A stretch of 64,000 bases of DNA from an uncultured Nitrososphaerota archaeon. Lineage in GTDB: Archaea; Thermoproteota; Nitrososphaeria; Nitrososphaerales; CADDZS01. A program made the translations under genes and the position numbers. The stretch spans positions 544,001 to 608,000 of the forward strand of contig CAWCYI010000004.1 in NCBI GenBank assembly GCA_963799845.1, read 5' to 3'. The first letter of the stretch is position 1; every line of letters begins with the position of its first letter. The notes under the pieces were generated by a model. That model was not told the origin of the DNA, made no database searches, and saw only the letters and a program-made list of their open reading frames with translations. Positions 1 through 64,000 of this stretch are shown in pieces.

Positions 1-420
1 CAGTCCAAGCGATGTGGAAATGTTAGAATAAAATGTCAAGGCCTCAGATTCATTGAAAGAGAATCTCGGTATTGGAGTATTTCCAACCGTAACGGTGGCA
101 TTTCCCGAACCGCAAGATGAAGAATTGGTAAAACTCGACGATGTTGCCGATTGAGAAATCGGGGAGCTGGTATTGCACGATGTACTTGAGGTTGTAGTCG
201 AAGTCGATGAAGACGAAGAATGAGAATTCGAGGGTGTGCTTGCAGCCGTGCTGATTGGAGGCGAGCTGGTGGACGAAGAGGAAACACTAGTTGCGGTACT
301 CGAAGTCGTAAGGGACGTTGAAGACTCGATCTGATCAGGGACCAAGTAAATCAGCGTCAACGAAGTCAGAAGCAAAGCCACGATAATTACCGCAAGTACT
401 GCGATGCGTTCTTTTTTCAT
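1..420 (-). CDS. Membrane-anchored Ser/Thr-rich secreted protein, N-terminal part (runs off window)
   Basis: Read manually: ATG at 420, MKKERIAVLAVIIVALLLTSLTLIYLV hydrophobic segment, then S/T-rich linker; frame open to position 1. Confidence 0.75.
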   Translation of the reverse strand, partial: MKKERIAVLAVIIVALLLTSLTLIYLVPDQIESSTSLTTSSTATSVSSSSTSSPPISTAASTPSNSHSSSSSTSTTTSSTSCNTSSPISQSATSSSFTNSSSCGSGNATVTVGNTPIPRFSFNESEALTFYSNISTSLGL

Positions 421-661
421 GAGATCTACTTACTGGATCGAACTCCAGTACACTAGCTGCTGTCTCAGACTAATTAAATCAAGACGCAATCCACAATTTG
501 CATGATATCTTCTGCTTGGGTGAAATAGAGGGCTTCGCCAAAGCACTGGAAAGAATGGGCAATCGAGTCCCAAGCTAATATGGTACGAAACGGTTACAAT
601 TGATTGCAAAAAATACAGACCAATCATATAGGGCTAGTCGGTCTAGAATCTTCCGAGGAAA

Positions 662-832
662 ATGACTTCAAAGATTCTGGTGTCGGTGTTCGACGCGCAG
701 ACCTCGAGGAGAAGATTTGAAACCATCCAAGACTACGAGCCGTGTTTGAATTGCGCTTGTCATCCCTCTTATCCGAAAACACCCGTGGTTACGTTGCACG
801 TCCGAGGAAAATGTGCAATATGTGGGACTTAG
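662..832 (+). CDS. Small putative zinc-finger protein (56 aa), below ORF-track cutoff
   Basis: MTSKILVSVFDAQTSRRRFETIQDYEPCLNCACHPSYPKTPVVTLHVRGKCAICGT; two CxxC pairs. Confidence 0.55.
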   Translation: MTSKILVSVFDAQTSRRRFETIQDYEPCLNCACHPSYPKTPVVTLHVRGKCAICGT

Positions 833-877
833 TTTCTTGGGTTTCAAGAACTGTTCGAGTGATCAAGGTCATTTTGA

Positions 878-1120
878 TTGGAGGATGACGGAGAAATGAA
901 TTTTATTATGAGTGTGCTTGTTCTGGCTGGGATTGTTGGAAGTTTCACACTAATAGTTGCGTATTACGTTTACTTCTTAATCCACATCTCTCTTGCCGAG
1001 AGTCTATTCATCGTCATATTTGTACCGAACATGCTCTGGTTCCTTATCGCGCCGATGGCGCTACATAATGCTCGGGCCACAGTTGCATCGTCCAGAGAAT
1101 ACCAATCTCGCCAGAATTGA
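878..1120 (+). CDS. Small two-TM membrane protein
   Basis: Two hydrophobic helices in 80-aa ORF; ATG at 896 is an alternative start. Confidence 0.55.
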   Translation: MEDDGEMNFIMSVLVLAGIVGSFTLIVAYYVYFLIHISLAESLFIVIFVPNMLWFLIAPMALHNARATVASSREYQSRQN

Positions 1121-1293
1121 AGTGGAAATGGAAAATGAACCTCCTAGATTTTTGAGAATCGTTCGCTCGAAAATCAAGCGTTTTTAAGAAAGTTAAATTC
1201 AATCTAGCTAAGAGCGACACTCAAACGTCAATTCCTTATGAAAAGGGCTTCAACGCCACTTTATTTGATTGCATAGGCAGAGCGCTTAGCTCG

Positions 1294-1584
1294 GTGTTTG
1301 GAAGACCCGCGGCATCAACGTTCTATTTTGCGATTGAGGAGCGAACTGGCCTACCAGAAGTCGATTTTCAAAAAAAGCCGCTGGTCGTACTGCAACACTT
1401 GAAGGAGATCCTGGGTGAAGCCGGGTTCCAGATTATTGAAAGATCAATAATCTGCGAAATCGTCAACACTTTTGGAATTGAGCAGGGTGAATCTCAAGGC
1501 ACTCTAACTGTGGTCGTTGAACTAGCGAGGAAGAACTATATTCAGAGTTCTTTGCAAGAAAAAGTCATAGGACCAAGCAGCTGA
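1294..1584 (+). CDS. Small helical archaeal domain (DUF3227/NitrOD5-like); probably extends upstream of the GTG
   Basis: Pattern ALSSVFG..AASTFYF..E ... LKEILG.AG..IIERSII; frame stays open upstream (FNATLFDCIGRALSS). Confidence 0.55.
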   Translation: MFGRPAASTFYFAIEERTGLPEVDFQKKPLVVLQHLKEILGEAGFQIIERSIICEIVNTFGIEQGESQGTLTVVVELARKNYIQSSLQEKVIGPSS

Positions 1585-1671
1585 CCGTGTCAAATGTTGC
1601 GGGCTACGTTTTAGGGCAAAAGATCCGGACATGTTCAGCCGTAATTTATCTCGAAGTTTCAGGAAATGTCT

Positions 1672-2505
1672 TTACAGCGATGCGATAATATCCCTTCTCA
1701 CTTTCTCTATCTTTTCACCTGGGCTTGCGTTTTGTCCGGACATTCCGAGAATGAAATAATTCATTCCGGCATCCACGTAACTGTCCACCTCTTTCTTCAG
1801 GGATGAAATGTCGTCCATGTAATTGATCAAAATCGAGAATACGAAACGACTCTGGTCTCTCCCGTGCTTTTGGAGACTCCCGACGATTGTTTTCTTCATC
1901 TCCGAGTAAGCTTCCGGCGGCGGAAAGAAATCGCCCGCCCATCTAGGTCCCACTGGAATCCAACCGTTACCCATTTTCCCAGTCAGTCTCAGCGTCCTCT
2001 GTCCGTGAGATCCGAACCAGATTTCAGGATGGGGCTTTTGTTTCGGCTTCGGATCAACTATCGCATCAATAGCATGCGTGAATTTTCCTTCGAATGTCAC
2101 CGGTTGATCCTCGGTCCAGAGTCTCGTGATCAAATCGACGCCTTCCTCCGTCGCCTTTATTCGATCTGAAGTCTCCAGCCATTTCGAGAAACCGTCAAAC
2201 TCCGGCTTGTTCCAGCCAATTCCAGCCCCCAGGATGGTTCTCCCGTTCGAAAGGTAATCCAGTGTTGCAACCATCTTGGCAAGTATACCGGGAGGTCGGA
2301 ACGGAATCGGAGTGACGCAAGTCCCCAACCTGATGTTATGAGTCCGTCCCGTCAAATACGGAAGAAAAGTCCACGCGTCAAGCGATCCTTTTGTAAAGTG
2401 GTCTGTAACCAGAAAACAATCAAAACCCAGCTCTTCCCCCTTGTCAGCTATCTCCAGCAAAACCTCCGGGCCGGAATCGCCATCGGCAGCAAGACCAAAT
2501 TTCAT
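1672..2505 (-). CDS. LLM-class (luciferase-like) F420/flavin-dependent oxidoreductase
   Basis: GFD..VTDHF, IRLGTCV, R.PG.LAKM.ATLD.LS.GR..LG.G.GW, PKP.Q.PHP.IW.G motifs. Confidence 0.92.
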   Translation of the reverse strand: MKFGLAADGDSGPEVLLEIADKGEELGFDCFLVTDHFTKGSLDAWTFLPYLTGRTHNIRLGTCVTPIPFRPPGILAKMVATLDYLSNGRTILGAGIGWNKPEFDGFSKWLETSDRIKATEEGVDLITRLWTEDQPVTFEGKFTHAIDAIVDPKPKQKPHPEIWFGSHGQRTLRLTGKMGNGWIPVGPRWAGDFFPPPEAYSEMKKTIVGSLQKHGRDQSRFVFSILINYMDDISSLKKEVDSYVDAGMNYFILGMSGQNASPGEKIEKVRRDIIASL

Positions 2506-2682
2506 TATGATTTCTTTCGACTCCTGGATAACTATTTATCAAAAATGGTTACGAAGTGGTTTGCTTCACAAGATCCCTTTCCAGGATAGATTGAGAACCG
2601 ACGGCTACGGAAGTTCGCAACGGAGAATGATAGGTCGAACGCAAAGCAATGCTTACAGACAGCGAACTACATCGTAACTTCC

Positions 2683-2931
2683 GTGCGGATCAAAGTTCGG
2701 GTTTCCCCCAATTCTACGGAGGCACGCGTAGTCAAAATCGGAGAAGTTGACTACGAGGTCAAGGTTGACGAAAAACCCGAAGGAGGTCGAGCAAACAAGA
2801 GGCTCGTGGAAATCCTGTCCAAACACTTTCGAGTACCCAAGAGCAAGATATTCATCGTTAGCGGGACAAAATCCAGAGACAAGATTGTCGAGATAATTTC
2901 CGACAGCGGCAGAAATCAGGAAAATCCCTAA
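2683..2931 (+). CDS. DUF167/YggU (UPF0235) protein
   Basis: V.V.PN...P.GG.AN..L...LSK.F.VPKS.I.IVSG.KSR.K. Confidence 0.9.
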   Translation: MRIKVRVSPNSTEARVVKIGEVDYEVKVDEKPEGGRANKRLVEILSKHFRVPKSKIFIVSGTKSRDKIVEIISDSGRNQENP

Positions 2932-2945
2932 ACCGCCGCAGGTTT

Positions 2946-3767
2946 CTAGATCGGATCTGCGTCCTTCAGTGTCTCTTTCCACTCGCGAATTGCTTTGTCT
3001 CCGGCCCGCCCTAGTATCCTCTTCTTTATTTTCAGATCAGCCCATCGATCCATGTCGATGACTCTCTGAGTCTCGGAGTAAGAGTAGTAGACGCCTTTAC
3101 CGGAAGAAATCAGCCTCTCCCACTCGATAACGTTTTCCAGAACATCTTTCAACTGAAGCGTGTCGGTCCACATGCTCTTGAAAACAAGAGTACCCTGCTT
3201 GTTAATCACGAAAACTCCGTTCGCCCTCGACCCGTAAACCTGGTTTATCTGGCCCTCAATTGAGTCAACCAGAATCGGGATGCGAAAATCCTCCGCGTTT
3301 TTCAGATCTTTTGCCCTTCGCAACTTCTCTTCATAGGACTTGTGCTGGGTAATGTTCTCCCCGGGGTGTGCCTCCCTTGTGTACACGATGAAAAATTCGA
3401 ATCCCTTACCGGAATATTCCAGGGCAAGTTTTTCCAAGGAAACAGCGGTGTACTTTACAGCGTTCACGAACGGCGGACAGGTTGAGCAGCCAAACTCCAA
3501 GACGACATTTGACTTGCCTTTCAAATCGGAGAGCCTTACTCTGTAACCATCACTCGTCAGCGCCTCGAAATCAGGGGCAGGATTTCCGACCTTCGGGTTG
3601 TTGATGAAGCCGGAGAGTAGTTCCGGACGAAACGAGGAATCATACCATTGTGTGAATGATTCATAATTGTACGCGTCTTGGGAGATCATAACGATAGCCG
3701 AAGTTCCCCCGCAATTAAACAATTTCCAGAAGAGGGACTGTCGCGAAAGAAAATCATCCCGGTTCAC
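2946..3767 (-). CDS. Thioredoxin-fold iodothyronine-deiodinase-like / AhpC-TSA protein
   Basis: G.PAPDF, LEFGCSTCPPF, VYTREAHP motifs. Confidence 0.8.
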   Translation of the reverse strand: MNRDDFLSRQSLFWKLFNCGGTSAIVMISQDAYNYESFTQWYDSSFRPELLSGFINNPKVGNPAPDFEALTSDGYRVRLSDLKGKSNVVLEFGCSTCPPFVNAVKYTAVSLEKLALEYSGKGFEFFIVYTREAHPGENITQHKSYEEKLRRAKDLKNAEDFRIPILVDSIEGQINQVYGSRANGVFVINKQGTLVFKSMWTDTLQLKDVLENVIEWERLISSGKGVYYSYSETQRVIDMDRWADLKIKKRILGRAGDKAIREWKETLKDADPI

Positions 3768-3830
3768 ACTCTTTCACTATATAGTCTAGGGACTTTCCGC
3801 ATATATCCATCGAGAGGATACGATTTTGCC

Positions 3831-4373
3831 ATGAGGACCGTGCTCGGAGTCTCACTTCTCGTAATCGGATTGGTCATCGGCGTCGCAGCAGGCTTTGTTT
3901 TGTCAACAGGAAACATCGTTCCTTCAACTTCGGTAATCACTTCGACAACTCTATCGACGGTGTTGAGTCTCATGACTTTCACTCAAACCACAACGGTTCG
4001 GAGTGCAGTCTCATCGCAAAGCCCAATAGCAATCCATAGCTCCACGTCAAGTGTAAGTACTTCTTCAATTGTGCAAACGACTAACGCCTCTTCAGTAGCG
4101 TCTTTTTCGCAGAACGTAACGATTTCAGGTCCGGTTTCGACCGAATACGGTACTGTCCCTTACGAAGTGGTTTTCTATTCGGCCTCGGGTGTCGGATACA
4201 GTTTTCCAGTCAACGGTGGTCAAGCTTTTACAGGGAGTATTCCTAATGACGAAACCTACACAGTTACCATCTATTTGTACACTAACCAAGGAGGGACTTC
4301 TTCATGTAATCTTGCGCAACCACTTACTATTGAATCCACCGTGCCGATTTATTCGGTAAGTCTATCCTGCTGA
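3831..4373 (+). CDS. Membrane-anchored Ser/Thr-rich protein with small C-terminal beta domain
   Basis: ATG 3831 followed by hydrophobic helix, S/T linker, beta-rich tail. Confidence 0.7.
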   Translation: MRTVLGVSLLVIGLVIGVAAGFVLSTGNIVPSTSVITSTTLSTVLSLMTFTQTTTVRSAVSSQSPIAIHSSTSSVSTSSIVQTTNASSVASFSQNVTISGPVSTEYGTVPYEVVFYSASGVGYSFPVNGGQAFTGSIPNDETYTVTIYLYTNQGGTSSCNLAQPLTIESTVPIYSVSLSC

Positions 4374-4440
4374 TAATTCTCTGTGAAAAATCAAGCTCAA
4401 TGTTCTCTTAAAGAGCTCTTCAAAACTAGCCCTTTGTAGG

Positions 4441-5355
4441 ATGCTCGTAGGACCTCTCCTTGGACTTGCGACAGCGGTCATTTGGGGAATGGGAGACTTT
4501 CTGTCCCGCAAACCTTCGGAACAGATCGGTTCGTTTCTCTCTTCGATCCTAATCCAGCCGATAGGACTCGTGATGATGCTTTGCATACTGCTTCTGTCCC
4601 CCACACAAAATTATGATGCCATAATTCTATCGCACCCATTTTACTTTGATGTCAACCTTGCCCTGGGAGGAGTAGTTTTTCTTGGGATTGTTTTCCTATT
4701 TCGAGGATATTCTTTGGGTGTGATGTCTGTTGTGGCGCCGATCGCGGGAGCATACCCAATAGTAACTGTATCGCTCTCAGTTTTGCTCCTTGGAACCGTT
4801 CTGACTCCGATTCGCACTTTTGCTATCGTCGCCACCATCATTGGCATTCTGTTGACCGGAGCAAAAGTTTCTACGTTTAGATCGGTATTCAGAAAAAGTG
4901 CGAGAAACGAAGGCGTCATTGTAGAAAGGAAAAAAATCATAGAAGGAGCGGATTACGGCCTGGCCGCTATGCTCTTTGCTGGGTTCGGACTGTTTGGTCT
5001 GGGCGTGGTTGCGCCTGTTATTGGTTCAATTTTCAGCGTAGTGATCCTAAAGACGGTTGAAACCATCGTGGCTTTTTTTATGTTTCTTGTCCTCTCAAAG
5101 AAGGTGAAGCCCAGCCGCCGAACTTGGGCCTACCTCATCGTAATCGGGGCGTGTGACGCTGGCGGATTTGCTACGTACAACTTTGGCGTGCTCGCCGCTG
5201 GAAGCAGTTTACCCATAGTGGTGACATTATCGAGCTTGCTTGGCGCTGTGACTGTCATTCTGGCGAGGGTTTTCTACAAGGAGAGACTCGAAAAAATCCA
5301 GACGATCGGTATCGTGATTATCTTCGCGGCCGTCGCAATTATTCTTTATTTCTAG
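4441..5355 (+). CDS. EamA/DMT family transporter
   Basis: About 10 TM helices, WG.GDF, G.MSVVAPI...YP, ILAR.FYKERL. Confidence 0.9.
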   Translation: MLVGPLLGLATAVIWGMGDFLSRKPSEQIGSFLSSILIQPIGLVMMLCILLLSPTQNYDAIILSHPFYFDVNLALGGVVFLGIVFLFRGYSLGVMSVVAPIAGAYPIVTVSLSVLLLGTVLTPIRTFAIVATIIGILLTGAKVSTFRSVFRKSARNEGVIVERKKIIEGADYGLAAMLFAGFGLFGLGVVAPVIGSIFSVVILKTVETIVAFFMFLVLSKKVKPSRRTWAYLIVIGACDAGGFATYNFGVLAAGSSLPIVVTLSSLLGAVTVILARVFYKERLEKIQTIGIVIIFAAVAIILYF

Positions 5356-5474
5356 TCTCAACCCGGCATCCACTCATTAAGTTCGATCAGCATAACATTA
5401 AGCCTTGAAAATCGGTCTGAAGAACGCATGCTTATATCGGTGTTAGATATAATTCGCAAGCGGAGGATCTTACC

Positions 5475-5841
5475 ATTCCGCATGAAAACGACGAATGCGA
5501 AGCGAAAGAAGGTTCACGGTTTTCAGACTTTCAGGATTTTTTCAAAGAATCCTTTTTTGATGGAATTGCCAAAATTACCGGTCAAAGCTCCGCTGAAGCA
5601 ATCCTGTATCACATAAAGTTTGATGAAAATTCGAGAAACTTCCTGGCTGTCCATTCTGGAATCGAATCGATGCTTGGAAAATCAGGAGCGATGATTGTCG
5701 AAAAATCGATAATCAACGAAATGTTCACGCGCCTCAAAGAGAAGCCCCCGCAGATCTTGAATATGTCGAATGAAACCTTTGATTTTGCAAAATCTGCAAA
5801 GTACATCCGCACGATTTACAACGAACGGGCTAATCGATAGT
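5475..5841 (+). CDS. DUF3227/NitrOD5-like small helical protein missed by ORF track; start uncertain
   Basis: Open frame ...FQDFFKESFFDGIAKITGQSSAEAILYHIKFDENSRNFLAVHSGIESMLGKSGAMIVEKSIINEMF...; resembles the 1294 ORF; no ATG/GTG/TTG upstream of the conserved part. Confidence 0.5.
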
Positions 5842-6112
5842 AAGCTTTTGACTTTACGATAAGAATGTACGTTCCTTTTATGATCTCGTATCGTAAAATT
5901 AGCGCTAAGATATTTCACTTTCCAGAGAAAAAAGATCAACACAGCTCGCCTTTTTCCTTACAATAATTGGTTTGAATATAGATCCAGTATTGATGCTAGA
6001 ACCACCAACCCCTGCAGGAGAACCGTTTGCGGCGCATGAGGCAGAGGAGAACAAAACAACAGCGGGCTTTGAACAGGTCTGCTTAACCCTAGTCGAACGC
6101 GGGTGGAAAATA

Positions 6113-6442
6113 ATGCCCAAGAAGGGAAATTATCCAATCAACAAACAGGGCCCTCGCTATGTAAACCTGGTAGATCCACGCGGAAACAGAAAATCGGTTC
6201 GAGTTACTGACGAAAATCTCTGGGAGAAACTGAGAGTCGTCGAATCGAAGAGATTGCACAAGAGGGAGAACAAGAAAACATCGAAGACGACTGAAAACGC
6301 GCCTTCTAGAGGTGAATCAGGCAGTACCAAGGTAGAAGAAGCGAATCAGGCTCAAGTGGCGTCGATAGCAGATGTTGAACATTCGCCCACAGTCTCGATC
6401 GTGTCCAATCAGCCATCGCTTGAGCAGACCAATGTCAGCTAA
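6113..6442 (+). CDS. Hypothetical basic protein
   Basis: ORF 5972..6442; ATG at 6113 (MPKKGNYP) is a plausible start. Confidence 0.5.
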   Translation: MPKKGNYPINKQGPRYVNLVDPRGNRKSVRVTDENLWEKLRVVESKRLHKRENKKTSKTTENAPSRGESGSTKVEEANQAQVASIADVEHSPTVSIVSNQPSLEQTNVS

Positions 6443-6899
6443 CTCACCGACCGAAATTGAATTGACAACAACCGCGGAAGATCCGGCAATCCTTTCTCCA
6501 GCCGAGAATACTCTCGAGAGCACCGATATCGTGCCTCGGCCTCAGGAAAGTCATGAGACAAAGGCCGAAATTGTCGGGAATCCTCCAAAAGAATTCCAGA
6601 ATCTTGCCCTCACCAGTCCCGAGCTCCAGAAATCAATCTTTGATCTGGGATTTGAAACTCTCCTGACTGCGCTGCAATCTGAGTCAATTACCCCGGCCGA
6701 AATTGTCCAGAAAATCCAGGATTGGAGCATGGAATCAAAGAATCTGATAGAGTACGTCCACAAATGGCAAGAATCTAAGCAGAAGCCAATGCTTCCTGAC
6801 ACCTCGGAAAAAGATGATCTGATCGCTGAACTGCAATCGACATTGAAGGAGACCGAAGGAAAGCTATCTGAGATGCTAAAATCTCTCCGCGAGATTTAA
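6432..6899 (+). CDS. Hypothetical acidic coiled-coil protein
   Basis: Overlaps end of preceding ORF; C-terminal heptads. Confidence 0.6.
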   Translation: MSANSPTEIELTTTAEDPAILSPAENTLESTDIVPRPQESHETKAEIVGNPPKEFQNLALTSPELQKSIFDLGFETLLTALQSESITPAEIVQKIQDWSMESKNLIEYVHKWQESKQKPMLPDTSEKDDLIAELQSTLKETEGKLSEMLKSLREI

Positions 6900-6907
6900 C
6901 CCCGAAA

Positions 6908-6941
6908 GCCCCAGAAACTCACTGGGGCAACAGTTTTGTTT
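6908..6941 (+). terminator. GC hairpin plus T-rich tail
   Basis: GCCCCAG-N7-CTGGGGC followed by AACAGTTTTGTTT directly after the stop at 6899. Confidence 0.45.
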
Positions 6942-7193
6942 CCACCCGTTCGGTTTTCAGGATAACGTCGCTTTCAAGTCTTATCAGCTTGCTATCTACC
7001 AGTCTTTCAGCTTCCTCTTTATTCCTGGCTGAAACTGCAATTTTTACACTTACTTCAAAGGTCGGCAACGGTCACTGTCACAATACAACTCTCCGAGTCG
7101 GTATTCAGTATTAAGGTTTGAACCCCTTTCCAATTGGCGGCAATCGAGAAAATTGCGTTAATCCTTTTTAGATTCTTCATCACACAGAAGGGC

Positions 7194-7505
7194 ATGACAG
7201 ACGAAGAGTATCGTAGATATTCAGCTACCGAAATAACAAACGAGATGAAGAATCTCAAGACCTGGAAGGTCGTAAAGGGTAAACTTCACAGGGAACTTGA
7301 GTTTCGAACTTTCGACGACGCCGTGGCATTCATGATGCGCTCGTCACTAGAAATTACAAAGCTTGACCATCACCCCGATTGGTATAATGTCTACAACCGG
7401 GTGAAGATCGATTTGGTCACGCATGACCTTGACGGCATTAGTGGTTACGATTTCATCCTCGCAAAGAAACTGGATGAGATTGCGAAGATCTTCAAGGCCA
7501 AGTAA
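7194..7505 (+). CDS. phhB: Pterin-4-alpha-carbinolamine dehydratase
   Basis: W....L.RE..F.TF..A.AFM, DHHPDW.NVYN.V.I.L.THD..GIS..D..LA. Confidence 0.92.
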   Translation: MTDEEYRRYSATEITNEMKNLKTWKVVKGKLHRELEFRTFDDAVAFMMRSSLEITKLDHHPDWYNVYNRVKIDLVTHDLDGISGYDFILAKKLDEIAKIFKAK

Positions 7506-7538
7506 GAAAGCTACTAACACTTTCCCATTTTGGCCTAA

Positions 7539-7561
7539 ATTAGTTTTATCATAAAACTAAT
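7539..7561. promoter_or_regulatory. Perfect AT-rich palindrome, candidate MarR operator
   Basis: ATTAGTTTTAT-C-ATAAAACTAAT upstream of the marR-ABC operon. Confidence 0.5.
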
Positions 7562-7654
7562 GCACCAGCCAATCAGTTTATTAGACAGCTTTCTCCATTA
7601 TTGATATAGAGAAGCATCGGCTTTCGATCTTTTCCCTTTCGAAGACCTGATAAT

Positions 7655-8101
7655 TTGAGTAATAATTTAGAGCAAGAGAAGGAAGAATCCGTTTCCGAAA
7701 AGATAGCGGATTACATCTGGGAAATCTGGCGTGCCTCCAAGACGGCATCGCATCCAGTGCGAGTCGGCGAAGTTACGCCGGAACAATACTGGATACTTCG
7801 TTTCTTGTATACCGCGGGTTCCCAGCGTGTGAAGGATATTGCGTCCTACATTGGAACGACTCCTAGTCCCGTTACGATTTCTGTAAAGAGACTCGAACGC
7901 CAGAATCTTGTCAAGCGGGAAAGGAATACCAAAGATGAGCGGGTGGTCATCGTCAATCTCACAAAGCAGGGGAAAGAGCGGTTTGAGACCTGGAGATTGC
8001 GAAGAAGAAAAGCGATTTCAGGGGTTTTTGATTCGTTGAACTCTACCGAGAAGAAAGTTTTGCTGGGATTATTGCAAAAAATAGCGCTATCTAACAATTA
8101 G
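7655..8101 (+). CDS. MarR family transcriptional regulator
   Basis: T.EQY.IL, VKRLE..NLV.R....DERV..V.LT..G. Confidence 0.92.
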   Translation: MSNNLEQEKEESVSEKIADYIWEIWRASKTASHPVRVGEVTPEQYWILRFLYTAGSQRVKDIASYIGTTPSPVTISVKRLERQNLVKRERNTKDERVVIVNLTKQGKERFETWRLRRRKAISGVFDSLNSTEKKVLLGLLQKIALSNN

Positions 8102-8112
8102 GAGACAAGAAA

Positions 8113-9111
8113 ATGTACGCCGTTGAAGCAAATAAACTGACGAAGACTTTTGGCAAGGGCTTCGTTGCTGTGAACGCTATTGATCTTAACGTCGAGGAAG
8201 GCGAGATTTTCGGTTTGCTCGGCCCAAACGGAGCCGGTAAGACGACGACCATCAGGATAATAATTACTCTGACCAAACCAACTTCAGGATCAATTTCGGT
8301 GCTGGGAGTCGATGCGGTAAGAAAGCCCTCTCAGATCCGCCAGATGATCGGATACGTCCCTCAGGCAGTTTCTGTAGACGGAGACCTGACGGCTTATGAA
8401 AATCTCCTGATATACTCGAAACTCTTTCACGTCGACCGCAACATCCGAAAGAAAAGAATCGTGGAAGCTCTCGAATACATGGATTTGAGCGATAGGACAA
8501 ACGACATGGTGAAACACTTTTCCGGAGGGATGATGCGAAGGCTTGAGATCGCGCAGTCCCTTGTCAACCGTCCCAAGGTGTTATTTTTAGATGAGCCAAG
8601 CATAGGACTTGATCCGACATCGAAAAGGCAGGGGTGGAAGTACGTGAAAAATTTGAACCGAGAGTTCGGTGTTACGATATTCATCACCACGCATGACATG
8701 CTAGAAGCTGACGAACTCTGCGACAGGATCGCCATCATGAGCCGCGGAGACATTGCGATAATGGGTTCTCCGGCAGAATTGAAAAACTCAGTCGGTGGGG
8801 ACATGATAATCGTCAAGACCCCCATTCCGATCACCAACGTTCTGCTTCCAAGGGAACTGGGTTCAATTGTCAGCACGGATCTCAATGAAATCAAGATTCA
8901 AACAATCGGCGCGGCAGAATTGGCTCTACCGCGAGTAATGGAATTTTTCACCAGGACGGGTACAACTATCGAGTCGATTTCGATTAGCAAGTCAAACTTG
9001 GAGGATGTGTTTACAAAGTACACAAAGGCGGCCCTGAACGAGGATCAGGACGCGGGACTTTACAAGGAAGCGAAGGTTGCCCGCCGAAGTTTTCAGAGAC
9101 ATTCCGGTTAA
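8113..9111 (+). CDS. ABC transporter ATP-binding protein (DrrA-like)
   Basis: Walker A GPNGAGKTT, FSGGM signature, LFLDEP. Confidence 0.95.
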   Translation: MYAVEANKLTKTFGKGFVAVNAIDLNVEEGEIFGLLGPNGAGKTTTIRIIITLTKPTSGSISVLGVDAVRKPSQIRQMIGYVPQAVSVDGDLTAYENLLIYSKLFHVDRNIRKKRIVEALEYMDLSDRTNDMVKHFSGGMMRRLEIAQSLVNRPKVLFLDEPSIGLDPTSKRQGWKYVKNLNREFGVTIFITTHDMLEADELCDRIAIMSRGDIAIMGSPAELKNSVGGDMIIVKTPIPITNVLLPRELGSIVSTDLNEIKIQTIGAAELALPRVMEFFTRTGTTIESISISKSNLEDVFTKYTKAALNEDQDAGLYKEAKVARRSFQRHSG

Positions 9112-9114
9112 GCA

Positions 9115-9912
9115 GTGGAAATTATGTCATCAATCATTACTTCACTCAACAGGTCAGTCGAAAGCGCGCTTACAATAGCGGAGATGGAAGCAAGAAAAAT
9201 TCGGCATGACTCGACAGAACTCTGGGCAAGAGCAATACAGCCCGCTCTGTGGCTTTTGATCTTCGGAGAAGTGTTCAGCGGGATAAGAGCCGGACTGGCT
9301 CCCGCGGGATTCACGTATCTGCAGTACATCGCCCCGGGCATACTGGCTCAATCAGTCCTATTCATCGCGATATTCTACGGAATTACCGTTGTCTGGGAGC
9401 GAGATGTCGGTCTATTGACGAAGTTGATGTCCACACCTTCGCCGAGGACGTCGATAATTGTCGGTAAGGCTCTTGCATCTGGCGTGAGAGGAATTTTTCA
9501 GGCGATAGTGATATTCGCGCTGGCTCTGATTTTAGGCGTGACTATCAATCTTGCCCCGTTGAACATCCTCGCTGTCCTATCAGTGACAGTATTGTTTGCC
9601 ATGTGCTTTTCGTGCCTGTCAATGTTCATCGCTTCTCTGCTGAGAACGAGGGAAAGGATGATGGGAATCGGTCAGGCGATAACCATACCACTGTTTTTCG
9701 CAAGCAGCGCGATCTACCCGCTATCCCTGATGCCTTCGTGGCTGAGAGCTATTGCCGTCATAAATCCTCTGACCTACGTCGTGGACGCCTTGCGTGCACT
9801 GCTCCTTCCAAATTATCAGGCAAATCTTCCGCTCGATGTATTCGCTCTTGTCACAGCGACTCTTCTATTCACCGCACTCGCGTCGATCTCTATCAAACGA
9901 CTGATAGATTGA
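9115..9912 (+). CDS. ABC-2 permease (DrrB-like)
   Basis: Y.QYIAPG, WERD.G, NPLTY.VDALR. Confidence 0.92.
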   Translation: MEIMSSIITSLNRSVESALTIAEMEARKIRHDSTELWARAIQPALWLLIFGEVFSGIRAGLAPAGFTYLQYIAPGILAQSVLFIAIFYGITVVWERDVGLLTKLMSTPSPRTSIIVGKALASGVRGIFQAIVIFALALILGVTINLAPLNILAVLSVTVLFAMCFSCLSMFIASLLRTRERMMGIGQAITIPLFFASSAIYPLSLMPSWLRAIAVINPLTYVVDALRALLLPNYQANLPLDVFALVTATLLFTALASISIKRLID

Positions 9913-9921
9913 ATATTCCAT

Positions 9922-12525
9922 TTAGAGCGTTGAGGAATATTTTTTCTTTTCAGTGTCGACAGATTTTCGCTTGATCACTGCCTGAGCCGACGCAAGACGG
10001 GCGATAGGTACTCTGTAGGGCGAGCATGAAGTATAGTTTACTCCGACTTCGTTGATGAAGAATTCGATGCTCTCCGGATCTCCTCCGGTCTCTCCGCAAA
10101 CTCCCACTTCTAGTTTCGGATTTTGCAGACGTCCATCTTCGGTTGCGATCTTCATCAACCTACCTACTCCTTTCTTGTCGATTACTTCGAACGGATTGTT
10201 GGGAAGGATCTTCTCCTCCACGTACTTTACCAGAAACTTTCCCTCAGCGTCATCGCGAGACATACCGAACGTCATCTGGGTAAGGTCGTTTGTCCCGAAA
10301 GAGAAAAAGTCCGAGTATTTTGCGATCTCGCCGGCGGTAACAGCTGCCCGGGGAGTCTCGATCATCGTACCGACGGGAGAATCTGGGAGTATTCTCTTGA
10401 TCAGTTCACGAAGGCGGACGAGCTCGTTTGCTTCGGAAGTGAGGGGTAGCATGATCTCCGCCCTAACATCAATTCCCTTGGCCTCGACGGCGACCTTCGC
10501 TTCTGCGATAGCCTGGGCCTGCATCTCATAGATCTCTGGATATGTCATTCCAAGTCTGATCCCCCTGTGTCCGAGCATCGGGTTATCCTCCTTCAGGCTG
10601 GGAAGTTTCTTTGCAATCAATTCGCCGAGCTCGGGGCTCGCCGGTGCGTGGAGAAATTCGTGCTGCGGTAGGTCGAGCAATCGTATGACGACCGGACGCC
10701 CCTTCGCCGCCAGAAAAATATCGTAAAAGTCCCTCTTCTGGAATTCCTTCAATTTTTCGAGCCACTTTTTCCTCTCCTCAGTGCTCGAAGAAATAATCAT
10801 CCTCTGCACGAAAGGCAGGCGGATCTTTGCGTTGAACATCCTCTCCGTACGAACCAGACCAAAGCCCTCTGCGCTGAACTCGATCGCTTTCGCAACCATC
10901 GTGGGGGTATCCGCGTTGGCCCACACTCCAGTCTTCCTGAACTTGTCCGCAAGTCTGAGAAGTCTATCGAGATCGCCTGAAATTTCGGGATCCACGAGCG
11001 GCGCCGAACCCAGTATAACATCCCCCGTTCCACCGTCAATGGTGATGATATCACCCTCGTTGATCAGAACATCACCGGCCTGGGCAAAATTGTTTGATAT
11101 CAGCAGAGTCTCCGCCCCGACGACAGCAGGCTTACCCATCCCCCTAGCTACCACGGCAGCGTGGCATGTCTTCCCTCCCCTTTGGGTCAGGACACCCTGA
11201 CTCGCGATCATTCCGTGTATATCTTCTGGGGCGGTCTCTCTTCGGACAAGTATCACGCTCTCTCCCAGCTTTCCCAGCTCGGCAGCTTTGTTCGTGTCAA
11301 AGATAGCTTTTCCAACCGCTGCACCCGGGCTCGCTGCGATACCGCGAACCAGTATGTCAATGTGGGCTTCAGGATCAATATGTTTGTGAAGCACTTGATC
11401 GAGCGAAGCGGGATCGACTCTCATCACGGCCTCCTCCTCAGTTATTGTACCTTCACTGACCATGTCGAGTACTATTTTCACGGCAGCCTGTGCAGTCCTC
11501 TTTCCCGTCCTTGTCTGCAGCATCCACAATTTTCCGTTTTCCACGGTAAATTCAAAATCCTGCATATCGCGGTAGTGCTTCTCAAGAAGCCCGCTGATTC
11601 GGGAGAGTTGCCCGTAGAGGTCCGGCATGCTTTCTTCGATCTCCTCAATCGAAAACGGCGTCCTGGCGCCTGAGACCACGTCCTCGCCCTGTGCATTTAT
11701 CAAAAATTCCGCAAAGAGTTTTTTCTCGCCGGTGCTCGGATTTCTGGTGAATCCGACGCCCGAGCCAGAGTTGTCTCCGGTGTTTCCGAACACCATCGCG
11801 ATAATGCCGACTGCGGTTCCCATCTTGTCGTCGATTTTGTAAAAGCGTCTGTACTCAATCGCGCGCTTACCATTCCACGATTGGAGCACGGCTTCGATCG
11901 CCCGCCGCAGCTGGTCTTTCGGATCGCTGGGAAACTCTCGGCCGGTTTCTTCTCTGAACAGTGCCTTAAAGTCGCGGACAAGATCTTTCAGATCACTAGA
12001 ATCGAGCTCGACGTCGCTCTTGACCCCCTTCGATTTCTTTTTCTTCTCGATGAGGTCCTCGAATTTGTTGCCGTCGATCCTCTCCACGATCTTTCCATAC
12101 ATCTGAATAAATCGGCGGTACGCGTCGTAAGCAAACCTCTCATTGCCAGTCGAGGTCTGGAGATATTGCACCACCTCATCATTTAAGCCGAGGTTCAGGA
12201 TGGTGTCCATCATTCCGGGCATCGAAAGGGGCGCTCCACTGCGAACCGATACAAGAAGTGATTTGCCAAACTTCTTGTCTGTCCTTTCCTCGACTACTCT
12301 CAATTTTGTCAGGACTGTCGGCATGAGATCCTCCGGAAATTTCATGCCACTCTCGTAGTATTCAGAACAGACTCGCGTCGAAATTATGATGCCAGGAGGA
12401 ACCGGTAGTCCCGCGTGAGTCATCTCGACGAGGCCGTGTCCTTTGCCGCCGAGGACGTCTTTTCCTAGGCCGTAGGCCTCTTCCAGAAGATATACATTCT
12501 CAGAAAGAGCAGTCTGAGTCGTCAA
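9922..12525 (-). CDS. ppdK: Pyruvate, phosphate dikinase
   Basis: LGGKG, VSVRSGA..SMPGMMDTILNLG, GG.TCHAAVVARG phospho-His motif, SFGTNDLTQ. Confidence 0.97.
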   Translation of the reverse strand: MTTQTALSENVYLLEEAYGLGKDVLGGKGHGLVEMTHAGLPVPPGIIISTRVCSEYYESGMKFPEDLMPTVLTKLRVVEERTDKKFGKSLLVSVRSGAPLSMPGMMDTILNLGLNDEVVQYLQTSTGNERFAYDAYRRFIQMYGKIVERIDGNKFEDLIEKKKKSKGVKSDVELDSSDLKDLVRDFKALFREETGREFPSDPKDQLRRAIEAVLQSWNGKRAIEYRRFYKIDDKMGTAVGIIAMVFGNTGDNSGSGVGFTRNPSTGEKKLFAEFLINAQGEDVVSGARTPFSIEEIEESMPDLYGQLSRISGLLEKHYRDMQDFEFTVENGKLWMLQTRTGKRTAQAAVKIVLDMVSEGTITEEEAVMRVDPASLDQVLHKHIDPEAHIDILVRGIAASPGAAVGKAIFDTNKAAELGKLGESVILVRRETAPEDIHGMIASQGVLTQRGGKTCHAAVVARGMGKPAVVGAETLLISNNFAQAGDVLINEGDIITIDGGTGDVILGSAPLVDPEISGDLDRLLRLADKFRKTGVWANADTPTMVAKAIEFSAEGFGLVRTERMFNAKIRLPFVQRMIISSSTEERKKWLEKLKEFQKRDFYDIFLAAKGRPVVIRLLDLPQHEFLHAPASPELGELIAKKLPSLKEDNPMLGHRGIRLGMTYPEIYEMQAQAIAEAKVAVEAKGIDVRAEIMLPLTSEANELVRLRELIKRILPDSPVGTMIETPRAAVTAGEIAKYSDFFSFGTNDLTQMTFGMSRDDAEGKFLVKYVEEKILPNNPFEVIDKKGVGRLMKIATEDGRLQNPKLEVGVCGETGGDPESIEFFINEVGVNYTSCSPYRVPIARLASAQAVIKRKSVDTEKKKYSSTL

Positions 12526-12904
12526 AATGCAATACCGGTAGTATTTTCTCTTACTGCTCTATATTTAGGTACCTTTTGTGTAAGTAGGATTCCTCTAGAA
12601 CTTCCATAAAACGGGCAAAAGACGCGAAAATTTTTCCATTCGATGATTTCGGCGAAGAACACGGCGAGGGAATGTATCTGAAATCTAATAGAACGATTTA
12701 TTCAACGCCGGATTGAATCCGGGAAACCGATCTACCGAAATTTAAAACCCTTCAAACCATTCGACGACAGTTAGCAAGGAATCCTAATGGACGGTTAACA
12801 GAGCCAAGAATTCAGTTGATTCGCAACTTTGCGTTTTCGAAGGGTCTTCCTGTTCTTCTTCTCGTACCTTTGGTTTTTTTTGCTTCCCAATGTAATTGTT
12901 TAAC

Positions 12905-13122
12905 CTTTATTGATTTATTATGCAATTTTTACCCTGTTCTACACGGGAGCGCAATTCTGCGTACCGAAGAGCTCATTTCAAGCCATTGTAAAGTGGGGGG
13001 CCCTCTTGGTGGAGCTCCGCATCCGCGCGTATGAACTCGTAGATTTATTTTCTAGCAGCTCGTTTCAAGCTCCGTTTGATTGAAACAGCTACTTCTTGGC
13101 TATCAGATCGATCGCAGCTCAA
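12905..13122 (+). repeat. AGCT-rich dispersed intergenic repeat, copy A (degenerate long form)
   Basis: Matches the tail of copy B (ATTGATT.ATT...CCGAAGAGCT) and, reverse-complemented, the left part of copy C (GGGCCC block, AGCTGTTTCAAT, GAAACGAGCTG). Confidence 0.7.
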
Positions 13123-13273
13123 GGAACTACTGAGCACCAGATTCGTCAGGTATCCTATTCCCTCACACCACCCAAGATCACAACCAGATCTCCCCTCGTG
13201 ACGTGAAAACTCCCAGATCAAGACAAAATTCGTAAATATCCGTTGATATTAAGATATTAGCTGATTTTTAATA

Positions 13274-14008
13274 ATGTCCCAGCAGTGCGAGGTCTGCGAG
13301 TGCGCGGACGACTCCTGCGAGCCGTGCAAGAGCCAAGCTTGCCTCCAGAAAAACTGCTACTCCTGCTGCTGCGTAGAGTCACACAGCGAGTGGAGGAAGC
13401 GGAGAATCCACCGCGGATTGCAGATCGAATATCTCAGCGTCGTCTGGATGCTGGTCGAAGTCGTAGGAGCCTTCGCCGCGGGAATCGCTGCTTCAAGCTT
13501 CGCTTTACTTGCCTTCGGGTCTGATTCCGTGATCGAACTGGCATCAGCTTTCGTGGTGTTAAGGCATCTTAGGATAGACGACTCCGGTTCGAACGCTCAG
13601 GGCGAAAGGACGGCACTGCTGACGAGCATACTTTTGATCTCAATCGTTCCGGTGATCGGTATAGGTTCGACGTACGCCTATTTTGTATTGAAAATTCATC
13701 CTCAACCGTCAGTTATAGGCATCGCTATCGCACTCGGTTCCGTGATAATAATGCCGATCCTCTGGCGCGAAAAGAGTAAGATCGGCCGCGAGACAGGTTG
13801 TCTTCCGTTGTCTATCGACGCGATGGAATCCGCAGCGTGCTTTCTCATGGCGCTCGCGCTGCTCGGTGGACTAGTTGGAGAGTACCTCTTCAAATTAGGT
13901 TGGCTGGACTACGCCGCGACTCTCGTAATCCTGGGCTTTGTAGCCTTCGAGGCAAAGGAATCATTCGAAGAGGCTAGAAATCACTTTGTCAACTTTGTTA
14001 GGAAGTAG
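13274..14008 (+). CDS. CDF/cation-efflux-like membrane protein with Cys-rich N-terminus
   Basis: 11 Cys in first 34 aa; S.ALLAFG.DS.IE..S, DA.E...C, W.D..A motifs. Confidence 0.85.
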   Translation: MSQQCEVCECADDSCEPCKSQACLQKNCYSCCCVESHSEWRKRRIHRGLQIEYLSVVWMLVEVVGAFAAGIAASSFALLAFGSDSVIELASAFVVLRHLRIDDSGSNAQGERTALLTSILLISIVPVIGIGSTYAYFVLKIHPQPSVIGIAIALGSVIIMPILWREKSKIGRETGCLPLSIDAMESAACFLMALALLGGLVGEYLFKLGWLDYAATLVILGFVAFEAKESFEEARNHFVNFVRK

Positions 14009-14165
14009 ATTCTCAGGAAATAACCGGGGGACTCATTAGAGCTTTGCGGACTGGATTTCCACTTTTTTTCATCATTTCGTCGATCAAGCCAAAGGACAAG
14101 CCCGTGGCGGTCACGACATGAATTAAGACGCAATAATTTTTAGGCAAACGCGGTACTATTTCGAT

Positions 14166-15202
14166 TCTCTTTTCCGACAATTATTTCGCAAGCTGGTAAA
14201 CAGGAGTAGACTGGGAGAGTTTTGGAAGAGCGTAACAAAGCGTTACGAGAAACATGTGCCCGCGAAGCTTGATAGCGACAAGATCAGTTACCTCTTCAGA
14301 GCTAGAGAAAGGGGCGAGACCTGCGCAAACATTGCTCTCCAGCTCGGGGTGTCAAAGAGGAGGGTTGAGCAGATACTTGCCCAGCATAGGAAAGGTGGGG
14401 GTGTGCCTCTCCTCCTCAAGAAACCAGGAAGGAAAAGCATTCCAATTACCGACGAGGAAACTTCGCTCGTCATTGATGCTTATCAGAGATATAGGGCAAA
14501 CGCCCTCTACCTTGAACGAAAGATCGAGTGCGATAGCAAGATTCACATCAACCACAACAGGATACACAGGGTGCTCCTGATGAACTCCTTTGCGTCAAAC
14601 TCTAGGAAGAAGTGGATAAGGAGAAAGTGGGTCAGATACGAGAGGGAACACTCGAATTCATTATGGCATACGGACTGGCACGAGGTAAAGGATCCGAGGT
14701 GGAAGGGCAAGTGGCTCACCTGCTATGAAGATGATGCTTCTCGTCTCATTACCGGATTTGGGGTCCATGAAACGCTGACCTCGGAGTACTCTGTTTCCTG
14801 TCTTGAGAGCGCCATGAAGGAACACGGCAAACCTGCATCGATCCTATCCGACCACGGAACCACATTTTACACGATGGAATCTGAGAGGAGGGAGAAGGGG
14901 ATGACAGAATTCGAGAGGTGTCTCTTGAAGCACAAGATAAGATTCATCCTCGGAAGAGTCAACCACCCCCAGACGAACGGCAAGATCGAGAAGTTCTTCG
15001 ACATATTCGAGAGTAAGATCAAGTGGTTCTCCTCGATAGATGAGTTCATGAAGTGGTACAATGAAGTGAGGCCTCATGGAGCCCTTGACCTCAAGACGCC
15101 AACCCAGGCTTACTACGAGAAGATGCCGCAGTTAGATGCTCTTGAATATCCTTTGTCTATGGAGGTCTCCTGACAGATGCGAAATGATTTCTGGAAAAAA
15201 CA
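14166..15202 (+). mobile_element. IS481-family insertion sequence with 14-bp target duplication
   Basis: Imperfect 25-bp TIRs 14166-14190 and 15178-15202; GGTACTATTTCGAT at 14152-14165 and 15203-15216. Confidence 0.9.
14256..15173 (+). CDS. IS481-family DDE transposase
   Basis: RYER.H.NSLWHTD, EDDASR, ILSDHG, HPQTNGKIE, YN.VRPH.AL...TP. Confidence 0.93.
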   Translation: MPAKLDSDKISYLFRARERGETCANIALQLGVSKRRVEQILAQHRKGGGVPLLLKKPGRKSIPITDEETSLVIDAYQRYRANALYLERKIECDSKIHINHNRIHRVLLMNSFASNSRKKWIRRKWVRYEREHSNSLWHTDWHEVKDPRWKGKWLTCYEDDASRLITGFGVHETLTSEYSVSCLESAMKEHGKPASILSDHGTTFYTMESERREKGMTEFERCLLKHKIRFILGRVNHPQTNGKIEKFFDIFESKIKWFSSIDEFMKWYNEVRPHGALDLKTPTQAYYEKMPQLDALEYPLSMEVS

Positions 15203-15254
15203 GGTACTATTTCGATAATAAAATCAATATAGGTCCCTCCTTCACGAGTGATCC

Positions 15255-15623
15255 ATGAGTGACGATAAAGAACTACGAGAATTGCTTGCAGATAGTATAG
15301 ATGCGGTAAAGGAATTATTAGAGGAATACGACGCTACTATAGCGGTCTATGCGAAACGAGAAACGGGAACAACTGAAGAAATTCGCGATGCAAGATTAAA
15401 TCGAGAGTTATTCATTGAATCCCGATTCAATCTCTCGAATACATTAACTGTTTTGAGCTTGTTAGAATTGTTTGTCGATAGCTTTTCTAAGAAAATCGGA
15501 AGCTTATCCGAAAATGCCGATAAAGTCCGAGAACTCCTTGAGAAGATGAACCTCGAAATCGACAAGGCAACGGAACGCTCTCAGGAGAGGCGAAGCAATT
15601 TATCGCTAGGTCTTCACCATTAG
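15255..15623 (+). CDS. Hypothetical helical/coiled-coil protein
   Basis: 122-aa ATG ORF with amphipathic helices. Confidence 0.6.
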   Translation: MSDDKELRELLADSIDAVKELLEEYDATIAVYAKRETGTTEEIRDARLNRELFIESRFNLSNTLTVLSLLELFVDSFSKKIGSLSENADKVRELLEKMNLEIDKATERSQERRSNLSLGLHH

Positions 15624-15629
15624 CGTTTC

Positions 15630-16403
15630 CTACTTTGTCAACTTTGCGAAACGATGATCCTGGGACTTCCAGACCTCGATGCCCGCTCGGTTTGCGGCGG
15701 CGAGGACATTGTCGTTTATCCGAAAGCAGACGATTGCGGTCCTCACCTTTGTCGGCACGTGGTCTCTTTCAAATCCTGCAGCGAGCCGAAGTATCTGTCC
15801 AACCGCAGAATCGTTTGCCTGCCGCTCGACCTCAACCATTAGAAACGAGCCGCGTGAGTCCGTGAAAAGAAGATCAGTCTTGCCGGTAGGTGTCGTCTGC
15901 TCGGAAGAATGGAATACAAGGCCAGGTTCTAGCTTTTCCGGATCGCTCCTGAGAGTTTCCATGAGCGTCTCCTCCATCTCCCCCGGCAGCTCGACCAAAT
16001 TTGGGAGTGAACCCTTCAAAAATGAAATCCCGTCAAGAAGGCTGTAGTAACGTTCTCCGACCTTGCATGGAAAAACGTACACCGGCCTCGCATCTCCACC
16101 GTCACCCAGCTCACTCACCAGAAGGACCGGCGTATTCTGGAGGTTTAGTTTCTTTGATCCAGAGATCGGCAGCGTATTCCCACCGGAAGCGACGACCGAC
16201 CCGCGTGCTTGAGGCTTTATCCTTCGGATCTCCTCGACGGCGCGCTTCATATCCTGTATGGGGATCTTTGATCTCTCTAACAGGGACACGCGAACGTCGC
16301 GTGACTCTAACTTCGAGACTTCGGCCAAGACGGACTCTAGTTGTTTAGTTCCGCCAGAGTTCTTGTCGTAAAATGCCGCGATCTCGAGCAACTGGTAGAA
16401 CAA
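15630..16403 (-). CDS. NucS-like PD-(D/E)xK endonuclease domain protein
   Basis: E..L...L..DPE.LEPGL, TG.TDLLF.D, VEVER, AVGQILR at C-terminus; unknown N-terminal domain. Confidence 0.75.
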   Translation of the reverse strand: MFYQLLEIAAFYDKNSGGTKQLESVLAEVSKLESRDVRVSLLERSKIPIQDMKRAVEEIRRIKPQARGSVVASGGNTLPISGSKKLNLQNTPVLLVSELGDGGDARPVYVFPCKVGERYYSLLDGISFLKGSLPNLVELPGEMEETLMETLRSDPEKLEPGLVFHSSEQTTPTGKTDLLFTDSRGSFLMVEVERQANDSAVGQILRLAAGFERDHVPTKVRTAIVCFRINDNVLAAANRAGIEVWKSQDHRFAKLTK

Positions 16404-16531
16404 CTTTCAATTCTCGTTATATGCGTGATGCATCCAGAGTATTCAGAATCGCTATCGCAGATTCATCCCGCTTATTAGAGAAAAATGCAGCTTGTGAGTG
16501 CAATCATCTTTTTCTGAGTTGAAACCACCTG

Positions 16532-16867
16532 GTGCTGGATTCTTACTTTGCCGCAGCAAGACAGAGGAGGTCTCGCCTAGAGATCAAGATCACCATTTTG
16601 GACGCTATCTCGCATGGAAACCAACGGTTGGCGCACATCATGTATTACGCGAAACTGCCGCCAAGAATGTGTGGGAGCATCGTTCGTACGATGGAACAGC
16701 AGGGCCTTATCGAGATATTACCTCCCGAGGAAGGTCGGAAGATAAAGCGCTACGCCCTAACCGAGCGGGGAAAGAGGGCGCTCGACTCCTACGTCGCGAT
16801 AATCAAACAGCTGCAACTCGAATCTCTGGAAGAAGCTCCGCTGACCATCGAAGCTCGAAAAAACTGA
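16532..16867 (+). CDS. Winged-HTH regulator (HTH_45-like)
   Basis: RRSRLEI...IL.AI, HIMYYA.L, Y.LTERG. Confidence 0.85.
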   Translation: MLDSYFAAARQRRSRLEIKITILDAISHGNQRLAHIMYYAKLPPRMCGSIVRTMEQQGLIEILPPEEGRKIKRYALTERGKRALDSYVAIIKQLQLESLEEAPLTIEARKN

Positions 16868-16894
16868 AATCTATCTGTCCCTCAAGATATTTGA

Positions 16895-17464
16895 ATGGCA
16901 ACTGATCGAATATTCTGCCGGTTCAACCGTGGTAGATCCACTACGACCGGCAAGTTCGATGAAAGCCCGATGTCGCTCAGGGAAATTCCACCGGGCGGTC
17001 TATGCCTCTCCGCATTTCTTGTTCTCCGCGACGAAGACGGCAGAGTCCTGATGGGGAAGATCGATACGGAAGCGCCTTGGGATCATCTGGGTGCCCTGGA
17101 TCCTAAAAGAATCGAACTGCACCGAAAAGGATGGATGCTGCCGTCTTCTCACCTGATCGTCCACGAATCTCCTAGGGAAGCGGCAACAAGGATCGCTAAA
17201 GAGCAACTGGATCTGGATGAGCTTGCTTTATCAGAACCGAAGGTCGTTTCCGAAGTTTACCCGCCGAAATATTTTCCGGATATTGACGAGCATTGGGACA
17301 TCGAGTTCATCTTTTCTTCTGTTATCCCGAAAGAGGAAATCCCCACGAAAACGAGCGCATTCAGAGAAATCAAGATGCTTGATCCAAGGATGACGAAGAA
17401 ATCCGAGATAGCGAGATCTCACGAAGACGTACTCGCTTCCGCAGGCATTGTTCTAACTTCTTGA
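16895..17464 (+). CDS. NUDIX-fold hydrolase
   Basis: W.LPSSHL..HESPREAA.RIAKEQL degenerate Nudix box. Confidence 0.8.
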   Translation: MATDRIFCRFNRGRSTTTGKFDESPMSLREIPPGGLCLSAFLVLRDEDGRVLMGKIDTEAPWDHLGALDPKRIELHRKGWMLPSSHLIVHESPREAATRIAKEQLDLDELALSEPKVVSEVYPPKYFPDIDEHWDIEFIFSSVIPKEEIPTKTSAFREIKMLDPRMTKKSEIARSHEDVLASAGIVLTS

Positions 17465-19717
17465 AATAAGCGAGTGAACGATTTCAGGAGTAGCGGGCGC
17501 GAAGTTTATCTCAGATCCTCCGATGGCAGAAAGTGCGTCATTCAGAGCGTTGAATACTGCAGGATACGCAGCTATCGTCCCGCTCTCTCCGGCTCCCCGA
17601 GCTCCGTTGAGCGTGATCTTTGATGGAGTTTCTATGTGGTACACTTCAATGTCGGGGCTTTCCATCGACGACGGGATCAGATAGTCCATGAAGCTCGAAG
17701 TGAGTAGATGTCCTTCATGATCAAATACAAGTTCTTCGTAAATTGCGCCTCCGATCCCGTGTATGACACCGCCGTGGATCTGTCCATCGACTATCGCCAT
17801 GTTAATCACGCGGCCAGCATCATCCACCGCCACATACCTTTTGATCGCAATCTTTCCTGTCTCACGATCTAAGACAAGGGCGCAGAGATGTGCACCGCTT
17901 GCGAAGGTTGGAGCGCTCATCCTAAACTCGGTACTCGAAGAGATTTCGGTAACGCCTAACTTCGCAAAAAGATCTCCGATCGTCATCGAATCTCCAGAAG
18001 AACGTATCGCGCCACCGCGAAAATCAAATTGAAACTCATCTCCCATGACCTTCGACGCGTTCTCGACAAGTTGAGCCTTCAACTTTCGTGCAACCTCCAC
18101 AGCCGCGCTCCCCCCTGCTGCAATTGAGCGACTACCGAATGTCCCGGTTCCAAGCGGGATCAGATCGGTGTCCCCGTATACGACCCGGACCTTTTCGAGT
18201 GGAACGTCCATCTCCTGAGAGACTAGTTGCGCCAGCGTGGTCTCAAGCCCTTGACCATGCGGGGACGACCCGGTGAAAAGGACTAGAAATCCCCGTGCAT
18301 CCATGACGAGCTTGGCCGTCTCCGTAAATTGAGATCCAGTGTCCTCAATCTCGGTGCAAATTCCCAAACCCGCAACTCCACTGGAATTTTTCTCTAGTGA
18401 CTCGCGGTTGAATTTCTCTCTCCATTCGACCATCTCGCTATAGTCGCCGGATTTTTCAAGCGTGTCGAGAAGGAGTGGATAGTTCGCGCTGTCGTAGATG
18501 AAACCGGCCCCGTTGTCATACGGAAATTCTTCCGGCAGGATGATGTTTCTCCGTCGGAGCTCGACCGGATTGATCTTGAGCTCTTTGGCCATAATGTCAA
18601 CCGCTCTCTCGATGAAAAAGCAAGCTTCCGGCCTACCCGCTCCGCGCACTGGACCAGATGCCGCCTTGTTGGTCACGTAGACCGCCGCCTTCAGGTCGAG
18701 ATTTGGAATCCTGTAAGCGCCGGGGAGCAATCTGAGCGTCAATCCCGCCATGACACTAAGCGTGCCGGAAATCCCGGCATCTGTTTCGATATTCGCACGA
18801 AGAGCCACAAATTTTCCCTCGGCATCGCACGCAAGCTCAATATCGCAGTATTCGTCGCGGCCCGGTGCGGTCTCAAGGAGATCTTCGGTCCGCGTGGACA
18901 CCCATTTTACAGGTAGGCCGGTCATCCGTGAAAATATGCATGCGAGCGCATTCTCGGGGTTTGACTGCGCGCCCTTTGATCCAAAACCACCACCCACGTC
19001 CTTCACGATAACGTGAAACTTTTCCTTCGGCATCTTCAACTCCTGGGAAAGATAGATCTGCAGCCTGTTGGCAGACTGGACGGTCGCGTGGACCTCAAAG
19101 ATTCCGCTTTCCGTATCGTATCTTGCAAGGACGGCCCTCGATTCGATCGGAGTTGCAGCCTGTCGTTTGATTCCCATCCTTTCTCTGACCACGTGCGCGG
19201 CCGATTTTATCGCGGCATCCGCGTTGCCCTTCTTCGACTCGGTCCTCAGTGCGACGTTCTCCTTCCATTGTTCGAAGAGTAGCGGATTGTTTCTCTTCGC
19301 TTCTTCGATAGTTGTTATCGGCGGCAGCTCTTCGTATTCTACCTCGACGTCGTCTATCAAATCTTCCGCCGCGTACCTGCTTTTTGCCACGAGTGCGGCG
19401 ACGGCTTCCCCAACGTAGAGGGCTTTGTCTGCCGGCAGGTGGTAGCGGTTTGCTGGTTTTTGCATTGGGAACTGGACGAGCGGCGAGACGTCAAGCTTCA
19501 AGAGCTCCTCACCGGTCAGGGAAGCGATGAAATCGGGTGATTGCGCTGCTTTCGAGAAATCAATCTTCTTGATCTTAGCGTGCGCGTAAGGGCTCCTAAT
19601 TATTCCAAGATATGCCTGGTTTTCGAACTTTATGTCATCAACGTAGGTGCCGGCACCCGTTATCAGTCGAGCGTCTTCTACCCTGCCTTTTGGTTGCTGC
19701 TGATTTTCTCGATCCAT
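17453..19717 (-). CDS. Xanthine dehydrogenase/CoxL-family molybdopterin-binding large subunit
   Basis: R.ED.RLITG.G.YVDD, DVGGGFGSKG, PVRGAGRPEA, HGQG.ET, GTFGSRS, GAGESG. Confidence 0.93.
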   Translation of the reverse strand: MDRENQQQPKGRVEDARLITGAGTYVDDIKFENQAYLGIIRSPYAHAKIKKIDFSKAAQSPDFIASLTGEELLKLDVSPLVQFPMQKPANRYHLPADKALYVGEAVAALVAKSRYAAEDLIDDVEVEYEELPPITTIEEAKRNNPLLFEQWKENVALRTESKKGNADAAIKSAAHVVRERMGIKRQAATPIESRAVLARYDTESGIFEVHATVQSANRLQIYLSQELKMPKEKFHVIVKDVGGGFGSKGAQSNPENALACIFSRMTGLPVKWVSTRTEDLLETAPGRDEYCDIELACDAEGKFVALRANIETDAGISGTLSVMAGLTLRLLPGAYRIPNLDLKAAVYVTNKAASGPVRGAGRPEACFFIERAVDIMAKELKINPVELRRRNIILPEEFPYDNGAGFIYDSANYPLLLDTLEKSGDYSEMVEWREKFNRESLEKNSSGVAGLGICTEIEDTGSQFTETAKLVMDARGFLVLFTGSSPHGQGLETTLAQLVSQEMDVPLEKVRVVYGDTDLIPLGTGTFGSRSIAAGGSAAVEVARKLKAQLVENASKVMGDEFQFDFRGGAIRSSGDSMTIGDLFAKLGVTEISSSTEFRMSAPTFASGAHLCALVLDRETGKIAIKRYVAVDDAGRVINMAIVDGQIHGGVIHGIGGAIYEELVFDHEGHLLTSSFMDYLIPSSMESPDIEVYHIETPSKITLNGARGAGESGTIAAYPAVFNALNDALSAIGGSEINFAPATPEIVHSLISRS

Positions 19718-19785
19718 TCTGCCCCGTTCCTTTAGAAAAATAAAATTGGAAAAGTAAACTATTCCGAGACCTCATATGCCTTGTG

Positions 19786-22700
19786 TTACGAGAGTCTCTG
19801 CGCAGCCCGGCTGAGGAGCATCTCCTTGGAAACTCCCAGCGGGTCGAGGACGCTTGCGCAGCAATCAGCCAAGAGCTCGATGTATCGCTTGGAATCGTAA
19901 TCGTTGTAATTTTCATTTGCGAATTCTTGCGGGTACGATCTGTCCATCCCCTTGCTTTCGTATCTCGTAATCACGTAGGAGATTGATTGTCCCGCCTGGA
20001 GCTCCAGGCCTTCGTTTTCAAGTTTCAGAGCCGCGTTGACCTGGAGCTGGCGCTTTGAAGAGTATTCACCGGGCTTTTTTGACAGCTGTCTCGTGATCAT
20101 GAGGTCGAATGGGGAGATCCTGTGGTCCTCCAGATTTTTTGCGTAGTTTTCAAAAATTTGAACGCCCGATGTACTCGCACATTCTCTCAGCTCCTGCTCG
20201 TTGTTGCAGAGTTCGAGTTTTGTCAGTATCTCTCCCTGGCATTTTTTGAAGTACGCCGGCGTATCGTGTCGTCTGTGTTCGATTCCCCGCACTTTCAGCT
20301 GATTTCCTTCGAAACACCCGAAGTATCTGTTCGTGATGCTTCTCGTCCTCGGATGAACTTTGCTGGGCAAAAACACGATCCACTTGTAGATGCCCTCCAG
20401 CGAAGCGTCGAATCCGGTACTTGCTTTGATTTCTCTGCAGAGCTGTTCGTAGTCATCTCTTGTTGCATTTTTCTTGTAGAGCCAGAGCGAGTCCACTATG
20501 CCGTGCATGACCCGGAAATTGAATGACTCTGCTGTCTGCATAGCTTTGACGAGAGTCTCCCTTGCAAGAGTGCAGACTGCGATGTGCGAATCGATCTTTC
20601 CGAATTTTGCGTTCCGGTATGAAAGATACCCGAAGCAATTGTGTGTGAAGACTGCTCCTTCTCCTGTAAAGAATCCAGGGATTTCGTTATTGGCAAGCTG
20701 AAAACAATAAACGTAATCGTCGGTTCTATCCAGTTCCTCGATTTTTCTTATTCTGGCAAATCCGAGAATCGCTCTGAAACATTCGTTTCACATTTTCAAA
20801 TGAAACTTCTGATTCTACTCTTAGTTTCTTTGCGGCGATCCTCTCGATCGTTATAGCTGTTCTGTATGGACAAGCCGTATCTCTTTGATCCATTCGGGGT
20901 GTCCTTATGGTACGTGCTTCCCTTGCCAGTAATACTAAGTTAGATTCTTCTGCAGGAAACATTTGGTATACAGGATGGCTGCAATTCAAGTTTCCATTTT
21001 GGTCACACGAATTTTCCAATGCAGGTTCCAAGATAGCGCGATGCGCTACTTTCAAGTACTTCCATTCAGAGATCTCTCTAAGAGTTTCAGGCCCGACAAA
21101 ATTTATGGTGTATAACGCGTTAATTGGCGGTTTAGAATGTGAAGCTATTCTGAAACCCAAACTCAGTGTAGCTGCGAGATAGCCAATTTGGTTCACGAAG
21201 TCTTTTGACGCTGTGGCAATGCTGGCAAAATTTCTGGCTTTATTCATACTCCCGTCGCCTGCCAGCATTCCTTCCAAGAAACCGCGCGCTACGATTTTGT
21301 CAGAATCAAATATTATCTGAGGGACGTTGAGCTTTCCTTTTTCAGAAGTATGGGGAATCTTGAGTACTCTTTCAATAAATTTGACAAGTGCCAAGTTGTT
21401 TATCTGAAGTACGTACATGTTCACATCTGTCTCCTTGTAAATCCGGGGTGATACTTGGAAGATTGACTCTGATATCTTTCGAGCGTTTTCAAGGAGATCA
21501 GGTTCGAAGTAGCCTATGTCCAGCCGAATGTAGGTGTTAGTTGTGCTCCCATCAGAGACGTAAAGACCGAGAAAGAAACCGAGCTCTTCGTTTATCGGTA
21601 TAACGGCAGGTATCCAGCTAGTTCTTCCGCGCTTTCCCTTTACTCTTCCAATTCCTACCCGCAGGGTGTTACGTAATTCAAAAGGAATGTTGAGAAGATG
21701 GAAGAACAGGAGTGGAATTGTTCCTGTCTTAATCCATACGCGAATAGCTTGACTACTGTATCCTGCCTTCATTGATTCTTTCAGTACGGCGTCTCTATTC
21801 TCCAGTATCTTCTCCGATAAGATTGAACCAGTTACTCTCCAGCGACCCGATTCAAAGTCCATCGACTTGACTAGGGCGTAAATCACATCGATGAACTTCT
21901 CGCTATTTTGCGACGATGGTAGTTTTTTTGCTACTGGAATGAAATTCCCTTTTTCGAGTTCTGAAGCTTGTTTGATCTCCAGATTTCCGTTTTTCAGCAA
22001 ATAAAATGGGTGATTGGGAGTTGCCACAACGCTTCTTCCATCGTCCATAGTGATTTGGAGCAACTTTTGTCGGTTCGGTACCTTGAGCAGTTTCTCGATT
22101 CTGCAAAATTTTGATTTGAAATTGTTTCCAATGCTGGCGACAGATATGTCTGAGGGACAATCAATGATGCCTTCCTTCTCCCCAGCTAAACTGTCAATAA
22201 AATTACCAATTTTTGCAAGTTGCACCAGTCCGTTTTTCTTGATTAAAACTGTTGATTCTTTGGCGAGACAGCAGACCAAAATCCACTTCAACGAGGCCGA
22301 TCTTTCACTGTAGATATTCCTCAGTGTATCATCGGTCTCGAGACTTCTGAGTCTCTTGTACTCCTTTCTTTTGTCCAGTGGGAGCACCAGGCTCCTCGCG
22401 ATTATGCCTTCTCTCTCGCAGATGTGCATCCCGAGCTCTTCCACCCAGTGTTTTCTCGAATCAGGACAGCACTCGCAGTTGATGGTCTCGGCGCTAATGT
22501 TGTATTTTCTGATTATGGAAGGGTACAGGGAGGCAAAATCGATCTCGCCGATGTGTTCGTATACGCCGCTCTTCTGCGGCTTGAACACCATCCCGCCCCG
22601 GTCTGCAACGAAGAGATCATACCCATTTTTCCCGTCTTCGACGATTTCTGGCTTCCACGGGACCAAAAGGTCTTGCTTTGTCGCGTAGTAAAACTGCAGG

Positions 22701-23705
22701 CTACTGAGGCACTTTCCGATGCTCGCCCGCATGGAAGTGTGGAGCGGAATCCGGCACAGGCGGGAAACTTCGAACAGACCCTGGAGCCGGCACTGGTCGT
22801 AGATGAACGTGTTTTCTTCATCCAGGTGCAGCCGGCCGAACAGCCGGTGGGTCGCCGGTCTGTACATGATTTTGCCGTAGGAGAAGTAAGTCTTTCCAGA
22901 ACTCTTCGGCACGTAATTGTCGATTGAATCGTCCCTGTTCAGGTTTCGAAGGTCGTCCAATCCATAACTTCTTGCTCTCGAATACAGGAACGGGAGAACG
23001 AACGAGTCTCCTCCGACGGTCAGCACGAGATCGGGATCGTAGCGCGCTAGTTCGCGGGCCGCGTCGACTATCATCTGTGATTCAGCGCTTTCAAATTCGA
23101 TTTTTTTCTCCGGTGAATCGTCGGGAAAAGTTGTGAGCGAGATCGCCTTGAGCCTTGAATCCATCCTCGGGACTCGATCGGAGACTTTTATCTCCAGCCT
23201 GAGAGTCTTGAGTTTTGGCGTCCCGTCAGCTGTAGCTCGTAACGCTGTCCAGGAGGAACCATTCCCTGATCGATCCATCCGGGCCGACATCCGCATCGAT
23301 CCGCGCCAGCGGAAAGAGATCTTTTTCGTAAAAATACAGCTGCTCCGGAAGAAAATCGACGTTGTACAGCTGCAGCATGTCCGGGTGGCGAAATATCTTC
23401 GAAAGAAATGTTGCGAGTTTTTTCCCGCTTCCAGCCTGTTTCAGTTCTAGCTCGAGTACTTCGGCCTTCTTCCTGCTGAACGGATCTATCCGCTTGTATT
23501 TCCTTCGCGTGAGCGAGACTAGATCGGAAGACTCGCCTGCCGAGCTCAGGTAATCGAGGTCGTTTGCGCCGGCGGCTGCGTAGATTCTCGCGCGCCACTC
23601 CCTGTCCTCAAATTTTACTGCCTCTCCATCGTTTTTCTGCACCCAAAAAGTCATGCCTCCCGCCTTGGAAGGATAGCAGTCGAGCAGATAGCCCTGGAGC
23701 AGCAA
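19786..23705 (-). CDS. polB2: Family B DNA polymerase, PolB2 (Dpo2) group, intein-containing; split by two 1-nt frameshifts
   Basis: Motif A EIDFASLYPSII, motif B KWILVC/CFGY, PolB2-type motif C HGIVDSLW, RGIE.RR.DTP; ORFs 23226-23705, 20726-23296 and 19786-20541 join into about 1305 aa. Confidence 0.9.
20638..22270 (-). mobile_element. LAGLIDADG homing-endonuclease intein (~544 aa) in PolB2 motif B
   Basis: N-end CLAKES, block B ATPNHPF, FFLGLYVSDG and FLEGMLAGDG, block F YVYCFQ, C-end FTHN/C; visibly AT-richer than exteins. Confidence 0.92.
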
Positions 23706-23714
23706 GTGAGGAAA

Positions 23715-23999
23715 TCACGCGCCGCGCAAAAACTCGCTTTTCTTTTGATCCAGGAGATCTATCGTCTTCTGCTGCGAGATGAGAAGGCTGAGTAGAAAGG
23801 CTTCCGTTTCGTAACCTTCCTTGCAGTTCTCTACGGCGTCTTTGAAAGTCCAGATTTTTTCCAGCATCCGTCTCAGGAGCTGCCGATCTTCAGACCTCAA
23901 AGCTTCTGCAAAAGATCTCCAAGAATCTGCTTCATCCACGAGTTTTGCTTTCTTGTCTTCGTCCGGTGTTTCATCGTTTTTCTTCAAATGTTTCTCCAC
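23715..23999 (-). CDS. Small PolB2-operon helical protein (arCOG07300-like paralog)
   Basis: W.SF.EALR.EDR.L..M ... FLLSLL.Q pattern; lies between the RadA-like gene and polB2. Confidence 0.65.
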   Translation of the reverse strand: MEKHLKKNDETPDEDKKAKLVDEADSWRSFAEALRSEDRQLLRRMLEKIWTFKDAVENCKEGYETEAFLLSLLISQQKTIDLLDQKKSEFLRGA

Positions 24000-24695
24000 T
24001 CAAATTTCAGACTCTGCAAACTGCTTCGAGTAGTGCTTTGCCAGCGTTGCTCTCTGCCCAGATGGCGAATGAAGTTCGATGGCTGTATCGCACTTGGAAA
24101 AAAGTGATCCGACCCTTTCCTTTGAAGAGGCTACGACGAACATGCCGTTTTTTTTCTTGCCTGAGGCAATCCTGGCCAGGTCCTGCGCGATCAGAAGCTG
24201 CAGTACCTCGGTTTCGTCCGCGGTGTTGTCCTCCTCGTTGAACATGCTGTCTATGCCGGTGACGAAAACCGATCTGACCGGTTCCCCGGTTTTGGAAATT
24301 TCTTTTCCGAGCTTGTCTGAAACGAGCTTTCGAAGCTGGTAGCAGGTGAAGGCTCGAAATATCGTGATGCGTTCGCAAAACTTTCTTGCGGACGCTTCGC
24401 TCTTGATCGGCGCGCACTTTTCCACGATCAGGTACGGATCAAAAGAGTTTGCCGCATCGATGAAGATCGCCTGCTCACCGAATATTCGGATCGAATTTCC
24501 GCAGAGTATGTTCATCAACAGATCAGCATTCTTGCCGTACAAAAATGTCAGAGTGTTCGGAGCGAGCCCTCCGGAAAGGAGCGCGTCGATTTTGTTCCCA
24601 AAGACGAGCCCCCTCATCTGCGAAGCTTTTTTCACGAAGCGCATTGCACCGAGAAGGTCGTCGTCGTGTTTTTTCTCCTGCTGATACTCTAGCAA
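24000..24695 (-). CDS. Inactivated RadA/RecA-like protein of the PolB2 cassette
   Basis: IDALL.GGL....T.LYG with eroded Walker A, FIDAANSFDPY, I.IFRAFT.YQL. Confidence 0.85.
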   Translation of the reverse strand: MLEYQQEKKHDDDLLGAMRFVKKASQMRGLVFGNKIDALLSGGLAPNTLTFLYGKNADLLMNILCGNSIRIFGEQAIFIDAANSFDPYLIVEKCAPIKSEASARKFCERITIFRAFTCYQLRKLVSDKLGKEISKTGEPVRSVFVTGIDSMFNEEDNTADETEVLQLLIAQDLARIASGKKKNGMFVVASSKERVGSLFSKCDTAIELHSPSGQRATLAKHYSKQFAESEI

Positions 24696-24708
24696 CTCGC
24701 CTTCCTCC

Positions 24709-24954
24709 TCAAAGAACCGTCTGGAGTAAAGACTCGAGCTGCGCTTCTCTCTCTAAAATAACCGCAAGCATCACGGAGCGCATGGGAACAAGTTTTACCG
24801 CGGCAGAACAGGCTTGGGAATTCTTGTCGCAAAACTGCAACATTTCCAGTAACAGCAATTTTTCCCTTTTGGGCAATTTTTTCCCGAAGGTCTGCATCAT
24901 TCGGGTGATCTCCTGCGAAATCACCATCTGAAATGCCGGAATCGTCCTGCCCAA
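24709..24954 (-). CDS. Small PolB2-operon protein (MGRTxP family, arCOG07300-like)
   Basis: MGRTIPAF...ACSAAV.LVP...V.L signature; first gene of the cassette. Confidence 0.75.
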   Translation of the reverse strand: MGRTIPAFQMVISQEITRMMQTFGKKLPKREKLLLLEMLQFCDKNSQACSAAVKLVPMRSVMLAVILEREAQLESLLQTVL

Positions 24955-24957
24955 GAT

Positions 24958-24992
24958 ATTTACAGTATAATTACAGTAATTTTACTATAGTT
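24958..24992 (-). promoter_or_regulatory. 11-bp-period direct repeats overlapping the PolB2 cassette promoter
   Basis: TTACAGTATAA TTACAGTAATT TTACTATAGTT on + strand immediately upstream of the TTG start at 24954. Confidence 0.55.
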
Positions 24993-25020
24993 TTAAGCAT
25001 TTGTGGGTAGTCTCTTCATA

Positions 25021-25171
25021 TACGAGTTCCCATTGATTCATTAAGAAAAAAATTTTCTGCGTTTCACACACGTGAGTACTTTTTGGCCGAAGAGCTACGT
25101 TCGAGCGCTGTTAGCTCAGAAGAGCTTGAAACGAGCTGAACGGAGCTCAGAGAGCTCGAAACGCCGAGTTC
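25021..25171 (+). repeat. AGCT-rich dispersed intergenic repeat, copy B (short form)
   Basis: AGCT at 25093, 25113, 25123, 25134, 25144, 25153; 19-nt end identical (reverse complement) to 50135-50153; 20-nt other end identical (reverse complement) to 31111-31130. Confidence 0.9.
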
Positions 25172-25215
25172 AATTCTTGGAGGTCAGCCGGTAGCTGTCC
25201 CGAAATCACGGCCGG

Positions 25216-25971
25216 TCAGCTTTCAGCGTCGTCCCGCGGATCGTATCCGATGACCTCTTTCGCGTGCGAGATGTCCCAGAAACGCCACTTGTTCTTTGAG
25301 ACGCCGTAGAAGACGTCGTATCTTACCTCGGTTTCAAGTGATTTTTCAACGAGTTGGACGAGATCGCGATGAGACAGCCACGTCGCAAAGAAGCGAACCT
25401 CCTCCGGTCTGGGCCGCTCGTAGGGGCGAACTGTTCCAATCCGAAGGCATATCACGGAGACTCCGTATTCACCCGAGTAATACTGCCCGAGCCCCTCCCC
25501 GAAAAGTTTGCTCGCGCCGTAGAAGCTGTCGGCTCTGGCGGGGGATAGATGCGACACCATTGAGATTTTGGAAGTATTGATTCCGCGAAACTCTCCCTTG
25601 ACTATGGAGGAGATCGGCCAGTCCTTCTCGTATAGTCCAGTGACATGGTTTGAACTCGCAAAAATTATTTTCCCGATCCCGTGCTTGCGCGAGGCCTCGA
25701 AAACGTTGTAAGTTCCCAAGATATTTTTCGAGTACACAGAGTCCCAATCAGCCTCGAGCGAGGAGTTGGCGGCGAGATGGATGACGGCATCCTTGCCCTC
25801 GAAGAGATGTTCGATATCATCCAGTTTCGTGATATCTCCCTTCACGCACTCTTTCCCGTCTGTTTCAACGTCGAGGCAGGCAAGTTCGTACCTGTCATTC
25901 AGAGCGGGCTTGAGGATTGTGCCGATTACTCCACAGCCACCGGTTATCAGCAATCGTTTCCTTGTGCTCAT
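25216..25971 (-). CDS. NAD-dependent epimerase/dehydrogenase (uronate dehydrogenase-like)
   Basis: ITGG.G.IG, FASSNH, YGASK.FGE, CLRIG, ATWLSHRD, YGVS.N. Confidence 0.88.
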   Translation of the reverse strand: MSTRKRLLITGGCGVIGTILKPALNDRYELACLDVETDGKECVKGDITKLDDIEHLFEGKDAVIHLAANSSLEADWDSVYSKNILGTYNVFEASRKHGIGKIIFASSNHVTGLYEKDWPISSIVKGEFRGINTSKISMVSHLSPARADSFYGASKLFGEGLGQYYSGEYGVSVICLRIGTVRPYERPRPEEVRFFATWLSHRDLVQLVEKSLETEVRYDVFYGVSKNKWRFWDISHAKEVIGYDPRDDAES

Positions 25972-26183
25972 ATTCGCAAGTTCTCCAACCTACAGTCGAG
26001 GAACCTCCTTTTTCAATCTGTTTTCATAAGCAGGCTTGACTGTCCAATCTGTTACGCTATCAAGAATCCCACAGTGGGTTTTGCTAAAAAAAAGTCAGCT
26101 ATGATCCATGTAACTTCGGGTGGTTTACTTTCGTTTTGATAATGCATAGTCCGAGTTCAGGAAAAATTCAACTCGCCATCGAG

Positions 26184-27399
26184 TTACTTGAGGGAATCGA
26201 GAGAAAGAAGAAAAGCACCCGCGATCCCAATCAGTGCAATAGAGGCGAGGGCCCCGAATCCAAGCGAGAAGCTGCCGGTTCTGTCCAGAATTATCCCAAA
26301 AAGAACAGGCGACACGATTGAGCCGACGTTACTGAGAGTGTTGAACACTCCGAAAGTCATCCCGGCTGCGGAAACTCCCTGTCTGGAGGCATAAGGTATT
26401 AGAGAAAAATCTGTCGCAAAATATAGGTTTGCCCCAAAACCGATCCCAAAAATCAATACAATCGTTGAGCCGAGCGATCTTGAAATCCCGAAGAGTAAAG
26501 TAAACAGAAAAAGAAGTACCATTGAAACACCGATGGTTTTTCTGCTCCCGAGTCGGCGGTCGGAAATGCCGCCGCAATACGACCCTATGATCGTTGCGAC
26601 GCCTATCAGTGCCACGATCCCGCCGGCGGTCGAGTTTGAGACCCTGAAGGTTGAGATGAGATAGTCGGACGCCCATGCGAATGACCCAAACGTCACTGCC
26701 ACGGATGCAAAGTTGGGAAGCATCAGCGCAAACATGTTTCTGGTGAAAAGACCCCTTAACCACACCTTCTGTCTCGCGAGGGTTCCGGAGATAGTGCTTG
26801 TCGTCCAGATTGCCGGAAATATCAGCAGGATTGCTGTAACGATCGAGTATAAAGTCGTGGCCAGTAGTGGAGGCTTCCAGTCGATTCCGGAAATCAGGAG
26901 CGGAAGAAGCGATGATGCGACTAGCCTGTCCCGCCCCGTTTGCAGATCCGAAAAGACCCATCGCCTTTCCGAGCTCATTTCTAGGGAACCACTGGGATAG
27001 GAGCCGCACCATGGAGGGAAAGACTACGCCCCCGGAAGCTCCTGCAATAAATCGTGATGCGAGTATTGCGTCAAATGAGCCGCCCGTGATAAACGGTCCT
27101 GGTGCAAGCGCCATGACGAACGAGGCCACGAGAAGTGTCCTTGCCGACCCAAACCGATCGGCGAGGTATCCTCCAGGTATCTGCATGGAAGCATAGGGGA
27201 TGAAGTAGAATGAGGTCACAAGACCGGTCTGCGCGTTTGAGAGAACAAATTGGTCCGTGACAAGTTTTGAGATCGAAGGAAAGTCGAGGTTGGAAAGCAC
27301 GAAGGAGACTGTAGCTGCAACCACGATGACGAGGACAAAATATCTCCGTTCGAGCGGTGCGTTGTGCCCCATGAGCGAATTCTCGCGATCTTGGGTCAC
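26184..27399 (-). CDS. MFS transporter (~404 aa), one 1-nt frameshift near 26925
   Basis: G.LADRFG.AR and WFP..E.G.A.G in ORF 26329-27399, continuing in ORF 26184-26978 (G.ISDRRLG.RK). Confidence 0.85.
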
Positions 27400-27477
27400 C
27401 GATTATCTTAGTCTAGAAAAGCAATTCTGTACAAGTCTGGACTTCTTGGCACGATACTGCTCTAAAAAAACCTATTC

Positions 27478-27572
27478 GGAATGAAAAACGTCCCTCCGGG
27501 GTGCGGGTCAAGCCCACGGCTTTCCTTCCTTAAACGGATAGTCAAGCTCTGCCCCGGAAAGAACGTCATTCC
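27478..27572. other. Long imperfect inverted repeat, candidate structured RNA
   Basis: GGAATGA..CGTCCCTCCGGGG ... CCCCGGAAAGAACG-TCATTCC; mismatches become G-U pairs on the minus strand. Confidence 0.45.
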
Positions 27573-27782
27573 AACTTTCGAGAACCCATTTAGCAGTTGT
27601 GGATTCCCGCCTCGATATCGGAAAGGGGAATAATTTGATGGGCAACCTTCGAGTTTGTGTCGGACTCTTGAAGTATTTGATTCCACAGTCCTACATTACC
27701 TGCTTGTGGCGAACGGAAATAAGAAAAAGAGAAATTCTCTGCAGTCAATCCGTTGGATATTAGAAACTGGCCCAAAGAATGG

Positions 27783-27814
27783 TAAGAAAACTAGGTTCCT
27801 CTCAAGTTTTCTTA
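27783..27814. promoter_or_regulatory. Perfect 10-bp inverted repeat, candidate operator
   Basis: TAAGAAAACT-N12-AGTTTTCTTA upstream of padR. Confidence 0.4.
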
Positions 27815-27969
27815 TGACTACCAGAATTTGACAATCTGTATACAATTTTTAGATAACAGAACCAAATATTTCATGATAAAGTCGAGCAAAATCTCGATCT
27901 CAACTCTGGCCAAATACGCATAATATCGTAATTGGCCTGCACGACGTTTCTACAGAGTATTCATTCCAG

Positions 27970-28410
27970 ATGTCGGAACAAGAAGCACAGGCCTCCGGAA
28001 GAAAGTCGTTTTTGGGATTCAACGATTGGTTAGAACCTGATGGTCCGGTAGACGAACCGCGTAGCGCGTCATCCGAAGAGCCGGTGATAACATTCGTTGA
28101 GCTCGCGATGCTCTCTATACTAGATTCTACTCCAATGACGGGGTACGTTCTCAGGAAGACGCTGCTCACGCAGTTCGGGCTGAAGACGAGCTTTGGCACG
28201 CTTTATCCCCGACTGAAAGCGCTCGAAAAGTCCGAGATAATCAAATATTCCGAGAATGTGGGTCGGCTCGCCACCCGCAAGTCCGGGATAAATTACGAAC
28301 TTACCCCATATGGTAAAAAGATCTTTAATTCGAACTTGAGATTATTTCAAGAGTACTTTAGAAAAATTCAGTCGAATGTCTCCGCTCGATTTCTTAAAAC
28401 GTCACAGTGA
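27970..28410 (+). CDS. PadR family transcriptional regulator
   Basis: LSIL...PMTGY.L, S.GTLYP.L..LE, YELT..GK. Confidence 0.88.
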   Translation: MSEQEAQASGRKSFLGFNDWLEPDGPVDEPRSASSEEPVITFVELAMLSILDSTPMTGYVLRKTLLTQFGLKTSFGTLYPRLKALEKSEIIKYSENVGRLATRKSGINYELTPYGKKIFNSNLRLFQEYFRKIQSNVSARFLKTSQ

Positions 28411-28658
28411 AATCCAGCTCAGTTTGATTTTTAGCGTATCAAATCACGAGCAGCCCCGATTTTTTGAATCCCAAAATTGCCCGAGTTTCGCCAGTTTTGG
28501 ATACCTAATATCCCGCAACCAAAAATCGATACTATCTGCGTTGGATATATACGTGATATATAGCTCACAAATCCATTTACGCGATCAGCATCTCTTAGAT
28601 TTCTAGTCAAGTATTAACCAGAAAACCCTTGCGATCAAAAATAGAGTGAATAAGAATA

Positions 28659-30029
28659 ATGTTTCTAAAAGACAGTAATGGTGCTAGATCTTCGGCGGCT
28701 ATTTCATTTAGCGTCTTGACGCTTTTCATTGTCTCTTCGATCTTTGTGTTGAGTGCCCTTGTGCCTACTACCGCTGCTCTAAATAATACGACGCCAGTCT
28801 TCAATGCTGCGTTTAACCTCAGTAGCGATAAGGGGAATGCAATGTACCCCATGGATGCGAACTCTGGTAGCCACGTCTACGTAGTGTGGACTGAGGGACA
28901 TGGAGGGATAATGTTTCGGTCCAGTTCGGACAACGGATCTACGTGGACTCCACTTTTGACTTCTCCGCCAATGAAGTTGAGCGTCGGTAGCTCATACATG
29001 CAGTATCCGGTGATACAGGCGAATGCGTCCAATGTTTATGTCGCCTGGACTCAAACGGTCGGTGGATTCCAGCAGATATATTTCGTCTCAAGCACTAATT
29101 ACGGCGCAAATTTCAGTACACCAATCGATGTTGATGGAAATACCACCACACAATGCGTCACGCCCGTTATCGGGTCTTGGGGAACTACCGTCTATGTCGC
29201 GATGGCGTGCGGCGGTGGTGGCGGTGTAAAGGGCTTTTCATATGTTGTCGCAAGTACAAAAGCCGGGGCCGCGGGATCATGGACAAAGCCGCTCTTGATA
29301 TCGCCGTTCCATGAGCCACAGCTTTACGCATCCGCCTTCGCGGGAGTTGCAGTTTCCGATCAAGGGATCGTGGTGACACAGGATAATGGTACTACTTGGA
29401 CGCCAGTGGTTATCTCTGGTTGTTGCGGCGGCGAACCGTGGGTGTGGGGATATGGCTCGAACATCTACATTGCCTGGGAAACTAAGGGTAGTATGAGCGA
29501 GACTTACTATGCGTACAGCCACGACAACGGTACCACGTGGACTCCAGAAATTTTGCTCTCGACGACAATCACGGATGCATGGGGACCAAAGATAGCAGCG
29601 TGGGGAAATAACGTGACGATAACCGTGACAGTGCATCCTGCCAGCCATTCAGCCCAGGATTACATCTACGTGTCGCACGACGCGGGCGTCAGCTTTACGG
29701 GTCCGATCGCCGAGAGTGGAACTTCGACAGACATCGGAACCACTCTGAATGTGAATGAGTATGGCAACTACCTGTTTGCGATCTACGGGAGAGAGACGAC
29801 TCCCAGCGGCACCTGGATTACGTATGCGACGTACAGCACCGATGGTGGAACAACCTGGGTTGCCGCGCCGGGAATTAACATCTCGAACAATGCGAACGGA
29901 GAAGCAGCGAATCCCAGTGACATTTCTTCGGGCTGGGTAATGAATTTCGGACCGGCGGCGTTCGCTTGTTGGTCTTACACGCCTTCCGGATCGTCAATTT
30001 CGCAGATATACTTCGCTTCATCTTCCTGA
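28659..30029 (+). CDS. Secreted Asp-box (BNR/sialidase-like) beta-propeller protein
   Basis: Signal peptide; repeated S.DNG.TW / S.D.G..F Asp boxes. Confidence 0.85.
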   Translation: MFLKDSNGARSSAAISFSVLTLFIVSSIFVLSALVPTTAALNNTTPVFNAAFNLSSDKGNAMYPMDANSGSHVYVVWTEGHGGIMFRSSSDNGSTWTPLLTSPPMKLSVGSSYMQYPVIQANASNVYVAWTQTVGGFQQIYFVSSTNYGANFSTPIDVDGNTTTQCVTPVIGSWGTTVYVAMACGGGGGVKGFSYVVASTKAGAAGSWTKPLLISPFHEPQLYASAFAGVAVSDQGIVVTQDNGTTWTPVVISGCCGGEPWVWGYGSNIYIAWETKGSMSETYYAYSHDNGTTWTPEILLSTTITDAWGPKIAAWGNNVTITVTVHPASHSAQDYIYVSHDAGVSFTGPIAESGTSTDIGTTLNVNEYGNYLFAIYGRETTPSGTWITYATYSTDGGTTWVAAPGINISNNANGEAANPSDISSGWVMNFGPAAFACWSYTPSGSSISQIYFASSS

Positions 30030-30128
30030 GAGAGTAGCGAGGAGTCATCCCTCTCCCTTTCTCTGAGGAGCTTTTTTCTGCATAGTTTTCTTATGGTTGA
30101 AAATATCGCGTGATCGTTTCCAACTTTT

Positions 30129-31028
30129 CTAATCTAACGATTCCAAGATCCTTTCAACATATTCCTTGGATTCCGCAGCAAGATCCACGAAGGACTTGCC
30201 CGTAATTCCGTAGCGGTAGGGAATCATGATCATCGGCCCATCAAAATTAATCTCGACCAGCGTCCTGACCATCGACTCGATGTCCAGAGACCCCTTACCC
30301 GGAACTAAATGCGAGTGTAAAGATATGATGTCCAGGTGGTCCCGGATCCAGGCCTGGACCGGCTTTATCGAGTCGGCCATGTGAACCTCGGAGAGTACGC
30401 CCTGGACAGCCGCATACCTGATCATGGCGCTGGCGTCGGCTTCCATCCGGCCGGCGAGGACGAATGTGTGCGGAGCCACGTAAATGTATTTGACGTTCTT
30501 GCAACCCGACTCGCGGATGAGGTCGACGCACGGATCGGATTCCTCGATGAAATCTCCGGGGTGCGGCATGAAAGCGAGCTGGATTCCCTCATCACGAAGA
30601 ACAGGATCGAGCTCCCTGACTGATTTTGTCCACGCCTCTTCATGGTCCAAGTGATAGAGCGGTCTCCCGCCCATCTGGGAGTAGATCTGCCTGCAGCCGA
30701 ATTTCTTGCAAAGCTTGATCAACTTTGTGAATTGCGCGACGCCCCTCTTCCGGACGATCTCGTATTCGGGATCGGCGGGCGAGCTGGGGAGCTGCTCCAT
30801 CGCGCCGGATAGGCCGAGGGCGTTCCAGGCGTTGAAGGTCACGAGGTCCGTGGGCTTTAATCCCGATTTCTCGAGCTGAGTCTGCACCGATTCGACGACC
30901 TGATCGTTTGGGATCATTCCCATTTCGATACCCGGAAACAGCATCGGGTGGAGCGCGACGTATTCGAAGCCCCGGTTTTTGAGATGATCAAAAGCGTCAA
31001 GGGAGTGCGCGTAGGCGGTTAACTTCAA
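30129..31028 (-). CDS. Sugar phosphate isomerase/epimerase (IolH-like TIM barrel)
   Basis: PHPGDFIE, Y.Y.APHTF, VH.ADS, H.HL.PG.G. Confidence 0.8.
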   Translation of the reverse strand: MKLTAYAHSLDAFDHLKNRGFEYVALHPMLFPGIEMGMIPNDQVVESVQTQLEKSGLKPTDLVTFNAWNALGLSGAMEQLPSSPADPEYEIVRKRGVAQFTKLIKLCKKFGCRQIYSQMGGRPLYHLDHEEAWTKSVRELDPVLRDEGIQLAFMPHPGDFIEESDPCVDLIRESGCKNVKYIYVAPHTFVLAGRMEADASAMIRYAAVQGVLSEVHMADSIKPVQAWIRDHLDIISLHSHLVPGKGSLDIESMVRTLVEINFDGPMIMIPYRYGITGKSFVDLAAESKEYVERILESLD

Positions 31029-31110
31029 TTTAGGTTATCCTGCCTACCTGAGATTTCAGACCCTTATAGCAATTAACTCAGCCCAGTCCGATATGATAAG
31101 AATTCAAAAC

Positions 31111-31521
31111 GAACTCGGCGTTTCGAGCTCCGATTGAGATACAGATAGGCGAAACAAGCTGTTTCAATTGAACAAAGCTGAGAAACGAGCTGAACAGAAA
31201 GTACTCTCTAGAGTGCTTCGAGCACGGTTGCAGAACTCTCCTGGGGGGGCCCTTTCCATACATAATCGGCTAAAATTTCCAGAACATCCTCGAAAACTCG
31301 AAAATCCAGTACGAAATGATCAACTCGACGATTGTCGAGTAACATCTCCATCAATGTTCTTTGTGTCACCGTTCAATTCGTTCTGAGCTTACTAAGCTCC
31401 GTTCAGCTTGAAACGAGCTCTTCTGAGCTTACAGAGCTTGAACGTAGCTCTCTCGTCAAAAGGTACGCGCGGTTGCGAAATCGCACAATTTTTTCTATAT
31501 AAGAATCAATGAGAACTGGTA
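31111..31521 (-). repeat. AGCT-rich dispersed intergenic repeat, copy C (long form)
   Basis: AGCT at 31126, 31157, 31176, 31188 and phased array 31386, 31395, 31405, 31416, 31426, 31435, 31446; tail AAGAATCAATGAGAACTGGTA. Confidence 0.9.
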
Positions 31522-31590
31522 TTTGAATGACGAGGGTTTTCTTGAGTCAGTTAGGTGCTTCTGCCTGGATTTCATATTCCTAGAATATCG

Positions 31591-32118
31591 TCACGTTGCG
31601 TTGACCACCAGTTCTCCATTTTGCATGTATGGATGGATAGCACAGAAAATGCTGCAATAGATTCTGAAGGTTCCAGCCTGATTTGCTGAGAACGTTAGCG
31701 TGTATGTTTCTCCCGGGCGCACGGTTGCGCCGCTGTTAAAATAGTGAGTTATCGCAAAGCCGTGGGATTCTGATGAAGCACAGTTGAAAACATGTATTTC
31801 GACCGTTTGCCCTTGGTAAACCTGAATCACGGGCCACGGTGTCGAAAGATGAAAGGCACTTCCGTTCATACCCTCATAATTGTTTCCCGGATCCGATTCT
31901 ATGATTGTGAAAGAAACGGTTGAACTCGTGGAGGAGCTGTTCGCGATCCCGGGGGCGCTCTGGGTGGTACTGATCACGGAGCATGGAGAATTCGCATTAG
32001 TACTAGTTGAGCCTCGGGATGTTAAAGCAAGTATTCCACTTATCGCCACGACCGCGATTATTGCGACAATTACGACAATAAGAAGTGGGCTAAGTCCCCG
32101 AACGGATTTCGATCGCAT
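31591..32118 (-). CDS. Membrane-anchored cupredoxin-domain protein
   Basis: N-terminal TM; HGF...PGET....F.A..AGTF.IYCSIFCAIHPYM. Confidence 0.85.
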   Translation of the reverse strand: MRSKSVRGLSPLLIVVIVAIIAVVAISGILALTSRGSTSTNANSPCSVISTTQSAPGIANSSSTSSTVSFTIIESDPGNNYEGMNGSAFHLSTPWPVIQVYQGQTVEIHVFNCASSESHGFAITHYFNSGATVRPGETYTLTFSANQAGTFRIYCSIFCAIHPYMQNGELVVNAT

Positions 32119-32172
32119 GTGACTGTCTCCAGTTCACCCGTCCCTGGATATATCGAAGTTCTTATGCTTCTC

Positions 32173-33042
32173 TCAGTGAAATAGAGCCGCGATATAAAGC
32201 AGCATGAATCCAACTGCCAGCGCGAAGAATTTTCTTCCACCGAGATAAGAGGGAGCATTCACACCAATCGCAAACTTGTCAGACAATGCCTGGGAGAGCC
32301 GTATCGCGGCGTAGAATGCAGCTGTCACTCCAAAAGCGTAGAAGTAAGTTGTGTCAAGCGAAATGTAATATCCCAGAGAAGTTCCGATTACGGAAGTCAG
32401 CCCGAAAAACAATCCCAGAACCGGTAAATGCCACTTTGCCTTCTGAGCTAATTCGGTTCGACCTATATAGCACGTGTAGACAATGGCTATTATCGAAGAT
32501 TCGAAGAATTTGTGAAGCGGATATGAAATTACGGCATTCCATCCTCCAAATGCAGTGACCAGACTTCCGGTCGTCGCAGCTGATGCGGCCGAGGCAAAAT
32601 CCCAACCCTCTCCCATACCGTGTATTCCCATCACCGCGGCGACCCCTATCGGAACTAGGACTAGGGTTTTCGATTTTCCTGTAGAAATTGAAACCTGTCC
32701 ATCCTCAAATTTTGAGTTTGGGACCGCGTAGTGGTCGATGATTGCAAGCGCTACAATTCCGCCAAGGAATGCGGCAATTACTGCAAAGTGCGTCGCTCCG
32801 TTGAACGAAGAAAATGGGTATATGGCATAATTGACATCAAGCTGGGCTGCGTCTCCCATCGTATCAAAGAAGAACCAGAAAGTAAGTCCAACTCCTGCGG
32901 CGGCTAGAATAGCTGTCTGTATCGGCTTTAGTCTGGGAATGATGAACAGAGCCAGGTAAGCGGGAATGAGAGTCCCGGCAATTATTGCTAATAGGGTAGT
33001 TCCGTAATCTATCATTTTTGGCGAAACTCGCAATTGAAACAA
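32173..33042 (-). CDS. ZIP-like divalent metal transporter
   Basis: About 8 TMs with GIHGMGEG and LHKFFE metal motifs. Confidence 0.7.
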   Translation of the reverse strand: MFQLRVSPKMIDYGTTLLAIIAGTLIPAYLALFIIPRLKPIQTAILAAAGVGLTFWFFFDTMGDAAQLDVNYAIYPFSSFNGATHFAVIAAFLGGIVALAIIDHYAVPNSKFEDGQVSISTGKSKTLVLVPIGVAAVMGIHGMGEGWDFASAASAATTGSLVTAFGGWNAVISYPLHKFFESSIIAIVYTCYIGRTELAQKAKWHLPVLGLFFGLTSVIGTSLGYYISLDTTYFYAFGVTAAFYAAIRLSQALSDKFAIGVNAPSYLGGRKFFALAVGFMLLYIAALFH

Positions 33043-33138
33043 CGTATTGAAGGTTATGGCTCAATCTGCGAACTCTGATCAAGTGGTGAACTTCGGTAAC
33101 GTATTAGAATAGAAGCGAGTTATCGTCAGGAGTGTAAA

Positions 33139-33567
33139 TTGCTCGATTCAATAATCAGCGGCAGTTGGCTGGTCACCTCTCCTAGTTTGAGTACCTCTTC
33201 GATAGATTGGGGTGACGCAGTGATGCACATTCTCATAGTTGCCCTATCTATCGCTGTGCTATCTGTATCTCTTCTTGCTTACAACAGAAGACGAAACAGG
33301 AGATACCTGTATCTTACGGTAGGGTTTCTCTTCATCTTCTTGAGTCAATTTGCAACACTGTTTGAGGTCGTATTTCTTTCTAATGCCCTAATAATAATTC
33401 CTTCGATCGGTCTTCATCTTTCTCATGTGTTTGATTTCTTGACCCTTATCTTTTTCCTGTTGGCGCTTTCCGGGTATGGACAGGAGGGAGCCCGCAAAAA
33501 GACAGTTATCGAGCCATTCTCAAGCGCTCAAAAGCAAGCACCGCTTGCTAACAAAAAGAACATCTGA
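33139..33567 (+). CDS. Small membrane protein (archaeal SL.AY.RR family)
   Basis: Three TMs, VSLLAYNRRR...L.L..GF. Confidence 0.7.
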   Translation: MLDSIISGSWLVTSPSLSTSSIDWGDAVMHILIVALSIAVLSVSLLAYNRRRNRRYLYLTVGFLFIFLSQFATLFEVVFLSNALIIIPSIGLHLSHVFDFLTLIFFLLALSGYGQEGARKKTVIEPFSSAQKQAPLANKKNI

Positions 33568-33643
33568 CAATGCTTCTGAGTACATGTTCAAGCAAAATAA
33601 ATTACATAATTCACTTTTTCCGTTCTTGATGGAAAAGCTGGGT

Positions 33644-34027
33644 TCAAATAACGATCAGCTTGACGCTTTTCATCTTGTCTTCCCTCTGGAATTCTTTTGC
33701 CATCTTGGAAACACGTTTTGCATCACCTTCGACAAGGAATAGCTCGACGCAATTTGTGTGTCCAATCTTGTTGTGAATGTGCGTCTTTACGATTTCGTCA
33801 AATTCGTGTTTAACTTTTGTAATCGGAGCCTCATCGGACTCATCGTGAGTAACAACTATGATCGCATTTGCCTTCCCAGCGAGAGAGTCTTTTTCCTTGG
33901 AGTCTTCGAGCAAGAGCCGAATAACTGCTCTAACCAGTTCAGACCGACCGGTAAATCCCCCAGCGCTCTGGACCTGATCCATTTCCTTTATCATCTGTTC
34001 CGGGAATGACAAACTGACGATTGGCAA
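33644..34027 (-). CDS. NikR-like CopG/RHH metal-responsive regulator
   Basis: IVSLSFP....D....GF.GRSEL.R, VTH, THIH.K....CVE. Confidence 0.88.
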   Translation of the reverse strand: MPIVSLSFPEQMIKEMDQVQSAGGFTGRSELVRAVIRLLLEDSKEKDSLAGKANAIIVVTHDESDEAPITKVKHEFDEIVKTHIHNKIGHTNCVELFLVEGDAKRVSKMAKEFQREDKMKSVKLIVI

Positions 34028-34168
34028 ATCCGAATTACCTCTAATAATTAATCAATAAGATCTACCCGTTAAGTTATTAATATTTTGATAACTATTATCA
34101 GTATTTTCGATAAAAGCGCGAGTGAAATTGGATATGTTTATCTCATAGGATAAGAATTCCCTCATTTC

Positions 34169-34456
34169 ATGCCGACATATGTTCTGCTGTCCAAACTCAC
34201 CCCGGAAGGTCGTAAGACGATAAAGGAACGCCCAGAAAGGATAGGCGAAGTCAACAAAGAGATAGAGCGATTTGGAGCCAAGGTCACTTCTCAGCTCGCA
34301 GTATTGGGTGCCTATGACTTTGTGACAATCGTTGAAGCTCCAAGCAATGAATCGGTCGCTCGCTTGTCTGCTGAACTCGGTTCGAGAGGTACTATTGAGA
34401 TAATGACACTGCCTGCGCTTTCCGTGGACAATCTAGTCAAGAGTCTAAAGACTTGA
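34169..34456 (+). CDS. GYD domain protein
   Basis: MPTY..L...T.EG, LGAYD.V..VEAP. Confidence 0.88.
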   Translation: MPTYVLLSKLTPEGRKTIKERPERIGEVNKEIERFGAKVTSQLAVLGAYDFVTIVEAPSNESVARLSAELGSRGTIEIMTLPALSVDNLVKSLKT

Positions 34457-34681
34457 TGCCTAAAGCGAATAACAACTTTTCATTATCTTAATCAACTGTA
34501 CAAAGGCACGGAGATCCGTCCGTTTGACGTTTCGGCAGAATGGGTCACTTGTGATTAAGGCAGAGGCTTGAATTTTCCGTGGACTCTGCTTTTGCAATGA
34601 GATTCGGTTGAATTCTCGCCGAAACTCACACACCGCAAGCCGTATATTGAAAATTTCAACCGTGTTTTTCATTGACCTGTA

Positions 34682-34999
34682 ATGTCGCGCCTTCTTGCTT
34701 TCGTGGACATTTTTGTCGAATCTCCTTACATGGATGAAGTTGTTCAAGCATTACAAAAGCTCCCCAACATGGAAGAGCTCTACGAGGTAACCGGGGAGTT
34801 TGATATCGTATCCCTCGTGTCTGCTGCGGATATTGAAGAATTCAGAGACATCCTGAAGAACAGAATTATGAAGATCAAGGGAGTTAAGAGTACCGTTACT
34901 TCAGTTGTGCTGCATTCGCACAAGGGCCAACGTTTCGCGTCCAATGGAAATGTCTCGCAATCGATGAGCGCGGCGGTTCCAACTTCCAGTTTGCGTTAG
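34682..34999 (+). CDS. Stand-alone Lrp/AsnC ligand-binding (RAM) domain protein
   Basis: LYEVTGEFDIV...I..IKGV.ST.TSVVL; no HTH. Confidence 0.88.
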   Translation: MSRLLAFVDIFVESPYMDEVVQALQKLPNMEELYEVTGEFDIVSLVSAADIEEFRDILKNRIMKIKGVKSTVTSVVLHSHKGQRFASNGNVSQSMSAAVPTSSLR

Positions 35000-35038
35000 C
35001 TCCCAGAATAAAAATTGGGTGTGCAGTACTGAAGGAAC

Positions 35039-36700
35039 TTGATTACGCTAATTCAGGTTGGAGACCTAGCACTTCTCTTTGCCGTAGTTCTATTTTCAGC
35101 GTGGTTACTAGCCCCTTACATTGTAAGGATCTATAAACGGACCCCAAGTCGTTTAGACAGGATATTCAATCCTGTTGAGAACGCGATCTACAAGATTTCC
35201 GGCGTAGACCCGAACAAGACTATGGGCTGGAAAGAGTATTTTCTTGCTGCCCTCATTCTAAACATTTGTCAGATGGCAATAGCATTTGTCATATTGATGA
35301 ATCAGAAAGTCTTGCCACTGAATCCGCAGGGTTTTCCCGGCCTAAGTTGGGACCTTGCCTTTAACACGGTTGTTTCGTTTGCGACAAACACAAATCTTCA
35401 GCATTACGCTGGTGAAGCTACGCTGTCTTACTTCAGCCAGATGACAGCAATACAATTCTTGCAATTCACGTCGGCTGCAACCGGTATTTGCTGCGGAATC
35501 GCTATGGTCAGAGGCTTTGTTGTTCATTCAAAAGATCTTGGGAACTTTTACGTAGATTTTGTAAGGTCTCTTACGAGATTGTTTGTACCGCTTTGCTTGA
35601 TTGCGGCAATAGTCTTTGTAGGCTTAGGTGTTCCGCAGACTTTGAGCGGATACACAACTGTCAAAACGATTGAAGGCGCGACCCAAAGCATACTTGTCGG
35701 ACCAGTTGCTTCACTCGTAGCAATTATGCAACTTGGTACAAACGGTGGAGGGTACTTCGGCGCAAATTCAGCTTATCCTTTTCAGAATCCAAACCCGGCT
35801 TCGGATGTGTTCGAAATTTTTCTAATGCTTCTCATTCCCACTGCGCTTTGTTTTGTATTCGGAGAATTCATCGGAAAGAAACGCGAAAGTACACCCATCA
35901 TAGTTGGCGCGTACGCCCTCTTCATGATCGATCTCGCGATTGCATTCGTCCCGACTCAGATCCTCAATGGACCGGGTCTTGAAACCAGATTCGGTGGATT
36001 CATGACGAGTTTCTGGACAGTTGTTACTACTGCGGTAACGACGGGATCGGTGAATTCATCTCTTGCTGGCAATAACCCGTTAGCAATTCTAGCTGGCTTC
36101 CTGGGAATGTTCATTCAATCAACTCCCGGCGGCAAGGGAGTCGGGCTGATGTATCTGCTGATGTATGTCATCATCACGATATTTGTCGTAGGCTTGATGT
36201 CTGGTCGAACTCCTGAGTATTTGGGGATAAAGATCAACAGTAGGGATGTCAAGCTGGTGATGATCGCGTTTCTTATTCATCCATTGATAATTATCATCCC
36301 GACAGTTATTGCGTACGCTGGGGGTTTCGTAACAGCCATAGGTTTGTCAGGTAATTCTCTTGGATTCACGCAGATTCTTTACGAATTTACCACTTCAGCA
36401 GCAAACAACGGTTCGGATTTTCTCGGAACGACCGCAAACACTCCCTTCTTCAATGTAGCGACTGCGTTAGTAATTTTCTGTGGGAGATATGGTCCTATCG
36501 CTTGTTTACTAGCAGTCGCAGGTTCTATGATCGGCAGAAAGAGAGCAACGACCGAGGCCGCGATAAAGACACATAGCTTAACGTTCTCACTGATCCTGGT
36601 TGCAAGCATTCTGATTCTAGTGGTTCTAACTTTCTTTCCGTTTCTTGCGCTTGGACCGATACTCGCCTTTCTACAGGGCCACATTAATTTCTTTACTTAG
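35039..36700 (+). CDS. kdpA: Potassium-transporting ATPase subunit A
   Basis: SFATNTNLQHY.GE, LGTNGGG, GRTPEYLG, ANNGS filters. Confidence 0.96.
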   Translation: MITLIQVGDLALLFAVVLFSAWLLAPYIVRIYKRTPSRLDRIFNPVENAIYKISGVDPNKTMGWKEYFLAALILNICQMAIAFVILMNQKVLPLNPQGFPGLSWDLAFNTVVSFATNTNLQHYAGEATLSYFSQMTAIQFLQFTSAATGICCGIAMVRGFVVHSKDLGNFYVDFVRSLTRLFVPLCLIAAIVFVGLGVPQTLSGYTTVKTIEGATQSILVGPVASLVAIMQLGTNGGGYFGANSAYPFQNPNPASDVFEIFLMLLIPTALCFVFGEFIGKKRESTPIIVGAYALFMIDLAIAFVPTQILNGPGLETRFGGFMTSFWTVVTTAVTTGSVNSSLAGNNPLAILAGFLGMFIQSTPGGKGVGLMYLLMYVIITIFVVGLMSGRTPEYLGIKINSRDVKLVMIAFLIHPLIIIIPTVIAYAGGFVTAIGLSGNSLGFTQILYEFTTSAANNGSDFLGTTANTPFFNVATALVIFCGRYGPIACLLAVAGSMIGRKRATTEAAIKTHSLTFSLILVASILILVVLTFFPFLALGPILAFLQGHINFFT

Positions 36701-36712
36701 ACGGGGAAGAAA

Positions 36713-38920
36713 ATGAGTCAAGCAACTGTCAATTCAGAAGTTCCGAAATTGAAAGAGAGCAAAAAGGAAACTCGTAGTTTCGGCGGTATGGTTCTTTCTC
36801 CGAGAGTTCTAGTCGATTCCATAGTCCGACTGAATCCGATCTCACTGCTCGCGAATCCTGTGATGTTTATCGTTGAGATTACGTTTTTCATAGTCTCTGC
36901 GATGGCGATTGATCCTCAGCTATTCTATCCCGTAGCCGCTGCTTCTGAGCGAACGTTCTACATCGAGGTCGCGATAATCCTCTTGATTACTGTTTGGTTT
37001 AGTACGCTATCTGATTCTCTAGCTGAAACGCAAGCGAGGATAACAGCAAACAGTCTTCGAACTCTCGAAACCGAAGTGATGAGTAAGAAAATCGTTACCG
37101 GGGCAGACGGGAATACGAGCCTTGTTGTAACTCCTTCAAATCAACTTCGCAAGGGCGATCTAATCTGGCTTGACAAGAACGATACCGTTCCAATCGATTC
37201 GGATGTTCTAGAAGGTATCGCAATGCTGGATGAATCCCTGCTTACTGGGGAGTCTACACCCGTAAGAAAAGCTCCCGGCGATCAACTGATCGGTGGTTCT
37301 AAGGTAATCAGCGACAGCCTTACTGCAAGAGTCAGCGTGAATCCCGGAGAAACCTACATCAACCAAATGATAAAGCTTGTAGAGTCCTCAAAAAGACCAA
37401 AGACCCCTAATGAACAGGCGGTTACGATTGTCCTTATTGGCTTGACAGCCATTTTCTCCATAATTCTCGCCGGTCTCCTAGGATTATCTGTCGCGCTCAA
37501 TCTCGGTGGAGATCTCTCCGTTCTGATCGCGCTGTACGTCTGTCTCTTACCAACTACAATCGGAGCGCTTCTTCCCGCGATAGGGCTTTCTGGGATCTCA
37601 AGGTTATACTCGAGAAAGATTGTTGCGAAATCAGGAAGAGCGATTGAAACTGCAGGCGACACTGACACCATTTTGCTCGACAAGACCGGGACAATAACTG
37701 TTGGCAACAGGCAGGCTATTGAGTTCATTCCATTTGATGGCTACAAAGAACGAGATGTGGGTGAAGCCGCTTTTCTGTCTTCGTGGCACGACGATACTCT
37801 CGAAGGCAGGAGTATTATCAGGCTCGCTTATGAGCGCGGTTTCATCCCGAGGGAAATCAACGATCTGGACCTGGCAGAGGTCTACGAGTTTTCGGCGACG
37901 ACTCGAACTAGCGGCGTGAAATTAACGAGTGGAAGTGGCTTCATGCTGCCAAAGATTGGAGACACCGGTAAAGGAAGGTATCGTCGCAAGAACGCTGACG
38001 AAGCTTTTGCGGAGTTCGTCGATTTCGATCTTAACGCGGAGAAGAAATCCTCAGACACAATTGAGATCATCAAGGGAGCCCCTGATTCGATCCGGAAGCT
38101 TGCGCTTTCTGTCCCCAGCAATTTCCAGAGTACGGTGGAAAGTATTTCGCTGGCGGGAGACACGGCGATCGCAATTGCGAGAAATCGGAATATCATCGGC
38201 GTAATCAGGCTTAGAGACGTTCTAAAACCCGACATCAAAGAGAAGATTCTCGCCGTTAAGACGATGGGGATAAGGCCAGTGATGATTACCGGAGACCAGT
38301 CACTTACAGCAAAAAGCATCGCGAATGAGGTGGGAATAGATGAGTTCGTTCCCCAGGCAAAGCCGGAAGACAAGTATGAGATCGTTCTGAGGGAACAGGA
38401 GGAATCTAGGATCGTTGCTATGATTGGCGATGGGACGAACGATGCACCCGCCTTGGCAGTAGCTGATGTGGGTCTCGCGATGAATTCAGGTACTCAAGCG
38501 GCGAAAGAGGCTGCCAACATGGTGGACATGGAATCGAACCCGGCTAAAATTATTGATGTCGTCATGCTTGGTAAACAGCTTCTGATGACTCGTGGCGCGG
38601 TCACAACTTTCAGCATAGCGAACGACGTCGCTAAGTATTTCGCGATAGTTCCCGTGTTGTTTGCCGCAATCCCCCAGCTACACACATTGAATATCCTCGG
38701 GCTTGGACTACACAGCGCGGTGCTCTCCGCTTTGATTTTCAACGCGATAATTATTCCAATGCTGATTCCACTTGCTATGAGAGGCGTTTCATTCAAGCCT
38801 TCTAATACCATGACGATTTTTCTGAAAAACACTTTCATCTACGGAGTGGGCGGGGTGATAATCCCGTTCGTGGGAATCAAACTTATCGACATTTTCCTTC
38901 AGGCAGTATTCCATGTTTAG
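36713..38920 (+). CDS. kdpB: Potassium-transporting ATPase subunit B
   Basis: TGES, LPTTIG.LL, DKTGT, GDGTNDAPAL, TTFSIANDVAKYF. Confidence 0.97.
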   Translation: MSQATVNSEVPKLKESKKETRSFGGMVLSPRVLVDSIVRLNPISLLANPVMFIVEITFFIVSAMAIDPQLFYPVAAASERTFYIEVAIILLITVWFSTLSDSLAETQARITANSLRTLETEVMSKKIVTGADGNTSLVVTPSNQLRKGDLIWLDKNDTVPIDSDVLEGIAMLDESLLTGESTPVRKAPGDQLIGGSKVISDSLTARVSVNPGETYINQMIKLVESSKRPKTPNEQAVTIVLIGLTAIFSIILAGLLGLSVALNLGGDLSVLIALYVCLLPTTIGALLPAIGLSGISRLYSRKIVAKSGRAIETAGDTDTILLDKTGTITVGNRQAIEFIPFDGYKERDVGEAAFLSSWHDDTLEGRSIIRLAYERGFIPREINDLDLAEVYEFSATTRTSGVKLTSGSGFMLPKIGDTGKGRYRRKNADEAFAEFVDFDLNAEKKSSDTIEIIKGAPDSIRKLALSVPSNFQSTVESISLAGDTAIAIARNRNIIGVIRLRDVLKPDIKEKILAVKTMGIRPVMITGDQSLTAKSIANEVGIDEFVPQAKPEDKYEIVLREQEESRIVAMIGDGTNDAPALAVADVGLAMNSGTQAAKEAANMVDMESNPAKIIDVVMLGKQLLMTRGAVTTFSIANDVAKYFAIVPVLFAAIPQLHTLNILGLGLHSAVLSALIFNAIIIPMLIPLAMRGVSFKPSNTMTIFLKNTFIYGVGGVIIPFVGIKLIDIFLQAVFHV

Positions 38921-38949
38921 AGCAATTTGCGCAACTGAGTGGACATAAA

Positions 38950-39447
38950 ATGAGCAAGAATTTGGCAGACAATAGCGATAAGAGGAAATCCAAGATCAGG
39001 GAGCATTTGCGACCTCTCGCCGGGATAGCTGTGATATCATTACTGATCGGGGGAGTATTCTTTCCCTTCCTGATCACCGGAATCGGCCAAGTTCTTTTTC
39101 CATATCAAGCGAATGGCGAAATCGTGCATCTCAACGGTCAGGCGATCGGCTCAAACCTGATTGACAACGGTTTCACGCTCCCAATTTTCTTCCACGCGAG
39201 GCCTTCAAACGAATCGGCATCCGGTGTGGATCCAGACATCAACCTTCAAGACGCCTATAATCAGTCCATGGGTATCAGTAATTCCACTGGGATACCGGTG
39301 GCTTCACTTAATCAGATTATCAACCAGAACACTGAGGGAACTTTCTGGATCTTCGGATTTTCCTACGTCAACGTACTTCATCTGAACATTATTTTGATAC
39401 AGACGTATCCTTCCGTTTACAAGAATTATACAGTATCTGCTTCATAA
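38950..39447 (+). CDS. kdpC: Potassium-transporting ATPase subunit C
   Basis: FP.QANG, GS.LI, FHARPS, SASGVDPDI, VNVL.LN. Confidence 0.93.
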   Translation: MSKNLADNSDKRKSKIREHLRPLAGIAVISLLIGGVFFPFLITGIGQVLFPYQANGEIVHLNGQAIGSNLIDNGFTLPIFFHARPSNESASGVDPDINLQDAYNQSMGISNSTGIPVASLNQIINQNTEGTFWIFGFSYVNVLHLNIILIQTYPSVYKNYTVSAS

Positions 39448-39479
39448 TTTGAAAAGACTGTTTTCTGAACTTCGATAAT

Positions 39480-40172
39480 CTATCTTAGTTTGCATCCTCT
39501 CCGAGCCCTTCTATCGGCCAGAAGTATCGCCAACAAAAGAAGGGGTGCACTGATCAGAACCAAAAGGGATTGCAGGCCTATCAGCCTAGTGAAATAAAGC
39601 GAAGAAATTCCTGTCGCTAGTGCGATAACTCCCGGGAGGGGGCCGCAGCAAACCATGGCTGCAAAAGTGGTAATCGCTGATGTCCATACACCGCCAACGA
39701 GACCTGCCCCCTTTGGGAGAATCGTTTTGGAATTTGGCAACGGATTGATCTTGAGGAGCGTACCAACTAGAAGAACGAGACCAAAGAGACTAAGAAAAAT
39801 TATTAGAGCATTTCCGTAGTCGAGCTCATAGGGCGAAAGCTCAAGAGAGATCGCGGTCAGCATTGAGATATTAGCACTGCCAAGACTCGAAAGTCCGGAA
39901 GCTACCTCACCTATGATGTATACAGCAAATCCGACTAGCCCTGCATATAGAGAAAGAGTAAGTAGTCTCTTTTGTTTTCCCAAGTCATACCTAGCGTAGA
40001 AATAATATGCCGCTGCTATCTCGATGCCTGCGATTAGGAAGGCGGATGCATAGCTGGCGAGGTATTCCACAAAACAGGCAGCAAGAGAAATGGCGTATTC
40101 TTGGGTATTGAGGTAGATCCAATCGGATAGCCCACCCAAAAGAAGGATCCCCATTACTGCCAAAAACGCCAA
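39480..40172 (-). CDS. Multi-TM membrane protein with vicinal CC motif
   Basis: About 6 TMs; AMVCCGP within a helix, reminiscent of MerT/MerC metal-binding pairs. Confidence 0.65.
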   Translation of the reverse strand: MAFLAVMGILLLGGLSDWIYLNTQEYAISLAACFVEYLASYASAFLIAGIEIAAAYYFYARYDLGKQKRLLTLSLYAGLVGFAVYIIGEVASGLSSLGSANISMLTAISLELSPYELDYGNALIIFLSLFGLVLLVGTLLKINPLPNSKTILPKGAGLVGGVWTSAITTFAAMVCCGPLPGVIALATGISSLYFTRLIGLQSLLVLISAPLLLLAILLADRRARRGCKLR

Positions 40173-40222
40173 GCGTCCGCCGGTAAAGACGACCGCAGAA
40201 GCGTTGTTCGAACTCCGCGTTA

Positions 40223-40567
40223 CTATAATTCGTCACTCTCCTGATCTTCAGTATCCTCGCTTGAATACTCAGGGTTTCGGCGTCGTCTGATATCCCTGAT
40301 AGTTAATGCGATGAAGACCGCGGCGACCACACCTAGACCGAGATCGATTGAAATGTCGATATAGTCAGGTCCCCCAGAGTAAGCGCCAAACGGCAGTCCG
40401 GGACATTTGGCCTCAACCTTGAGCAACGCTATTTGAAATTCAGATGAGAGATATTCACTTCCCGTTCTGCTAAGCAATAACCAAAAAGCAAGAGACGCCG
40501 CGATTATAGATAGAAGATTCTTGGCTTGAATCGCTGACCTGACCCTAAAAGAAGACCTCTTGTTCAA
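40223..40567 (-). CDS. Two-TM hypothetical protein
   Basis: TTG at 40567 overlaps the stop of the upstream gene; two hydrophobic helices. Confidence 0.55.
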   Translation of the reverse strand: MNKRSSFRVRSAIQAKNLLSIIAASLAFWLLLSRTGSEYLSSEFQIALLKVEAKCPGLPFGAYSGGPDYIDISIDLGLGVVAAVFIALTIRDIRRRRNPEYSSEDTEDQESDEL

Positions 40568-42060
40568 TTCTTTGTTTTGCGCCTGCTGGGTCGGGGACGT
40601 CTTGATACCGCCACATAAGTTACACCTAAGACAAGAATTAGAACGATTAGCACGAGTTGATAATTTGAGGTTATCCATCCGATAACGCTAAACTGTCCCT
40701 TAACTGAAATAAATGCGATGCCAACACTCGAAGAATTTTGAGAGCTCGCTACTATTCCTATTGAATAAGTGCCAGACTGCAAAGACGCACTTGGGGTTAT
40801 CTTTGCGGTAATTGCCGCTTCACCATTGGCGGGCAAGTTGATGCTTGAAGAATTCAGTGAGATTTGTTGGCTGGAAGTAAGTCCGCTGTAAGAAAAAGAG
40901 CTAGTGGTGTTCAGCGTCACCGACTGCGGAACTGAGAGAGAGTTGCTGACCGTCACTTCCGCATCAATGCTATTGCCTGAAGAGACAGTACTGCCTTGAG
41001 TGAGTTGCACTGTCGTCTGCAACGGAGAAGAGGCGTTCGACGGAACCTCACCAATCTCATTAGCACCAAACTCGGTAAACCAGAAATTCCCCTGCGAATC
41101 CAGAGCATTCAAGACTGAGTAAGCGGGTTGCGAGCTGGGAATCTGGAACTCCTGCATAATTCCGGTCGTAGGATCTAGGCGCCCCACTTTGTTTGCAAAG
41201 TGCTCTACGAACCACAACCTACCCTGCTCATCAATGGCGAGGGTAGCAACCGCGGATATTGCATATCCGTTGTTAGGCACTGAGGTTGGATAGGATCTAA
41301 AAGTAGAATTTGAAGGGACAAGCTCAACTACCGCACTACCTCCATGCTCAGATACCCAGACATCGCCAGTGCTATCGACAACTATGCCAACGGGAGACTT
41401 GAGGGAAACTGAGGTAGGTGGCGAGAATTCATCAAAGGTGTGCGTTTGTAAGTTGAAGCGAGCAATTTTCCCGGCGTAAGTCTCGGTTACCCAGATGACA
41501 GATTCATTTTGCCCAAAGGTAATCTCGACAGGGCCCGAATTCGAGGTCGGAAGCGTGTATTCAGTCATTTTGTAATTGGGATAAGATAACTCTGTCAACT
41601 TGTTTGCGGTACTTTCTGTGAACCAGATATCATTTTGATCGTCCGCGAGCAAGAAAAGAGGAGTAGACTTTGGCGTCAGAGTATCGAACTGGGTAAAGTC
41701 ATCAGTTTTAGGATCAAACATCCAAATGCTACCACTCCCACTTTGGTCGGAGAACCAGATCCTTCCGAGACCGTCCATTGCGAGTGAAGAAGGAATTGAA
41801 TGATTTTCGGGGATTGAAAATTCTTTGAAGGAATCGTTTTGAGCGAAAAACTCTCCCAATTTGTCTGCCGTGAACTCCACAAACCAGAACGTATCATTTG
41901 GCGCAGAGATTATTGCATTGGGTCCGGAATTAGCGGTGGGGATCATGAAAAGCTTGATTTGACTCATAGGCTGCAGAGCGGTTGCAGCATTAGTGTTGTC
42001 TGAATAACCAGTGCTTTGAGGTCGTGTCGAATTAAGTAACGCAATCTCTGGGACAATCAT
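40564..42060 (-). CDS. Vgb-lyase-like beta-propeller, secreted, C-terminal TM anchor
   Basis: Repeated G.IWF.E..N.IG blades; C-terminal TM plus basic tail; signal peptide appears to extend upstream of the called ATG. Confidence 0.85.
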   Translation of the reverse strand: MIVPEIALLNSTRPQSTGYSDNTNAATALQPMSQIKLFMIPTANSGPNAIISAPNDTFWFVEFTADKLGEFFAQNDSFKEFSIPENHSIPSSLAMDGLGRIWFSDQSGSGSIWMFDPKTDDFTQFDTLTPKSTPLFLLADDQNDIWFTESTANKLTELSYPNYKMTEYTLPTSNSGPVEITFGQNESVIWVTETYAGKIARFNLQTHTFDEFSPPTSVSLKSPVGIVVDSTGDVWVSEHGGSAVVELVPSNSTFRSYPTSVPNNGYAISAVATLAIDEQGRLWFVEHFANKVGRLDPTTGIMQEFQIPSSQPAYSVLNALDSQGNFWFTEFGANEIGEVPSNASSPLQTTVQLTQGSTVSSGNSIDAEVTVSNSLSVPQSVTLNTTSSFSYSGLTSSQQISLNSSSINLPANGEAAITAKITPSASLQSGTYSIGIVASSQNSSSVGIAFISVKGQFSVIGWITSNYQLVLIVLILVLGVTYVAVSRRPRPSRRKTKN

Positions 42061-42171
42061 AAGGGTACAAATGAGAATTGCAACAAGCGTCCGAAATTTG
42101 CCGATTCCACGAAATTTTCTATTCGTGCCATGACTCCTGATACTCGTGGAATGGCCAGCTCCCGCAAGAGT

Positions 42172-42693
42172 TCAGAAATCCCACAAGTCTGCGAAGTTTT
42201 CTACAACGTCTTTTCTTTGAAAGTCTTGCCTGATACCGGCAAGTAGCGACTGAACATGTTCTCTGTTTTGGAGTTCCACTTTGAAGTTTCCGTCTTCTGA
42301 AAGAGTCAACCTCACCAAGTTCGCGCTCAGGAGCTCGTGAACATGTTCGCTGACGGTTGACTTTGCAAACCCGGTTCTTTCGGCTAATTCTTTGTTCGAA
42401 AGCAGACCCAGATTGCCAAGTTCGAGCATGATCTTGAAAGTAGTTTTGCTCCTAGACAGAGAATAGATCAGCCTGTCTTTTTCAGACGTACCAGGAGGAT
42501 AGAAACGAGAGTAACCTGAACTCTTTTCGCACACGATTTCGCCCGAATCGGACATTTTTTCGGTGTTGTATCTTATGGCATTGAACGAGACTCCCAAAGA
42601 TCTTTGAAGTTCTCTCAGATGTATCCCTGGGCTCTGGCAAATAAGCCCGAGTATCCTCGATCTGTTGTCTGATCTCAGGCTCAAATCATTCAC
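42172..42693 (-). CDS. Tandem winged-HTH transcriptional regulator
   Basis: I...PGIHLREL.R.L, G..RFYP, ELA...G.AKSTVSEH. Confidence 0.85.
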   Translation of the reverse strand: MNDLSLRSDNRSRILGLICQSPGIHLRELQRSLGVSFNAIRYNTEKMSDSGEIVCEKSSGYSRFYPPGTSEKDRLIYSLSRSKTTFKIMLELGNLGLLSNKELAERTGFAKSTVSEHVHELLSANLVRLTLSEDGNFKVELQNREHVQSLLAGIRQDFQRKDVVENFADLWDF

Positions 42694-42826
42694 TCACTGT
42701 TTGACTAAGGATTCTATTAGAGTGAGCAACAAATAATTCAAGTTTTTCCATTTACGTGTTTCTTTAGTTCGTGGTTTGAACCTGTTTGGAGAGGATTATT
42801 GGTAGGATTCGGGGCCGATATCTGAA

Positions 42827-43240
42827 GTGTCTAGGAAGCTTATTAGTATCGACTCTTTTGTATGGGAGTGCTTGGATTTGAAAGACTCGGACCAGCTCAA
42901 GAATGAGAAATTCATCTTTCTGACGACAAAAGGTAGAAAGACCGGGAAAATGCACGTCGTTGAACTTTGGTTTGCTAACGCGAATAACAAGATATACCTG
43001 AGTCACGAAGGGGCGTTTACCGACTGGATGAAGAACATAGAAAAAGATGGCAGCGTGAAAATGAAGATAGGATCTGAGAATTTGGAAGGCTCTGCTGGCA
43101 TAGCTCCCATCGGCAGCGACGCAAGAGAAGTGGGAAAAAAGGCACTTTATGAAAAATATTACGGACCAGTCTCCCAGCAAGCGCTTGACGATTGGTTTGA
43201 ACTATCCGCTGTGATCGAAATCAGTCCTGACTCTTCTTAA
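42827..43240 (+). CDS. Deazaflavin (F420H2)-dependent nitroreductase-family protein
   Basis: LTT.GRKTG..H..ELWF, DW.KN; true start may be downstream. Confidence 0.8.
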   Translation: MSRKLISIDSFVWECLDLKDSDQLKNEKFIFLTTKGRKTGKMHVVELWFANANNKIYLSHEGAFTDWMKNIEKDGSVKMKIGSENLEGSAGIAPIGSDAREVGKKALYEKYYGPVSQQALDDWFELSAVIEISPDSS

Positions 43241-43336
43241 GAAAGATTGTTGCCTTTGAAGATACTAAAGGAACTAAAAATTCAATTCCGCAGAAATTTA
43301 CTCAACTAGCATATTCTCCTGATTGAGCAATTAGTC

Positions 43337-44908
43337 ATGTTTTCTGTTGAAGCGCTGATAGCTGCCTTTCTTGCGGTAATGCTACTCGCTTCGTTTATCT
43401 CGCTTAGAGCGAAAGTTCCTTACACCCTTGTTCTGGTAATCTTAGGAATAATTCTTTCCGCAGCATCCGGCCTCTCGATTCTGGGGCAAGCGAATATTCA
43501 GCAAGCTGTCTTACAAATGAGCTCCTTCTTTGCCGGCTTGACCGGTGGTCAAACCGGCGGACTCTTTGTAGGACTCGTGGTTCCACCTCTTCTTTTCGAA
43601 GCAATGATTCAGATAAGATCGGATGACTTGAGGGCGGTGATCAAACCGGCGATCGTTCTTGCGACGGTCGGCGTTTTGATATCGACGATTGTGGTGGGAC
43701 TGATATTATGGAAAATTGCCAATCTGTCGTTTCTCGTTTCATTTCTTTTTGCCGCGATAATCTCGCCCACGGATGTGGCAACGGTACTTGAAGTCTTTCG
43801 CAAAGCGAAGGTCCCGTCCAAGCTCTCTACCATGATGGACACCGAAGCGGCTTTCAATGATGCGACCGGAATTGGAGTTTTTACGATCATTCTGGCATCC
43901 GCGACATTTGGGAAAGTATCGGTCCTGTCTGCGGCGTCGAGCTTTGTGGTGTTGTTCGCTGGGGGCGCTCTTGTTGGTCTGATCGTGGCGTTTTTGGCAG
44001 AGCTGCTAGCGAGCGTTATTTCAGATAAACTGACGCAAACAATCCTGACTATTTCAGTTGTCTATGGATCGTATGCCCTTGCCTCATCGCTGGGGGTATC
44101 GGGGTTGATCGCGGTCGCAGTAGTGGGTTTGTATTTTGGTAATTTTACAATAAGGACGACGATGGGCCCTTCTTCGAGGGAGACGATTACCCTTTTCTGG
44201 CAAATCGCTGCTTTTCTCGGAAACTCGGTCGCGTTTCTTTTCATTGGATTCAGCACTGACATATTCAAAGTAGCAGCGTCGATTGGTCTGATAGTTCTCG
44301 CATATCTGGCAGTCACCGCTGCCAGAGCAGCTTCGGTCTATCCCATCCTCACAATTTTCGACAGATTTGACGGCAAAATACCGCTAAAGTGGAGAAATGT
44401 CAGCATGCTCGGCGGGATGCGAGGAGCGTTGTCGATTGCACTGGCTGTTTCAATTCCCGCCGCGGTACTTTCTAGCTCGGATGAATCGTTGTTAACGACG
44501 CTCGTTCTGGGCGTTGCTTTCATTTCGATAAGCATTCAGGCTGCGGCGTTGTTTCGGTACATTAGAAGGAAATTTCCTGCTGAACAACGTGCAACTGTTG
44601 AGAGTCTGAATGCGAGACTATCAAAATCCGCCTCTGCAATCGAGTCCTTGGAGAGGCTCAGGGAAGAAGGTGGAATATCCGACGAGGAGTTCGCCACTCA
44701 ACTTGAAAGCGATCGGGAAGAGCTTCGCGACGTTATGAGAGAAATAAACGCAAATGTAGATCCCAGGAGCATTCTCAGACAAAGAGCCGCCGAACTTTAC
44801 TCTAATGTCCTGTCAAATCCTGTCACCAGGGCGAGGCATGAGTTTCGTGCTGAGAAGAATGGCAAATCGAAAGGGGATCACGACAAAGACGAGGATGGGT
44901 CGAAATAA
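43337..44908 (+). CDS. CPA1 (NhaP-like) cation/H+ antiporter with C-terminal helical extension
   Basis: PPLLFEA, ISPTD, EAAFNDA, GGMRGALS. Confidence 0.93.
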   Translation: MFSVEALIAAFLAVMLLASFISLRAKVPYTLVLVILGIILSAASGLSILGQANIQQAVLQMSSFFAGLTGGQTGGLFVGLVVPPLLFEAMIQIRSDDLRAVIKPAIVLATVGVLISTIVVGLILWKIANLSFLVSFLFAAIISPTDVATVLEVFRKAKVPSKLSTMMDTEAAFNDATGIGVFTIILASATFGKVSVLSAASSFVVLFAGGALVGLIVAFLAELLASVISDKLTQTILTISVVYGSYALASSLGVSGLIAVAVVGLYFGNFTIRTTMGPSSRETITLFWQIAAFLGNSVAFLFIGFSTDIFKVAASIGLIVLAYLAVTAARAASVYPILTIFDRFDGKIPLKWRNVSMLGGMRGALSIALAVSIPAAVLSSSDESLLTTLVLGVAFISISIQAAALFRYIRRKFPAEQRATVESLNARLSKSASAIESLERLREEGGISDEEFATQLESDREELRDVMREINANVDPRSILRQRAAELYSNVLSNPVTRARHEFRAEKNGKSKGDHDKDEDGSK

Positions 44909-44919
44909 GTTGGATATGG

Positions 44920-45555
44920 TCAAAGACTCTGGCTCGAAAAAACTAGAAAATTAGGTTTATTCTTGGCCGTTTGCGTTTTCACTCCAGGCGATTGTTTTCT
45001 CTCAAAATACAGTTCACCGATTAGAGCTCCAAATATGATTAGGGCCACGTATTCGTTGTACGGGGTCTCGGTGACATAGCCTGCGAGCGGAAACTGAAGT
45101 ACAACTTTTCCAATGTACATGGATTGAGTGATGTTAGTATCTATCAGCGGAATCGAACCAGGGTTGGCGTCCCCCTTCGTGGTAATTATTTCATTCCCAC
45201 CGCTATCGACATCAATGTTTACGATTCGATGTATAACAAAACATGGAACCTGGGTCTCACTGACTAGGGATGAGGAAGGAGTACTATCGCAAGGAAACAT
45301 CTCGGAGAGTTGTGGAGCGAAAACGATTACGTTTCCCTTTTGAAGTTGATTGAACGGAGTCCTGGTGATAAGAGCAACAGAACCGGGAAGAATGGTAGGT
45401 TGCATACTCGTTCCGGTAACTATGGTGAACGGATAGCTCTCTTGGGTCACAATTGTCAAAAGACCATATCCGCCGATGATCGCCAACACCGGGATGAAAT
45501 AGAGAATGTAGCGGAGAAACCGCAGTTTTGATCTGCCGGAGCTCATCTTTCGCAC
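44920..45555 (-). CDS. Signal peptidase I (archaeal S26B)
   Basis: TGTSMQP, IHRI, TKGDAN. Confidence 0.88.
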   Translation of the reverse strand: MRKMSSGRSKLRFLRYILYFIPVLAIIGGYGLLTIVTQESYPFTIVTGTSMQPTILPGSVALITRTPFNQLQKGNVIVFAPQLSEMFPCDSTPSSSLVSETQVPCFVIHRIVNIDVDSGGNEIITTKGDANPGSIPLIDTNITQSMYIGKVVLQFPLAGYVTETPYNEYVALIIFGALIGELYFERKQSPGVKTQTAKNKPNFLVFSSQSL

Positions 45556-45744
45556 TCAATCCTATTTTCCATTAGATCAAAAAAATTCGAGTCCAGCGAT
45601 CGGTTAACCCAGTAATTTTTATGTGAATTTCAACCTATTTCTGAATTTTGGAGAGTCGGCCGATCATGCATCATGAAATCTCATGATACATAGTTCGAAT
45701 TCTTCTCATCTTAAATAGGCAAATTTGACTAAACGAAAAGTGCG

Positions 45745-47007
45745 ATGGAAGCCGAGAATCCCTTCAACAACGCTCTCGCGCAACTTGCCTCTATTGCCGA
45801 CATTGTATCAATAGAGCCTGAATACTATGAGATGCTGAAGAGTCCGAGGAGGGAAGTGATAGTTGCTCTTCCCCTGAAGTTGGGAGACGGAACTTCGGTT
45901 ACATTTACTGGGTATCGAGTCCAGCACAACAACGCAAGGGGTCCGTACAAGGGCGGGATAAGATATCATCCAAACGTTACCCTGGGCGAGGTGAAGGCGC
46001 TGGCAATGTGGATGACCTGGAAAGCTGCGGTGATCGACATTCCTTTTGGAGGTGCGAAGGGTGGAGTCACTGTCGACCCGAAAAAACTCAGCAATGACGA
46101 TCTTGAAAGATTAACGCGAAAATATATTTCCGCCATTGATCGGGACATCGGTCCGGAAGTCGACATACCCGCCCCTGACCTGAACACAAATCCTCAGACA
46201 ATGGCTTGGATAATGAACGAGTATTCCAGATTACACGGGCACAACGTGCCGTCCGTCGTGACTGGAAAACCAATCGAAATCGGGGGATCGGAGGGGAGAG
46301 CCGCCGCGACGGGCAAAGGAGTTGCAATTTGCACTCGGGAGGCCATAAGGAAGTACCTTCATCGAGATGTGAAAGACGTGACTGTTGCCGTGCAGGGATT
46401 CGGAAACGTGGGTTCGAACACGGTAAAATCGCTCATGGAAATGGGCGCGAGGATTGTAGCGATGAGCGATGTCGTCGGAGGTGCCAAACCCAAGTCGTCC
46501 AGCGGATATTTTGAACAGTCGTTTGAATCACTCATTGAAAATTCCACCAAACTGGGGTCAATTAGCAGGATTCCGAATATTCAGCGAATCTCCAACGAAG
46601 AAGTGCTTGAGACCGAGTGCGATATTCTGATCCCGGCAGCTCTTGAAAATCAGATAACCGAAAACAACGCAAACAAGGTCAAGGCGAAAATTGTGGTTGA
46701 AGCTGCGAACGGCCCTACCACACCCATGGCAGACAAGTTGCTTGAGAGGGCAGGAGTGAGACTGGTTCCAGACATACTAGCAAATTCTGGAGGCGTTCTC
46801 GTTTCTTATTTTGAATGGGTCCAAAACTTGAATCGTGATCATTGGACCGAGGAAGAAGTGAACAATCGACTGGAACACAAAATGGTGCACGCGTTCAACG
46901 AGGTAGTCACGCTTGCCGAGAAGGACGGGATTGACCTGAGGCGTGCGGCTCTGGTACTTGCGGTTAACAAAGTAGTCGCGGCGATGAAACTATCGGGATG
47001 GCACTAG
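45745..47007 (+). CDS. gdhA: Glutamate dehydrogenase
   Basis: RGP.KGGIRY, PFGGAKGG, DIPAPD, QGFGNVG, EAANGP, NSGGV.VSYFEW. Confidence 0.96.
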   Translation: MEAENPFNNALAQLASIADIVSIEPEYYEMLKSPRREVIVALPLKLGDGTSVTFTGYRVQHNNARGPYKGGIRYHPNVTLGEVKALAMWMTWKAAVIDIPFGGAKGGVTVDPKKLSNDDLERLTRKYISAIDRDIGPEVDIPAPDLNTNPQTMAWIMNEYSRLHGHNVPSVVTGKPIEIGGSEGRAAATGKGVAICTREAIRKYLHRDVKDVTVAVQGFGNVGSNTVKSLMEMGARIVAMSDVVGGAKPKSSSGYFEQSFESLIENSTKLGSISRIPNIQRISNEEVLETECDILIPAALENQITENNANKVKAKIVVEAANGPTTPMADKLLERAGVRLVPDILANSGGVLVSYFEWVQNLNRDHWTEEEVNNRLEHKMVHAFNEVVTLAEKDGIDLRRAALVLAVNKVVAAMKLSGWH

Positions 47008-47175
47008 AAATTCATGCTCATTCGAAATCTACACTCCTATTCCTTCTACCAGCGATTGATTGCATACTTGCCTAAGCCTTCATACATGATTATATGCATA
47101 ATTTCTGCCATTGGTATTAGGACAATCTTCGAGCTTAACGGCGTCCTGTAATACATCTGAAAAGTGTGAGTAAAA

Positions 47176-48123
47176 TTGCCATCATTAGAAGCTATTAATC
47201 TTAGCAAGGCTTACGGAAGCTTTACTGCCCTTTCTAATTTGAACCTCAAGATAGAAGGAGCAAAGTGCGTCGGTTTTCTCGGTCCCAACGGGGCAGGAAA
47301 AACGACTACGTTGAAAATATTCACCGACATGATATTCGCGACTCAGGGGAAAGCTCTCATCAACGGCATTGTGGTTCATGAGAATAAGAGAGCGGCGCTC
47401 GAACATTGCGGAGCGCTGATCGAAAGCCCTGAAATTTACCCTTCGTTCACGCCGAACGAAGCGCTTTCAATGGTCGCGGAGATCAGGGGCGTGCCATCCT
47501 CCGAAAGATCCAAGAGAATCGACGAAGCAATAGCTGAAGTGAAAATGGAGGAATGGAAGGACAAAAAGGTTGGGAAGTTCTCCAAGGGGATGAAACAAAG
47601 GATAAACATCGCTTCGTCGCTCCTTTCAGAACCCGATATCCTTATTCTCGACGAGCCGACCACCGGGCTTGATCCCAGAGGGCAGGCTGAGGTTAGAGAT
47701 ATCGTCAAATCTCTAAAAAAGAGAAACCGGCTCATATTCATGAGTTCCCATCTTTTGCCTGAAGTCTCGGATGTCTGCGATGAAGTCGCGATGATTGATC
47801 ACGGCAAACTGCTTGTCTACGATACTCTCTCCAACGTTACGATGAAGTTTTCGGGCGACGGTGGTGCGAGCATCGTCGAAATCGGGCTGTCCAAACCGAT
47901 TGATGATTCGATGGTTTCTGGAAGTATTTCGAAGGTTAGCGGCGTAATCTCGGTTGAAAAAATGGATTCCAGAAACTTGAGGATAAAGTTCTCCGGGGGA
48001 ACCGAAGCTCAGGAAAGATTACTTTCCGACCTGGCCTCGATGAGAATCGGAATGATAAGTTTTAGAGCATCAAGCTCCGCGCTTGAAGACACTTATCTGA
48101 ATCTGATCAAGGATACCTTGTGA
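47176..48123 (+). CDS. ABC transporter ATP-binding protein
   Basis: GPNGAGKTT, FSKGMKQR, LDEPT.GLDP. Confidence 0.95.
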   Translation: MPSLEAINLSKAYGSFTALSNLNLKIEGAKCVGFLGPNGAGKTTTLKIFTDMIFATQGKALINGIVVHENKRAALEHCGALIESPEIYPSFTPNEALSMVAEIRGVPSSERSKRIDEAIAEVKMEEWKDKKVGKFSKGMKQRINIASSLLSEPDILILDEPTTGLDPRGQAEVRDIVKSLKKRNRLIFMSSHLLPEVSDVCDEVAMIDHGKLLVYDTLSNVTMKFSGDGGASIVEIGLSKPIDDSMVSGSISKVSGVISVEKMDSRNLRIKFSGGTEAQERLLSDLASMRIGMISFRASSSALEDTYLNLIKDTL

Positions 48124-48130
48124 TCATGAA

Positions 48131-49003
48131 ATGACTCAAAACGAACCGTCGTTAGAGGGTAACAAACTCCCGACAAGCATGACGCAGGTGGGGATTATCA
48201 TGCGCTACGAGATTTTGAATTACTTCAGGTCTCGAAGATTCTTCATCCTCTTGGTAATCGCTCTTCTGATTTCTGTACTTCTTACGCTTGTGGTTGGCTA
48301 CTACGGCGTGTCAAAGATTGCCGGATCACCGCCGCAACCTCTCGCATTTTACGGTGCCTGGTGGGGATTTGCCTCCAGCCTGGTTGTAGTATTTTGCGCA
48401 GTATTTTTCGGTGGAGATGCGATTTCGGGAGAATTTCAGAACAAGACTGGCTACTTTCTGGTGGGAAATCCAATCCGACGTTCATCGATTTACGTCGGAA
48501 AATGGATTGCCGCGTTGATTGCGTCGCTGATCATAATTGCGGTGTTTACTGCAATTCTAGTGGGCAACGGATTCTACTATTTTGGAGCTAACATTCCGAC
48601 CCAATTTGGAGAAGCTTTCCTGTTCACTTTGGTCTATCTGATCGCCGCACTCGGCTTCACTTTCTTTTTCAGCTCGCTTTTCAAGAGCAGTTCCTTCTCT
48701 ATCCTTGTAACTGTGATTCTGCTGCTGTTCGGATTCAGTCTCATAGATACGCTAGTGACGAACATTGCAAACGTAGAGCCGTGGTTCACCCTCAGTTATG
48801 GTTCGGGCATAATCACAAACGTGTTCACGGTTCCCTATCCTAACCATGTATCGACTCTTAGCGGATTCGGCGGTGGTGGGAGAGGCCCATCTCTGAAAGA
48901 GTTTATCCCGACAATTCCGGAAGGTCTCGCCATAATGGTAATCTACTTTGCCGTGACCGCGATTCTCGGTCTCCTGCTCTTCGAGAAAAAAGAGTTCAAC
49001 TAG
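48131..49003 (+). CDS. ABC-2 type permease
   Basis: DAISGE...TG.F....PI.R..I..GK; 6 TMs. Confidence 0.9.
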   Translation: MTQNEPSLEGNKLPTSMTQVGIIMRYEILNYFRSRRFFILLVIALLISVLLTLVVGYYGVSKIAGSPPQPLAFYGAWWGFASSLVVVFCAVFFGGDAISGEFQNKTGYFLVGNPIRRSSIYVGKWIAALIASLIIIAVFTAILVGNGFYYFGANIPTQFGEAFLFTLVYLIAALGFTFFFSSLFKSSSFSILVTVILLLFGFSLIDTLVTNIANVEPWFTLSYGSGIITNVFTVPYPNHVSTLSGFGGGGRGPSLKEFIPTIPEGLAIMVIYFAVTAILGLLLFEKKEFN

Positions 49004-49169
49004 AATTTCTTCATTGCCCGTTGGAGGCGTTTGGAGAATTTTCGAAATTAATTTTAAGATCGTGGTTGCTTCGGTTCTAGGAGAATGTTCTCTGACTAAT
49101 CATCAGGAAGATAGTTCCTGACTTCAGTAGCGTTTAATCCTTAACTTGATTGCAGTCGAGTGAAATAAT

Positions 49170-49925
49170 ATGCGTTTTGTCAGATTCGTTTCCAACGGCA
49201 AAGTTCTCGAAGGCTCCGAGGAAGATGGAATTCTAGTTGAGACAGAAGGAAAGTCCCACATCGAAGCCGAGGTGGTCTGGTTGCCCCCGGCTACCCCGTC
49301 CAAGATCATTGGGCTGGTTCTGAACTATCGCGACCATGCAGACGAGCTCGGACTCAGCATCTCTGAAGAGCCTGTAATATTCTTGAAACCCCCCAGCTCG
49401 CTAATAGGAAACTTTGGCGACATTGTCTATCCTAGCGGAGTCAAGTACATGCACTATGAAGGGGAGTTAGCTGTCGTAATCGGCAAGCCGGCGAGAAAAG
49501 TCAGTTCCAAAAGAACGATGGATTTTGTCAAGGGTTTTACGATCGCCAACGACGTTACGGTGCGTGACTACATTTCGAACACTTTTCGGCCGCCGCTGAA
49601 AGCGAAGGGATTTGATACTTTTTGTCCGGTTGGTCCCTCTGTTGTCACTCCGGACGAGGCTGGAGATATCTCAAATCTGAACATCAGAACACGGGTAAAT
49701 GGAGAACTTCGTCAGCAGGGCAACACTAAGAACCTCATACATCCAGTTCCGAAGTTGATAGAATTTCTGTCAGATTTCATGACCCTTCTGCCGGATGATC
49801 TGATACTCACGGGAACGCCGAAAGGCATTTCCCCCGTACATCCTGGGGACAAGATCGAAATTGAAATCGACAACCTCGGCAAACTCACGAACACGGTTGT
49901 CCCGGAATTAGAAAATGCGGAATAG
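49170..49925 (+). CDS. Fumarylacetoacetate-hydrolase family protein (HpaG-like isomerase/decarboxylase)
   Basis: LNY.DHA.E, F.KP, HYEGEL, ND.T.RD, K.FDTF.P.GP, LTGTP.G; next to hpaB/D. Confidence 0.88.
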   Translation: MRFVRFVSNGKVLEGSEEDGILVETEGKSHIEAEVVWLPPATPSKIIGLVLNYRDHADELGLSISEEPVIFLKPPSSLIGNFGDIVYPSGVKYMHYEGELAVVIGKPARKVSSKRTMDFVKGFTIANDVTVRDYISNTFRPPLKAKGFDTFCPVGPSVVTPDEAGDISNLNIRTRVNGELRQQGNTKNLIHPVPKLIEFLSDFMTLLPDDLILTGTPKGISPVHPGDKIEIEIDNLGKLTNTVVPELENAE

Positions 49926-50010
49926 ATCCCAAGTGTGTTGCACGAGTACTTCGATTCTTAGTCTCGGATGTACTTTCAAAATCTTAACCATTGCGCACTC
50001 CAAAAGACCC

Positions 50011-50153
50011 CGTTTCGAGCTCTGTAGACTCAGAAGAGCTTGAAACGAGCTGAACGCATTGAACAGAGCTTGAACGTCAGCTCTTCGGCTGAAAAGTGCT
50101 CACGTGTGAAACGCAGAAAAAAAATTCTACTTAAGAATCAATGGGAACTCGTA
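50011..50153 (-). repeat. AGCT-rich dispersed intergenic repeat, copy D (short form)
   Basis: AGCT at 50018, 50037, 50048, 50067, 50079; flanks collinear with the reverse complement of copy B. Confidence 0.9.
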
Positions 50154-50202
50154 ATTAAAGACTCCAAAAGAATATAGAAGTCCAGTCTCGAGCGAACACC
50201 CA

Positions 50203-51662
50203 TTGGGAGCAAGAACAGGAAAAGATTACCTCCAAGCTCTGGATTCGAACACTAGAGAAATATGGATCTCCGGGGAAAAACTCTCGACCGAATTGAGAAA
50301 GCACCCTGCATTTAGAGCGATGGCAAGTTCGATGGCCCACCTCTACGACATGCAGCACGATCCCGAGCTTTCAGAAGAGATGACGTATGTCTCTCCTTCT
50401 TCTGGCGAAAAAGTAGGGATGAGCTTCTTCAACCAAAGTCCGAAGCAGATCTCCTGAGGCGGCACCGGATGATGAAAATCTGGGCGGATTATTCCGGCGG
50501 CATGCTGGGTAGAACCCCGGATTACCTGAACAGCGACCTGATGGCTATCGCCTCGGCCTCCAAATTCTTCGGGCGGAAAGATTCGAGGTTCGGGGAAAAT
50601 GTCCAGAGATATTACGAATACGTCCGGGAAAATGATCTTCTCTTGACGCACACTCTGATCCACCCGCAGGCAAACAGGGGAGTGGGACCGAGCAAACAAT
50701 CCGACCCTTTCCTGGCTGCGCGCATCGTTGATCGGAATGATGAGGGAGTTGTCATCCGCGGTGCGAGGATGCTCGCAACGCTTCCGCTGGCCGACGAGAT
50801 TCTGGTATTTCCATCAACCGTTCTCAGAGGAACGACCGAGGACGCGCCATACTCTTTTGCATTCGGCTTGCCGGTCGCGACGAAAGGAATGAAGTTCATA
50901 TGCAGGGAGTCTTTCGCCGAGGAATCGAGATTTGATCATCCTCTCGCATCGCGGTTTGACGAGCAGGATGCGGTCGTTGTCTTCGATGATGTGGTCGTTC
51001 CATGGGATCGATTATTCCTGCTTGAGGATGTTGAAGCCGCGAACACGATGCAGGAGGTCAGCGGCGGTATTGTCCACATGGCGCACCAGGTCATGATAAA
51101 GAACGTGGCAAAGACGGAGTTCATCCTCGGGGTCGTCTCGATGATCGCAGACACGATCGGAATAACTGAATTCCAGCACGTCCAGGAAAAGATCGCGAAG
51201 ATAATCATGCTGGTCGAGTCGCTGAAAGCCATGGTCCGCGCCAGCGAAGCCGATTCAGCTTTGAACCAATGGGGGATCGTGACACCCGACTTTAAGCCGC
51301 TCAACGCGGGGCGAAACCTGTTTCCGAGGCTATATCCGAATCTTAGGGCAGTGATACAGCAGTTGTCAGCCAGCGGCCTTATGGCTCTGCCGACTGAGAA
51401 GGATATGAAAAGCGAAATTCGAAAGGACATTGACATGTACTATCAGGCAAAGAATACTTCGGCTGAAGAAAGAATTCGTCTCTTTCGACTGGCGTGGGAC
51501 ATTGCGGGCAGTTCGTTCGGATCAAGGCAGGAGCTCTACGAGCGATTTTTCTTTGGAGACCCGGTGAGGATGGCTGGAAATCTCTACAACTGGTACGACA
51601 AGCAGCCATACAAGGATCGTGTGAGGCAACTCTTGCACATGGACGAAAAAGATACACGATGA
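50203..51662 (+). CDS. hpaB: 4-hydroxyphenylacetate 3-monooxygenase oxygenase subunit (~486 aa); 1-nt frameshift near 50425
   Basis: ARTG..Y...L, HPAF, GRTPDYLN, PQ.NR, GA.MLAT, HPL.SRFDE.D, FGSRQELYERFF.GDP. Confidence 0.92.
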
Positions 51663-52639
51663 AAGAACCAGTACCGGATTTTGACATCGTCCGTACAGCC
51701 CACGTAGAATTTCGCGTGACAGACCTGGAAAGGTCCCGCGAGTTTTACGTGAAAACGCTGGGACTGGTTGAAACAGAGTCAACTAGGAACCGGATTTATC
51801 TCAGGGGCCTTGAGGATCGGTGCCATCATTCTCTGCTTCTGACGGAATCAAAGGAACCTGTCGTCGATCATGTGTCTTATCGAGTGAGAAATGAATTTGA
51901 TCTCGACGGGATTGTAGAATTACTCCAAAAACTTAATCTGCCTTTCAAATGGATTAAAGCTGAATCCGAAGAGAGAGGACAGGGTAGAGCATTGCGCTTT
52001 CAAGATCCTCTTGGGTTTCCTGTTGAATTTTTTTGCGAAATGAGTGAAGCCGAGTGGCTCTGGCAAAAATTCGATAGGCACCAAGGCGCGCGGATAATGA
52101 GAATCGATCACGTTAACATGCTTGTTCCGGACGTCGAGAAAGCTTCAGACTGGTACGTTTCAAAGCTCGGCTTTCAGTGCACAGAATACACCGAAACTGA
52201 AGGCAAGGACCCAAAATTATGGGGTACCTGGCTCAAGAGAAAGCCAACGGTTCACGATGTCGCGCTCATGAATGGTACAGGCCCGAGGCTTCACCACGCA
52301 GGATTTTTTGTCGCTGACAAACATAGCATCCTCGACGCCGCAGACCTCCTTGCCGCGAAGGGCTACCGCAAGTCCATTGAGCGCGGCCCCGGAAGGCACG
52401 GAATATCGAACGCATTTTTCCTTTACCTGCGAGACCCCGATGGGCATAGAATCGAGCTTTACACTGGAGACTATTTGAGCGCCGATCCGGACTGGAAGCC
52501 GATCAAGTGGAAGCTCGGAGATCCCCAGAGGCAGACGTTTTGGGGAGCTCCCGCTCCCGAAAGCTGGTTTAACGAGGCAAGCAAAGTTGTTTCAGTCTTC
52601 AACGGCGAAAAAATGAAAACAAGAAAACCCATTCTATAG
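51659..52639 (+). CDS. hpaD: 3,4-dihydroxyphenylacetate 2,3-dioxygenase (VOC type)
   Basis: ATGA overlap with hpaB; RIDH.N, VHDVA, PRLHH, ERGPGRHG.SNAF.LY..DPDGHRIE.Y. Confidence 0.93.
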   Translation: MKEPVPDFDIVRTAHVEFRVTDLERSREFYVKTLGLVETESTRNRIYLRGLEDRCHHSLLLTESKEPVVDHVSYRVRNEFDLDGIVELLQKLNLPFKWIKAESEERGQGRALRFQDPLGFPVEFFCEMSEAEWLWQKFDRHQGARIMRIDHVNMLVPDVEKASDWYVSKLGFQCTEYTETEGKDPKLWGTWLKRKPTVHDVALMNGTGPRLHHAGFFVADKHSILDAADLLAAKGYRKSIERGPGRHGISNAFFLYLRDPDGHRIELYTGDYLSADPDWKPIKWKLGDPQRQTFWGAPAPESWFNEASKVVSVFNGEKMKTRKPIL

Positions 52640-52706
52640 TGATTCAGAGAGGAACCGGAGCGTTACATCTCTTTTTTTATAATCTCGTTTTAGAAATTCA
52701 AAGGAA

Positions 52707-53462
52707 TTGAAAAATCAGCTAAAGGAGAAACTTTACAGCGGCAAGACTTCGTTTGGAACCTGGATTACGATAAGCAGTCCTGATGTCGCTGATACCCTGA
52801 AGCAGCTCCCGTTTGATTGGTTTGTTTTGGACACAGAGCACTCTTACTTCTCGACCGAATCTGCAAGAAACATAATGCTCACTTTACTTGACTCCAAGAT
52901 TGTCCCAATCGTCAGAGTAGGCGAGATAGATCAATATCTGATAAAGAGGGCGCTTGATATTGGAGGGTATGGAATTCTCGTCCCATTTGTAAATACTCGC
53001 GAGGAGGCCGAAAGAGTCGTGAATTTTAGCAAATATCCTCCAATGGGCTCGAGAGGTGCGGGTCCTGTTAGGGCAGCGGGATATGGAAACAACCTGAAAG
53101 ACTATGTAACAACGGCGAATGACGAATTGCTCGTAGGAATACAGATTGAGACCGCCGAGGCGCTCTCCAATGCAGAATCGATTTCGTCGACCACAGGTGT
53201 GGACATTGTTTTTGTTGGACCGAGCGATTTGACATTATCCTTGGGGCTCGTGACCGATCGTGGAAACCCAAAGGTAATGGAAGCGATGCAATCAGTCGTG
53301 AAGATTTGCGATCGTCTTGGAAAGATTCCGGGAACGCTTGCTGCTTCGCCAGAAGAAGCCAAAAAGTGGCAGAAGCTGGGTTTCAGGTTCATTGCGCTTG
53401 GCTCTGATTCGAAATACCTGTTTCAGGGTGCGAAGAATTTCTTGGAACAGACGCAAGCGTAA
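52707..53462 (+). CDS. hpaI: HpcH/HpaI class II aldolase
   Basis: DW..LD.EH, LD.G..G..VP.V, YPP.G.RG, QIET, F.GP.DL. Confidence 0.85.
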   Translation: MKNQLKEKLYSGKTSFGTWITISSPDVADTLKQLPFDWFVLDTEHSYFSTESARNIMLTLLDSKIVPIVRVGEIDQYLIKRALDIGGYGILVPFVNTREEAERVVNFSKYPPMGSRGAGPVRAAGYGNNLKDYVTTANDELLVGIQIETAEALSNAESISSTTGVDIVFVGPSDLTLSLGLVTDRGNPKVMEAMQSVVKICDRLGKIPGTLAASPEEAKKWQKLGFRFIALGSDSKYLFQGAKNFLEQTQA

Positions 53463-53766
53463 GAGACGGGATTCGGACACGAATTTACCAGTAACGAAAA
53501 CAATTCCCGAGTCCTGGAGTTAGGCTTTGCTACGGGTTACCAAAGCTGTGTCAGGTCCAAGCGTTACGATCAGCAAGATTGTCGTAGGCAGAAAAGTAAG
53601 CAGTTGAATCAAAAATTCTTAGTCGCTCGGTCAAGATTCGGGCTTTTGTTCACAATCTCCTCGCGAAGCAGCGGGAGATTTCCAGTTAGACTATTGATGC
53701 TCTTTTTCGGTCCGAGATTAGTCTACTTTTGCGTTTGAAAACTTACTTGGCCTTAAGCCTAGACAC

Positions 53767-54000
53767 TCACGAACCAGATGAGGAAGGAGTTGACGAAGCA
53801 GGAGCCGGATTTTTCTTGAGCTCCTCATCAAGCCGCCGCGTCTGAATGATGGAATTACCCCAAGCATAAAACAGACCAGCAATGAATAGGGCAATAATTA
53901 CTCCCCCCGTGTAATATTGGATCGACGGAGTTTCCACAAACGCGATTATCAGTGCGAAGGAACCCAGTAGAAAAAGAATCATCGCGCCTGCAGTATTCAA
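53767..54000 (-). CDS. Small two-TM protein
   Basis: Two hydrophobic helices. Confidence 0.6.
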   Translation of the reverse strand: MNTAGAMILFLLGSFALIIAFVETPSIQYYTGGVIIALFIAGLFYAWGNSIIQTRRLDEELKKNPAPASSTPSSSGS

Positions 54001-54063
54001 CTTGGAACACGTTAAGTTCCAGAGTGTTCTTTTTTATGGCTTGTGCCGTTGTTTTTCGGAATT

Positions 54064-54618
54064 TTATTCTAGCTGGAGTTTGACGTAACGCCTGTTGAGG
54101 TAGAGCAGAGGTTGTTTTTCCTCAGCACTGACGTCGATCGCTTCTCCCATGAAAATCGTGTGATCGCCGCCCGGAATAACTTCTACAATTTTGCAATCGA
54201 CATATCCTATCGTGCCACGAATAATTGGGCTTCCACCCTTTCCAGTGTAGAAATCAAGATTCTGAAAGCGACCGGCTTCCCCCGCAAGAGAGAATTTTTC
54301 CGCAATCTCTGTCTGATCCTCGGCAAGGATGTTGACGCAGTATCTCATCGACTTTGTAAGAAGGTTTGTCGCGGAACTTTCGTTCCTGATGCAGATTAAG
54401 ACGAGGGGCGGTTCGAGGGAAACCGACGAAAAAGCAGAAACCGTCAAGCCAAAAAGTTCCCCCGAGTCAAGCGCCCCCGTGACCACAGTGACCGCGCTCG
54501 CAAAATATCGCATAACCTTTCTGATGTCTACAGCCTGCGGCGGCTTTGAGGCCGCGCCCGAGAGCACTTTGCCATCGCTTGTATTGATGGGATCTTCCGA
54601 AGTTTCCGGCATTTTCAT
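54064..54618 (-). CDS. hpaC: Flavin reductase (HpaC-like)
   Basis: F.SAVTVVT, GLT.SAFSSVSL.PPL, GDH.IF.G, PLLY; ATG at 54618 preferred. Confidence 0.85.
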   Translation of the reverse strand: MKMPETSEDPINTSDGKVLSGAASKPPQAVDIRKVMRYFASAVTVVTGALDSGELFGLTVSAFSSVSLEPPLVLICIRNESSATNLLTKSMRYCVNILAEDQTEIAEKFSLAGEAGRFQNLDFYTGKGGSPIIRGTIGYVDCKIVEVIPGGDHTIFMGEAIDVSAEEKQPLLYLNRRYVKLQLE

Positions 54619-54727
54619 TTGTACCACAAGTTGATTCCGAATTGCGAATTGAAGCGAGACGCGACTCTTCGTCAATTGAATTTTTCGTTTCATTCCAAAT
54701 ATGTATTTGGATTGTCCCCGGTATGTC

Positions 54728-54868
54728 TCAAAAGACACCAAAGACCAATATGATTGCGAAGGCGATTACAAATACAGCAATTACGACGGCGACCCATATC
54801 TTGTCGGTAAGCTTTAGCCTAGTTCCGTCCTTTCCTGTTTTGCGATCATTGTCATCGGGAGACACCAA
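54728..54868 (-). CDS. Small single-TM protein (~46 aa)
   Basis: SPDDNDRKTGKDGTRLKLTDKIWVAVVIAVFVIAFAIILVFGVF read manually. Confidence 0.45.
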   Translation of the reverse strand: MVSPDDNDRKTGKDGTRLKLTDKIWVAVVIAVFVIAFAIILVFGVF

Positions 54869-54992
54869 ACTTTGTCATCCATTGTGCATATCCAATTTCC
54901 TTTGACTCCTTTTTATGTTTGCAGATAAACGAGACCACAATTCTATGGCACTCTAACCACCTTACGCGCCCTAACCCATCCTGCCAGAATAG

Positions 54993-56091
54993 CTAGTGCC
55001 GTGTCCATAAAGGTCGTCTGTGTTTTCTGCGACCATCTCTCCTCTGAGTGTCTCTGAACATTTTGCCTCTTGCCTTCCTTTCCGAGTTTCTGTAGCTCAC
55101 CGCATCAAGGAATGCTCTTCTAACTTCATCCCAGCTCCTGTAATCTGTTCCGCTCATTGCAAGCTTCTGGATATCGCCAGTGTGGCACTCGACAGGATTC
55201 ATCCAGCTTGCATTCGTGGCAGTGGGAACGAGTGCTGTATTGGTGGAATGAGCCCATCTTCGAATGTCAGCAGTCCAGTGAGCTGGGAGACCGTCCTGTA
55301 TCATGTACACCCTTTCGCCATCAGGATAATTCGATCTTTGATTCTTCAGAAACTCTAGCCATGGCTCTCCTCCCTTGTGATCATACTGCTTGATAGCGAG
55401 CTGTTGGTGGTAGACGTTGAGGCAGACGTACTCGAATCTCACACCTCCAAACTTGTTGTATGTTGCAGGAATCCTTTTCGGATTTGTCTCCTCAAACCAT
55501 CCTCTTCCTCCGTGAGGAACGAGATTGAATGGACCCATCTCATCTAGGCTAAGTACCACGGGAGGATTCGATTTCTTTCGCGTCAATCGCTCTATGCGAA
55601 TTTTCTTTTTCTCAAATTCAGGATCTTTTGATTCCTTCCATGTCTTCACGCTCTGAAATGATATTTCTGACTCATCCAGTATTATTCGAAGCCACTCCTT
55701 GCTAATCGAATCGACAATTCCTCTCTTCTCAGCTTCACTTTTCAGACGACGCAGAGCTCCACTGCTGGAAAGGTAATCCGAGATTCTTCGGTTGGCTTGT
55801 TGCAAGAGAGACGAGCTTTGTCTTCTGTTCGGGAGTGAATTTCCTGTTTCCTCCAGGCTTCCAATGAGGCTTGAGCATCTCCAGCCCTTCCTCATTGAAA
55901 GATTTGATCAACGACCTAACATAATCCTGACTCATCATCACAATCTCTCCTATCTTTGGAGGAGTGAATCCCTGAGCGCTAGAAAGTACGACCTGAGCTC
56001 TTCTCATCTCTATTGGATCCTTGCCGTAACGTACTATCTGTCTGAGCTTGTTCCCCTCCTCATTCGTTATGCTGCGAACATGGACTACCAT
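54993..56091 (-). CDS. IS630 transposase (~365 aa); 1-nt frameshift near 55755
   Basis: RRAQVVLSSAQG HTH; SLDEMGP, IQDGL.AH, ASWMNPVE DDE motifs; stop codon supplied by the target CTAG. Confidence 0.9.
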
Positions 56092-56164
56092 GTTGCAGGA
56101 CGAGCACAAGGCGTGGCCTTAAAGCTTCATATAAAAATTAGAACAACCTATCTGGCCACGGCAC
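54996..56164 (-). mobile_element. IS630-family insertion sequence
   Basis: TIRs GTGCCGTGTCCATAAAGG / GTGCCGTGGCCAGATAGG; TA duplication within CTAG at both ends. Confidence 0.9.
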
Positions 56165-56494
56165 TAGCATCATCTGTTGTTGTGATTTAGGATGCTCATG
56201 TTAGAAGCCGCGAAAGAGTACTTATCTTGAAAATTATGTAACGTAGTTGAGAAAAAAAGGCCGTTAAAGGGTTGTTTCATATATCGGGGACAGTCCTTAA
56301 ATAAGCGCTAGTTTTGGCGCATAGCTATTCTAAAGGATGTAGCAGTCTTGTCGAATTTTCATTGCGCTACAGGAATCGTGGTTCAGTGAACATGGTCGCC
56401 CTAATAGTGCGTTATCGGCTATGAGATACAGGCATTAGAAACATGTGAGAACTTCGAACACTTTAGTGATCATAAAGGGGAATCGACGAGCAAA

Positions 56495-58060
56495 ATGAGT
56501 AAGCAAATCATTCTCATCACCGTTGCGGTATTATTGGCAATAATGATAGGCATAACCAGTCTTAATTCAGGCGTTCAGGCATTCGAGCAACAAATAATAG
56601 ATCAGCCAATTAGTGCTTCTAATCCTGCGACTCCAATCCAGCACATCATCTTTGTCATAAATGAAAATCATGCCTTCGATAATATGTTTGGAACGTTCCC
56701 TGGCCTCCCACCTCCCCCGGACAGTCTATATCTTGCTACTTGTATGCCGTACAAGACTAGCGAAACAACTCCCTGTCAGAAACCCTACAATGCTGACAAC
56801 AATGCAACAATCCAAGAAACTGACCAATGTCATACTTCCGAATGTGCTGTTCCCGCTTACGATAATGGACTAATGAATGGCTTCTATCAGGAAGATGGAA
56901 ACCGCACAATGGCATACTATGACGGAAGTGGATTGCCCCAAGTCTGGGATTTAGCATCGTACTTTGATTTGAACTATAATTTCTTTTCGAGCGCAATGTC
57001 CTATTCAGAACCCAATCACCTTTACGCTGTCGCCGCATACTCTCCAAAGACTGAGGATGTAGATAGCATTGCTCCTCTTAATCTGACCTATCCTGAAATC
57101 GGAACCGCGATGACAAATGCTGGTGTGACTTGGGGATACTTCCAGTACAATTGGAATGACTCGAAAGACTGCACTGGAAACTATAATTCACAGTCCCGAC
57201 TTTTCACTGCGGGAGGTAGTGACGGCTACTGGGAAGGGGAAGTGCAATTTAGAGCAGTTCAAAATACTGCCGTGGAATGCTCTTCACTTGGAAATATCAA
57301 AGACTTTGAGAATGGACTTGCGACCAATACACTTCCACAAGTAAGTTTTGTCATACCTGAGCCCTCCGAAAGCGGTCATCCAGGGCAAGGTACTTGGCAA
57401 GCAAACCAACAATTCATTACTTCCGTAATAAATGACATAGAGCAGAGCAGTATTTGGCCCCATTCCGTTACCTATGTAACTTGGGATGACTATGGTGGAT
57501 ATTATGATGGGGTCGTGCCTGTTCAACTGGATGAATTTGGTGACGGTTTTCGTGTTCCTCTGATAGCGATCAGTCCTTATACTATTCAGGGGTTGATTGG
57601 AGGATGCTCTGGGTCACAGACAATCGATTGTGCTCCCGTATACTCCTATGTCAATAGCTACACGAACGCTCATGGCACGACCAATCAAACTGACTTTAGT
57701 GCATTCTTGTCAACAATCGAATACAACTGGGGAGTCAAACCGGTCGCTGTGAGAGATGCTGAAGAACCCAATCTCTTTTACATGCTGAACTTCACACAAG
57801 CTCCTCTCGCTCCATTATACTTTAACTCCAATTATGCACTAGCAGCATACCCTCTACCTACTTGTGAATCTAATGGCGGATGCCAGATCGGCACTCCGTT
57901 TGCTGCCGATCCTCTAATTCTTGCGCCACACTCTGCCTTTGTAAGCGTGGGTTCGGGCGGAACTAGAATATATTCTGTCTATAATGCAGCGACTCCATCG
58001 TGGGCAGAGTCTAGCGCGCAATCAGCAGCCTACGCGGGAAACGGTGACCCCGACGACTAA
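56495..58060 (+). CDS. Secreted phosphoesterase (phospholipase C/AcpA family)
   Basis: PI.H....ENH.FDN.FG, S.PNH, LP.VSF..P, TWDD.GG.YD.V.P, G.RVP...ISP. Confidence 0.9.
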   Translation: MSKQIILITVAVLLAIMIGITSLNSGVQAFEQQIIDQPISASNPATPIQHIIFVINENHAFDNMFGTFPGLPPPPDSLYLATCMPYKTSETTPCQKPYNADNNATIQETDQCHTSECAVPAYDNGLMNGFYQEDGNRTMAYYDGSGLPQVWDLASYFDLNYNFFSSAMSYSEPNHLYAVAAYSPKTEDVDSIAPLNLTYPEIGTAMTNAGVTWGYFQYNWNDSKDCTGNYNSQSRLFTAGGSDGYWEGEVQFRAVQNTAVECSSLGNIKDFENGLATNTLPQVSFVIPEPSESGHPGQGTWQANQQFITSVINDIEQSSIWPHSVTYVTWDDYGGYYDGVVPVQLDEFGDGFRVPLIAISPYTIQGLIGGCSGSQTIDCAPVYSYVNSYTNAHGTTNQTDFSAFLSTIEYNWGVKPVAVRDAEEPNLFYMLNFTQAPLAPLYFNSNYALAAYPLPTCESNGGCQIGTPFAADPLILAPHSAFVSVGSGGTRIYSVYNAATPSWAESSAQSAAYAGNGDPDD

Positions 58061-58061
58061 A

Positions 58062-59291
58062 ATGAAATCAAAAGGCACCGTTGCAGTAATTGCCCTAATT
58101 ATAATTTCCGCTGCTACAATTATAACACTTCAAAACTATATGAGTGTGCATTCGTCCCGGTCATCATCACCTTCCCTCTCAATACTTATCTTTGCTCCGC
58201 AAACATATCCTGTTGTGGATAGTTCCTGCTTGGCCGCTTCTAATGCCTTAAACAACAATGCTTGCTTACTGTCTACGACATACGCGTCCGACCTGATTAT
58301 AGCTGAAATAGGAACGGGCAGTGGTGCGAGCGCCATTAGTTCTGTTTCTGACAAGGCAGGCTTGACGTGGTCCCTTTATGCCCACTACACTCGGACAGGT
58401 ACTAGTGCTAAATCTCTCTATGTGTACTATTCTTTTGCTTCTTCAGTTCTGAGTAGTGATAATGTTACAGTAAAGTTGACTGCTGCCGGACAAAATAATG
58501 GATTGGTAGTAATAGCAGTCAATAACTATAATCCCGCGAACCCTTTCGACCCCTTAACAAAGCCTGCAACTTCATCAGCGGCGGGGGCGACAAAAATTGG
58601 TGTATACCCTGTAAATACCGTATATTCCAACGAATTGGTATTGGGCATGTTTGCCATTTCATCTACCCCTACAGTATCGGCGGGAACAGGATTTACCGCA
58701 TTATCCCATTCGGGAAGTCCAACGGTATATGCCGAATGGCAGCAATTTTCTTCCCCCGCGAGCGATCTCAATGTTACCGCCTCCTTATCTGCATCTGAGA
58801 CATATTTGGGCACGGCATTTGGTGTTCTCTCTGCTCCCACTTCAACAACCAGTACTTCTAGCTCGCAAAGTACGAGTACGTCATCCTCTTCTACCACATC
58901 AAGTTCAACAAGCACGTCAACTTCAACATCATTGACCGTCACAAGCTCATCAACAGGCAATCTGTGTTTTGTAAATGGTTATGACAGCAACATCATCGTT
59001 ATGAACTCAATTTATTGGGAGTGCGGGGCAGCGCTGCAAGGCGGCCAATCAATAAAACAAAATATATTTCGTTCCTCAGAACTTTTTGGTTCTTTCAGCA
59101 TTACCGTAAATGCATCTCAGACAATTGCCGTGAAGATAGTTGAAAACGGACTCGTCGTCTTTTCTGAAACTGGAACGAGTATTAGTTATAGCGGGAGCGC
59201 AACACAGAACGAACCAATTTACATCACAGTCTCTAATTCTGAAAGGACCGCTACAACTTATAGGCTTGGAATTGATTGGACAGAGGTATGA
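58062..59291 (+). CDS. Secreted Ser/Thr-rich beta-domain protein
   Basis: ATG at 58062 right after the upstream stop; signal/TM segment; S/T linker. Confidence 0.75.
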   Translation: MKSKGTVAVIALIIISAATIITLQNYMSVHSSRSSSPSLSILIFAPQTYPVVDSSCLAASNALNNNACLLSTTYASDLIIAEIGTGSGASAISSVSDKAGLTWSLYAHYTRTGTSAKSLYVYYSFASSVLSSDNVTVKLTAAGQNNGLVVIAVNNYNPANPFDPLTKPATSSAAGATKIGVYPVNTVYSNELVLGMFAISSTPTVSAGTGFTALSHSGSPTVYAEWQQFSSPASDLNVTASLSASETYLGTAFGVLSAPTSTTSTSSSQSTSTSSSSTTSSSTSTSTSTSLTVTSSSTGNLCFVNGYDSNIIVMNSIYWECGAALQGGQSIKQNIFRSSELFGSFSITVNASQTIAVKIVENGLVVFSETGTSISYSGSATQNEPIYITVSNSERTATTYRLGIDWTEV

Positions 59292-59395
59292 TCCTATTCA
59301 AGCAATCCTGCAACCTCCACAAGATTATTCGAATCCAATGGGTTGACTATTCCTCTTCGGATTAGGTAACGAATCAACCGGATAGCGCAGAGACA

Positions 59396-59755
59396 TTGCA
59401 GAAAAAGGAAAAAGATAGGCTTCTCTCGCCCCCACCCAAGGAACGAGGACTGAGAAGGACCGGATTCACCGTTGCTGGATATCCCTTCGCATTTTTCGGA
59501 GTGCCTATCTTAATTCATGCAAAGAGAGTTGATCTTGTTGGAGAAAAATGGAGAGAGACGGATATCGATTGCGGAGGCCTTCTGAAACTCGCGAAACTGT
59601 GGGTAAACGACTTGCCCGGCGGGTACGAAGTTGTCCTCGGGCTACAATGCCAAGACTGCAAATACTCCGACTCCATCCGGATTCCGTATACCGGCCACAA
59701 ACAGCTATTCAACAGCACATCAAACCGAACTTGGTCACTGAAAGACAGGCCGTAG
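59396..59755 (+). CDS. Hypothetical protein with HxxC/CxxC-like Zn ligands
   Basis: H...CGG ... CQDC. Confidence 0.5.
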   Translation: MQKKEKDRLLSPPPKERGLRRTGFTVAGYPFAFFGVPILIHAKRVDLVGEKWRETDIDCGGLLKLAKLWVNDLPGGYEVVLGLQCQDCKYSDSIRIPYTGHKQLFNSTSNRTWSLKDRP

Positions 59756-59763
59756 CAGAATGC

Positions 59764-60276
59764 TCACTTTATGAAATTAATCAGATCGACTTCCAACCGG
59801 GCGGAAACGAGGAGTGTTGCCACCACGAATAGAATTGAGCACACCAGCCACTTCCACTCCCTGGATCGGAAATCTCGGTTCTTGAAGGAAATTATGATCG
59901 CCAGACTTTCTTCCACGGCCAGCGAGTAACAGGTGAACTCGATCCAAAAGATCGGAGTGAGGAGCAGTACCAGGAAGAGTTCGAATCCACCTATCCCCAC
60001 CGTCGAATTGGACTGGGCAAGCGCCGCGAGTGCGAGACCGGTGTCGTACGAGCTGTATGCGCCGAAAGCCGGACCAAATCCTGGCACAAACTCGAGCAGT
60101 GCTATCTGAACATTATTCTGGAATATTCCGACCACTGTGGCATTTATCCCCTCGACCCCCTGGCTCAGAGATTGCGCCTCCGACTGGCTCAGCTCGAAGG
60201 AAGAAGAATAGGCTAGAATCGAAGTGAGGATTATGAACACAATTATGAAGATGATCACTCGGGTGTTGGTCTTCAC
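59764..60276 (-). CDS. SpoIIM-like membrane protein
   Basis: IF.NN..IAL..FVP.FG, L.P....E...Y. Confidence 0.75.
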   Translation of the reverse strand: MKTNTRVIIFIIVFIILTSILAYSSSFELSQSEAQSLSQGVEGINATVVGIFQNNVQIALLEFVPGFGPAFGAYSSYDTGLALAALAQSNSTVGIGGFELFLVLLLTPIFWIEFTCYSLAVEESLAIIISFKNRDFRSREWKWLVCSILFVVATLLVSARLEVDLINFIK

Positions 60277-60311
60277 GAGGTATCAAATCTCACTGCGATT
60301 GGATACTGAGA

Positions 60312-60530
60312 TTACTGCTGGTTTTGATTCTTATCCTTGGCTGGCTTGCCCTTGCTATTTGCTGTGTTTTGATTATCTTGTTGCCCGGACCTTCTGAGCG
60401 CGCCCATCAAGTACAAGCCCCCGAAAAGAGCGGCGATGGCAATAAACAGATAATCAGGATTGCCCGTTCTGTAGGCGAGCCCTATCGCCACCAATCCGAT
60501 TAGCGAGAGTAAAAGTCTGGCGGGTTTCAA
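60312..60530 (-). CDS. Small two-TM protein
   Basis: Hydrophobic hairpin plus polar tail. Confidence 0.6.
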   Translation of the reverse strand: MKPARLLLSLIGLVAIGLAYRTGNPDYLFIAIAALFGGLYLMGALRRSGQQDNQNTANSKGKPAKDKNQNQQ

Positions 60531-60619
60531 GGATTTTTCCTCAATTCTTTCAGACGGTAATCTGAGAATAATAACATTGATCCTAGAAGACCGAGCGTAC
60601 TGTTCAGATTTAGCGAAAG

Positions 60620-60672
60620 TGGAAAAAGGAGAGGGAAAGAGAGTAGAGGAAAGGGAGACTCTCTACTCTCTT
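60620..60672 (-). terminator. Hairpin plus pyrimidine tract after the large repeat-protein gene
   Basis: AAGAGAGTAGAG (60637-60648) / CTCTACTCTCTT (60661-60672); U/C-rich on the minus strand. Confidence 0.5.
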
Positions 60673-60690
60673 ATGTGAAACTCTAGGTTA

Positions 60691-63394
60691 TCATCGCTTG
60701 TACTTTGGTGCGATTACGGCGATTATTTTCGTCCTGAGCTCTTCGCCGCCTGAGTGACTCTCCCTGATTGATCTGATGGAATCTGCCGAGCCGTTGTCGG
60801 AAAGGACGTCCATGAACCACTTTTCAAAATCACCATTTCGCAGGTGATTCTGCAGGATGTCGAGTGGGATTTGTTCCAAGTCCTGGACGAATTCTAGACC
60901 TGATCGCGCGCAAAAGCCGGTGTTCCTGAAGATAAAACCCATCGAATAGTCGACGACCTTCTGGGCGGGTGCGAATACTGTCGCGCCGGAATCTTCAGCG
61001 CTCTTGATGTCGGAAAGCTGTGACTGCATCTCTCTTATCTCCGGTTTTGCTTCTTCCACGATTGCGGGCGCCGCAACCGTTTCTATTGAAACCTGGACCA
61101 CTTCAGTCGCAGATGATTCCACAACTTGAACAGTTTCAGTTACAATTGTTGGAGCTACTTCGGCCACAATGGTTAGAGCTGATTCAGTCACGGCTGTAGG
61201 AGCTGTCTCAACTGCAACGGGTGCGATCGTTTCGGCTACAGACATCGGAGCAGTTTCAGTTACAATTGATGGTGACGTCTCGGTCACAACCGCGGTAGTT
61301 GGTTCAGTCACGACGGTCGGAACTGTTTCCACGACTGGCGTAACTGGTGATTCTGGCGACAGCGTCGATGGCGTCTCGACTGCGACATTTTCAACTAGGG
61401 GAACTGTCTCAGCTGGCGGAGTGACCTCAGCAGGGGCAACGACTTCCGCAGAAGTAGCAACCTCAACTGGAGGAGCACTGAGTTCTACCGGTGCCTCAAA
61501 TGATTGGACTACTGATGCTTCGACTGATGGTGACGACGACAGATCTACTTCTGGAGTTTCTACGACGGTCACAATTTCTGGAGCCTTCTCGATTGTCGGA
61601 GACGGCACGGCAGTGCCTTCAACCGAGGCAGCTTCGAGCGTCTGAGCTTGGCTGACAGTTTCAAATTGAACTTGGACCGTTTGTGGCTCGGGAACGGATG
61701 CTTCGACTGTAGCAGATTCTGGCACCGACTCTGTAAATGCTGGCGTTGTCTCCGCAACCGCTTCTGCAACTGGCGCCTGAACGGTTGGGGTCTCGACAGT
61801 TGGAGCTTGCGCAATGGTTTCCGCGACTGGTGCCTCTGGTGTTGGCGCTTCGTTCGAAACAGTTTCAACTGGAGAACTGGCGGCGTTCTCAACTGGAGCT
61901 GCTGCTGCAACCTGCTCCACAACGACTGCTTCGGGATGCGCTAATTCCACTTCAGCCTGAGGAAGGGTTTCCTGCGCAACGGTTGAAGCTTCGGTTACGA
62001 CCGAATCCAGAACCGGCGTTTCAGGTATTGCTGTGGGTACTGCCTCTACTGGAGCCTCGCTTGAAACTGCGATCGGGATTTCCGTCGCTGAAATTTCGGG
62101 GTTGGAATTATCTATCGGTGTGACAATCGACTGTACGATTGGTGAGGGTTCCGTCGTTGAGGCTTCAAGGGTCAACTGGATTTCTGATGACGCATCTGAA
62201 ATGGTGGGAGTACTTTCTGAGCTCGGCTGATCTTGAACCTGTTCTAGCTGGACAACTGATTGCTCAATTGCTATAGGCGCTTCCGTGTCGGCGACTTCTG
62301 GCAGTTCAGCATTGACAGTTGGGGCCAACTCGATCTGTGGTTCAACAACTGTTTGGACGGTCTCAATTTGAGGCTCAACAGCAGTCTGGGTAGTCTCAAC
62401 CTGAGCTGCAGTCTGGACGACTTCTAGTGCCTGTGGGGTCTCAACTGTTGCCACCTCAGCAACTTCGATCTTTGGAGCCTCTGTGATGAGTTCGGGAGTC
62501 ACAACTGGAAGCGAGTTCTCAGCGGCGATCTCTACCGCAGTAGCCTGGATCTCCTGAGCCTTCAGTGAGACGAGCGCCATCTGCGCGTTCAATTCATCAT
62601 AGAGTGCTTTCGGGACCGAATCAGACAGCCTGAATTCGAGTTCTTGTGCCTTGGACTCTGCGAGAGCTCAGCTCCTCGAGCGGCACGTAGCTCGAGAACT
62701 TTGCCTCAACTTCCTGGATCTTCGCTTCGCTCGCCAAGAACTGGTCGCGAGGAACTGAGTTGGCGAGGGCGTTCTGGATCTCCTCGAAGCTTTCCTTCGG
62801 GACATAATTTGAGAGTTGAGCTTGGAGAGATTCGTAGTCGGACTTTGGAACATAATTCGAAAACTGTGCTTGCAGTGTCTCGTATTCAGACTTTGGTACC
62901 ATCGTACCCAGCAGCTCTGTAAGCTCGGCAACCTTCTGCTGGATCGCCTCAAAATCACTCTTGGCTACGTACTGTGAAATCTTTTCCTCCAGCTCATGAG
63001 TCTTCGAGAGAGCTTCATTGTACATCGTCGCTGGGATGGTGTCCTGAGAGAGTTTTCCCACAAGAGATTCTATGGTCTTGTTCTGCGCATCAATAATCTG
63101 GCTCTGATTGGAAGCAGTCTGCGCCTGTGAATCAAGCATCTCTTTCTGGGCAGCGATCTGGGCGCCGAGGGCGTTGATCGTCTCCGTGATTCCCTTGGTC
63201 CTCTGGAGCTCGTCTCTAATTCTGTTGACCTCTCCATCCAGCTCATCGATGGTCGTCTGCATCTTTGCGACGACCTCTTCATGATCCTTTTTGGGGATCG
63301 ATTGCTGAAGCTGGGCTTCCATGGCTCTGCACGTAAGTACAAGTCTTCTAACTTCGCTCGTTATTTCTTCGGCTCTGCTCAAACTACCACTCAC
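60691..63394 (-). CDS. ~900-aa fibrous protein: VPK-punctuated coiled coil, acidic PEVTA-rich linker, C-terminal DUF5752-like domain; 1-nt frameshift near 62668
   Basis: ORFs 62621-63394 and 60691-62592 join via EEL/ALAESKAQELEFRLSDSVPK; C-terminal A.S..EF...L..IP...L..HL.NGDF.KW...VL. Confidence 0.75.
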
Positions 63395-63545
63395 ACACTC
63401 TCTTGTGTTGTAATGCGTGTGAGAGAAACTCCGTGCGTTATCTAATGGGCAAGGTCAACATATCTTAACCAAAAACTCTAGTAAATCGAAATTATCTGCG
63501 GTTTTGATGACATCGGTACAAATCGCCTAAATGGCAAGAAATGAT

Positions 63546-63749
63546 CTAGGCGGCGGCTGGTTCATCCGCGTACGAATCCGGTTCGATCAGGCTGTTGTTT
63601 GAACATCTTAGGCAGTCGTCGCATTCGCAGTCGTGGTCGCAGCAACCGCCAGGACAGGAATTCTCGCCGTACTCGTCTTCATCGGTCTCCTCTTCGTAGT
63701 CGGTCGGCCGGTCGAAGAACTTGAATCCGTAGGGGTTAGCCAGGCTCAT
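63546..63749 (-). CDS. Small acidic Cys-rich (metallothionein-like) protein
   Basis: CPGGCCDHDCECDDCLRC cluster, D/E-rich; ATG at 63749. Confidence 0.6.
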   Translation of the reverse strand: MSLANPYGFKFFDRPTDYEEETDEDEYGENSCPGGCCDHDCECDDCLRCSNNSLIEPDSYADEPAAA

Positions 63750-63901
63750 TCCCGAAGGATGAATCTCCTTTCCCGCTGCGATCATCAGAAAAAACTCGAA
63801 GGGCGACACTACTCGAAACTGGCTCTTTTAACTTATTTCCCTTTCCCGGTTACCGGAACTAAGATTTAGATGCATTTTCTGATCGGTAATTGGGGAGAGA
63901 T

Positions 63902-64000
63902 TTGGAGTCGTTTCTTGAGGGATCAGTCCTCGAAAGGCGTGGCGAGAAAATTCGCTTTGGATGTCTCAGCTGGACGTATCCTGACTGGCTCGGTGCATTT
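63902..64000 (+). CDS. DUF72 (YecE) family protein, N-terminus (runs off window)
   Basis: IRFGCLSWTYPDWLGAF matches the IG.SGW.Y.DW.G.F start. Confidence 0.75.
   Translation, partial: MESFLEGSVLERRGEKIRFGCLSWTYPDWLGAF

What the first reader, a model, noticed from the sequence alone, without database searches (positions are those of the whole stretch)
12905..50153. Unannotated dispersed intergenic repeat family built on helically phased AGCT arrays (4 copies in 64 kb)
Seen: four homologous non-coding elements at 12905-13122, 25021-25171, 31111-31521 and 50011-50153. They share a tail (AAGAATCAATGGGAACTCGTA) and an opposite end (CGTTTCGAGCTC). The core has AGCT every 9-11 bp: seven sites at 31386-31446, and six plus one variant at 25093-25153. 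Long forms (A, C) add a GGGCCC block and more AGCT sites. There are no TIRs matching the IS481 or IS630 in the window and no credible ORF. Inference: this density would mean many copies genome-wide. One-face-of-helix spacing of a palindromic 4-mer suggests a protein-binding or methylation-sensing platform (analogous to GATC clusters read by SeqA), a histone nucleation site, or a new non-autonomous element or ncRNA.
Basis: partly seen in the sequence, partly recalled or inferred. Interest (0 to 1): 0.85.

Follow-up and report, generated by a model that had tools for sequence, protein, structure and literature searches.

The report
Palindrome-rich dispersed repeat family in an archaeon
The four elements are real copies of an old, palindrome-rich intergenic repeat family, about 90 sites in this soil archaeon and found only in its close relatives, that most likely copies itself with help from an enzyme not yet identified.

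Summary
Four homologous non-coding elements lie in the window. The AGCT arrays exceed chance: 7, 6 and 5 sites per 70 bp, against at most 5 in 50 simulations.

The family has about 90 loci in this 4.6-Mb Nitrososphaerales MAG. A sequence profile finds it in 6 of 12 other genomes of the same family and in 0 of 108 genomes of other families of the order.

It is a mosaic of palindromic modules, not a simple tandem array. I found no terminal inverted repeats in the main family, no target duplications, no parent IS, no Rfam match and no covariation.

12 of 20 copies in a sister species sit in the same intergenic region as a G000 copy. The four full-length pairs are 78-88% identical, while four-fold degenerate sites are 57% identical and flanks are at random baseline. 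Copies cluster by genome.

Best reading: a persistent, vertically inherited, non-autonomous repeat population resembling bacterial REP/BIME/REPIN elements, with the mobilising enzyme unknown. The methylation, histone and ncRNA readings have no support. Interest is moderate.

The parts
12838..13135 (-). Copy A. It is a hybrid: the left module of the long form (with the GGGGGGCCC block) joined to the core of subfamily 2, whose diverged tail is TTATTGATTTATTATGC. Boundaries are approximate.
   Evidence: The profile hit is 12906-12990. The left extension was inferred from the alignment of the 21 subfamily-2 copies.
25011..25175 (-). Copy B, short form. On the minus strand it runs from the left end GAACTCGGCGTTTCGAGCTC, through the AGCT array, a GC-rich palindrome and a T-run, to the tail ATGAATCAATGGGAACTCGTA.
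25093..25156 (.). AGCT array of B. It has six AGCT sites and forms a 61-bp imperfect palindrome: arms 25100-25126 and 25134-25160 are 74% complementary around the 7-nt centre TGAAACG.
31111..31530 (+). Copy C, long form. It runs from the left end, through four loosely spaced AGCT sites, the GGGGGGGCCC block and an extra internal module, to the short-form core at about 31362-31530.
31386..31449 (.). AGCT array of C. It has seven AGCT sites spaced 9, 10, 11, 10, 9 and 11 bp, arranged as nested imperfect inverted repeats.
50005..50165 (+). Copy D, short form, with a three-spacer block of the array inverted relative to B. The tail is AAGAATCAATGGGAACTCGTA at 50133-50153. Three copies in the genome share a further 22 bp beyond it.
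50018..50082 (.). AGCT array of D. It has five AGCT sites and includes a 13-bp stem, 50011-50023 paired with 50035-50047, that is 92% complementary.

Best explanation
The four elements belong to an old, lineage-restricted superfamily of non-coding, palindrome-rich mosaic repeats.

Its conserved core consists of:
- the motif CATTGATT(T/C)AT;
- a GC-rich palindrome whose sequence differs by species;
- the motif GCAATTCTGCGTACCGA or a variant of it;
- the inverted repeat AGAGCT-N7-AGCTCT.

In the main family of this genome and its sister species, that last unit has been multiplied into a 60-70 bp imperfect palindrome. This multiplication is what produces AGCT every 9-11 bp.

I infer that the elements are non-autonomous. 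On this view they are copied, or re-copied over resident copies by gene conversion, by an enzyme encoded elsewhere that recognises the invariant AGAGCT/AGCTCT arms or the hairpins they form. The population is passed down vertically and persists through speciation, as bacterial REP/BIME/REPIN populations do.

Shown: copy number, restriction to one family, mosaic structure, intergenic placement biased away from divergent promoter regions, copies in the same intergenic regions of two species, conservation far above neutral, clustering of copies by genome, and recurrent inversion of the hairpin spacer.

Inferred: mobility itself, the copying mechanism, and the existence of a trans-acting enzyme.
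For: **Abundance and age**
- A profile from three window copies gave 125 hits in 76 loci, 35 of them full length. There are about 90 merged loci totalling 13.6 kb, spread evenly along the two large contigs.
- Copies are diverse. Within G000 the median identity over the core is 0.65 and the 90th percentile is 0.83.
- Two IS families checked in the same genome (18 and 11 copies) are at least 98.6% identical; a third (6 copies) has median 99.2% and minimum 82.7%.

**Distribution**
- A 22-nt exact pattern occurs, besides the window's own genome, in one species of 185,579. That species is a Nitrososphaerales MAG equal to G003. The pattern occurs in 0 viral contigs and in 28 metagenome contigs that are 65-94% like G000.
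- The core profile R1 finds G000 (80 matches), G003 (45), G004 (23), G012 (8), G002 (6), G005 (4) and G006 (1). That is 6 of 12 other genomes of the family, and 0 of 108 genomes of 19 other families of the order.

**Placement**
- Of 48 strong loci, 16 are convergent, 26 tandem (15 co-oriented, 11 anti-oriented), 4 divergent, 1 inside an ORF and 1 at a contig edge.
- The background of intergenic regions of at least 200 bp is 807 tandem, 430 divergent and 309 convergent.

**Mosaic structure**
- There are long and short forms, alternative right-hand extensions, and a GC module found on either side and in either orientation.

**Maintenance**
- 12 of 20 G003 copies lie in the same intergenic region as a G000 copy.
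- Four-fold degenerate sites of 26 flanking orthologous genes are 57.2% identical, over 3,302 sites.
- 120-bp flanks score 0.42-0.67 in 21 of 23 comparisons. Unrelated sequence scores 0.56 +/- 0.04.
- The four pairs in which both copies are full length are 0.78-0.88 identical.
- The nearest neighbour of every G002 copy (6 of 6) and every G004 copy (10 of 10) lies in its own genome. Each species has its own variant of the GC palindrome.

**Hairpin unit**
- The five pairs of the GAGCT/AGCTC stem are kept in 25-27 of 27 sequences from four species, without covariation.
- Its 7-nt spacer occurs as CGTTTCA in 14 G000 main-family copies and as the reverse complement TGAAACG in 12. Both forms occur in subfamily 2, G002 and G004.
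Against: - No transposition event was seen. I found no clean empty site against G003 or the metagenome contigs, where boundaries are blurred by saturated intergenic divergence.
- No paralogous empty site exists in G000.
- No contig of four public soil runs skips exactly element B or C.
- No target-site duplication was found. The mean longest shared word is 3.8 in true flank pairs and 3.5 +/- 0.46 in shuffled pairs, from 15 pairs.
- The main family has no terminal inverted repeats.
- No partner was identified. The ends of 18 IS families and of the genome's IS605-like element do not match.
- Y1 transposase occurs only in G000, as two copies inside IS605-like elements, and in 0 of 14 relatives, including four other genomes that hold the repeats (G002, G003, G004, G005).
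- No protein family recurs next to the elements: 134 flanking ORFs gave only clusters of two.
- Conservation above neutral could equally reflect host selection on a function.
- Orthologous copies are not each other's best match. The ortholog ranks first in 2 of 12. This fits conversion or turnover, but it also weakens the claim that they are the same insertions.
- The gene map behind the placement statistics is my own crude ORF and codon-usage caller.
- The relatives are MAGs that are 58-96% complete.
Confidence: 0.55

Rival explanations
1. This is a host-serving DNA element, not now mobile. The phased GAGCT units, alternating with A/T-rich spacers, would form a binding or wrapping platform for a chromatin or nucleoid protein (a histone, an Alba-like protein or a dimeric regulator). 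Purifying selection would keep them in intergenic regions.
For: - Elements at shared loci are far better conserved than four-fold sites and flanks.
- AGCT columns are more conserved than spacer columns, 0.894 against 0.77, with permutation p 0.0008.
- The AGAGCT-N7-AGCTCT arms are invariant rather than covarying, as expected for sequence-specific recognition of duplex DNA by a dimer.
- The mean spacing of 10 bp places the sites roughly on one face of the helix.
- A histone-fold gene is present.
- Copies are spread evenly along the contigs.
- There is no orientation bias.
Against: - Only one AGCT-N7-AGCT pair is conserved across species. The long phased array is specific to G000 and G003, with a shorter one in G005.
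- Nearly all 165 positions are similarly conserved among copies, which fits recent common descent or conversion better than selection on a binding site.
- Copies cluster by genome with species-specific variants.
- The spacer-column conservation figure is lowered by the spacer inversions, so the AGCT contrast is partly an artefact.
- Many copies are truncated, or interrupted by an IS or other insertions.
- No binding data exist.
Confidence: 0.2
2. Each copy is transcribed and acts as RNA: a small RNA gene, or a 3'-UTR stabiliser or terminator cassette. In the C/D orientation the array hairpins are followed by a run of seven or more T, and then by TATA-like sequence.
For: - The main family carries a T-run (TTTTTTTC) after the GC palindrome.
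- Copies are enriched at gene 3' ends, with convergent regions at 16 of 46 against about 20-22% of the background.
- The tail region resembles the genome's own upstream motif. TTAAAT and TAAATA are enriched at about -40 to -20 of 1,016 genes, and the tail reads CTTAATGA or TATWTRAAG.
- D ends about 50 bp upstream of the TTG start of the hpaB-like gene.
Against: - Rfam gave nothing.
- There is no consensus structure and no covariation on either strand.
- Single-copy folds are unremarkable, with z from -0.7 to -2.0.
- There is no orientation bias in tandem regions, 15 against 11.
- The T-run is absent from subfamily 2 and from the copies of other species.
- Distances from the tail to the next co-oriented gene vary from 54 to about 700 bp.
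Confidence: 0.1
3. The AGCT clusters are a methylation-reading platform, analogous to GATC clusters read by SeqA or to the CcrM-site-bearing CIR repeats of Caulobacter.
For: - A palindromic 4-mer is clustered at about helical spacing.
- An intergenic repeat named for its association with a methyltransferase has been described. CIR is mentioned in passages of the review PMC10969869.
Against: - AGCT is not depleted or notably enriched genome-wide, at 1.10.
- No PF00145 C5-methyltransferase was found in the 86.7%-complete genome. N4 and N6 methyltransferases were not searched.
- Most species keep only two AGCT sites per copy.
Confidence: 0.03
4. This is an ordinary MITE whose parent IS is simply missing from these incomplete assemblies, or is extinct.
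For: - The elements are small, non-coding, multi-copy and intergenic, with subfamilies and truncated copies.
- Subfamily 2 has palindromic terminal motifs, TTTCC-N-CAGGTCT..GTACC..GACCT on the left and ..GACCTGAAAA on the right, which can be read as imperfect inverted ends.
- The genome is IS-rich.
Against: - There is no target duplication.
- No matching IS ends were found among 18 families.
- The right boundary of the main family is not sharp.
- The family has persisted across a whole archaeal family with species-specific variants, and is 65-90% diverse within a genome. Two IS families checked in that genome are 98.6-100% identical; a third has median 99.2% and minimum 82.7%.
Confidence: 0.1

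Closest known systems
REP / BIME elements and REPIN-RAYT systems of bacteria
   Same: - Both are extragenic, palindromic, in tens to hundreds of copies, and built as mosaics of units in either orientation.
- Both are favoured at gene 3' ends.
- Both are diverse within a genome, vertically persistent in a lineage, and present at shared loci in related species.
- These REPIN and BIME properties come from the abstracts listed and from passages of bioRxiv 10.1101/2021.07.10.451892.
   Different: - The host is an archaeon. [quoted passage not shown]
- No single-copy RAYT was found. Y1 transposase occurs only inside IS605-like elements of G000 and in 0 of 14 relatives.
- The unit here is much longer (165-420 bp), and its conserved palindrome is AGAGCT-N7-AGCTCT rather than a GC-rich REP of about 14-35 bp.
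Prokaryotic MITEs, including the archaeal ones listed for Sulfolobus, Halobacterium and Haloquadratum in PMC10969869 (passages)
   Same: Both are short, non-coding, multi-copy and mainly intergenic, with size variants and truncated copies.
   Different: - The main family has no terminal inverted repeats and no target-site duplication.
- No parent IS was found.
- The family's persistence is far longer than that of the IS copies in the same genome.
IS200/IS605-derived palindrome-associated elements (PATEs). The name and properties are recalled, not taken from a call.
   Same: - Both lack inverted ends and duplications, and both have hairpins near the ends.
- A short semi-conserved word, (A/T)T(T/C)G, sits just left of the left end.
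   Different: - The ends of the resident IS605-like element are unrelated.
- Y1 transposase is missing from the other genomes that hold the repeats.
Iteron or centromere-like arrays (for example parC of plasmid R1) and GATC/SeqA clusters. Both are recalled, not taken from a call.
   Same: Both have short motifs repeated once per helical turn over 60-70 bp.
   Different: - Here there are about 90 dispersed chromosomal copies.
- The array is an imperfect palindrome, not a direct-repeat array. Tandem Repeats Finder finds nothing.
- The long array is confined to two species.

Membership tests
Canonical MITE | Terminal inverted repeats | tested here: not met
   In the main family, the left end GAACTCGGCGTTTCGAGCTC and the right end ..AATCAATGGGAACT-NN-TATWTRAAGAAC are not inverted copies of each other. 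Subfamily 2 has palindromic terminal motifs that could be read as weak inverted ends.
Canonical MITE | Target-site duplication | tested here: not met
   From 15 copies with both ends, the mean longest shared word is 3.8, against 3.5 +/- 0.46 for shuffled pairings. Caveats: the copies are old and the right boundary is uncertain.
Canonical MITE | Ends shared with a transposase-bearing IS | tested here: not met
   18 IS families of G000, each taken with 100-bp flanks, gave only internal chance matches of 15 nt or less. The ends of the IS605-like element gave matches of 12 nt or less.
Canonical MITE | Short, non-coding, multi-copy, mostly intergenic | tested here: met
   There are about 90 loci with median length 137 bp. 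1 of 48 strong loci lies inside a called ORF.
REPIN-RAYT / REP-BIME | Extragenic palindromic units combined in mosaic, in either orientation | tested here: met
REPIN-RAYT / REP-BIME | Single-copy Y1 (RAYT) gene co-inherited with the repeats | tested here: not met
   PF01797 gave two hits in G000, both inside IS605-like elements next to tnpB. It gave 0 of 14 relatives, including four genomes that hold the repeats (G002, G003, G004, G005). Those MAGs are 61-87% complete.
REPIN-RAYT / REP-BIME | Long vertical persistence with within-genome diversity | tested here: met
   Found in 6 of 12 other genomes of the family and 0 of 108 outside it. Within-genome identity is 0.65-0.89. Two IS families checked are 98.6-100% identical; a third has median 99.2% and minimum 82.7%.
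Known RNA family (Rfam) | Match at gathering score, or a conserved structure with covariation | tested here: not met
   0 hits in the window. Only matches with E >= 1.1 over copy C. The alifold consensus is -3.3 kcal/mol on both strands and -5.6 kcal/mol across species with invariant pairs.
Tandem repeat / minisatellite | Head-to-tail copies of one unit | tested here: not met
   Tandem Repeats Finder returned 0 rows at minimum score 30 over copies B and C. The arrays are nested imperfect inverted repeats.
Methylation-site cluster (SeqA/GATC-like, CIR-like) | A cognate methyltransferase and modified sites | tested here: inconclusive
   PF00145 was not found and AGCT observed/expected is 1.10. 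N4/N6 methyltransferases were not searched, and modification calls are not available with these tools.

The most novel reading that the evidence does not exclude
This is an archaeal counterpart of bacterial REPIN-type 'persistent replicators'. It would be a palindromic, non-autonomous repeat population inherited vertically through a whole family of soil Nitrososphaerales, kept alike within each genome by an enzyme that is not a Y1/RAYT transposase. That enzyme would recognise the invariant AGAGCT-N7-AGCTCT hairpin. The hairpin's loop flips between two orientations, which may mark a hairpin or single-strand intermediate in copying.
Probability: 0.25. Interest if true: 0.65.

Novelty: new variant of a known kind. 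Interest (0 to 1): 0.45.

Why it matters
Persistent, vertically inherited repeat populations are so far described only in bacteria. [quoted passage not shown] My two literature searches on Thaumarchaeota or Nitrososphaera with MITE or intergenic-repeat terms found no paper describing such repeats in these archaea.

If this family is maintained by a dedicated enzyme, it would show that such host-element associations arose independently in archaea, and it would point to a new DNA-recognising or DNA-cutting protein.

Practically, the repeats break short-read assemblies of these soil archaea. Contigs of four runs end at them, and summed depth rises from about 6 to 123. They also mark apparent rearrangement junctions, so annotating them improves MAG quality.

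If the family is only a decaying MITE, it is of local interest.

Tried and rejected
**Leads that went nowhere**

- Parent IS. I compared 18 IS families and the ends of the IS605-like element. There was no match.
- Target duplications: none.
- Empty sites against G003 and against a metagenome contig. The intergenic DNA is too diverged to give clean boundaries.
- Paralogous empty sites in G000: none.
- Population variants. I laid contigs of four public soil DNA runs on 24000-33999. Contigs end in the repeats, the joints listed are cross-matches of other copies, and no contig skips exactly B or C.
- Expression. No RNA holder was listed among the public runs, so expression could not be examined.
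- Portable promoter. Orientation relative to the downstream gene is about even, and distances vary.
- Structured RNA: rejected.
- Partner gene by adjacency: none recurrent.
- Y1 transposase as partner: rejected.
- amoA search. There was no hit, but the control genomes did not respond either, so it is uninformative.
- IS insertions next to several copies looked like targeting. By my own rough arithmetic, not a tool result, they are about what chance gives if IS elements are confined to intergenic DNA.

- The look-up of encoding contigs is marked closed and was not called.
- Supplementary files of papers were not consulted.
- The script cap (40 of 40) was reached. As a result, the orthology of the eight extra G003 subfamily-2 loci and the boundaries of the G004 copies were fetched but not analysed.

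Full report
**What the window is**

The window is G000:C4:544001-608000 of a 4.6-Mb, 9-contig assembly with 47-48% G+C. It is 86.7% complete and 4.9% contaminated. The organism is an archaeon, shown by an SSU match. The only other species among 185,579 that carries an exact 22-nt word of the repeat is titled 'Nitrososphaerales archaeon'. That species is a same-genus relative, G003.

**Check of the observation**

- A repeat search links 25011-25175, 31379-31527 and 50014-50161.
- A profile of the shared core, run over the whole window with filters off, finds exactly four strong matches. They are 12906-12990 and 25028-25131 on one strand, and 31408-31515 and 50041-50146 on the other. It also finds six weak matches: five are secondary self-matches inside the four elements, and one (E 0.72, 55928-56011) lies outside them.
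- AGCT occurs seven times at 31386-31446 with spacings 9, 10, 11, 10, 9, 11. It occurs six times at 25093-25153 and five times at 50018-50079.
- Fifty Markov simulations of the window never exceeded five sites per 70 bp.
- Three AGCT sites spaced by 5-7 nt occur 8 times, against 0.1 expected.

Copy A needs correcting:
- It lacks the literal tail.
- It belongs to a second subfamily of 21 copies that are about 90% alike.
- It probably extends from about 12838 to 13135.
- It has only loosely spaced AGCT sites.

**Size and anatomy of the family**

- A profile from three window copies gives 125 hits in 76 loci of G000. Of these, 35 are full length.
- With subfamily 2 and a GC-rich module added, there are about 90 loci totalling 13.6 kb. 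They are spread at 0-6 per 200 kb along both large contigs; the only empty bin is the last, partial bin of C4.
- The short form is about 165 bp. In the orientation of C and D it reads:
  - the left end GAACTCGGCGTTTCGAGCTC;
  - the AGCT array;
  - AGCTCTTCGGCCAAAAAG;
  - a GC-rich palindrome;
  - GAAACGCAG;
  - a T-run;
  - AATGAATCAATGGGAACT, two variable bases, and TATWTRAAGAAC.
- About ten long forms add 250-380 bp. The addition includes CCCCTAGGGGGCCCC and a second copy of the AGCTCTTCGGCC... module.
- The right boundary is not sharp. Subgroups share different extensions of 20-55 bp.
- In G002 the GC module sits left of the core in three copies, right of it in inverted orientation in one, and right of it in direct orientation in one.
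- Tandem Repeats Finder sees no tandem array. The array is a nest of imperfect inverted repeats. In B it is a 61-bp palindrome with 27-nt arms, 74% complementary, around a 7-nt centre.
- Across 48 strong copies, 158 of 218 neighbouring AGCT spacings are 9-11 bp and 31 are 19-22 bp. The phasing is therefore conserved, but as part of one inherited sequence.

**An unusual detail: the spacer flips**

- The 7-nt spacer between two AGCT sites is CGTTTCA in 14 copies and its reverse complement TGAAACG in 12, at the same array position. The two states are combined freely with other variable positions.
- D-type copies have a three-spacer block inverted.
- Both spacer states also occur in subfamily 2, G002 and G004.
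- This points either to recurrent inversion between the short palindromic arms, by template switching or a hairpin intermediate, or to two old alleles shuffled by recombination. I could not tell which.

**What it is not**

- Not a known RNA. Rfam gives nothing at gathering score and only chance matches over copy C.
- Single copies fold no better than shuffles, with z from -0.7 to -2.0.
- 55 aligned copies give a consensus of -3.3 kcal/mol on either strand.
- Across four species, only the GAGCT/AGCTC stem is predicted. It is invariant rather than covarying.
- The genome holds many IS families. These include the IS481-like (rve) and IS630-like (DDE_3) elements of the window. None of 18 families shares ends with the repeat, and neither does the IS605-like element.
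- Fifteen copies with both ends show no target duplication.
- AGCT is not unusual genome-wide, at observed/expected 1.10. No C5 methyltransferase was found.

**Placement**

I used my own rough gene map. The 48 strong loci fall as follows: 16 convergent, 15 tandem co-oriented, 11 tandem anti-oriented, 4 divergent, 1 inside an ORF and 1 at a contig edge. The background of intergenic regions of at least 200 bp is 807 tandem, 430 divergent and 309 convergent.

Four of 46 in divergent regions, against about 27% expected, has a probability of roughly 0.004. That figure is my own normal approximation, not a tool result. Avoidance of promoter regions and indifference to orientation fit a tolerated insertion or an orientation-free DNA element. 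They do not fit a promoter or terminator cassette.

**Distribution**

- BLAST with copy B found strong matches only in G003 among 40 relatives.
- Weak hits in G002 and G004 turned out to be diverged relatives of subfamily 2.
- A sequence-only profile (R1) built from 27 copies, three of them from G002 and G004, then found the family in G000 (80 matches), G003 (45), G004 (23), G012 (8), G002 (6), G005 (4) and G006 (1). That is 6 of 12 other genomes of the family.
- It found the family in none of 108 genomes of 19 other families of the order. This also serves as a specificity control.
- Viral contigs hold none.
- 28 metagenome contigs hold it, with long flank matches 65-94% identical to G000.
- Across species, the conserved parts are CATTGATT(T/C)AT, a GC palindrome, GCAATT..GTAC and one AGCT-N7-AGCT pair. 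Arrays of four or more phased sites occur only in G000, G003 and G005.

**Evidence that the copies are maintained**

- Twelve of 20 G003 copies lie in the same intergenic region as a G000 copy. I judged this from the coordinates.
- The two species are far apart. In 26 flanking orthologous genes, codon positions 1, 2 and 3 are 92.1%, 94.8% and 66.1% identical. Four-fold degenerate sites are 57.2% identical over 3,302 sites.
- The 120 bp on either side of the elements score 0.42-0.67 in 21 of 23 comparisons. Unrelated sequence scores 0.56 +/- 0.04.
- The exceptions are 0.89 beside copy B and 0.72 beside a coding flank.
- The four pairs in which both copies are full length are 0.78, 0.79, 0.83 and 0.88 identical. 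Partial pairs score 0.58-0.74 because the measure is normalised by the longer copy.
- By local alignment, the pairs at shared loci are 0.72-0.94 identical. The ortholog is the best match in only 2 of 12.
- Copies of G002 (6 of 6) and G004 (10 of 10) have their nearest neighbour in their own genome. Within-genome medians are 0.89 and 0.80, against 0.50-0.65 between distant species. Each species has its own GC-palindrome variant.
- G000 and G003 still share subfamilies: 13 of 64 and 13 of 27 nearest neighbours cross between them.
- Two IS families checked in G000 (18 and 11 copies) are at least 98.6% identical; a third (6 copies) has median 99.2% and minimum 82.7%. The repeat population is therefore much older than the current IS populations.
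- A selfish insertion left to decay would by now be unalignable between these species. The copies are therefore either re-copied or converted within each genome, or selected.

**Mechanism, with odds**

I put 0.55 on a non-autonomous, vertically persisting repeat population that is copied or homogenised by an enzyme encoded elsewhere, working like bacterial REP/BIME/REPIN systems. Mobility itself is inferred, not shown.

I put 0.20 on a host-serving protein-binding element. The two readings are not exclusive, since REPIN theory itself invokes a host benefit (passages).

I put about 0.10 each on an RNA role and on a plain MITE with a lost parent, and 0.03 on a methylation platform.

**Comparison with what is known**

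The family meets the descriptive features of REP/BIME/REPIN elements but fails the defining one, a co-inherited RAYT. It fails three of four MITE criteria.

[quoted passage not shown] A review of prokaryotic MITEs lists archaeal MITEs in Sulfolobus, Halobacterium, Haloquadratum and a few others, but none in Thaumarchaeota (PMC10969869, passages seen). Two full-text searches found no paper describing such repeats in these archaea. The other papers are cited from their search listings and abstracts only.

**Limits**

- No RNA data and no modification data were available.
- No close strains were available.
- The relatives are fragmented MAGs.
- The gene map is crude.
- The assembly itself carries single-base indels.

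Noticed in passing
window 25217, 26925, 31180, 31192: Public short-read contigs of two to three runs lack one base at each of these places relative to the window. The assembly therefore probably carries single-base indel errors. 26925 lies where an MFS-transporter gene is split into two overlapping ORFs, 26184-26978 and 26329-27399.
   Followed up: partly
window 50203-51662: The hpaB-like gene (4-hydroxyphenylacetate 3-hydroxylase) downstream of copy D is split by a frameshift. Its N-terminus runs from a TTG at 50203 to 50457, and the rest is in another frame, 50316/50469-51662. It is either a pseudogene or another assembly indel.
   Followed up: partly
window 14156-15221 and 54989-56168: An IS481-like element (rve integrase core, 305 aa) has 11 genome copies that are 98.6-100% alike. 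An IS630-like element (DDE_3, 300 aa) has 6 copies. The 37-nt direct repeat at 14129-14165 and 15180-15216 brackets the first element.
   Followed up: partly
window 61128-61332: Two 85-nt direct repeats, 73% alike and 120 nt apart, lie inside a 633-aa ORF (60691-62592, minus strand) that has no Pfam match. It looks like a repeat-domain protein.
   Followed up: no
L026 (G003 C131) against G000 C6:1054475-1057084 and C4:566531-569177: One G003 contig joins the orthologs of two distant G000 loci exactly within the repeat. The same pattern appears in L013 and L079 against C4:1493890. This is either rearrangement by recombination between copies, or chimeric short-read assembly at the repeat.
   Followed up: no
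G000 C4:886298-886866: One copy is interrupted, between its GC palindrome and its T-run, by about 570 bp. The insert carries an 88-aa ORF with a hydrophobic stretch and a CxxC..C motif, and an internal direct repeat ATTCAACAAAACCAAA.
   Followed up: no
G000 C4:749685-752504 and C6:728085-730901: These are the only two Y1 (IS200/IS605 tnpA) genes of the genome. They sit in two 93%-identical IS605-like elements, whose tnpB is broken and which both carry the same 1.2-kb IS inserted at the same place.
   Followed up: partly
G000, upstream regions of 1,016 genes: TTAAAT, TAAATA and CTTAAA are the most enriched hexamers at about -40 to -20 from start codons, by 8.1, 4.4 and 4.4 fold. This is probably the TATA box of this organism.
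   Followed up: no
window 24709-24954 and flank 24890-25010: The 120 bp beyond the tail of copy B is 89% identical between G000 and G003, unlike all other flanks. It covers the start of a weak 81-aa ORF with no Pfam match. It may be a conserved small gene or a regulatory region.
   Followed up: no

Follow-up and report, generated by a model that had tools for sequence, protein, structure and literature searches.

Recurrent small inversions between inverted-repeat arms in a dispersed AGCT-rich intergenic repeat of a soil archaeon

Small inversions of 4-50 bp at hairpins have been described for the non-coding DNA of plastids (Kelchner & Wendel 1996, as cited in PMC12371153). Inversions of hairpin loops, including loops of 7-8 nt in bacterial rRNA, are ascribed to template switching in the account given in PMC8794818, and the term 'IR spacer inversion' appears in the description in PMC8604942. 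Small inversions between short inverted repeats constitute a known but under-counted class of mutation, which in alignments resembles clusters of substitutions. The mosaic intergenic repeats of bacteria, such as REP/BIME, REPIN and BOX-type elements, are short, non-coding and modular, form hairpins, are dispersed and often located near the 3' ends of genes, and contain their modules either way round. In shufflons and invertase switches, segments of hundreds of bp are bounded by short inverted sites and occur in alternative orientations and orders.

The AGCT repeat family and its copies in the window

We analysed a stretch of 64,000 nucleotides (the window; C4:544001-608000) of a genome assembled from a metagenome (86.7% complete, 4.9% contamination). 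Three repeat copies in the window, B, C and D, are members of a non-coding, dispersed and mosaic family of intergenic repeats of an uncultured soil archaeon (Nitrososphaerales). Searching the genome with the tail of the repeat resulted in 62 matches, of which 43 were full length with usable flanks (about 44 full-length copies). The 43-62 copies in the genome share a core of ~170-180 bp, and a long form extends up to ~440 bp; 9-11 copies reach to -350, and eight long copies were aligned.

Each copy consists of an array of ~75 bp with an AGCT every 9-11 bp, followed by a tail of 80-95 nt. Start-to-start spacings of 9, 10 and 11 bp occurred 45, 49 and 55 times out of 210, and the spacing is close to one helical turn. 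The commonest array layout has spacers of 7-5-6-7-6-5-7 nt, many of which are near reverse complements of one another. Therefore, the array is a set of overlapping quasi-palindromes. Genome-wide we found 51 clusters with at least five AGCT in 70 bp, and nearly all of them were copies of this family. Conservation was higher in the array than in the tail, with 97% in AGCT columns and 92% in spacer columns compared to 76.5% in the tail. A shufflon in the sense of recombining gene parts was rejected, since 40 of the 43 copies lie outside crude ORFs and indels between copies disrupt any reading frame. Of the 42 copies that have neighbour genes on both sides, 38 have at least one neighbour whose 3' end faces the element, and just four lie between divergent genes. 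No neighbour gene conserved beside the copies was found. Moreover, the Rfam search of the window gave no family match, and a full-text literature search on Nitrososphaera and 'miniature inverted-repeat' brought up no earlier description of the family among the papers listed, judging by title and abstract.

Copy B (25013..25178, minus strand) was delimited by direct reading and alignment (best tail match E 9e-23). Direct reading places its tail at about 25013-25092 and its left terminus at 25157-25178; the array between them (25093-25156) carries AGCT at 25093, 25113, 25123, 25134, 25144 and 25153, whereas the rung at 25104 is degenerate (AGCG). Copy C (31372-31530, plus strand; array 31386-31449, tail 31450-31530) belongs to a long composite copy (31100..31530, plus strand), in which it is preceded by another repeat unit, whose core is of the GGGGGGCCC type (31100-31290), and then a linker. 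Copy D (50011..50161, plus strand; array 50011-50082, tail 50083-50161) is located between a gene of the fumarylacetoacetate-hydrolase family (49170-49925) and an HpaB-like gene (50469-51662).

Inverted blocks between copies and at syntenic loci

In copy B, a block of 35 bp (25113..25147, minus strand) reads AGCT ccgttc AGCT cgtttca AGCT cttctg AGCT, with the AGCTs on the reverse strand at 25144-47, 25134-37, 25123-26 and 25113-16. The 7-mer module 'b' within this block (25127..25133, minus strand), which lies between the AGCTs 25123-26 and 25134-37, reads cgtttca in element orientation. Copy C reads AGCT ccgttc AGCT tgaaacg AGCT cttctg AGCT (AGCTs at 31395-98, 31405-08, 31416-19 and 31426-29). 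According to the original prediction, the 7-mer of copy C (31409..31415, plus strand) is inverted compared to copy B, and direct reading and tail-right alignment confirmed that tgaaacg is its exact reverse complement. The predicted opposite orientation of B and D was also found, as their tails are reverse complements. A 28-mer said to lie on the plus strand in both copies matched the window on this strand at 25115-25142 and 50029-50056 and nowhere else, and no match occurred in 100 shuffled sequences with up to 2 mismatches permitted. Relative to the tail, the 35-bp block of copy B is reversed in copy D, where the block flagged in the original prediction (50022..50056, plus strand) was examined by direct reading, tail-right alignment and the shuffle test.

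Flips occurred in place at four syntenic loci with collinear flanks, as seen when the copies were compared to those of a sister species or of a third lineage. The 15-mer c-AGCT-d is reversed at C6_93622 compared to L031, and both flanks are syntenic. In copy D, this 15-mer lies between two AGCTs (50022-50036) and is reversed in the syntenic sister-species copy L033, again with both flanks syntenic. Synteny at this locus amounts to 81% over 6.3 kb, and the inversion scan of the two copies showed a gain of +9 for a flipped core of 11 nt, with ties out to 23 nt. The 15-mer is also reversed at C4_1519801 compared to L016, with one syntenic flank. For the three 15-mer flips the gains from one inversion were +8, +9 and +13, the flipped core comprised 11 nt at all three loci, and perfect arms of 6-7 nt were present at C6_93622/L031 and D/L033. 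At one further syntenic locus L029 has the 7-mer as tgaaatg, whereas L147 has it as catttca; here a locus-specific base moves with the flip, and the 7-mer is enclosed by 8-bp arms (GAAGAGCT / AGCTCTTC). Hence the 15-mer was flipped at three syntenic loci and the 7-mer in one clean case. More than one inversion separated the layouts in six of 16 orthologous comparisons.

The flips are exact and lie between inverted-repeat arms; at syntenic loci they happened repeatedly in place, and the tree of copies shows no clustering of them. Among the 36 copies of the commonest layout, the 7-mer is in forward orientation in 29 and reversed in seven. On the copy tree, which was built from 170 columns of recombining sequence and has 3 of 33 inner branches well supported, the seven reversed copies require seven changes compared to a shuffled mean of 6.6. 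Moreover, a single clade of reversed copies was rejected by the AU test (p 0.009).

The position of the breakpoints was originally given as AGCT throughout. This was retained for the 7-mer of B and C, which is bounded by AGCT alone, but not for the 15-mers, whose breakpoints could be placed only within AGCT-containing inverted repeats. In the one-inversion scan of the 15-mer flips, scores were equal when the flipped segment was widened by 6-7 bases per side (AGCTCT / AGAGCT). Therefore, these breakpoints lie somewhere inside the inverted repeats. In copy D, both AGCTs expected to bound the 35-bp block are degenerate (AGACT, CATT).

The flipped segments are exact or near-exact reverse complements of the same length with collinear flanks (B/C/D, the three 15-mers and L029/L147), and pairable arms surround them except for the 4-bp AGCT of the B/C 7-mer. 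They form the loops or centres of local hairpins whose stems comprise AGCT rungs and 2-9 more paired bases, and two of the flipped blocks are nested around one centre. The exceptional 7-mer of B and C, in the commonest layout, is flanked by AGCT only, as ccgttc and cttctg are non-complementary. Copy D harbours a hairpin (50011..50047, plus strand; DNA fold z -2.62) with a 13-bp stem (cgtttcgAGCTct / agAGCTtgaaacg) and an 11-nt loop. Folding gave a stem for the 15-mer of 13 bp in D and of 12 bp in L033. Compared to shuffles, three of four single-stranded DNA folds of arrays with canonical or D-type layout were more stable (z -3.05 for C, -2.62 for D and -4.17 for the L008 copy), the fourth being copy B with z -1.58. 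Further arrays reached z values of -2.54, -1.86 and -3.09, and three tails +0.56, -0.01 and -0.95.

Origin of the inversions

Template switching at quasi-palindromes, one of the two causes put forward originally, is consistent with the fold z scores, the inverted-repeat arms and the independent flips at syntenic loci. The flips are probably inversions of inverted-repeat spacers, i.e. hairpin loops, that arose by template switching, and copies would in addition have exchanged some sequence with one another. The self-complementary AGCTs would serve as perfectly paired rungs of the array hairpins. During replication or repair, the nascent strand may jump template across the stem and back or, alternatively, the two hairpin arms may recombine with each other, and the sequence between the paired arms would end up turned around. 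Since reliable pairing would be limited to AGCT and a few adjoining bases, every flipped block would look AGCT-bounded. The flips themselves would be nearly neutral by-products with no regulated function. Some observations speak against template switching, among them the six orthologous comparisons with layouts more than one inversion apart and the few well-supported branches of the copy tree. A 4-bp AGCT, as around the 7-mer of B and C, is a short stem for this process, and neutrality alone does not account for an array that is more conserved than the tail. Besides, the seven reversed 7-mer copies could be recombinants with AGCT tgaaacg AGCT cttc units, which are numerous both in the second repeat family and among other layouts.

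A rival explanation is exchange between copies. As the arrays are periodic and quasi-palindromic, copies could pair in a shifted or reversed register, and gene conversion or unequal recombination would paste an apparently inverted block. The partner would be either a different copy or, where a copy is long and composite, its second unit, and the pasted block would end in shared AGCT-containing homology. Accordingly, BLAST searches with the array hit identical sites of the genome in plus and minus orientation, tail variants were combined with array layouts in a mixed fashion, and possible donors (AGCT tgaaacg AGCT cttc) are common. At C4_52788 compared to L025, the reversed 7-mer is accompanied by a left part that has been replaced entirely with sequence of the second repeat family. 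In the sister species, the array interior at the B locus is not that of copy B, and its array-side flank matches another contig of this genome; since interior and array-side flank differ in this way, copies do replace one another or exchange sequence, and such events may be mistaken for flips. However, the locus-specific base of the 7-mer is kept in reversed form between L029 and L147, and this flip is therefore better explained by inversion in place than by a block imported from a standard donor. Likewise, both adjoining modules and both flanks were unaltered in the 15-mer flips, which have perfect arms of 6-7 nt. We consider exchange an unlikely source of the flips, while it does add to the mosaic of the repeats.

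It is extremely unlikely that the repeats are a programmed miniature shufflon, in which strands would be cut and rejoined by an enzyme specific for AGCT or for the ladder hairpin (a nuclease, a recombinase or a protein of the HUH type), with regulated or high-frequency switching. AGCT is always included in the breakpoints, the better conservation of the array and the AGCT spacing near one helical turn would suit such an enzyme, and the genome contains two Y1 (HUH) transposases along with 15 TnpB-like and 12 N4/N6 methylase family matches. However, the flipped blocks are intergenic and of 7-35 bp, and known invertases act on far larger segments; the copies are dispersed in intergenic regions without a conserved neighbour gene. 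The six-frame search of the whole genome revealed one Phage_integrase match above the cut-off (C4:2115564-2116022, ~1.5 Mb from the window) and two weak matches elsewhere, and it found no dedicated recombinase beside the invertible segments. In this 86.7%-complete genome, neither Resolvase (serine recombinase; six-frame search) nor the C5 methylase family (PF00145) gave a match. The observed/expected ratio of AGCT in the genome is 1.10, the highest among the 16 palindromic 4-mers. An AGCT-specific restriction-modification system of the AluI type found no support, as there is no PF00145 match and AGCT is not avoided. The Y1_Tnp genes (C4:750843-751196 and C6:729242-729595) adjoin TnpB-like genes, each being ~1 kb from such a match, and the nearest listed repeat copies are ~4 and ~12 kb away, none of the listed copies lying within 4 kb. 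Moreover, all 15 near-identical contig pairs compared, which cover 11 loci, carried the same consensus array (0-2 mismatches per 114 nt); the short-read contigs from public runs end inside repeats. With intergenic blocks of this size, identical contig pairs and no recombinase nearby, the shufflon-like cut-and-rejoin at AGCT of the original prediction found no support, and the genome search for an AGCT methyltransferase, nuclease or recombinase brought up no C5 methylase, no serine recombinase and a tyrosine recombinase at the distance given above.

It is also very unlikely that the AGCT ladder is a functional target, with a protein binding the helically phased rungs or an HUH-type or other structure-specific enzyme processing the single-stranded ladder hairpin, and with the flips as its strand-exchange products at AGCT. 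If so, the family would represent a combinatorial element of a new kind that is shuffled by an enzyme in archaea. Plain mutation explains two features least well, namely the stronger conservation of the array and the repeated flipping of a 7-mer that has just 4 bp on either side. An assembly or base-calling artefact might be suspected in a metagenome-assembled genome, as repeats are difficult to assemble. However, the same kinds of flips were present among the about 44 copies here, in the independent sister-species assembly and in 28 contigs of a public metagenome collection, exact reverse complements with unaltered flanks correspond to no known error mode, and all 15 near-identical contig pairs agree. 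We therefore regard an artefact as next to impossible.

Comparison with known systems

With dozens of copies of a single hairpin ladder, paralogous as well as orthologous, at least four flips demonstrably in place and two nested blocks, this archaeal family is a natural replicate series. It could be used to address how stem length and position relate to flip rate, template switching in archaea and the diversification of mosaic repeats. Alignments and trees of such repeats over-count substitutions unless flips are recognised.

Like MITEs, the repeats are small, non-coding and multicopy, and the comparison of the consensus termini revealed no terminal inverted repeats (local score 6 vs a shuffle mean of 4.85, P 0.23). 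An element is present in the sister species at two syntenic sites where only 65-84 bp of unrelated sequence are found here, with boundaries too blurred for a target-site duplication to be read. As in shufflons, short inverted sites bound segments that occur in alternative orientations and orders; unlike shufflons, there is no adjoining recombinase, the segments are of 7-35 bp and outside genes, and no mixed orientations were seen among consensus arrays. Similar to REP/BIME and REPIN elements, the units form hairpins and are intergenic, facing gene 3' ends in 38 of 42 copies. In contrast to these, the host is an archaeon, and the search brought up no RAYT-like gene with the repeats on its flanks. 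We know of no counterpart to the AGCT periodicity and the tail among bacterial mosaic intergenic repeats.

The small inversions of plastids resemble those described here, as in the account of PMC12371153 short inverted repeats flank a non-coding segment that is turned in place, recurrently and homoplastically. Differences are the archaeal chromosome, the ~50 paralogous copies and the nested or overlapping flips on one periodic AGCT ladder. The template-switch mutations presented in PMC8794818 and PMC8604942, which comprise inversion of spacers or loops and homogenisation of arms, share with our flips a loop that is exactly reverse-complemented, with its length kept and the stems intact. Most of the cases given there are isolated events in genes for functional RNAs, whereas the archaeal repeat family shows multiple events, among them flips of 15-bp and 35-bp blocks with AGCT rungs inside.

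The repeat family and its surroundings

Copies B (25013-25178, reverse strand), C (31372-31530) and D (50011-50161) have a tail and an AGCT-rich array in common and belong to an archaeal repeat family that apparently has not been described so far. The source genome G000, in which the window is C4:544001-608000, is a metagenome-assembled genome of 4.6 Mb in 9 contigs with 47% GC, a completeness of 86.7% and a contamination of 4.9%. Its closest named record, a Nitrososphaerales archaeon by label, shows 89% amino-acid identity in the hydrolase beside copy D and 81% nucleotide identity to the copy D region with synteny across 6.3 kb. A profile search with the 80-nt tail gave 62 matches in G000, of which 43 were full length with usable flanks. 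Copies are homologous between about -85 and +95 relative to the array/tail junction, which gives a core of 170-180 bp that ends sharply on the right; 9-11 copies reach about -350 in a long composite form including a second repeat unit, among them copy C (31100-31530 as composite). No terminal inverted repeats of the family were found (P 0.23), nor were Rfam families or tRNAs matched in the window. Among seven searched genomes of the genus the family was present in two, G000 and its sister species G003, with weak matches of 21-27 nt only in G002 and G004, and it was found in none of 34 more distant relatives, the majority of which are incomplete assemblies.

Outside crude ORFs lie 40 of the 43 copies. 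For the 42 copies with a gene on both sides the neighbours were tandem one way in 15 cases and the other way in 12, convergent in 11 and divergent in 4; promoter-side regions are depleted of copies and gene orientation is without bias. This balance of 15 vs 12 led us to reject an outward promoter or terminator role. The array was also rejected as coding sequence, since the short frame that is open through some long copies is broken by indels and stops in others.

The second repeat unit (31100-31290; its core reads ...cacggttgcagaactcccctagggggcccctct...) was also seen elsewhere in G000 (C4_1519554, C6_82289, C4_763431, C4_393742 and C6_339339, named by contig and position). It terminates in AGCT tgaaacg AGCT cttc followed by a tail-like stretch and stands either solo or fused upstream of the main element, which yields a composite of ~440 bp (8 long copies aligned). 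Clusters of at least five AGCT in 70 bp with no full tail match occur at C4:615602, C4:817416, C4:1816317, C6:502181, C6:852301, C6:1509015 and C7:145628 of G000 and have the appearance of solo arrays or of copies in decay; at some of them the match is to B's array part alone (C4:1816329-1816385 and C6:852294-852369). At two syntenic sites the G003 loci L028 and L115 carry the element within 300-500 bp of inserted sequence, and the G000 counterparts (C1:110609-110674 and C6:1549910-1549994) have just 65-84 bp of unrelated sequence. In the alignments the element boundaries are too blurred for a reading as empty sites with target duplication; mobility or deletion would each account for this presence/absence variation.

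Directly downstream of copy D, an HpaB-like ORF (50469-51662, + strand) matches the N-terminal domain profile at positions 85-270 only. Just upstream of it lies an 84-aa ORF (50203-50457, + strand) in a different frame, an arrangement possibly due to a frameshift or a wrongly called start, or else to a gene that is broken. The window also holds a family-B DNA polymerase ORF with intein-splicing and LAGLIDADG homing-endonuclease domains (20726-23296, - strand) and two 85-nt direct repeats (61128-61332, + strand), 73% alike and 120 nt apart, which look like a periodic coding repeat.

Array anatomy and inverted modules

Read tail-right, the commonest layout is cgttctg AGCT ctcta AGCT ccgttc AGCT cgtttca AGCT cttctg AGCT tacag AGCT tgaacgt AGCT, followed by the tail; its spacers were named g f a b c d e (lengths 7-5-6-7-6-5-7). 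AGCT start-to-start spacings within arrays were 9, 10, 11 and 12 bp in 45, 49, 55 and 17 of 210 cases, with a further group of 19-21 bp found at decayed rungs or at 15-nt modules. Near reverse complements occur among the spacers (g/e, f/d, a/e and b/e) and the array therefore contains overlapping dyads, whose centres are b, c and the AGCT that separates c from d. Arrays were folded as single-stranded DNA and compared with shuffles, which gave z -3.05 for C, -2.62 for D, -4.17 for the L008 copy with its canonical layout and -2.54, -1.86 and -3.09 for further copies; the fold of B was weaker (z -1.58). For the three tails the folds had no advantage over shuffled sequence (z +0.56, -0.01 and -0.95). 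In D the fold comprises a 13-bp stem, cgtttcgAGCTct / agAGCTtgaaacg, around an 11-nt loop.

The original prediction that modules are inverted between copies was borne out. B reads AGCT ccgttc AGCT cgtttca AGCT cttctg AGCT and C reads AGCT ccgttc AGCT tgaaacg AGCT cttctg AGCT (both tail-right), and in element orientation the 7-mer of C (31409-31415) is the exact reverse complement of that of B (25127-25133). One and the same 28-mer lies on the + strand at 25115-25142 and 50029-50056 (0 of 100 shuffles gave a match), and B and D are oppositely oriented, their tails being mutual reverse complements. Compared with B, D has a-b-c turned round between the arms f-AGCT and AGCT-d (8 of 9 positions match), which is the 35-bp block predicted to be flipped. 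The inverted modules are real and far above chance.

By our count, the 44 listed copies comprise 14 in the B order a-b-c-d, 7 of C's type (B order with b reversed), 4 of D's type, in which a reversed c-d block is followed by reversed b and the 15-nt module, about 5 with c-d forward and then reversed b and the 15-nt module, and about 3 of a further type; the remainder are singletons. A fuzzy pattern yielded 36 B/C-layout copies (24 in G000, 12 in G003), with 3 dropped whose 7-mer fits neither orientation. In 29 of them b is forward and in 7 reversed, all 7 in G000. On a tree of the 36 copies (170 columns, b columns removed) the reversed copies require 7 changes (shuffled mean 6.6), at least 2 being forced by well-supported branches alone. 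This tree is short, its resolution is poor (good support on 3 of 33 inner branches) and its copies recombine. A single clade of b-reversed copies was rejected by the AU test (p 0.009). The tree shows solely that the orientation of b is not tied to the remainder of the copy, not by what route this arose.

Flips at syntenic loci

We compared G000 with loci of G003 (L013-L033 and L113-L122) and with 28 public metagenome contigs, orthology being taken from flank matches, and scanned for the single inversion that best improves the alignment in 16 comparisons over 14 loci. Between copy C6_93622 and L031, syntenic on both flanks, the 15-mer c-AGCT-d is flipped (cttctgAGCTaacag vs ctgtatAGCcagaag; gain +8). 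The flip has a core of 11 nt and the score ties out to 25 nt, therefore the arms match perfectly over 7 nt. D and L033, also syntenic on both flanks, differ by ctgtagactcagaag vs cttctgacaatactg (gain +9, arms of 6 nt), and their 15-mer matches at 11/15 positions reverse-complemented vs 6/15 direct, as counted by hand. The same 15-mer is flipped between C4_1519801 and L016 (gain +13), a pair with synteny on one flank and a contig that stops in the tail; here b is reversed too. L029 and L147 are lineages ~80% identical, both syntenic with C4:393989-396008, in which b reads tgaaatg vs catttca, an exact reverse complement that includes a locus-specific base; the flanking arms are GAAGAGCT and AGCTCTTC. 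The clean syntenic flips therefore amount to at least 4 flips in place, 3 of them of the same 15-mer.

The comparison of C4_52788 with L025 is ambiguous, with b reversed (6 of 7 positions match) and the whole left part swapped for the second repeat family. C4_125100/L017, C7_63080/L023, C3_16795/L030 and C4_152321/L149 are collinear, their small gains coming solely from inversions in unrelated flank. More than one inversion separates C4_393998 from L029 or L147 as well as C4_1356016/L024, C4_1831316/L032, C1_2341/L130, C4_1151258/L027 and C4_710879/L145. At the C6_93622 locus L135 shows yet another, third arrangement, but as its contig starts within the array it was left out of the count.

Synteny between G000 and G003 breaks exactly at elements in L026, L118 and L027. 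In L026 a flank that matches C6:1054629-1055313 adjoins the flank on the tail side of copy B (C4:568317-569006), in L118 C6:1109276 is linked to C4:887065, and at L027 a neighbouring 2-kb block is inverted. Such breaks point to copies having recombined with each other or, alternatively, to contigs that are chimeric.

Origin of the flips

Every flipped block is flanked by pairing arms, and AGCT is always among the paired bases because nothing in the stems is perfectly preserved except this self-complementary motif. The flips would have arisen as inverted-repeat spacer inversion or loop inversion through template switching, which we regard as the probable reading. Of the two causes originally proposed, template switching at quasi-palindromes is thus the best hypothesis, all flipped blocks lying between pairing arms. 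The main rival is that copies pair in a shifted or a reversed register and exchange sequence, which seems a rather unlikely source of the flips. A contribution of such exchange to the mosaic is certain, since at the B locus and several more the species differ in that whole blocks were replaced, and three breaks in synteny coincide with elements. Exchange may moreover lie behind the reversal of b in copies with the commonest layout, in which the arms measure just 4 bp.

The other proposed cause, site-specific shuffling at AGCT, is very unlikely, and the element is most probably not a shufflon. In a whole-genome six-frame search we found no serine recombinase, and the sole tyrosine recombinase match above the cut-off lies ~1.5 Mb from the window. 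Moreover, 15 of 15 contig pairs with flanks 97.6-100% identical (11 loci; pairs not fully independent, with samples possibly shared between assemblies) had the same consensus array, free of flips and differing at 0-2 of 114 nt; a sixteenth pair, 94% identical, differs in layout. The region was present in four public runs of one study as short-read contigs at a depth of ~7 or less, which end inside or beside repeats (one begins at 31422) and whose other letters at 31413-31462 derive from other family copies.

A dedicated enzyme acting on the array would be a further, though very unlikely, explanation. In its favour are the rung spacing near one helical turn and the conservation among the 36 B/C-layout copies, which is 97% in AGCT columns and 92% in spacer columns vs 76.5% in the tail; nothing beyond these two features speaks for it. 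The higher conservation of the array is contrary to expectation for a fragile neutral hairpin and may reflect homogenisation of the arms or constraint. The six-frame search gave no C5 methylase and 12 matches to the N4/N6 methylase family, a match that does not assign target specificity, and AGCT is not avoided in the genome (observed/expected 1.10, rank 237 of 256 tetramers). The same search returned 15 TnpB-like matches and 2 Y1 transposase genes, the latter beside no listed copy. Two IS200/IS605-type pairs (C4:749808-751196 and C6:728208-729595 of G000) each consist of a Y1 transposase beside a TnpB-like gene, whose match contains an internal TAG in both pairs; about a dozen more TnpB-like matches were seen. 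The tail was rejected as an IS200/IS605 or TnpB end, since, as judged by position, no listed copy abuts a TnpB-like gene.

Under template switching, the flips would be a new case, and an unusually rich one, of a mutational process that is already known. The pattern is as described in two studies on inverted-repeat spacer inversion or loop inversion via template switching (PMC8794818, PMC8604942), the former reporting loop-only inversions typically with 4-nt loops and also with 7-8-nt loops. Similarly, it corresponds to the hairpin-associated small inversions of plastids as outlined in a further report (PMC12371153).
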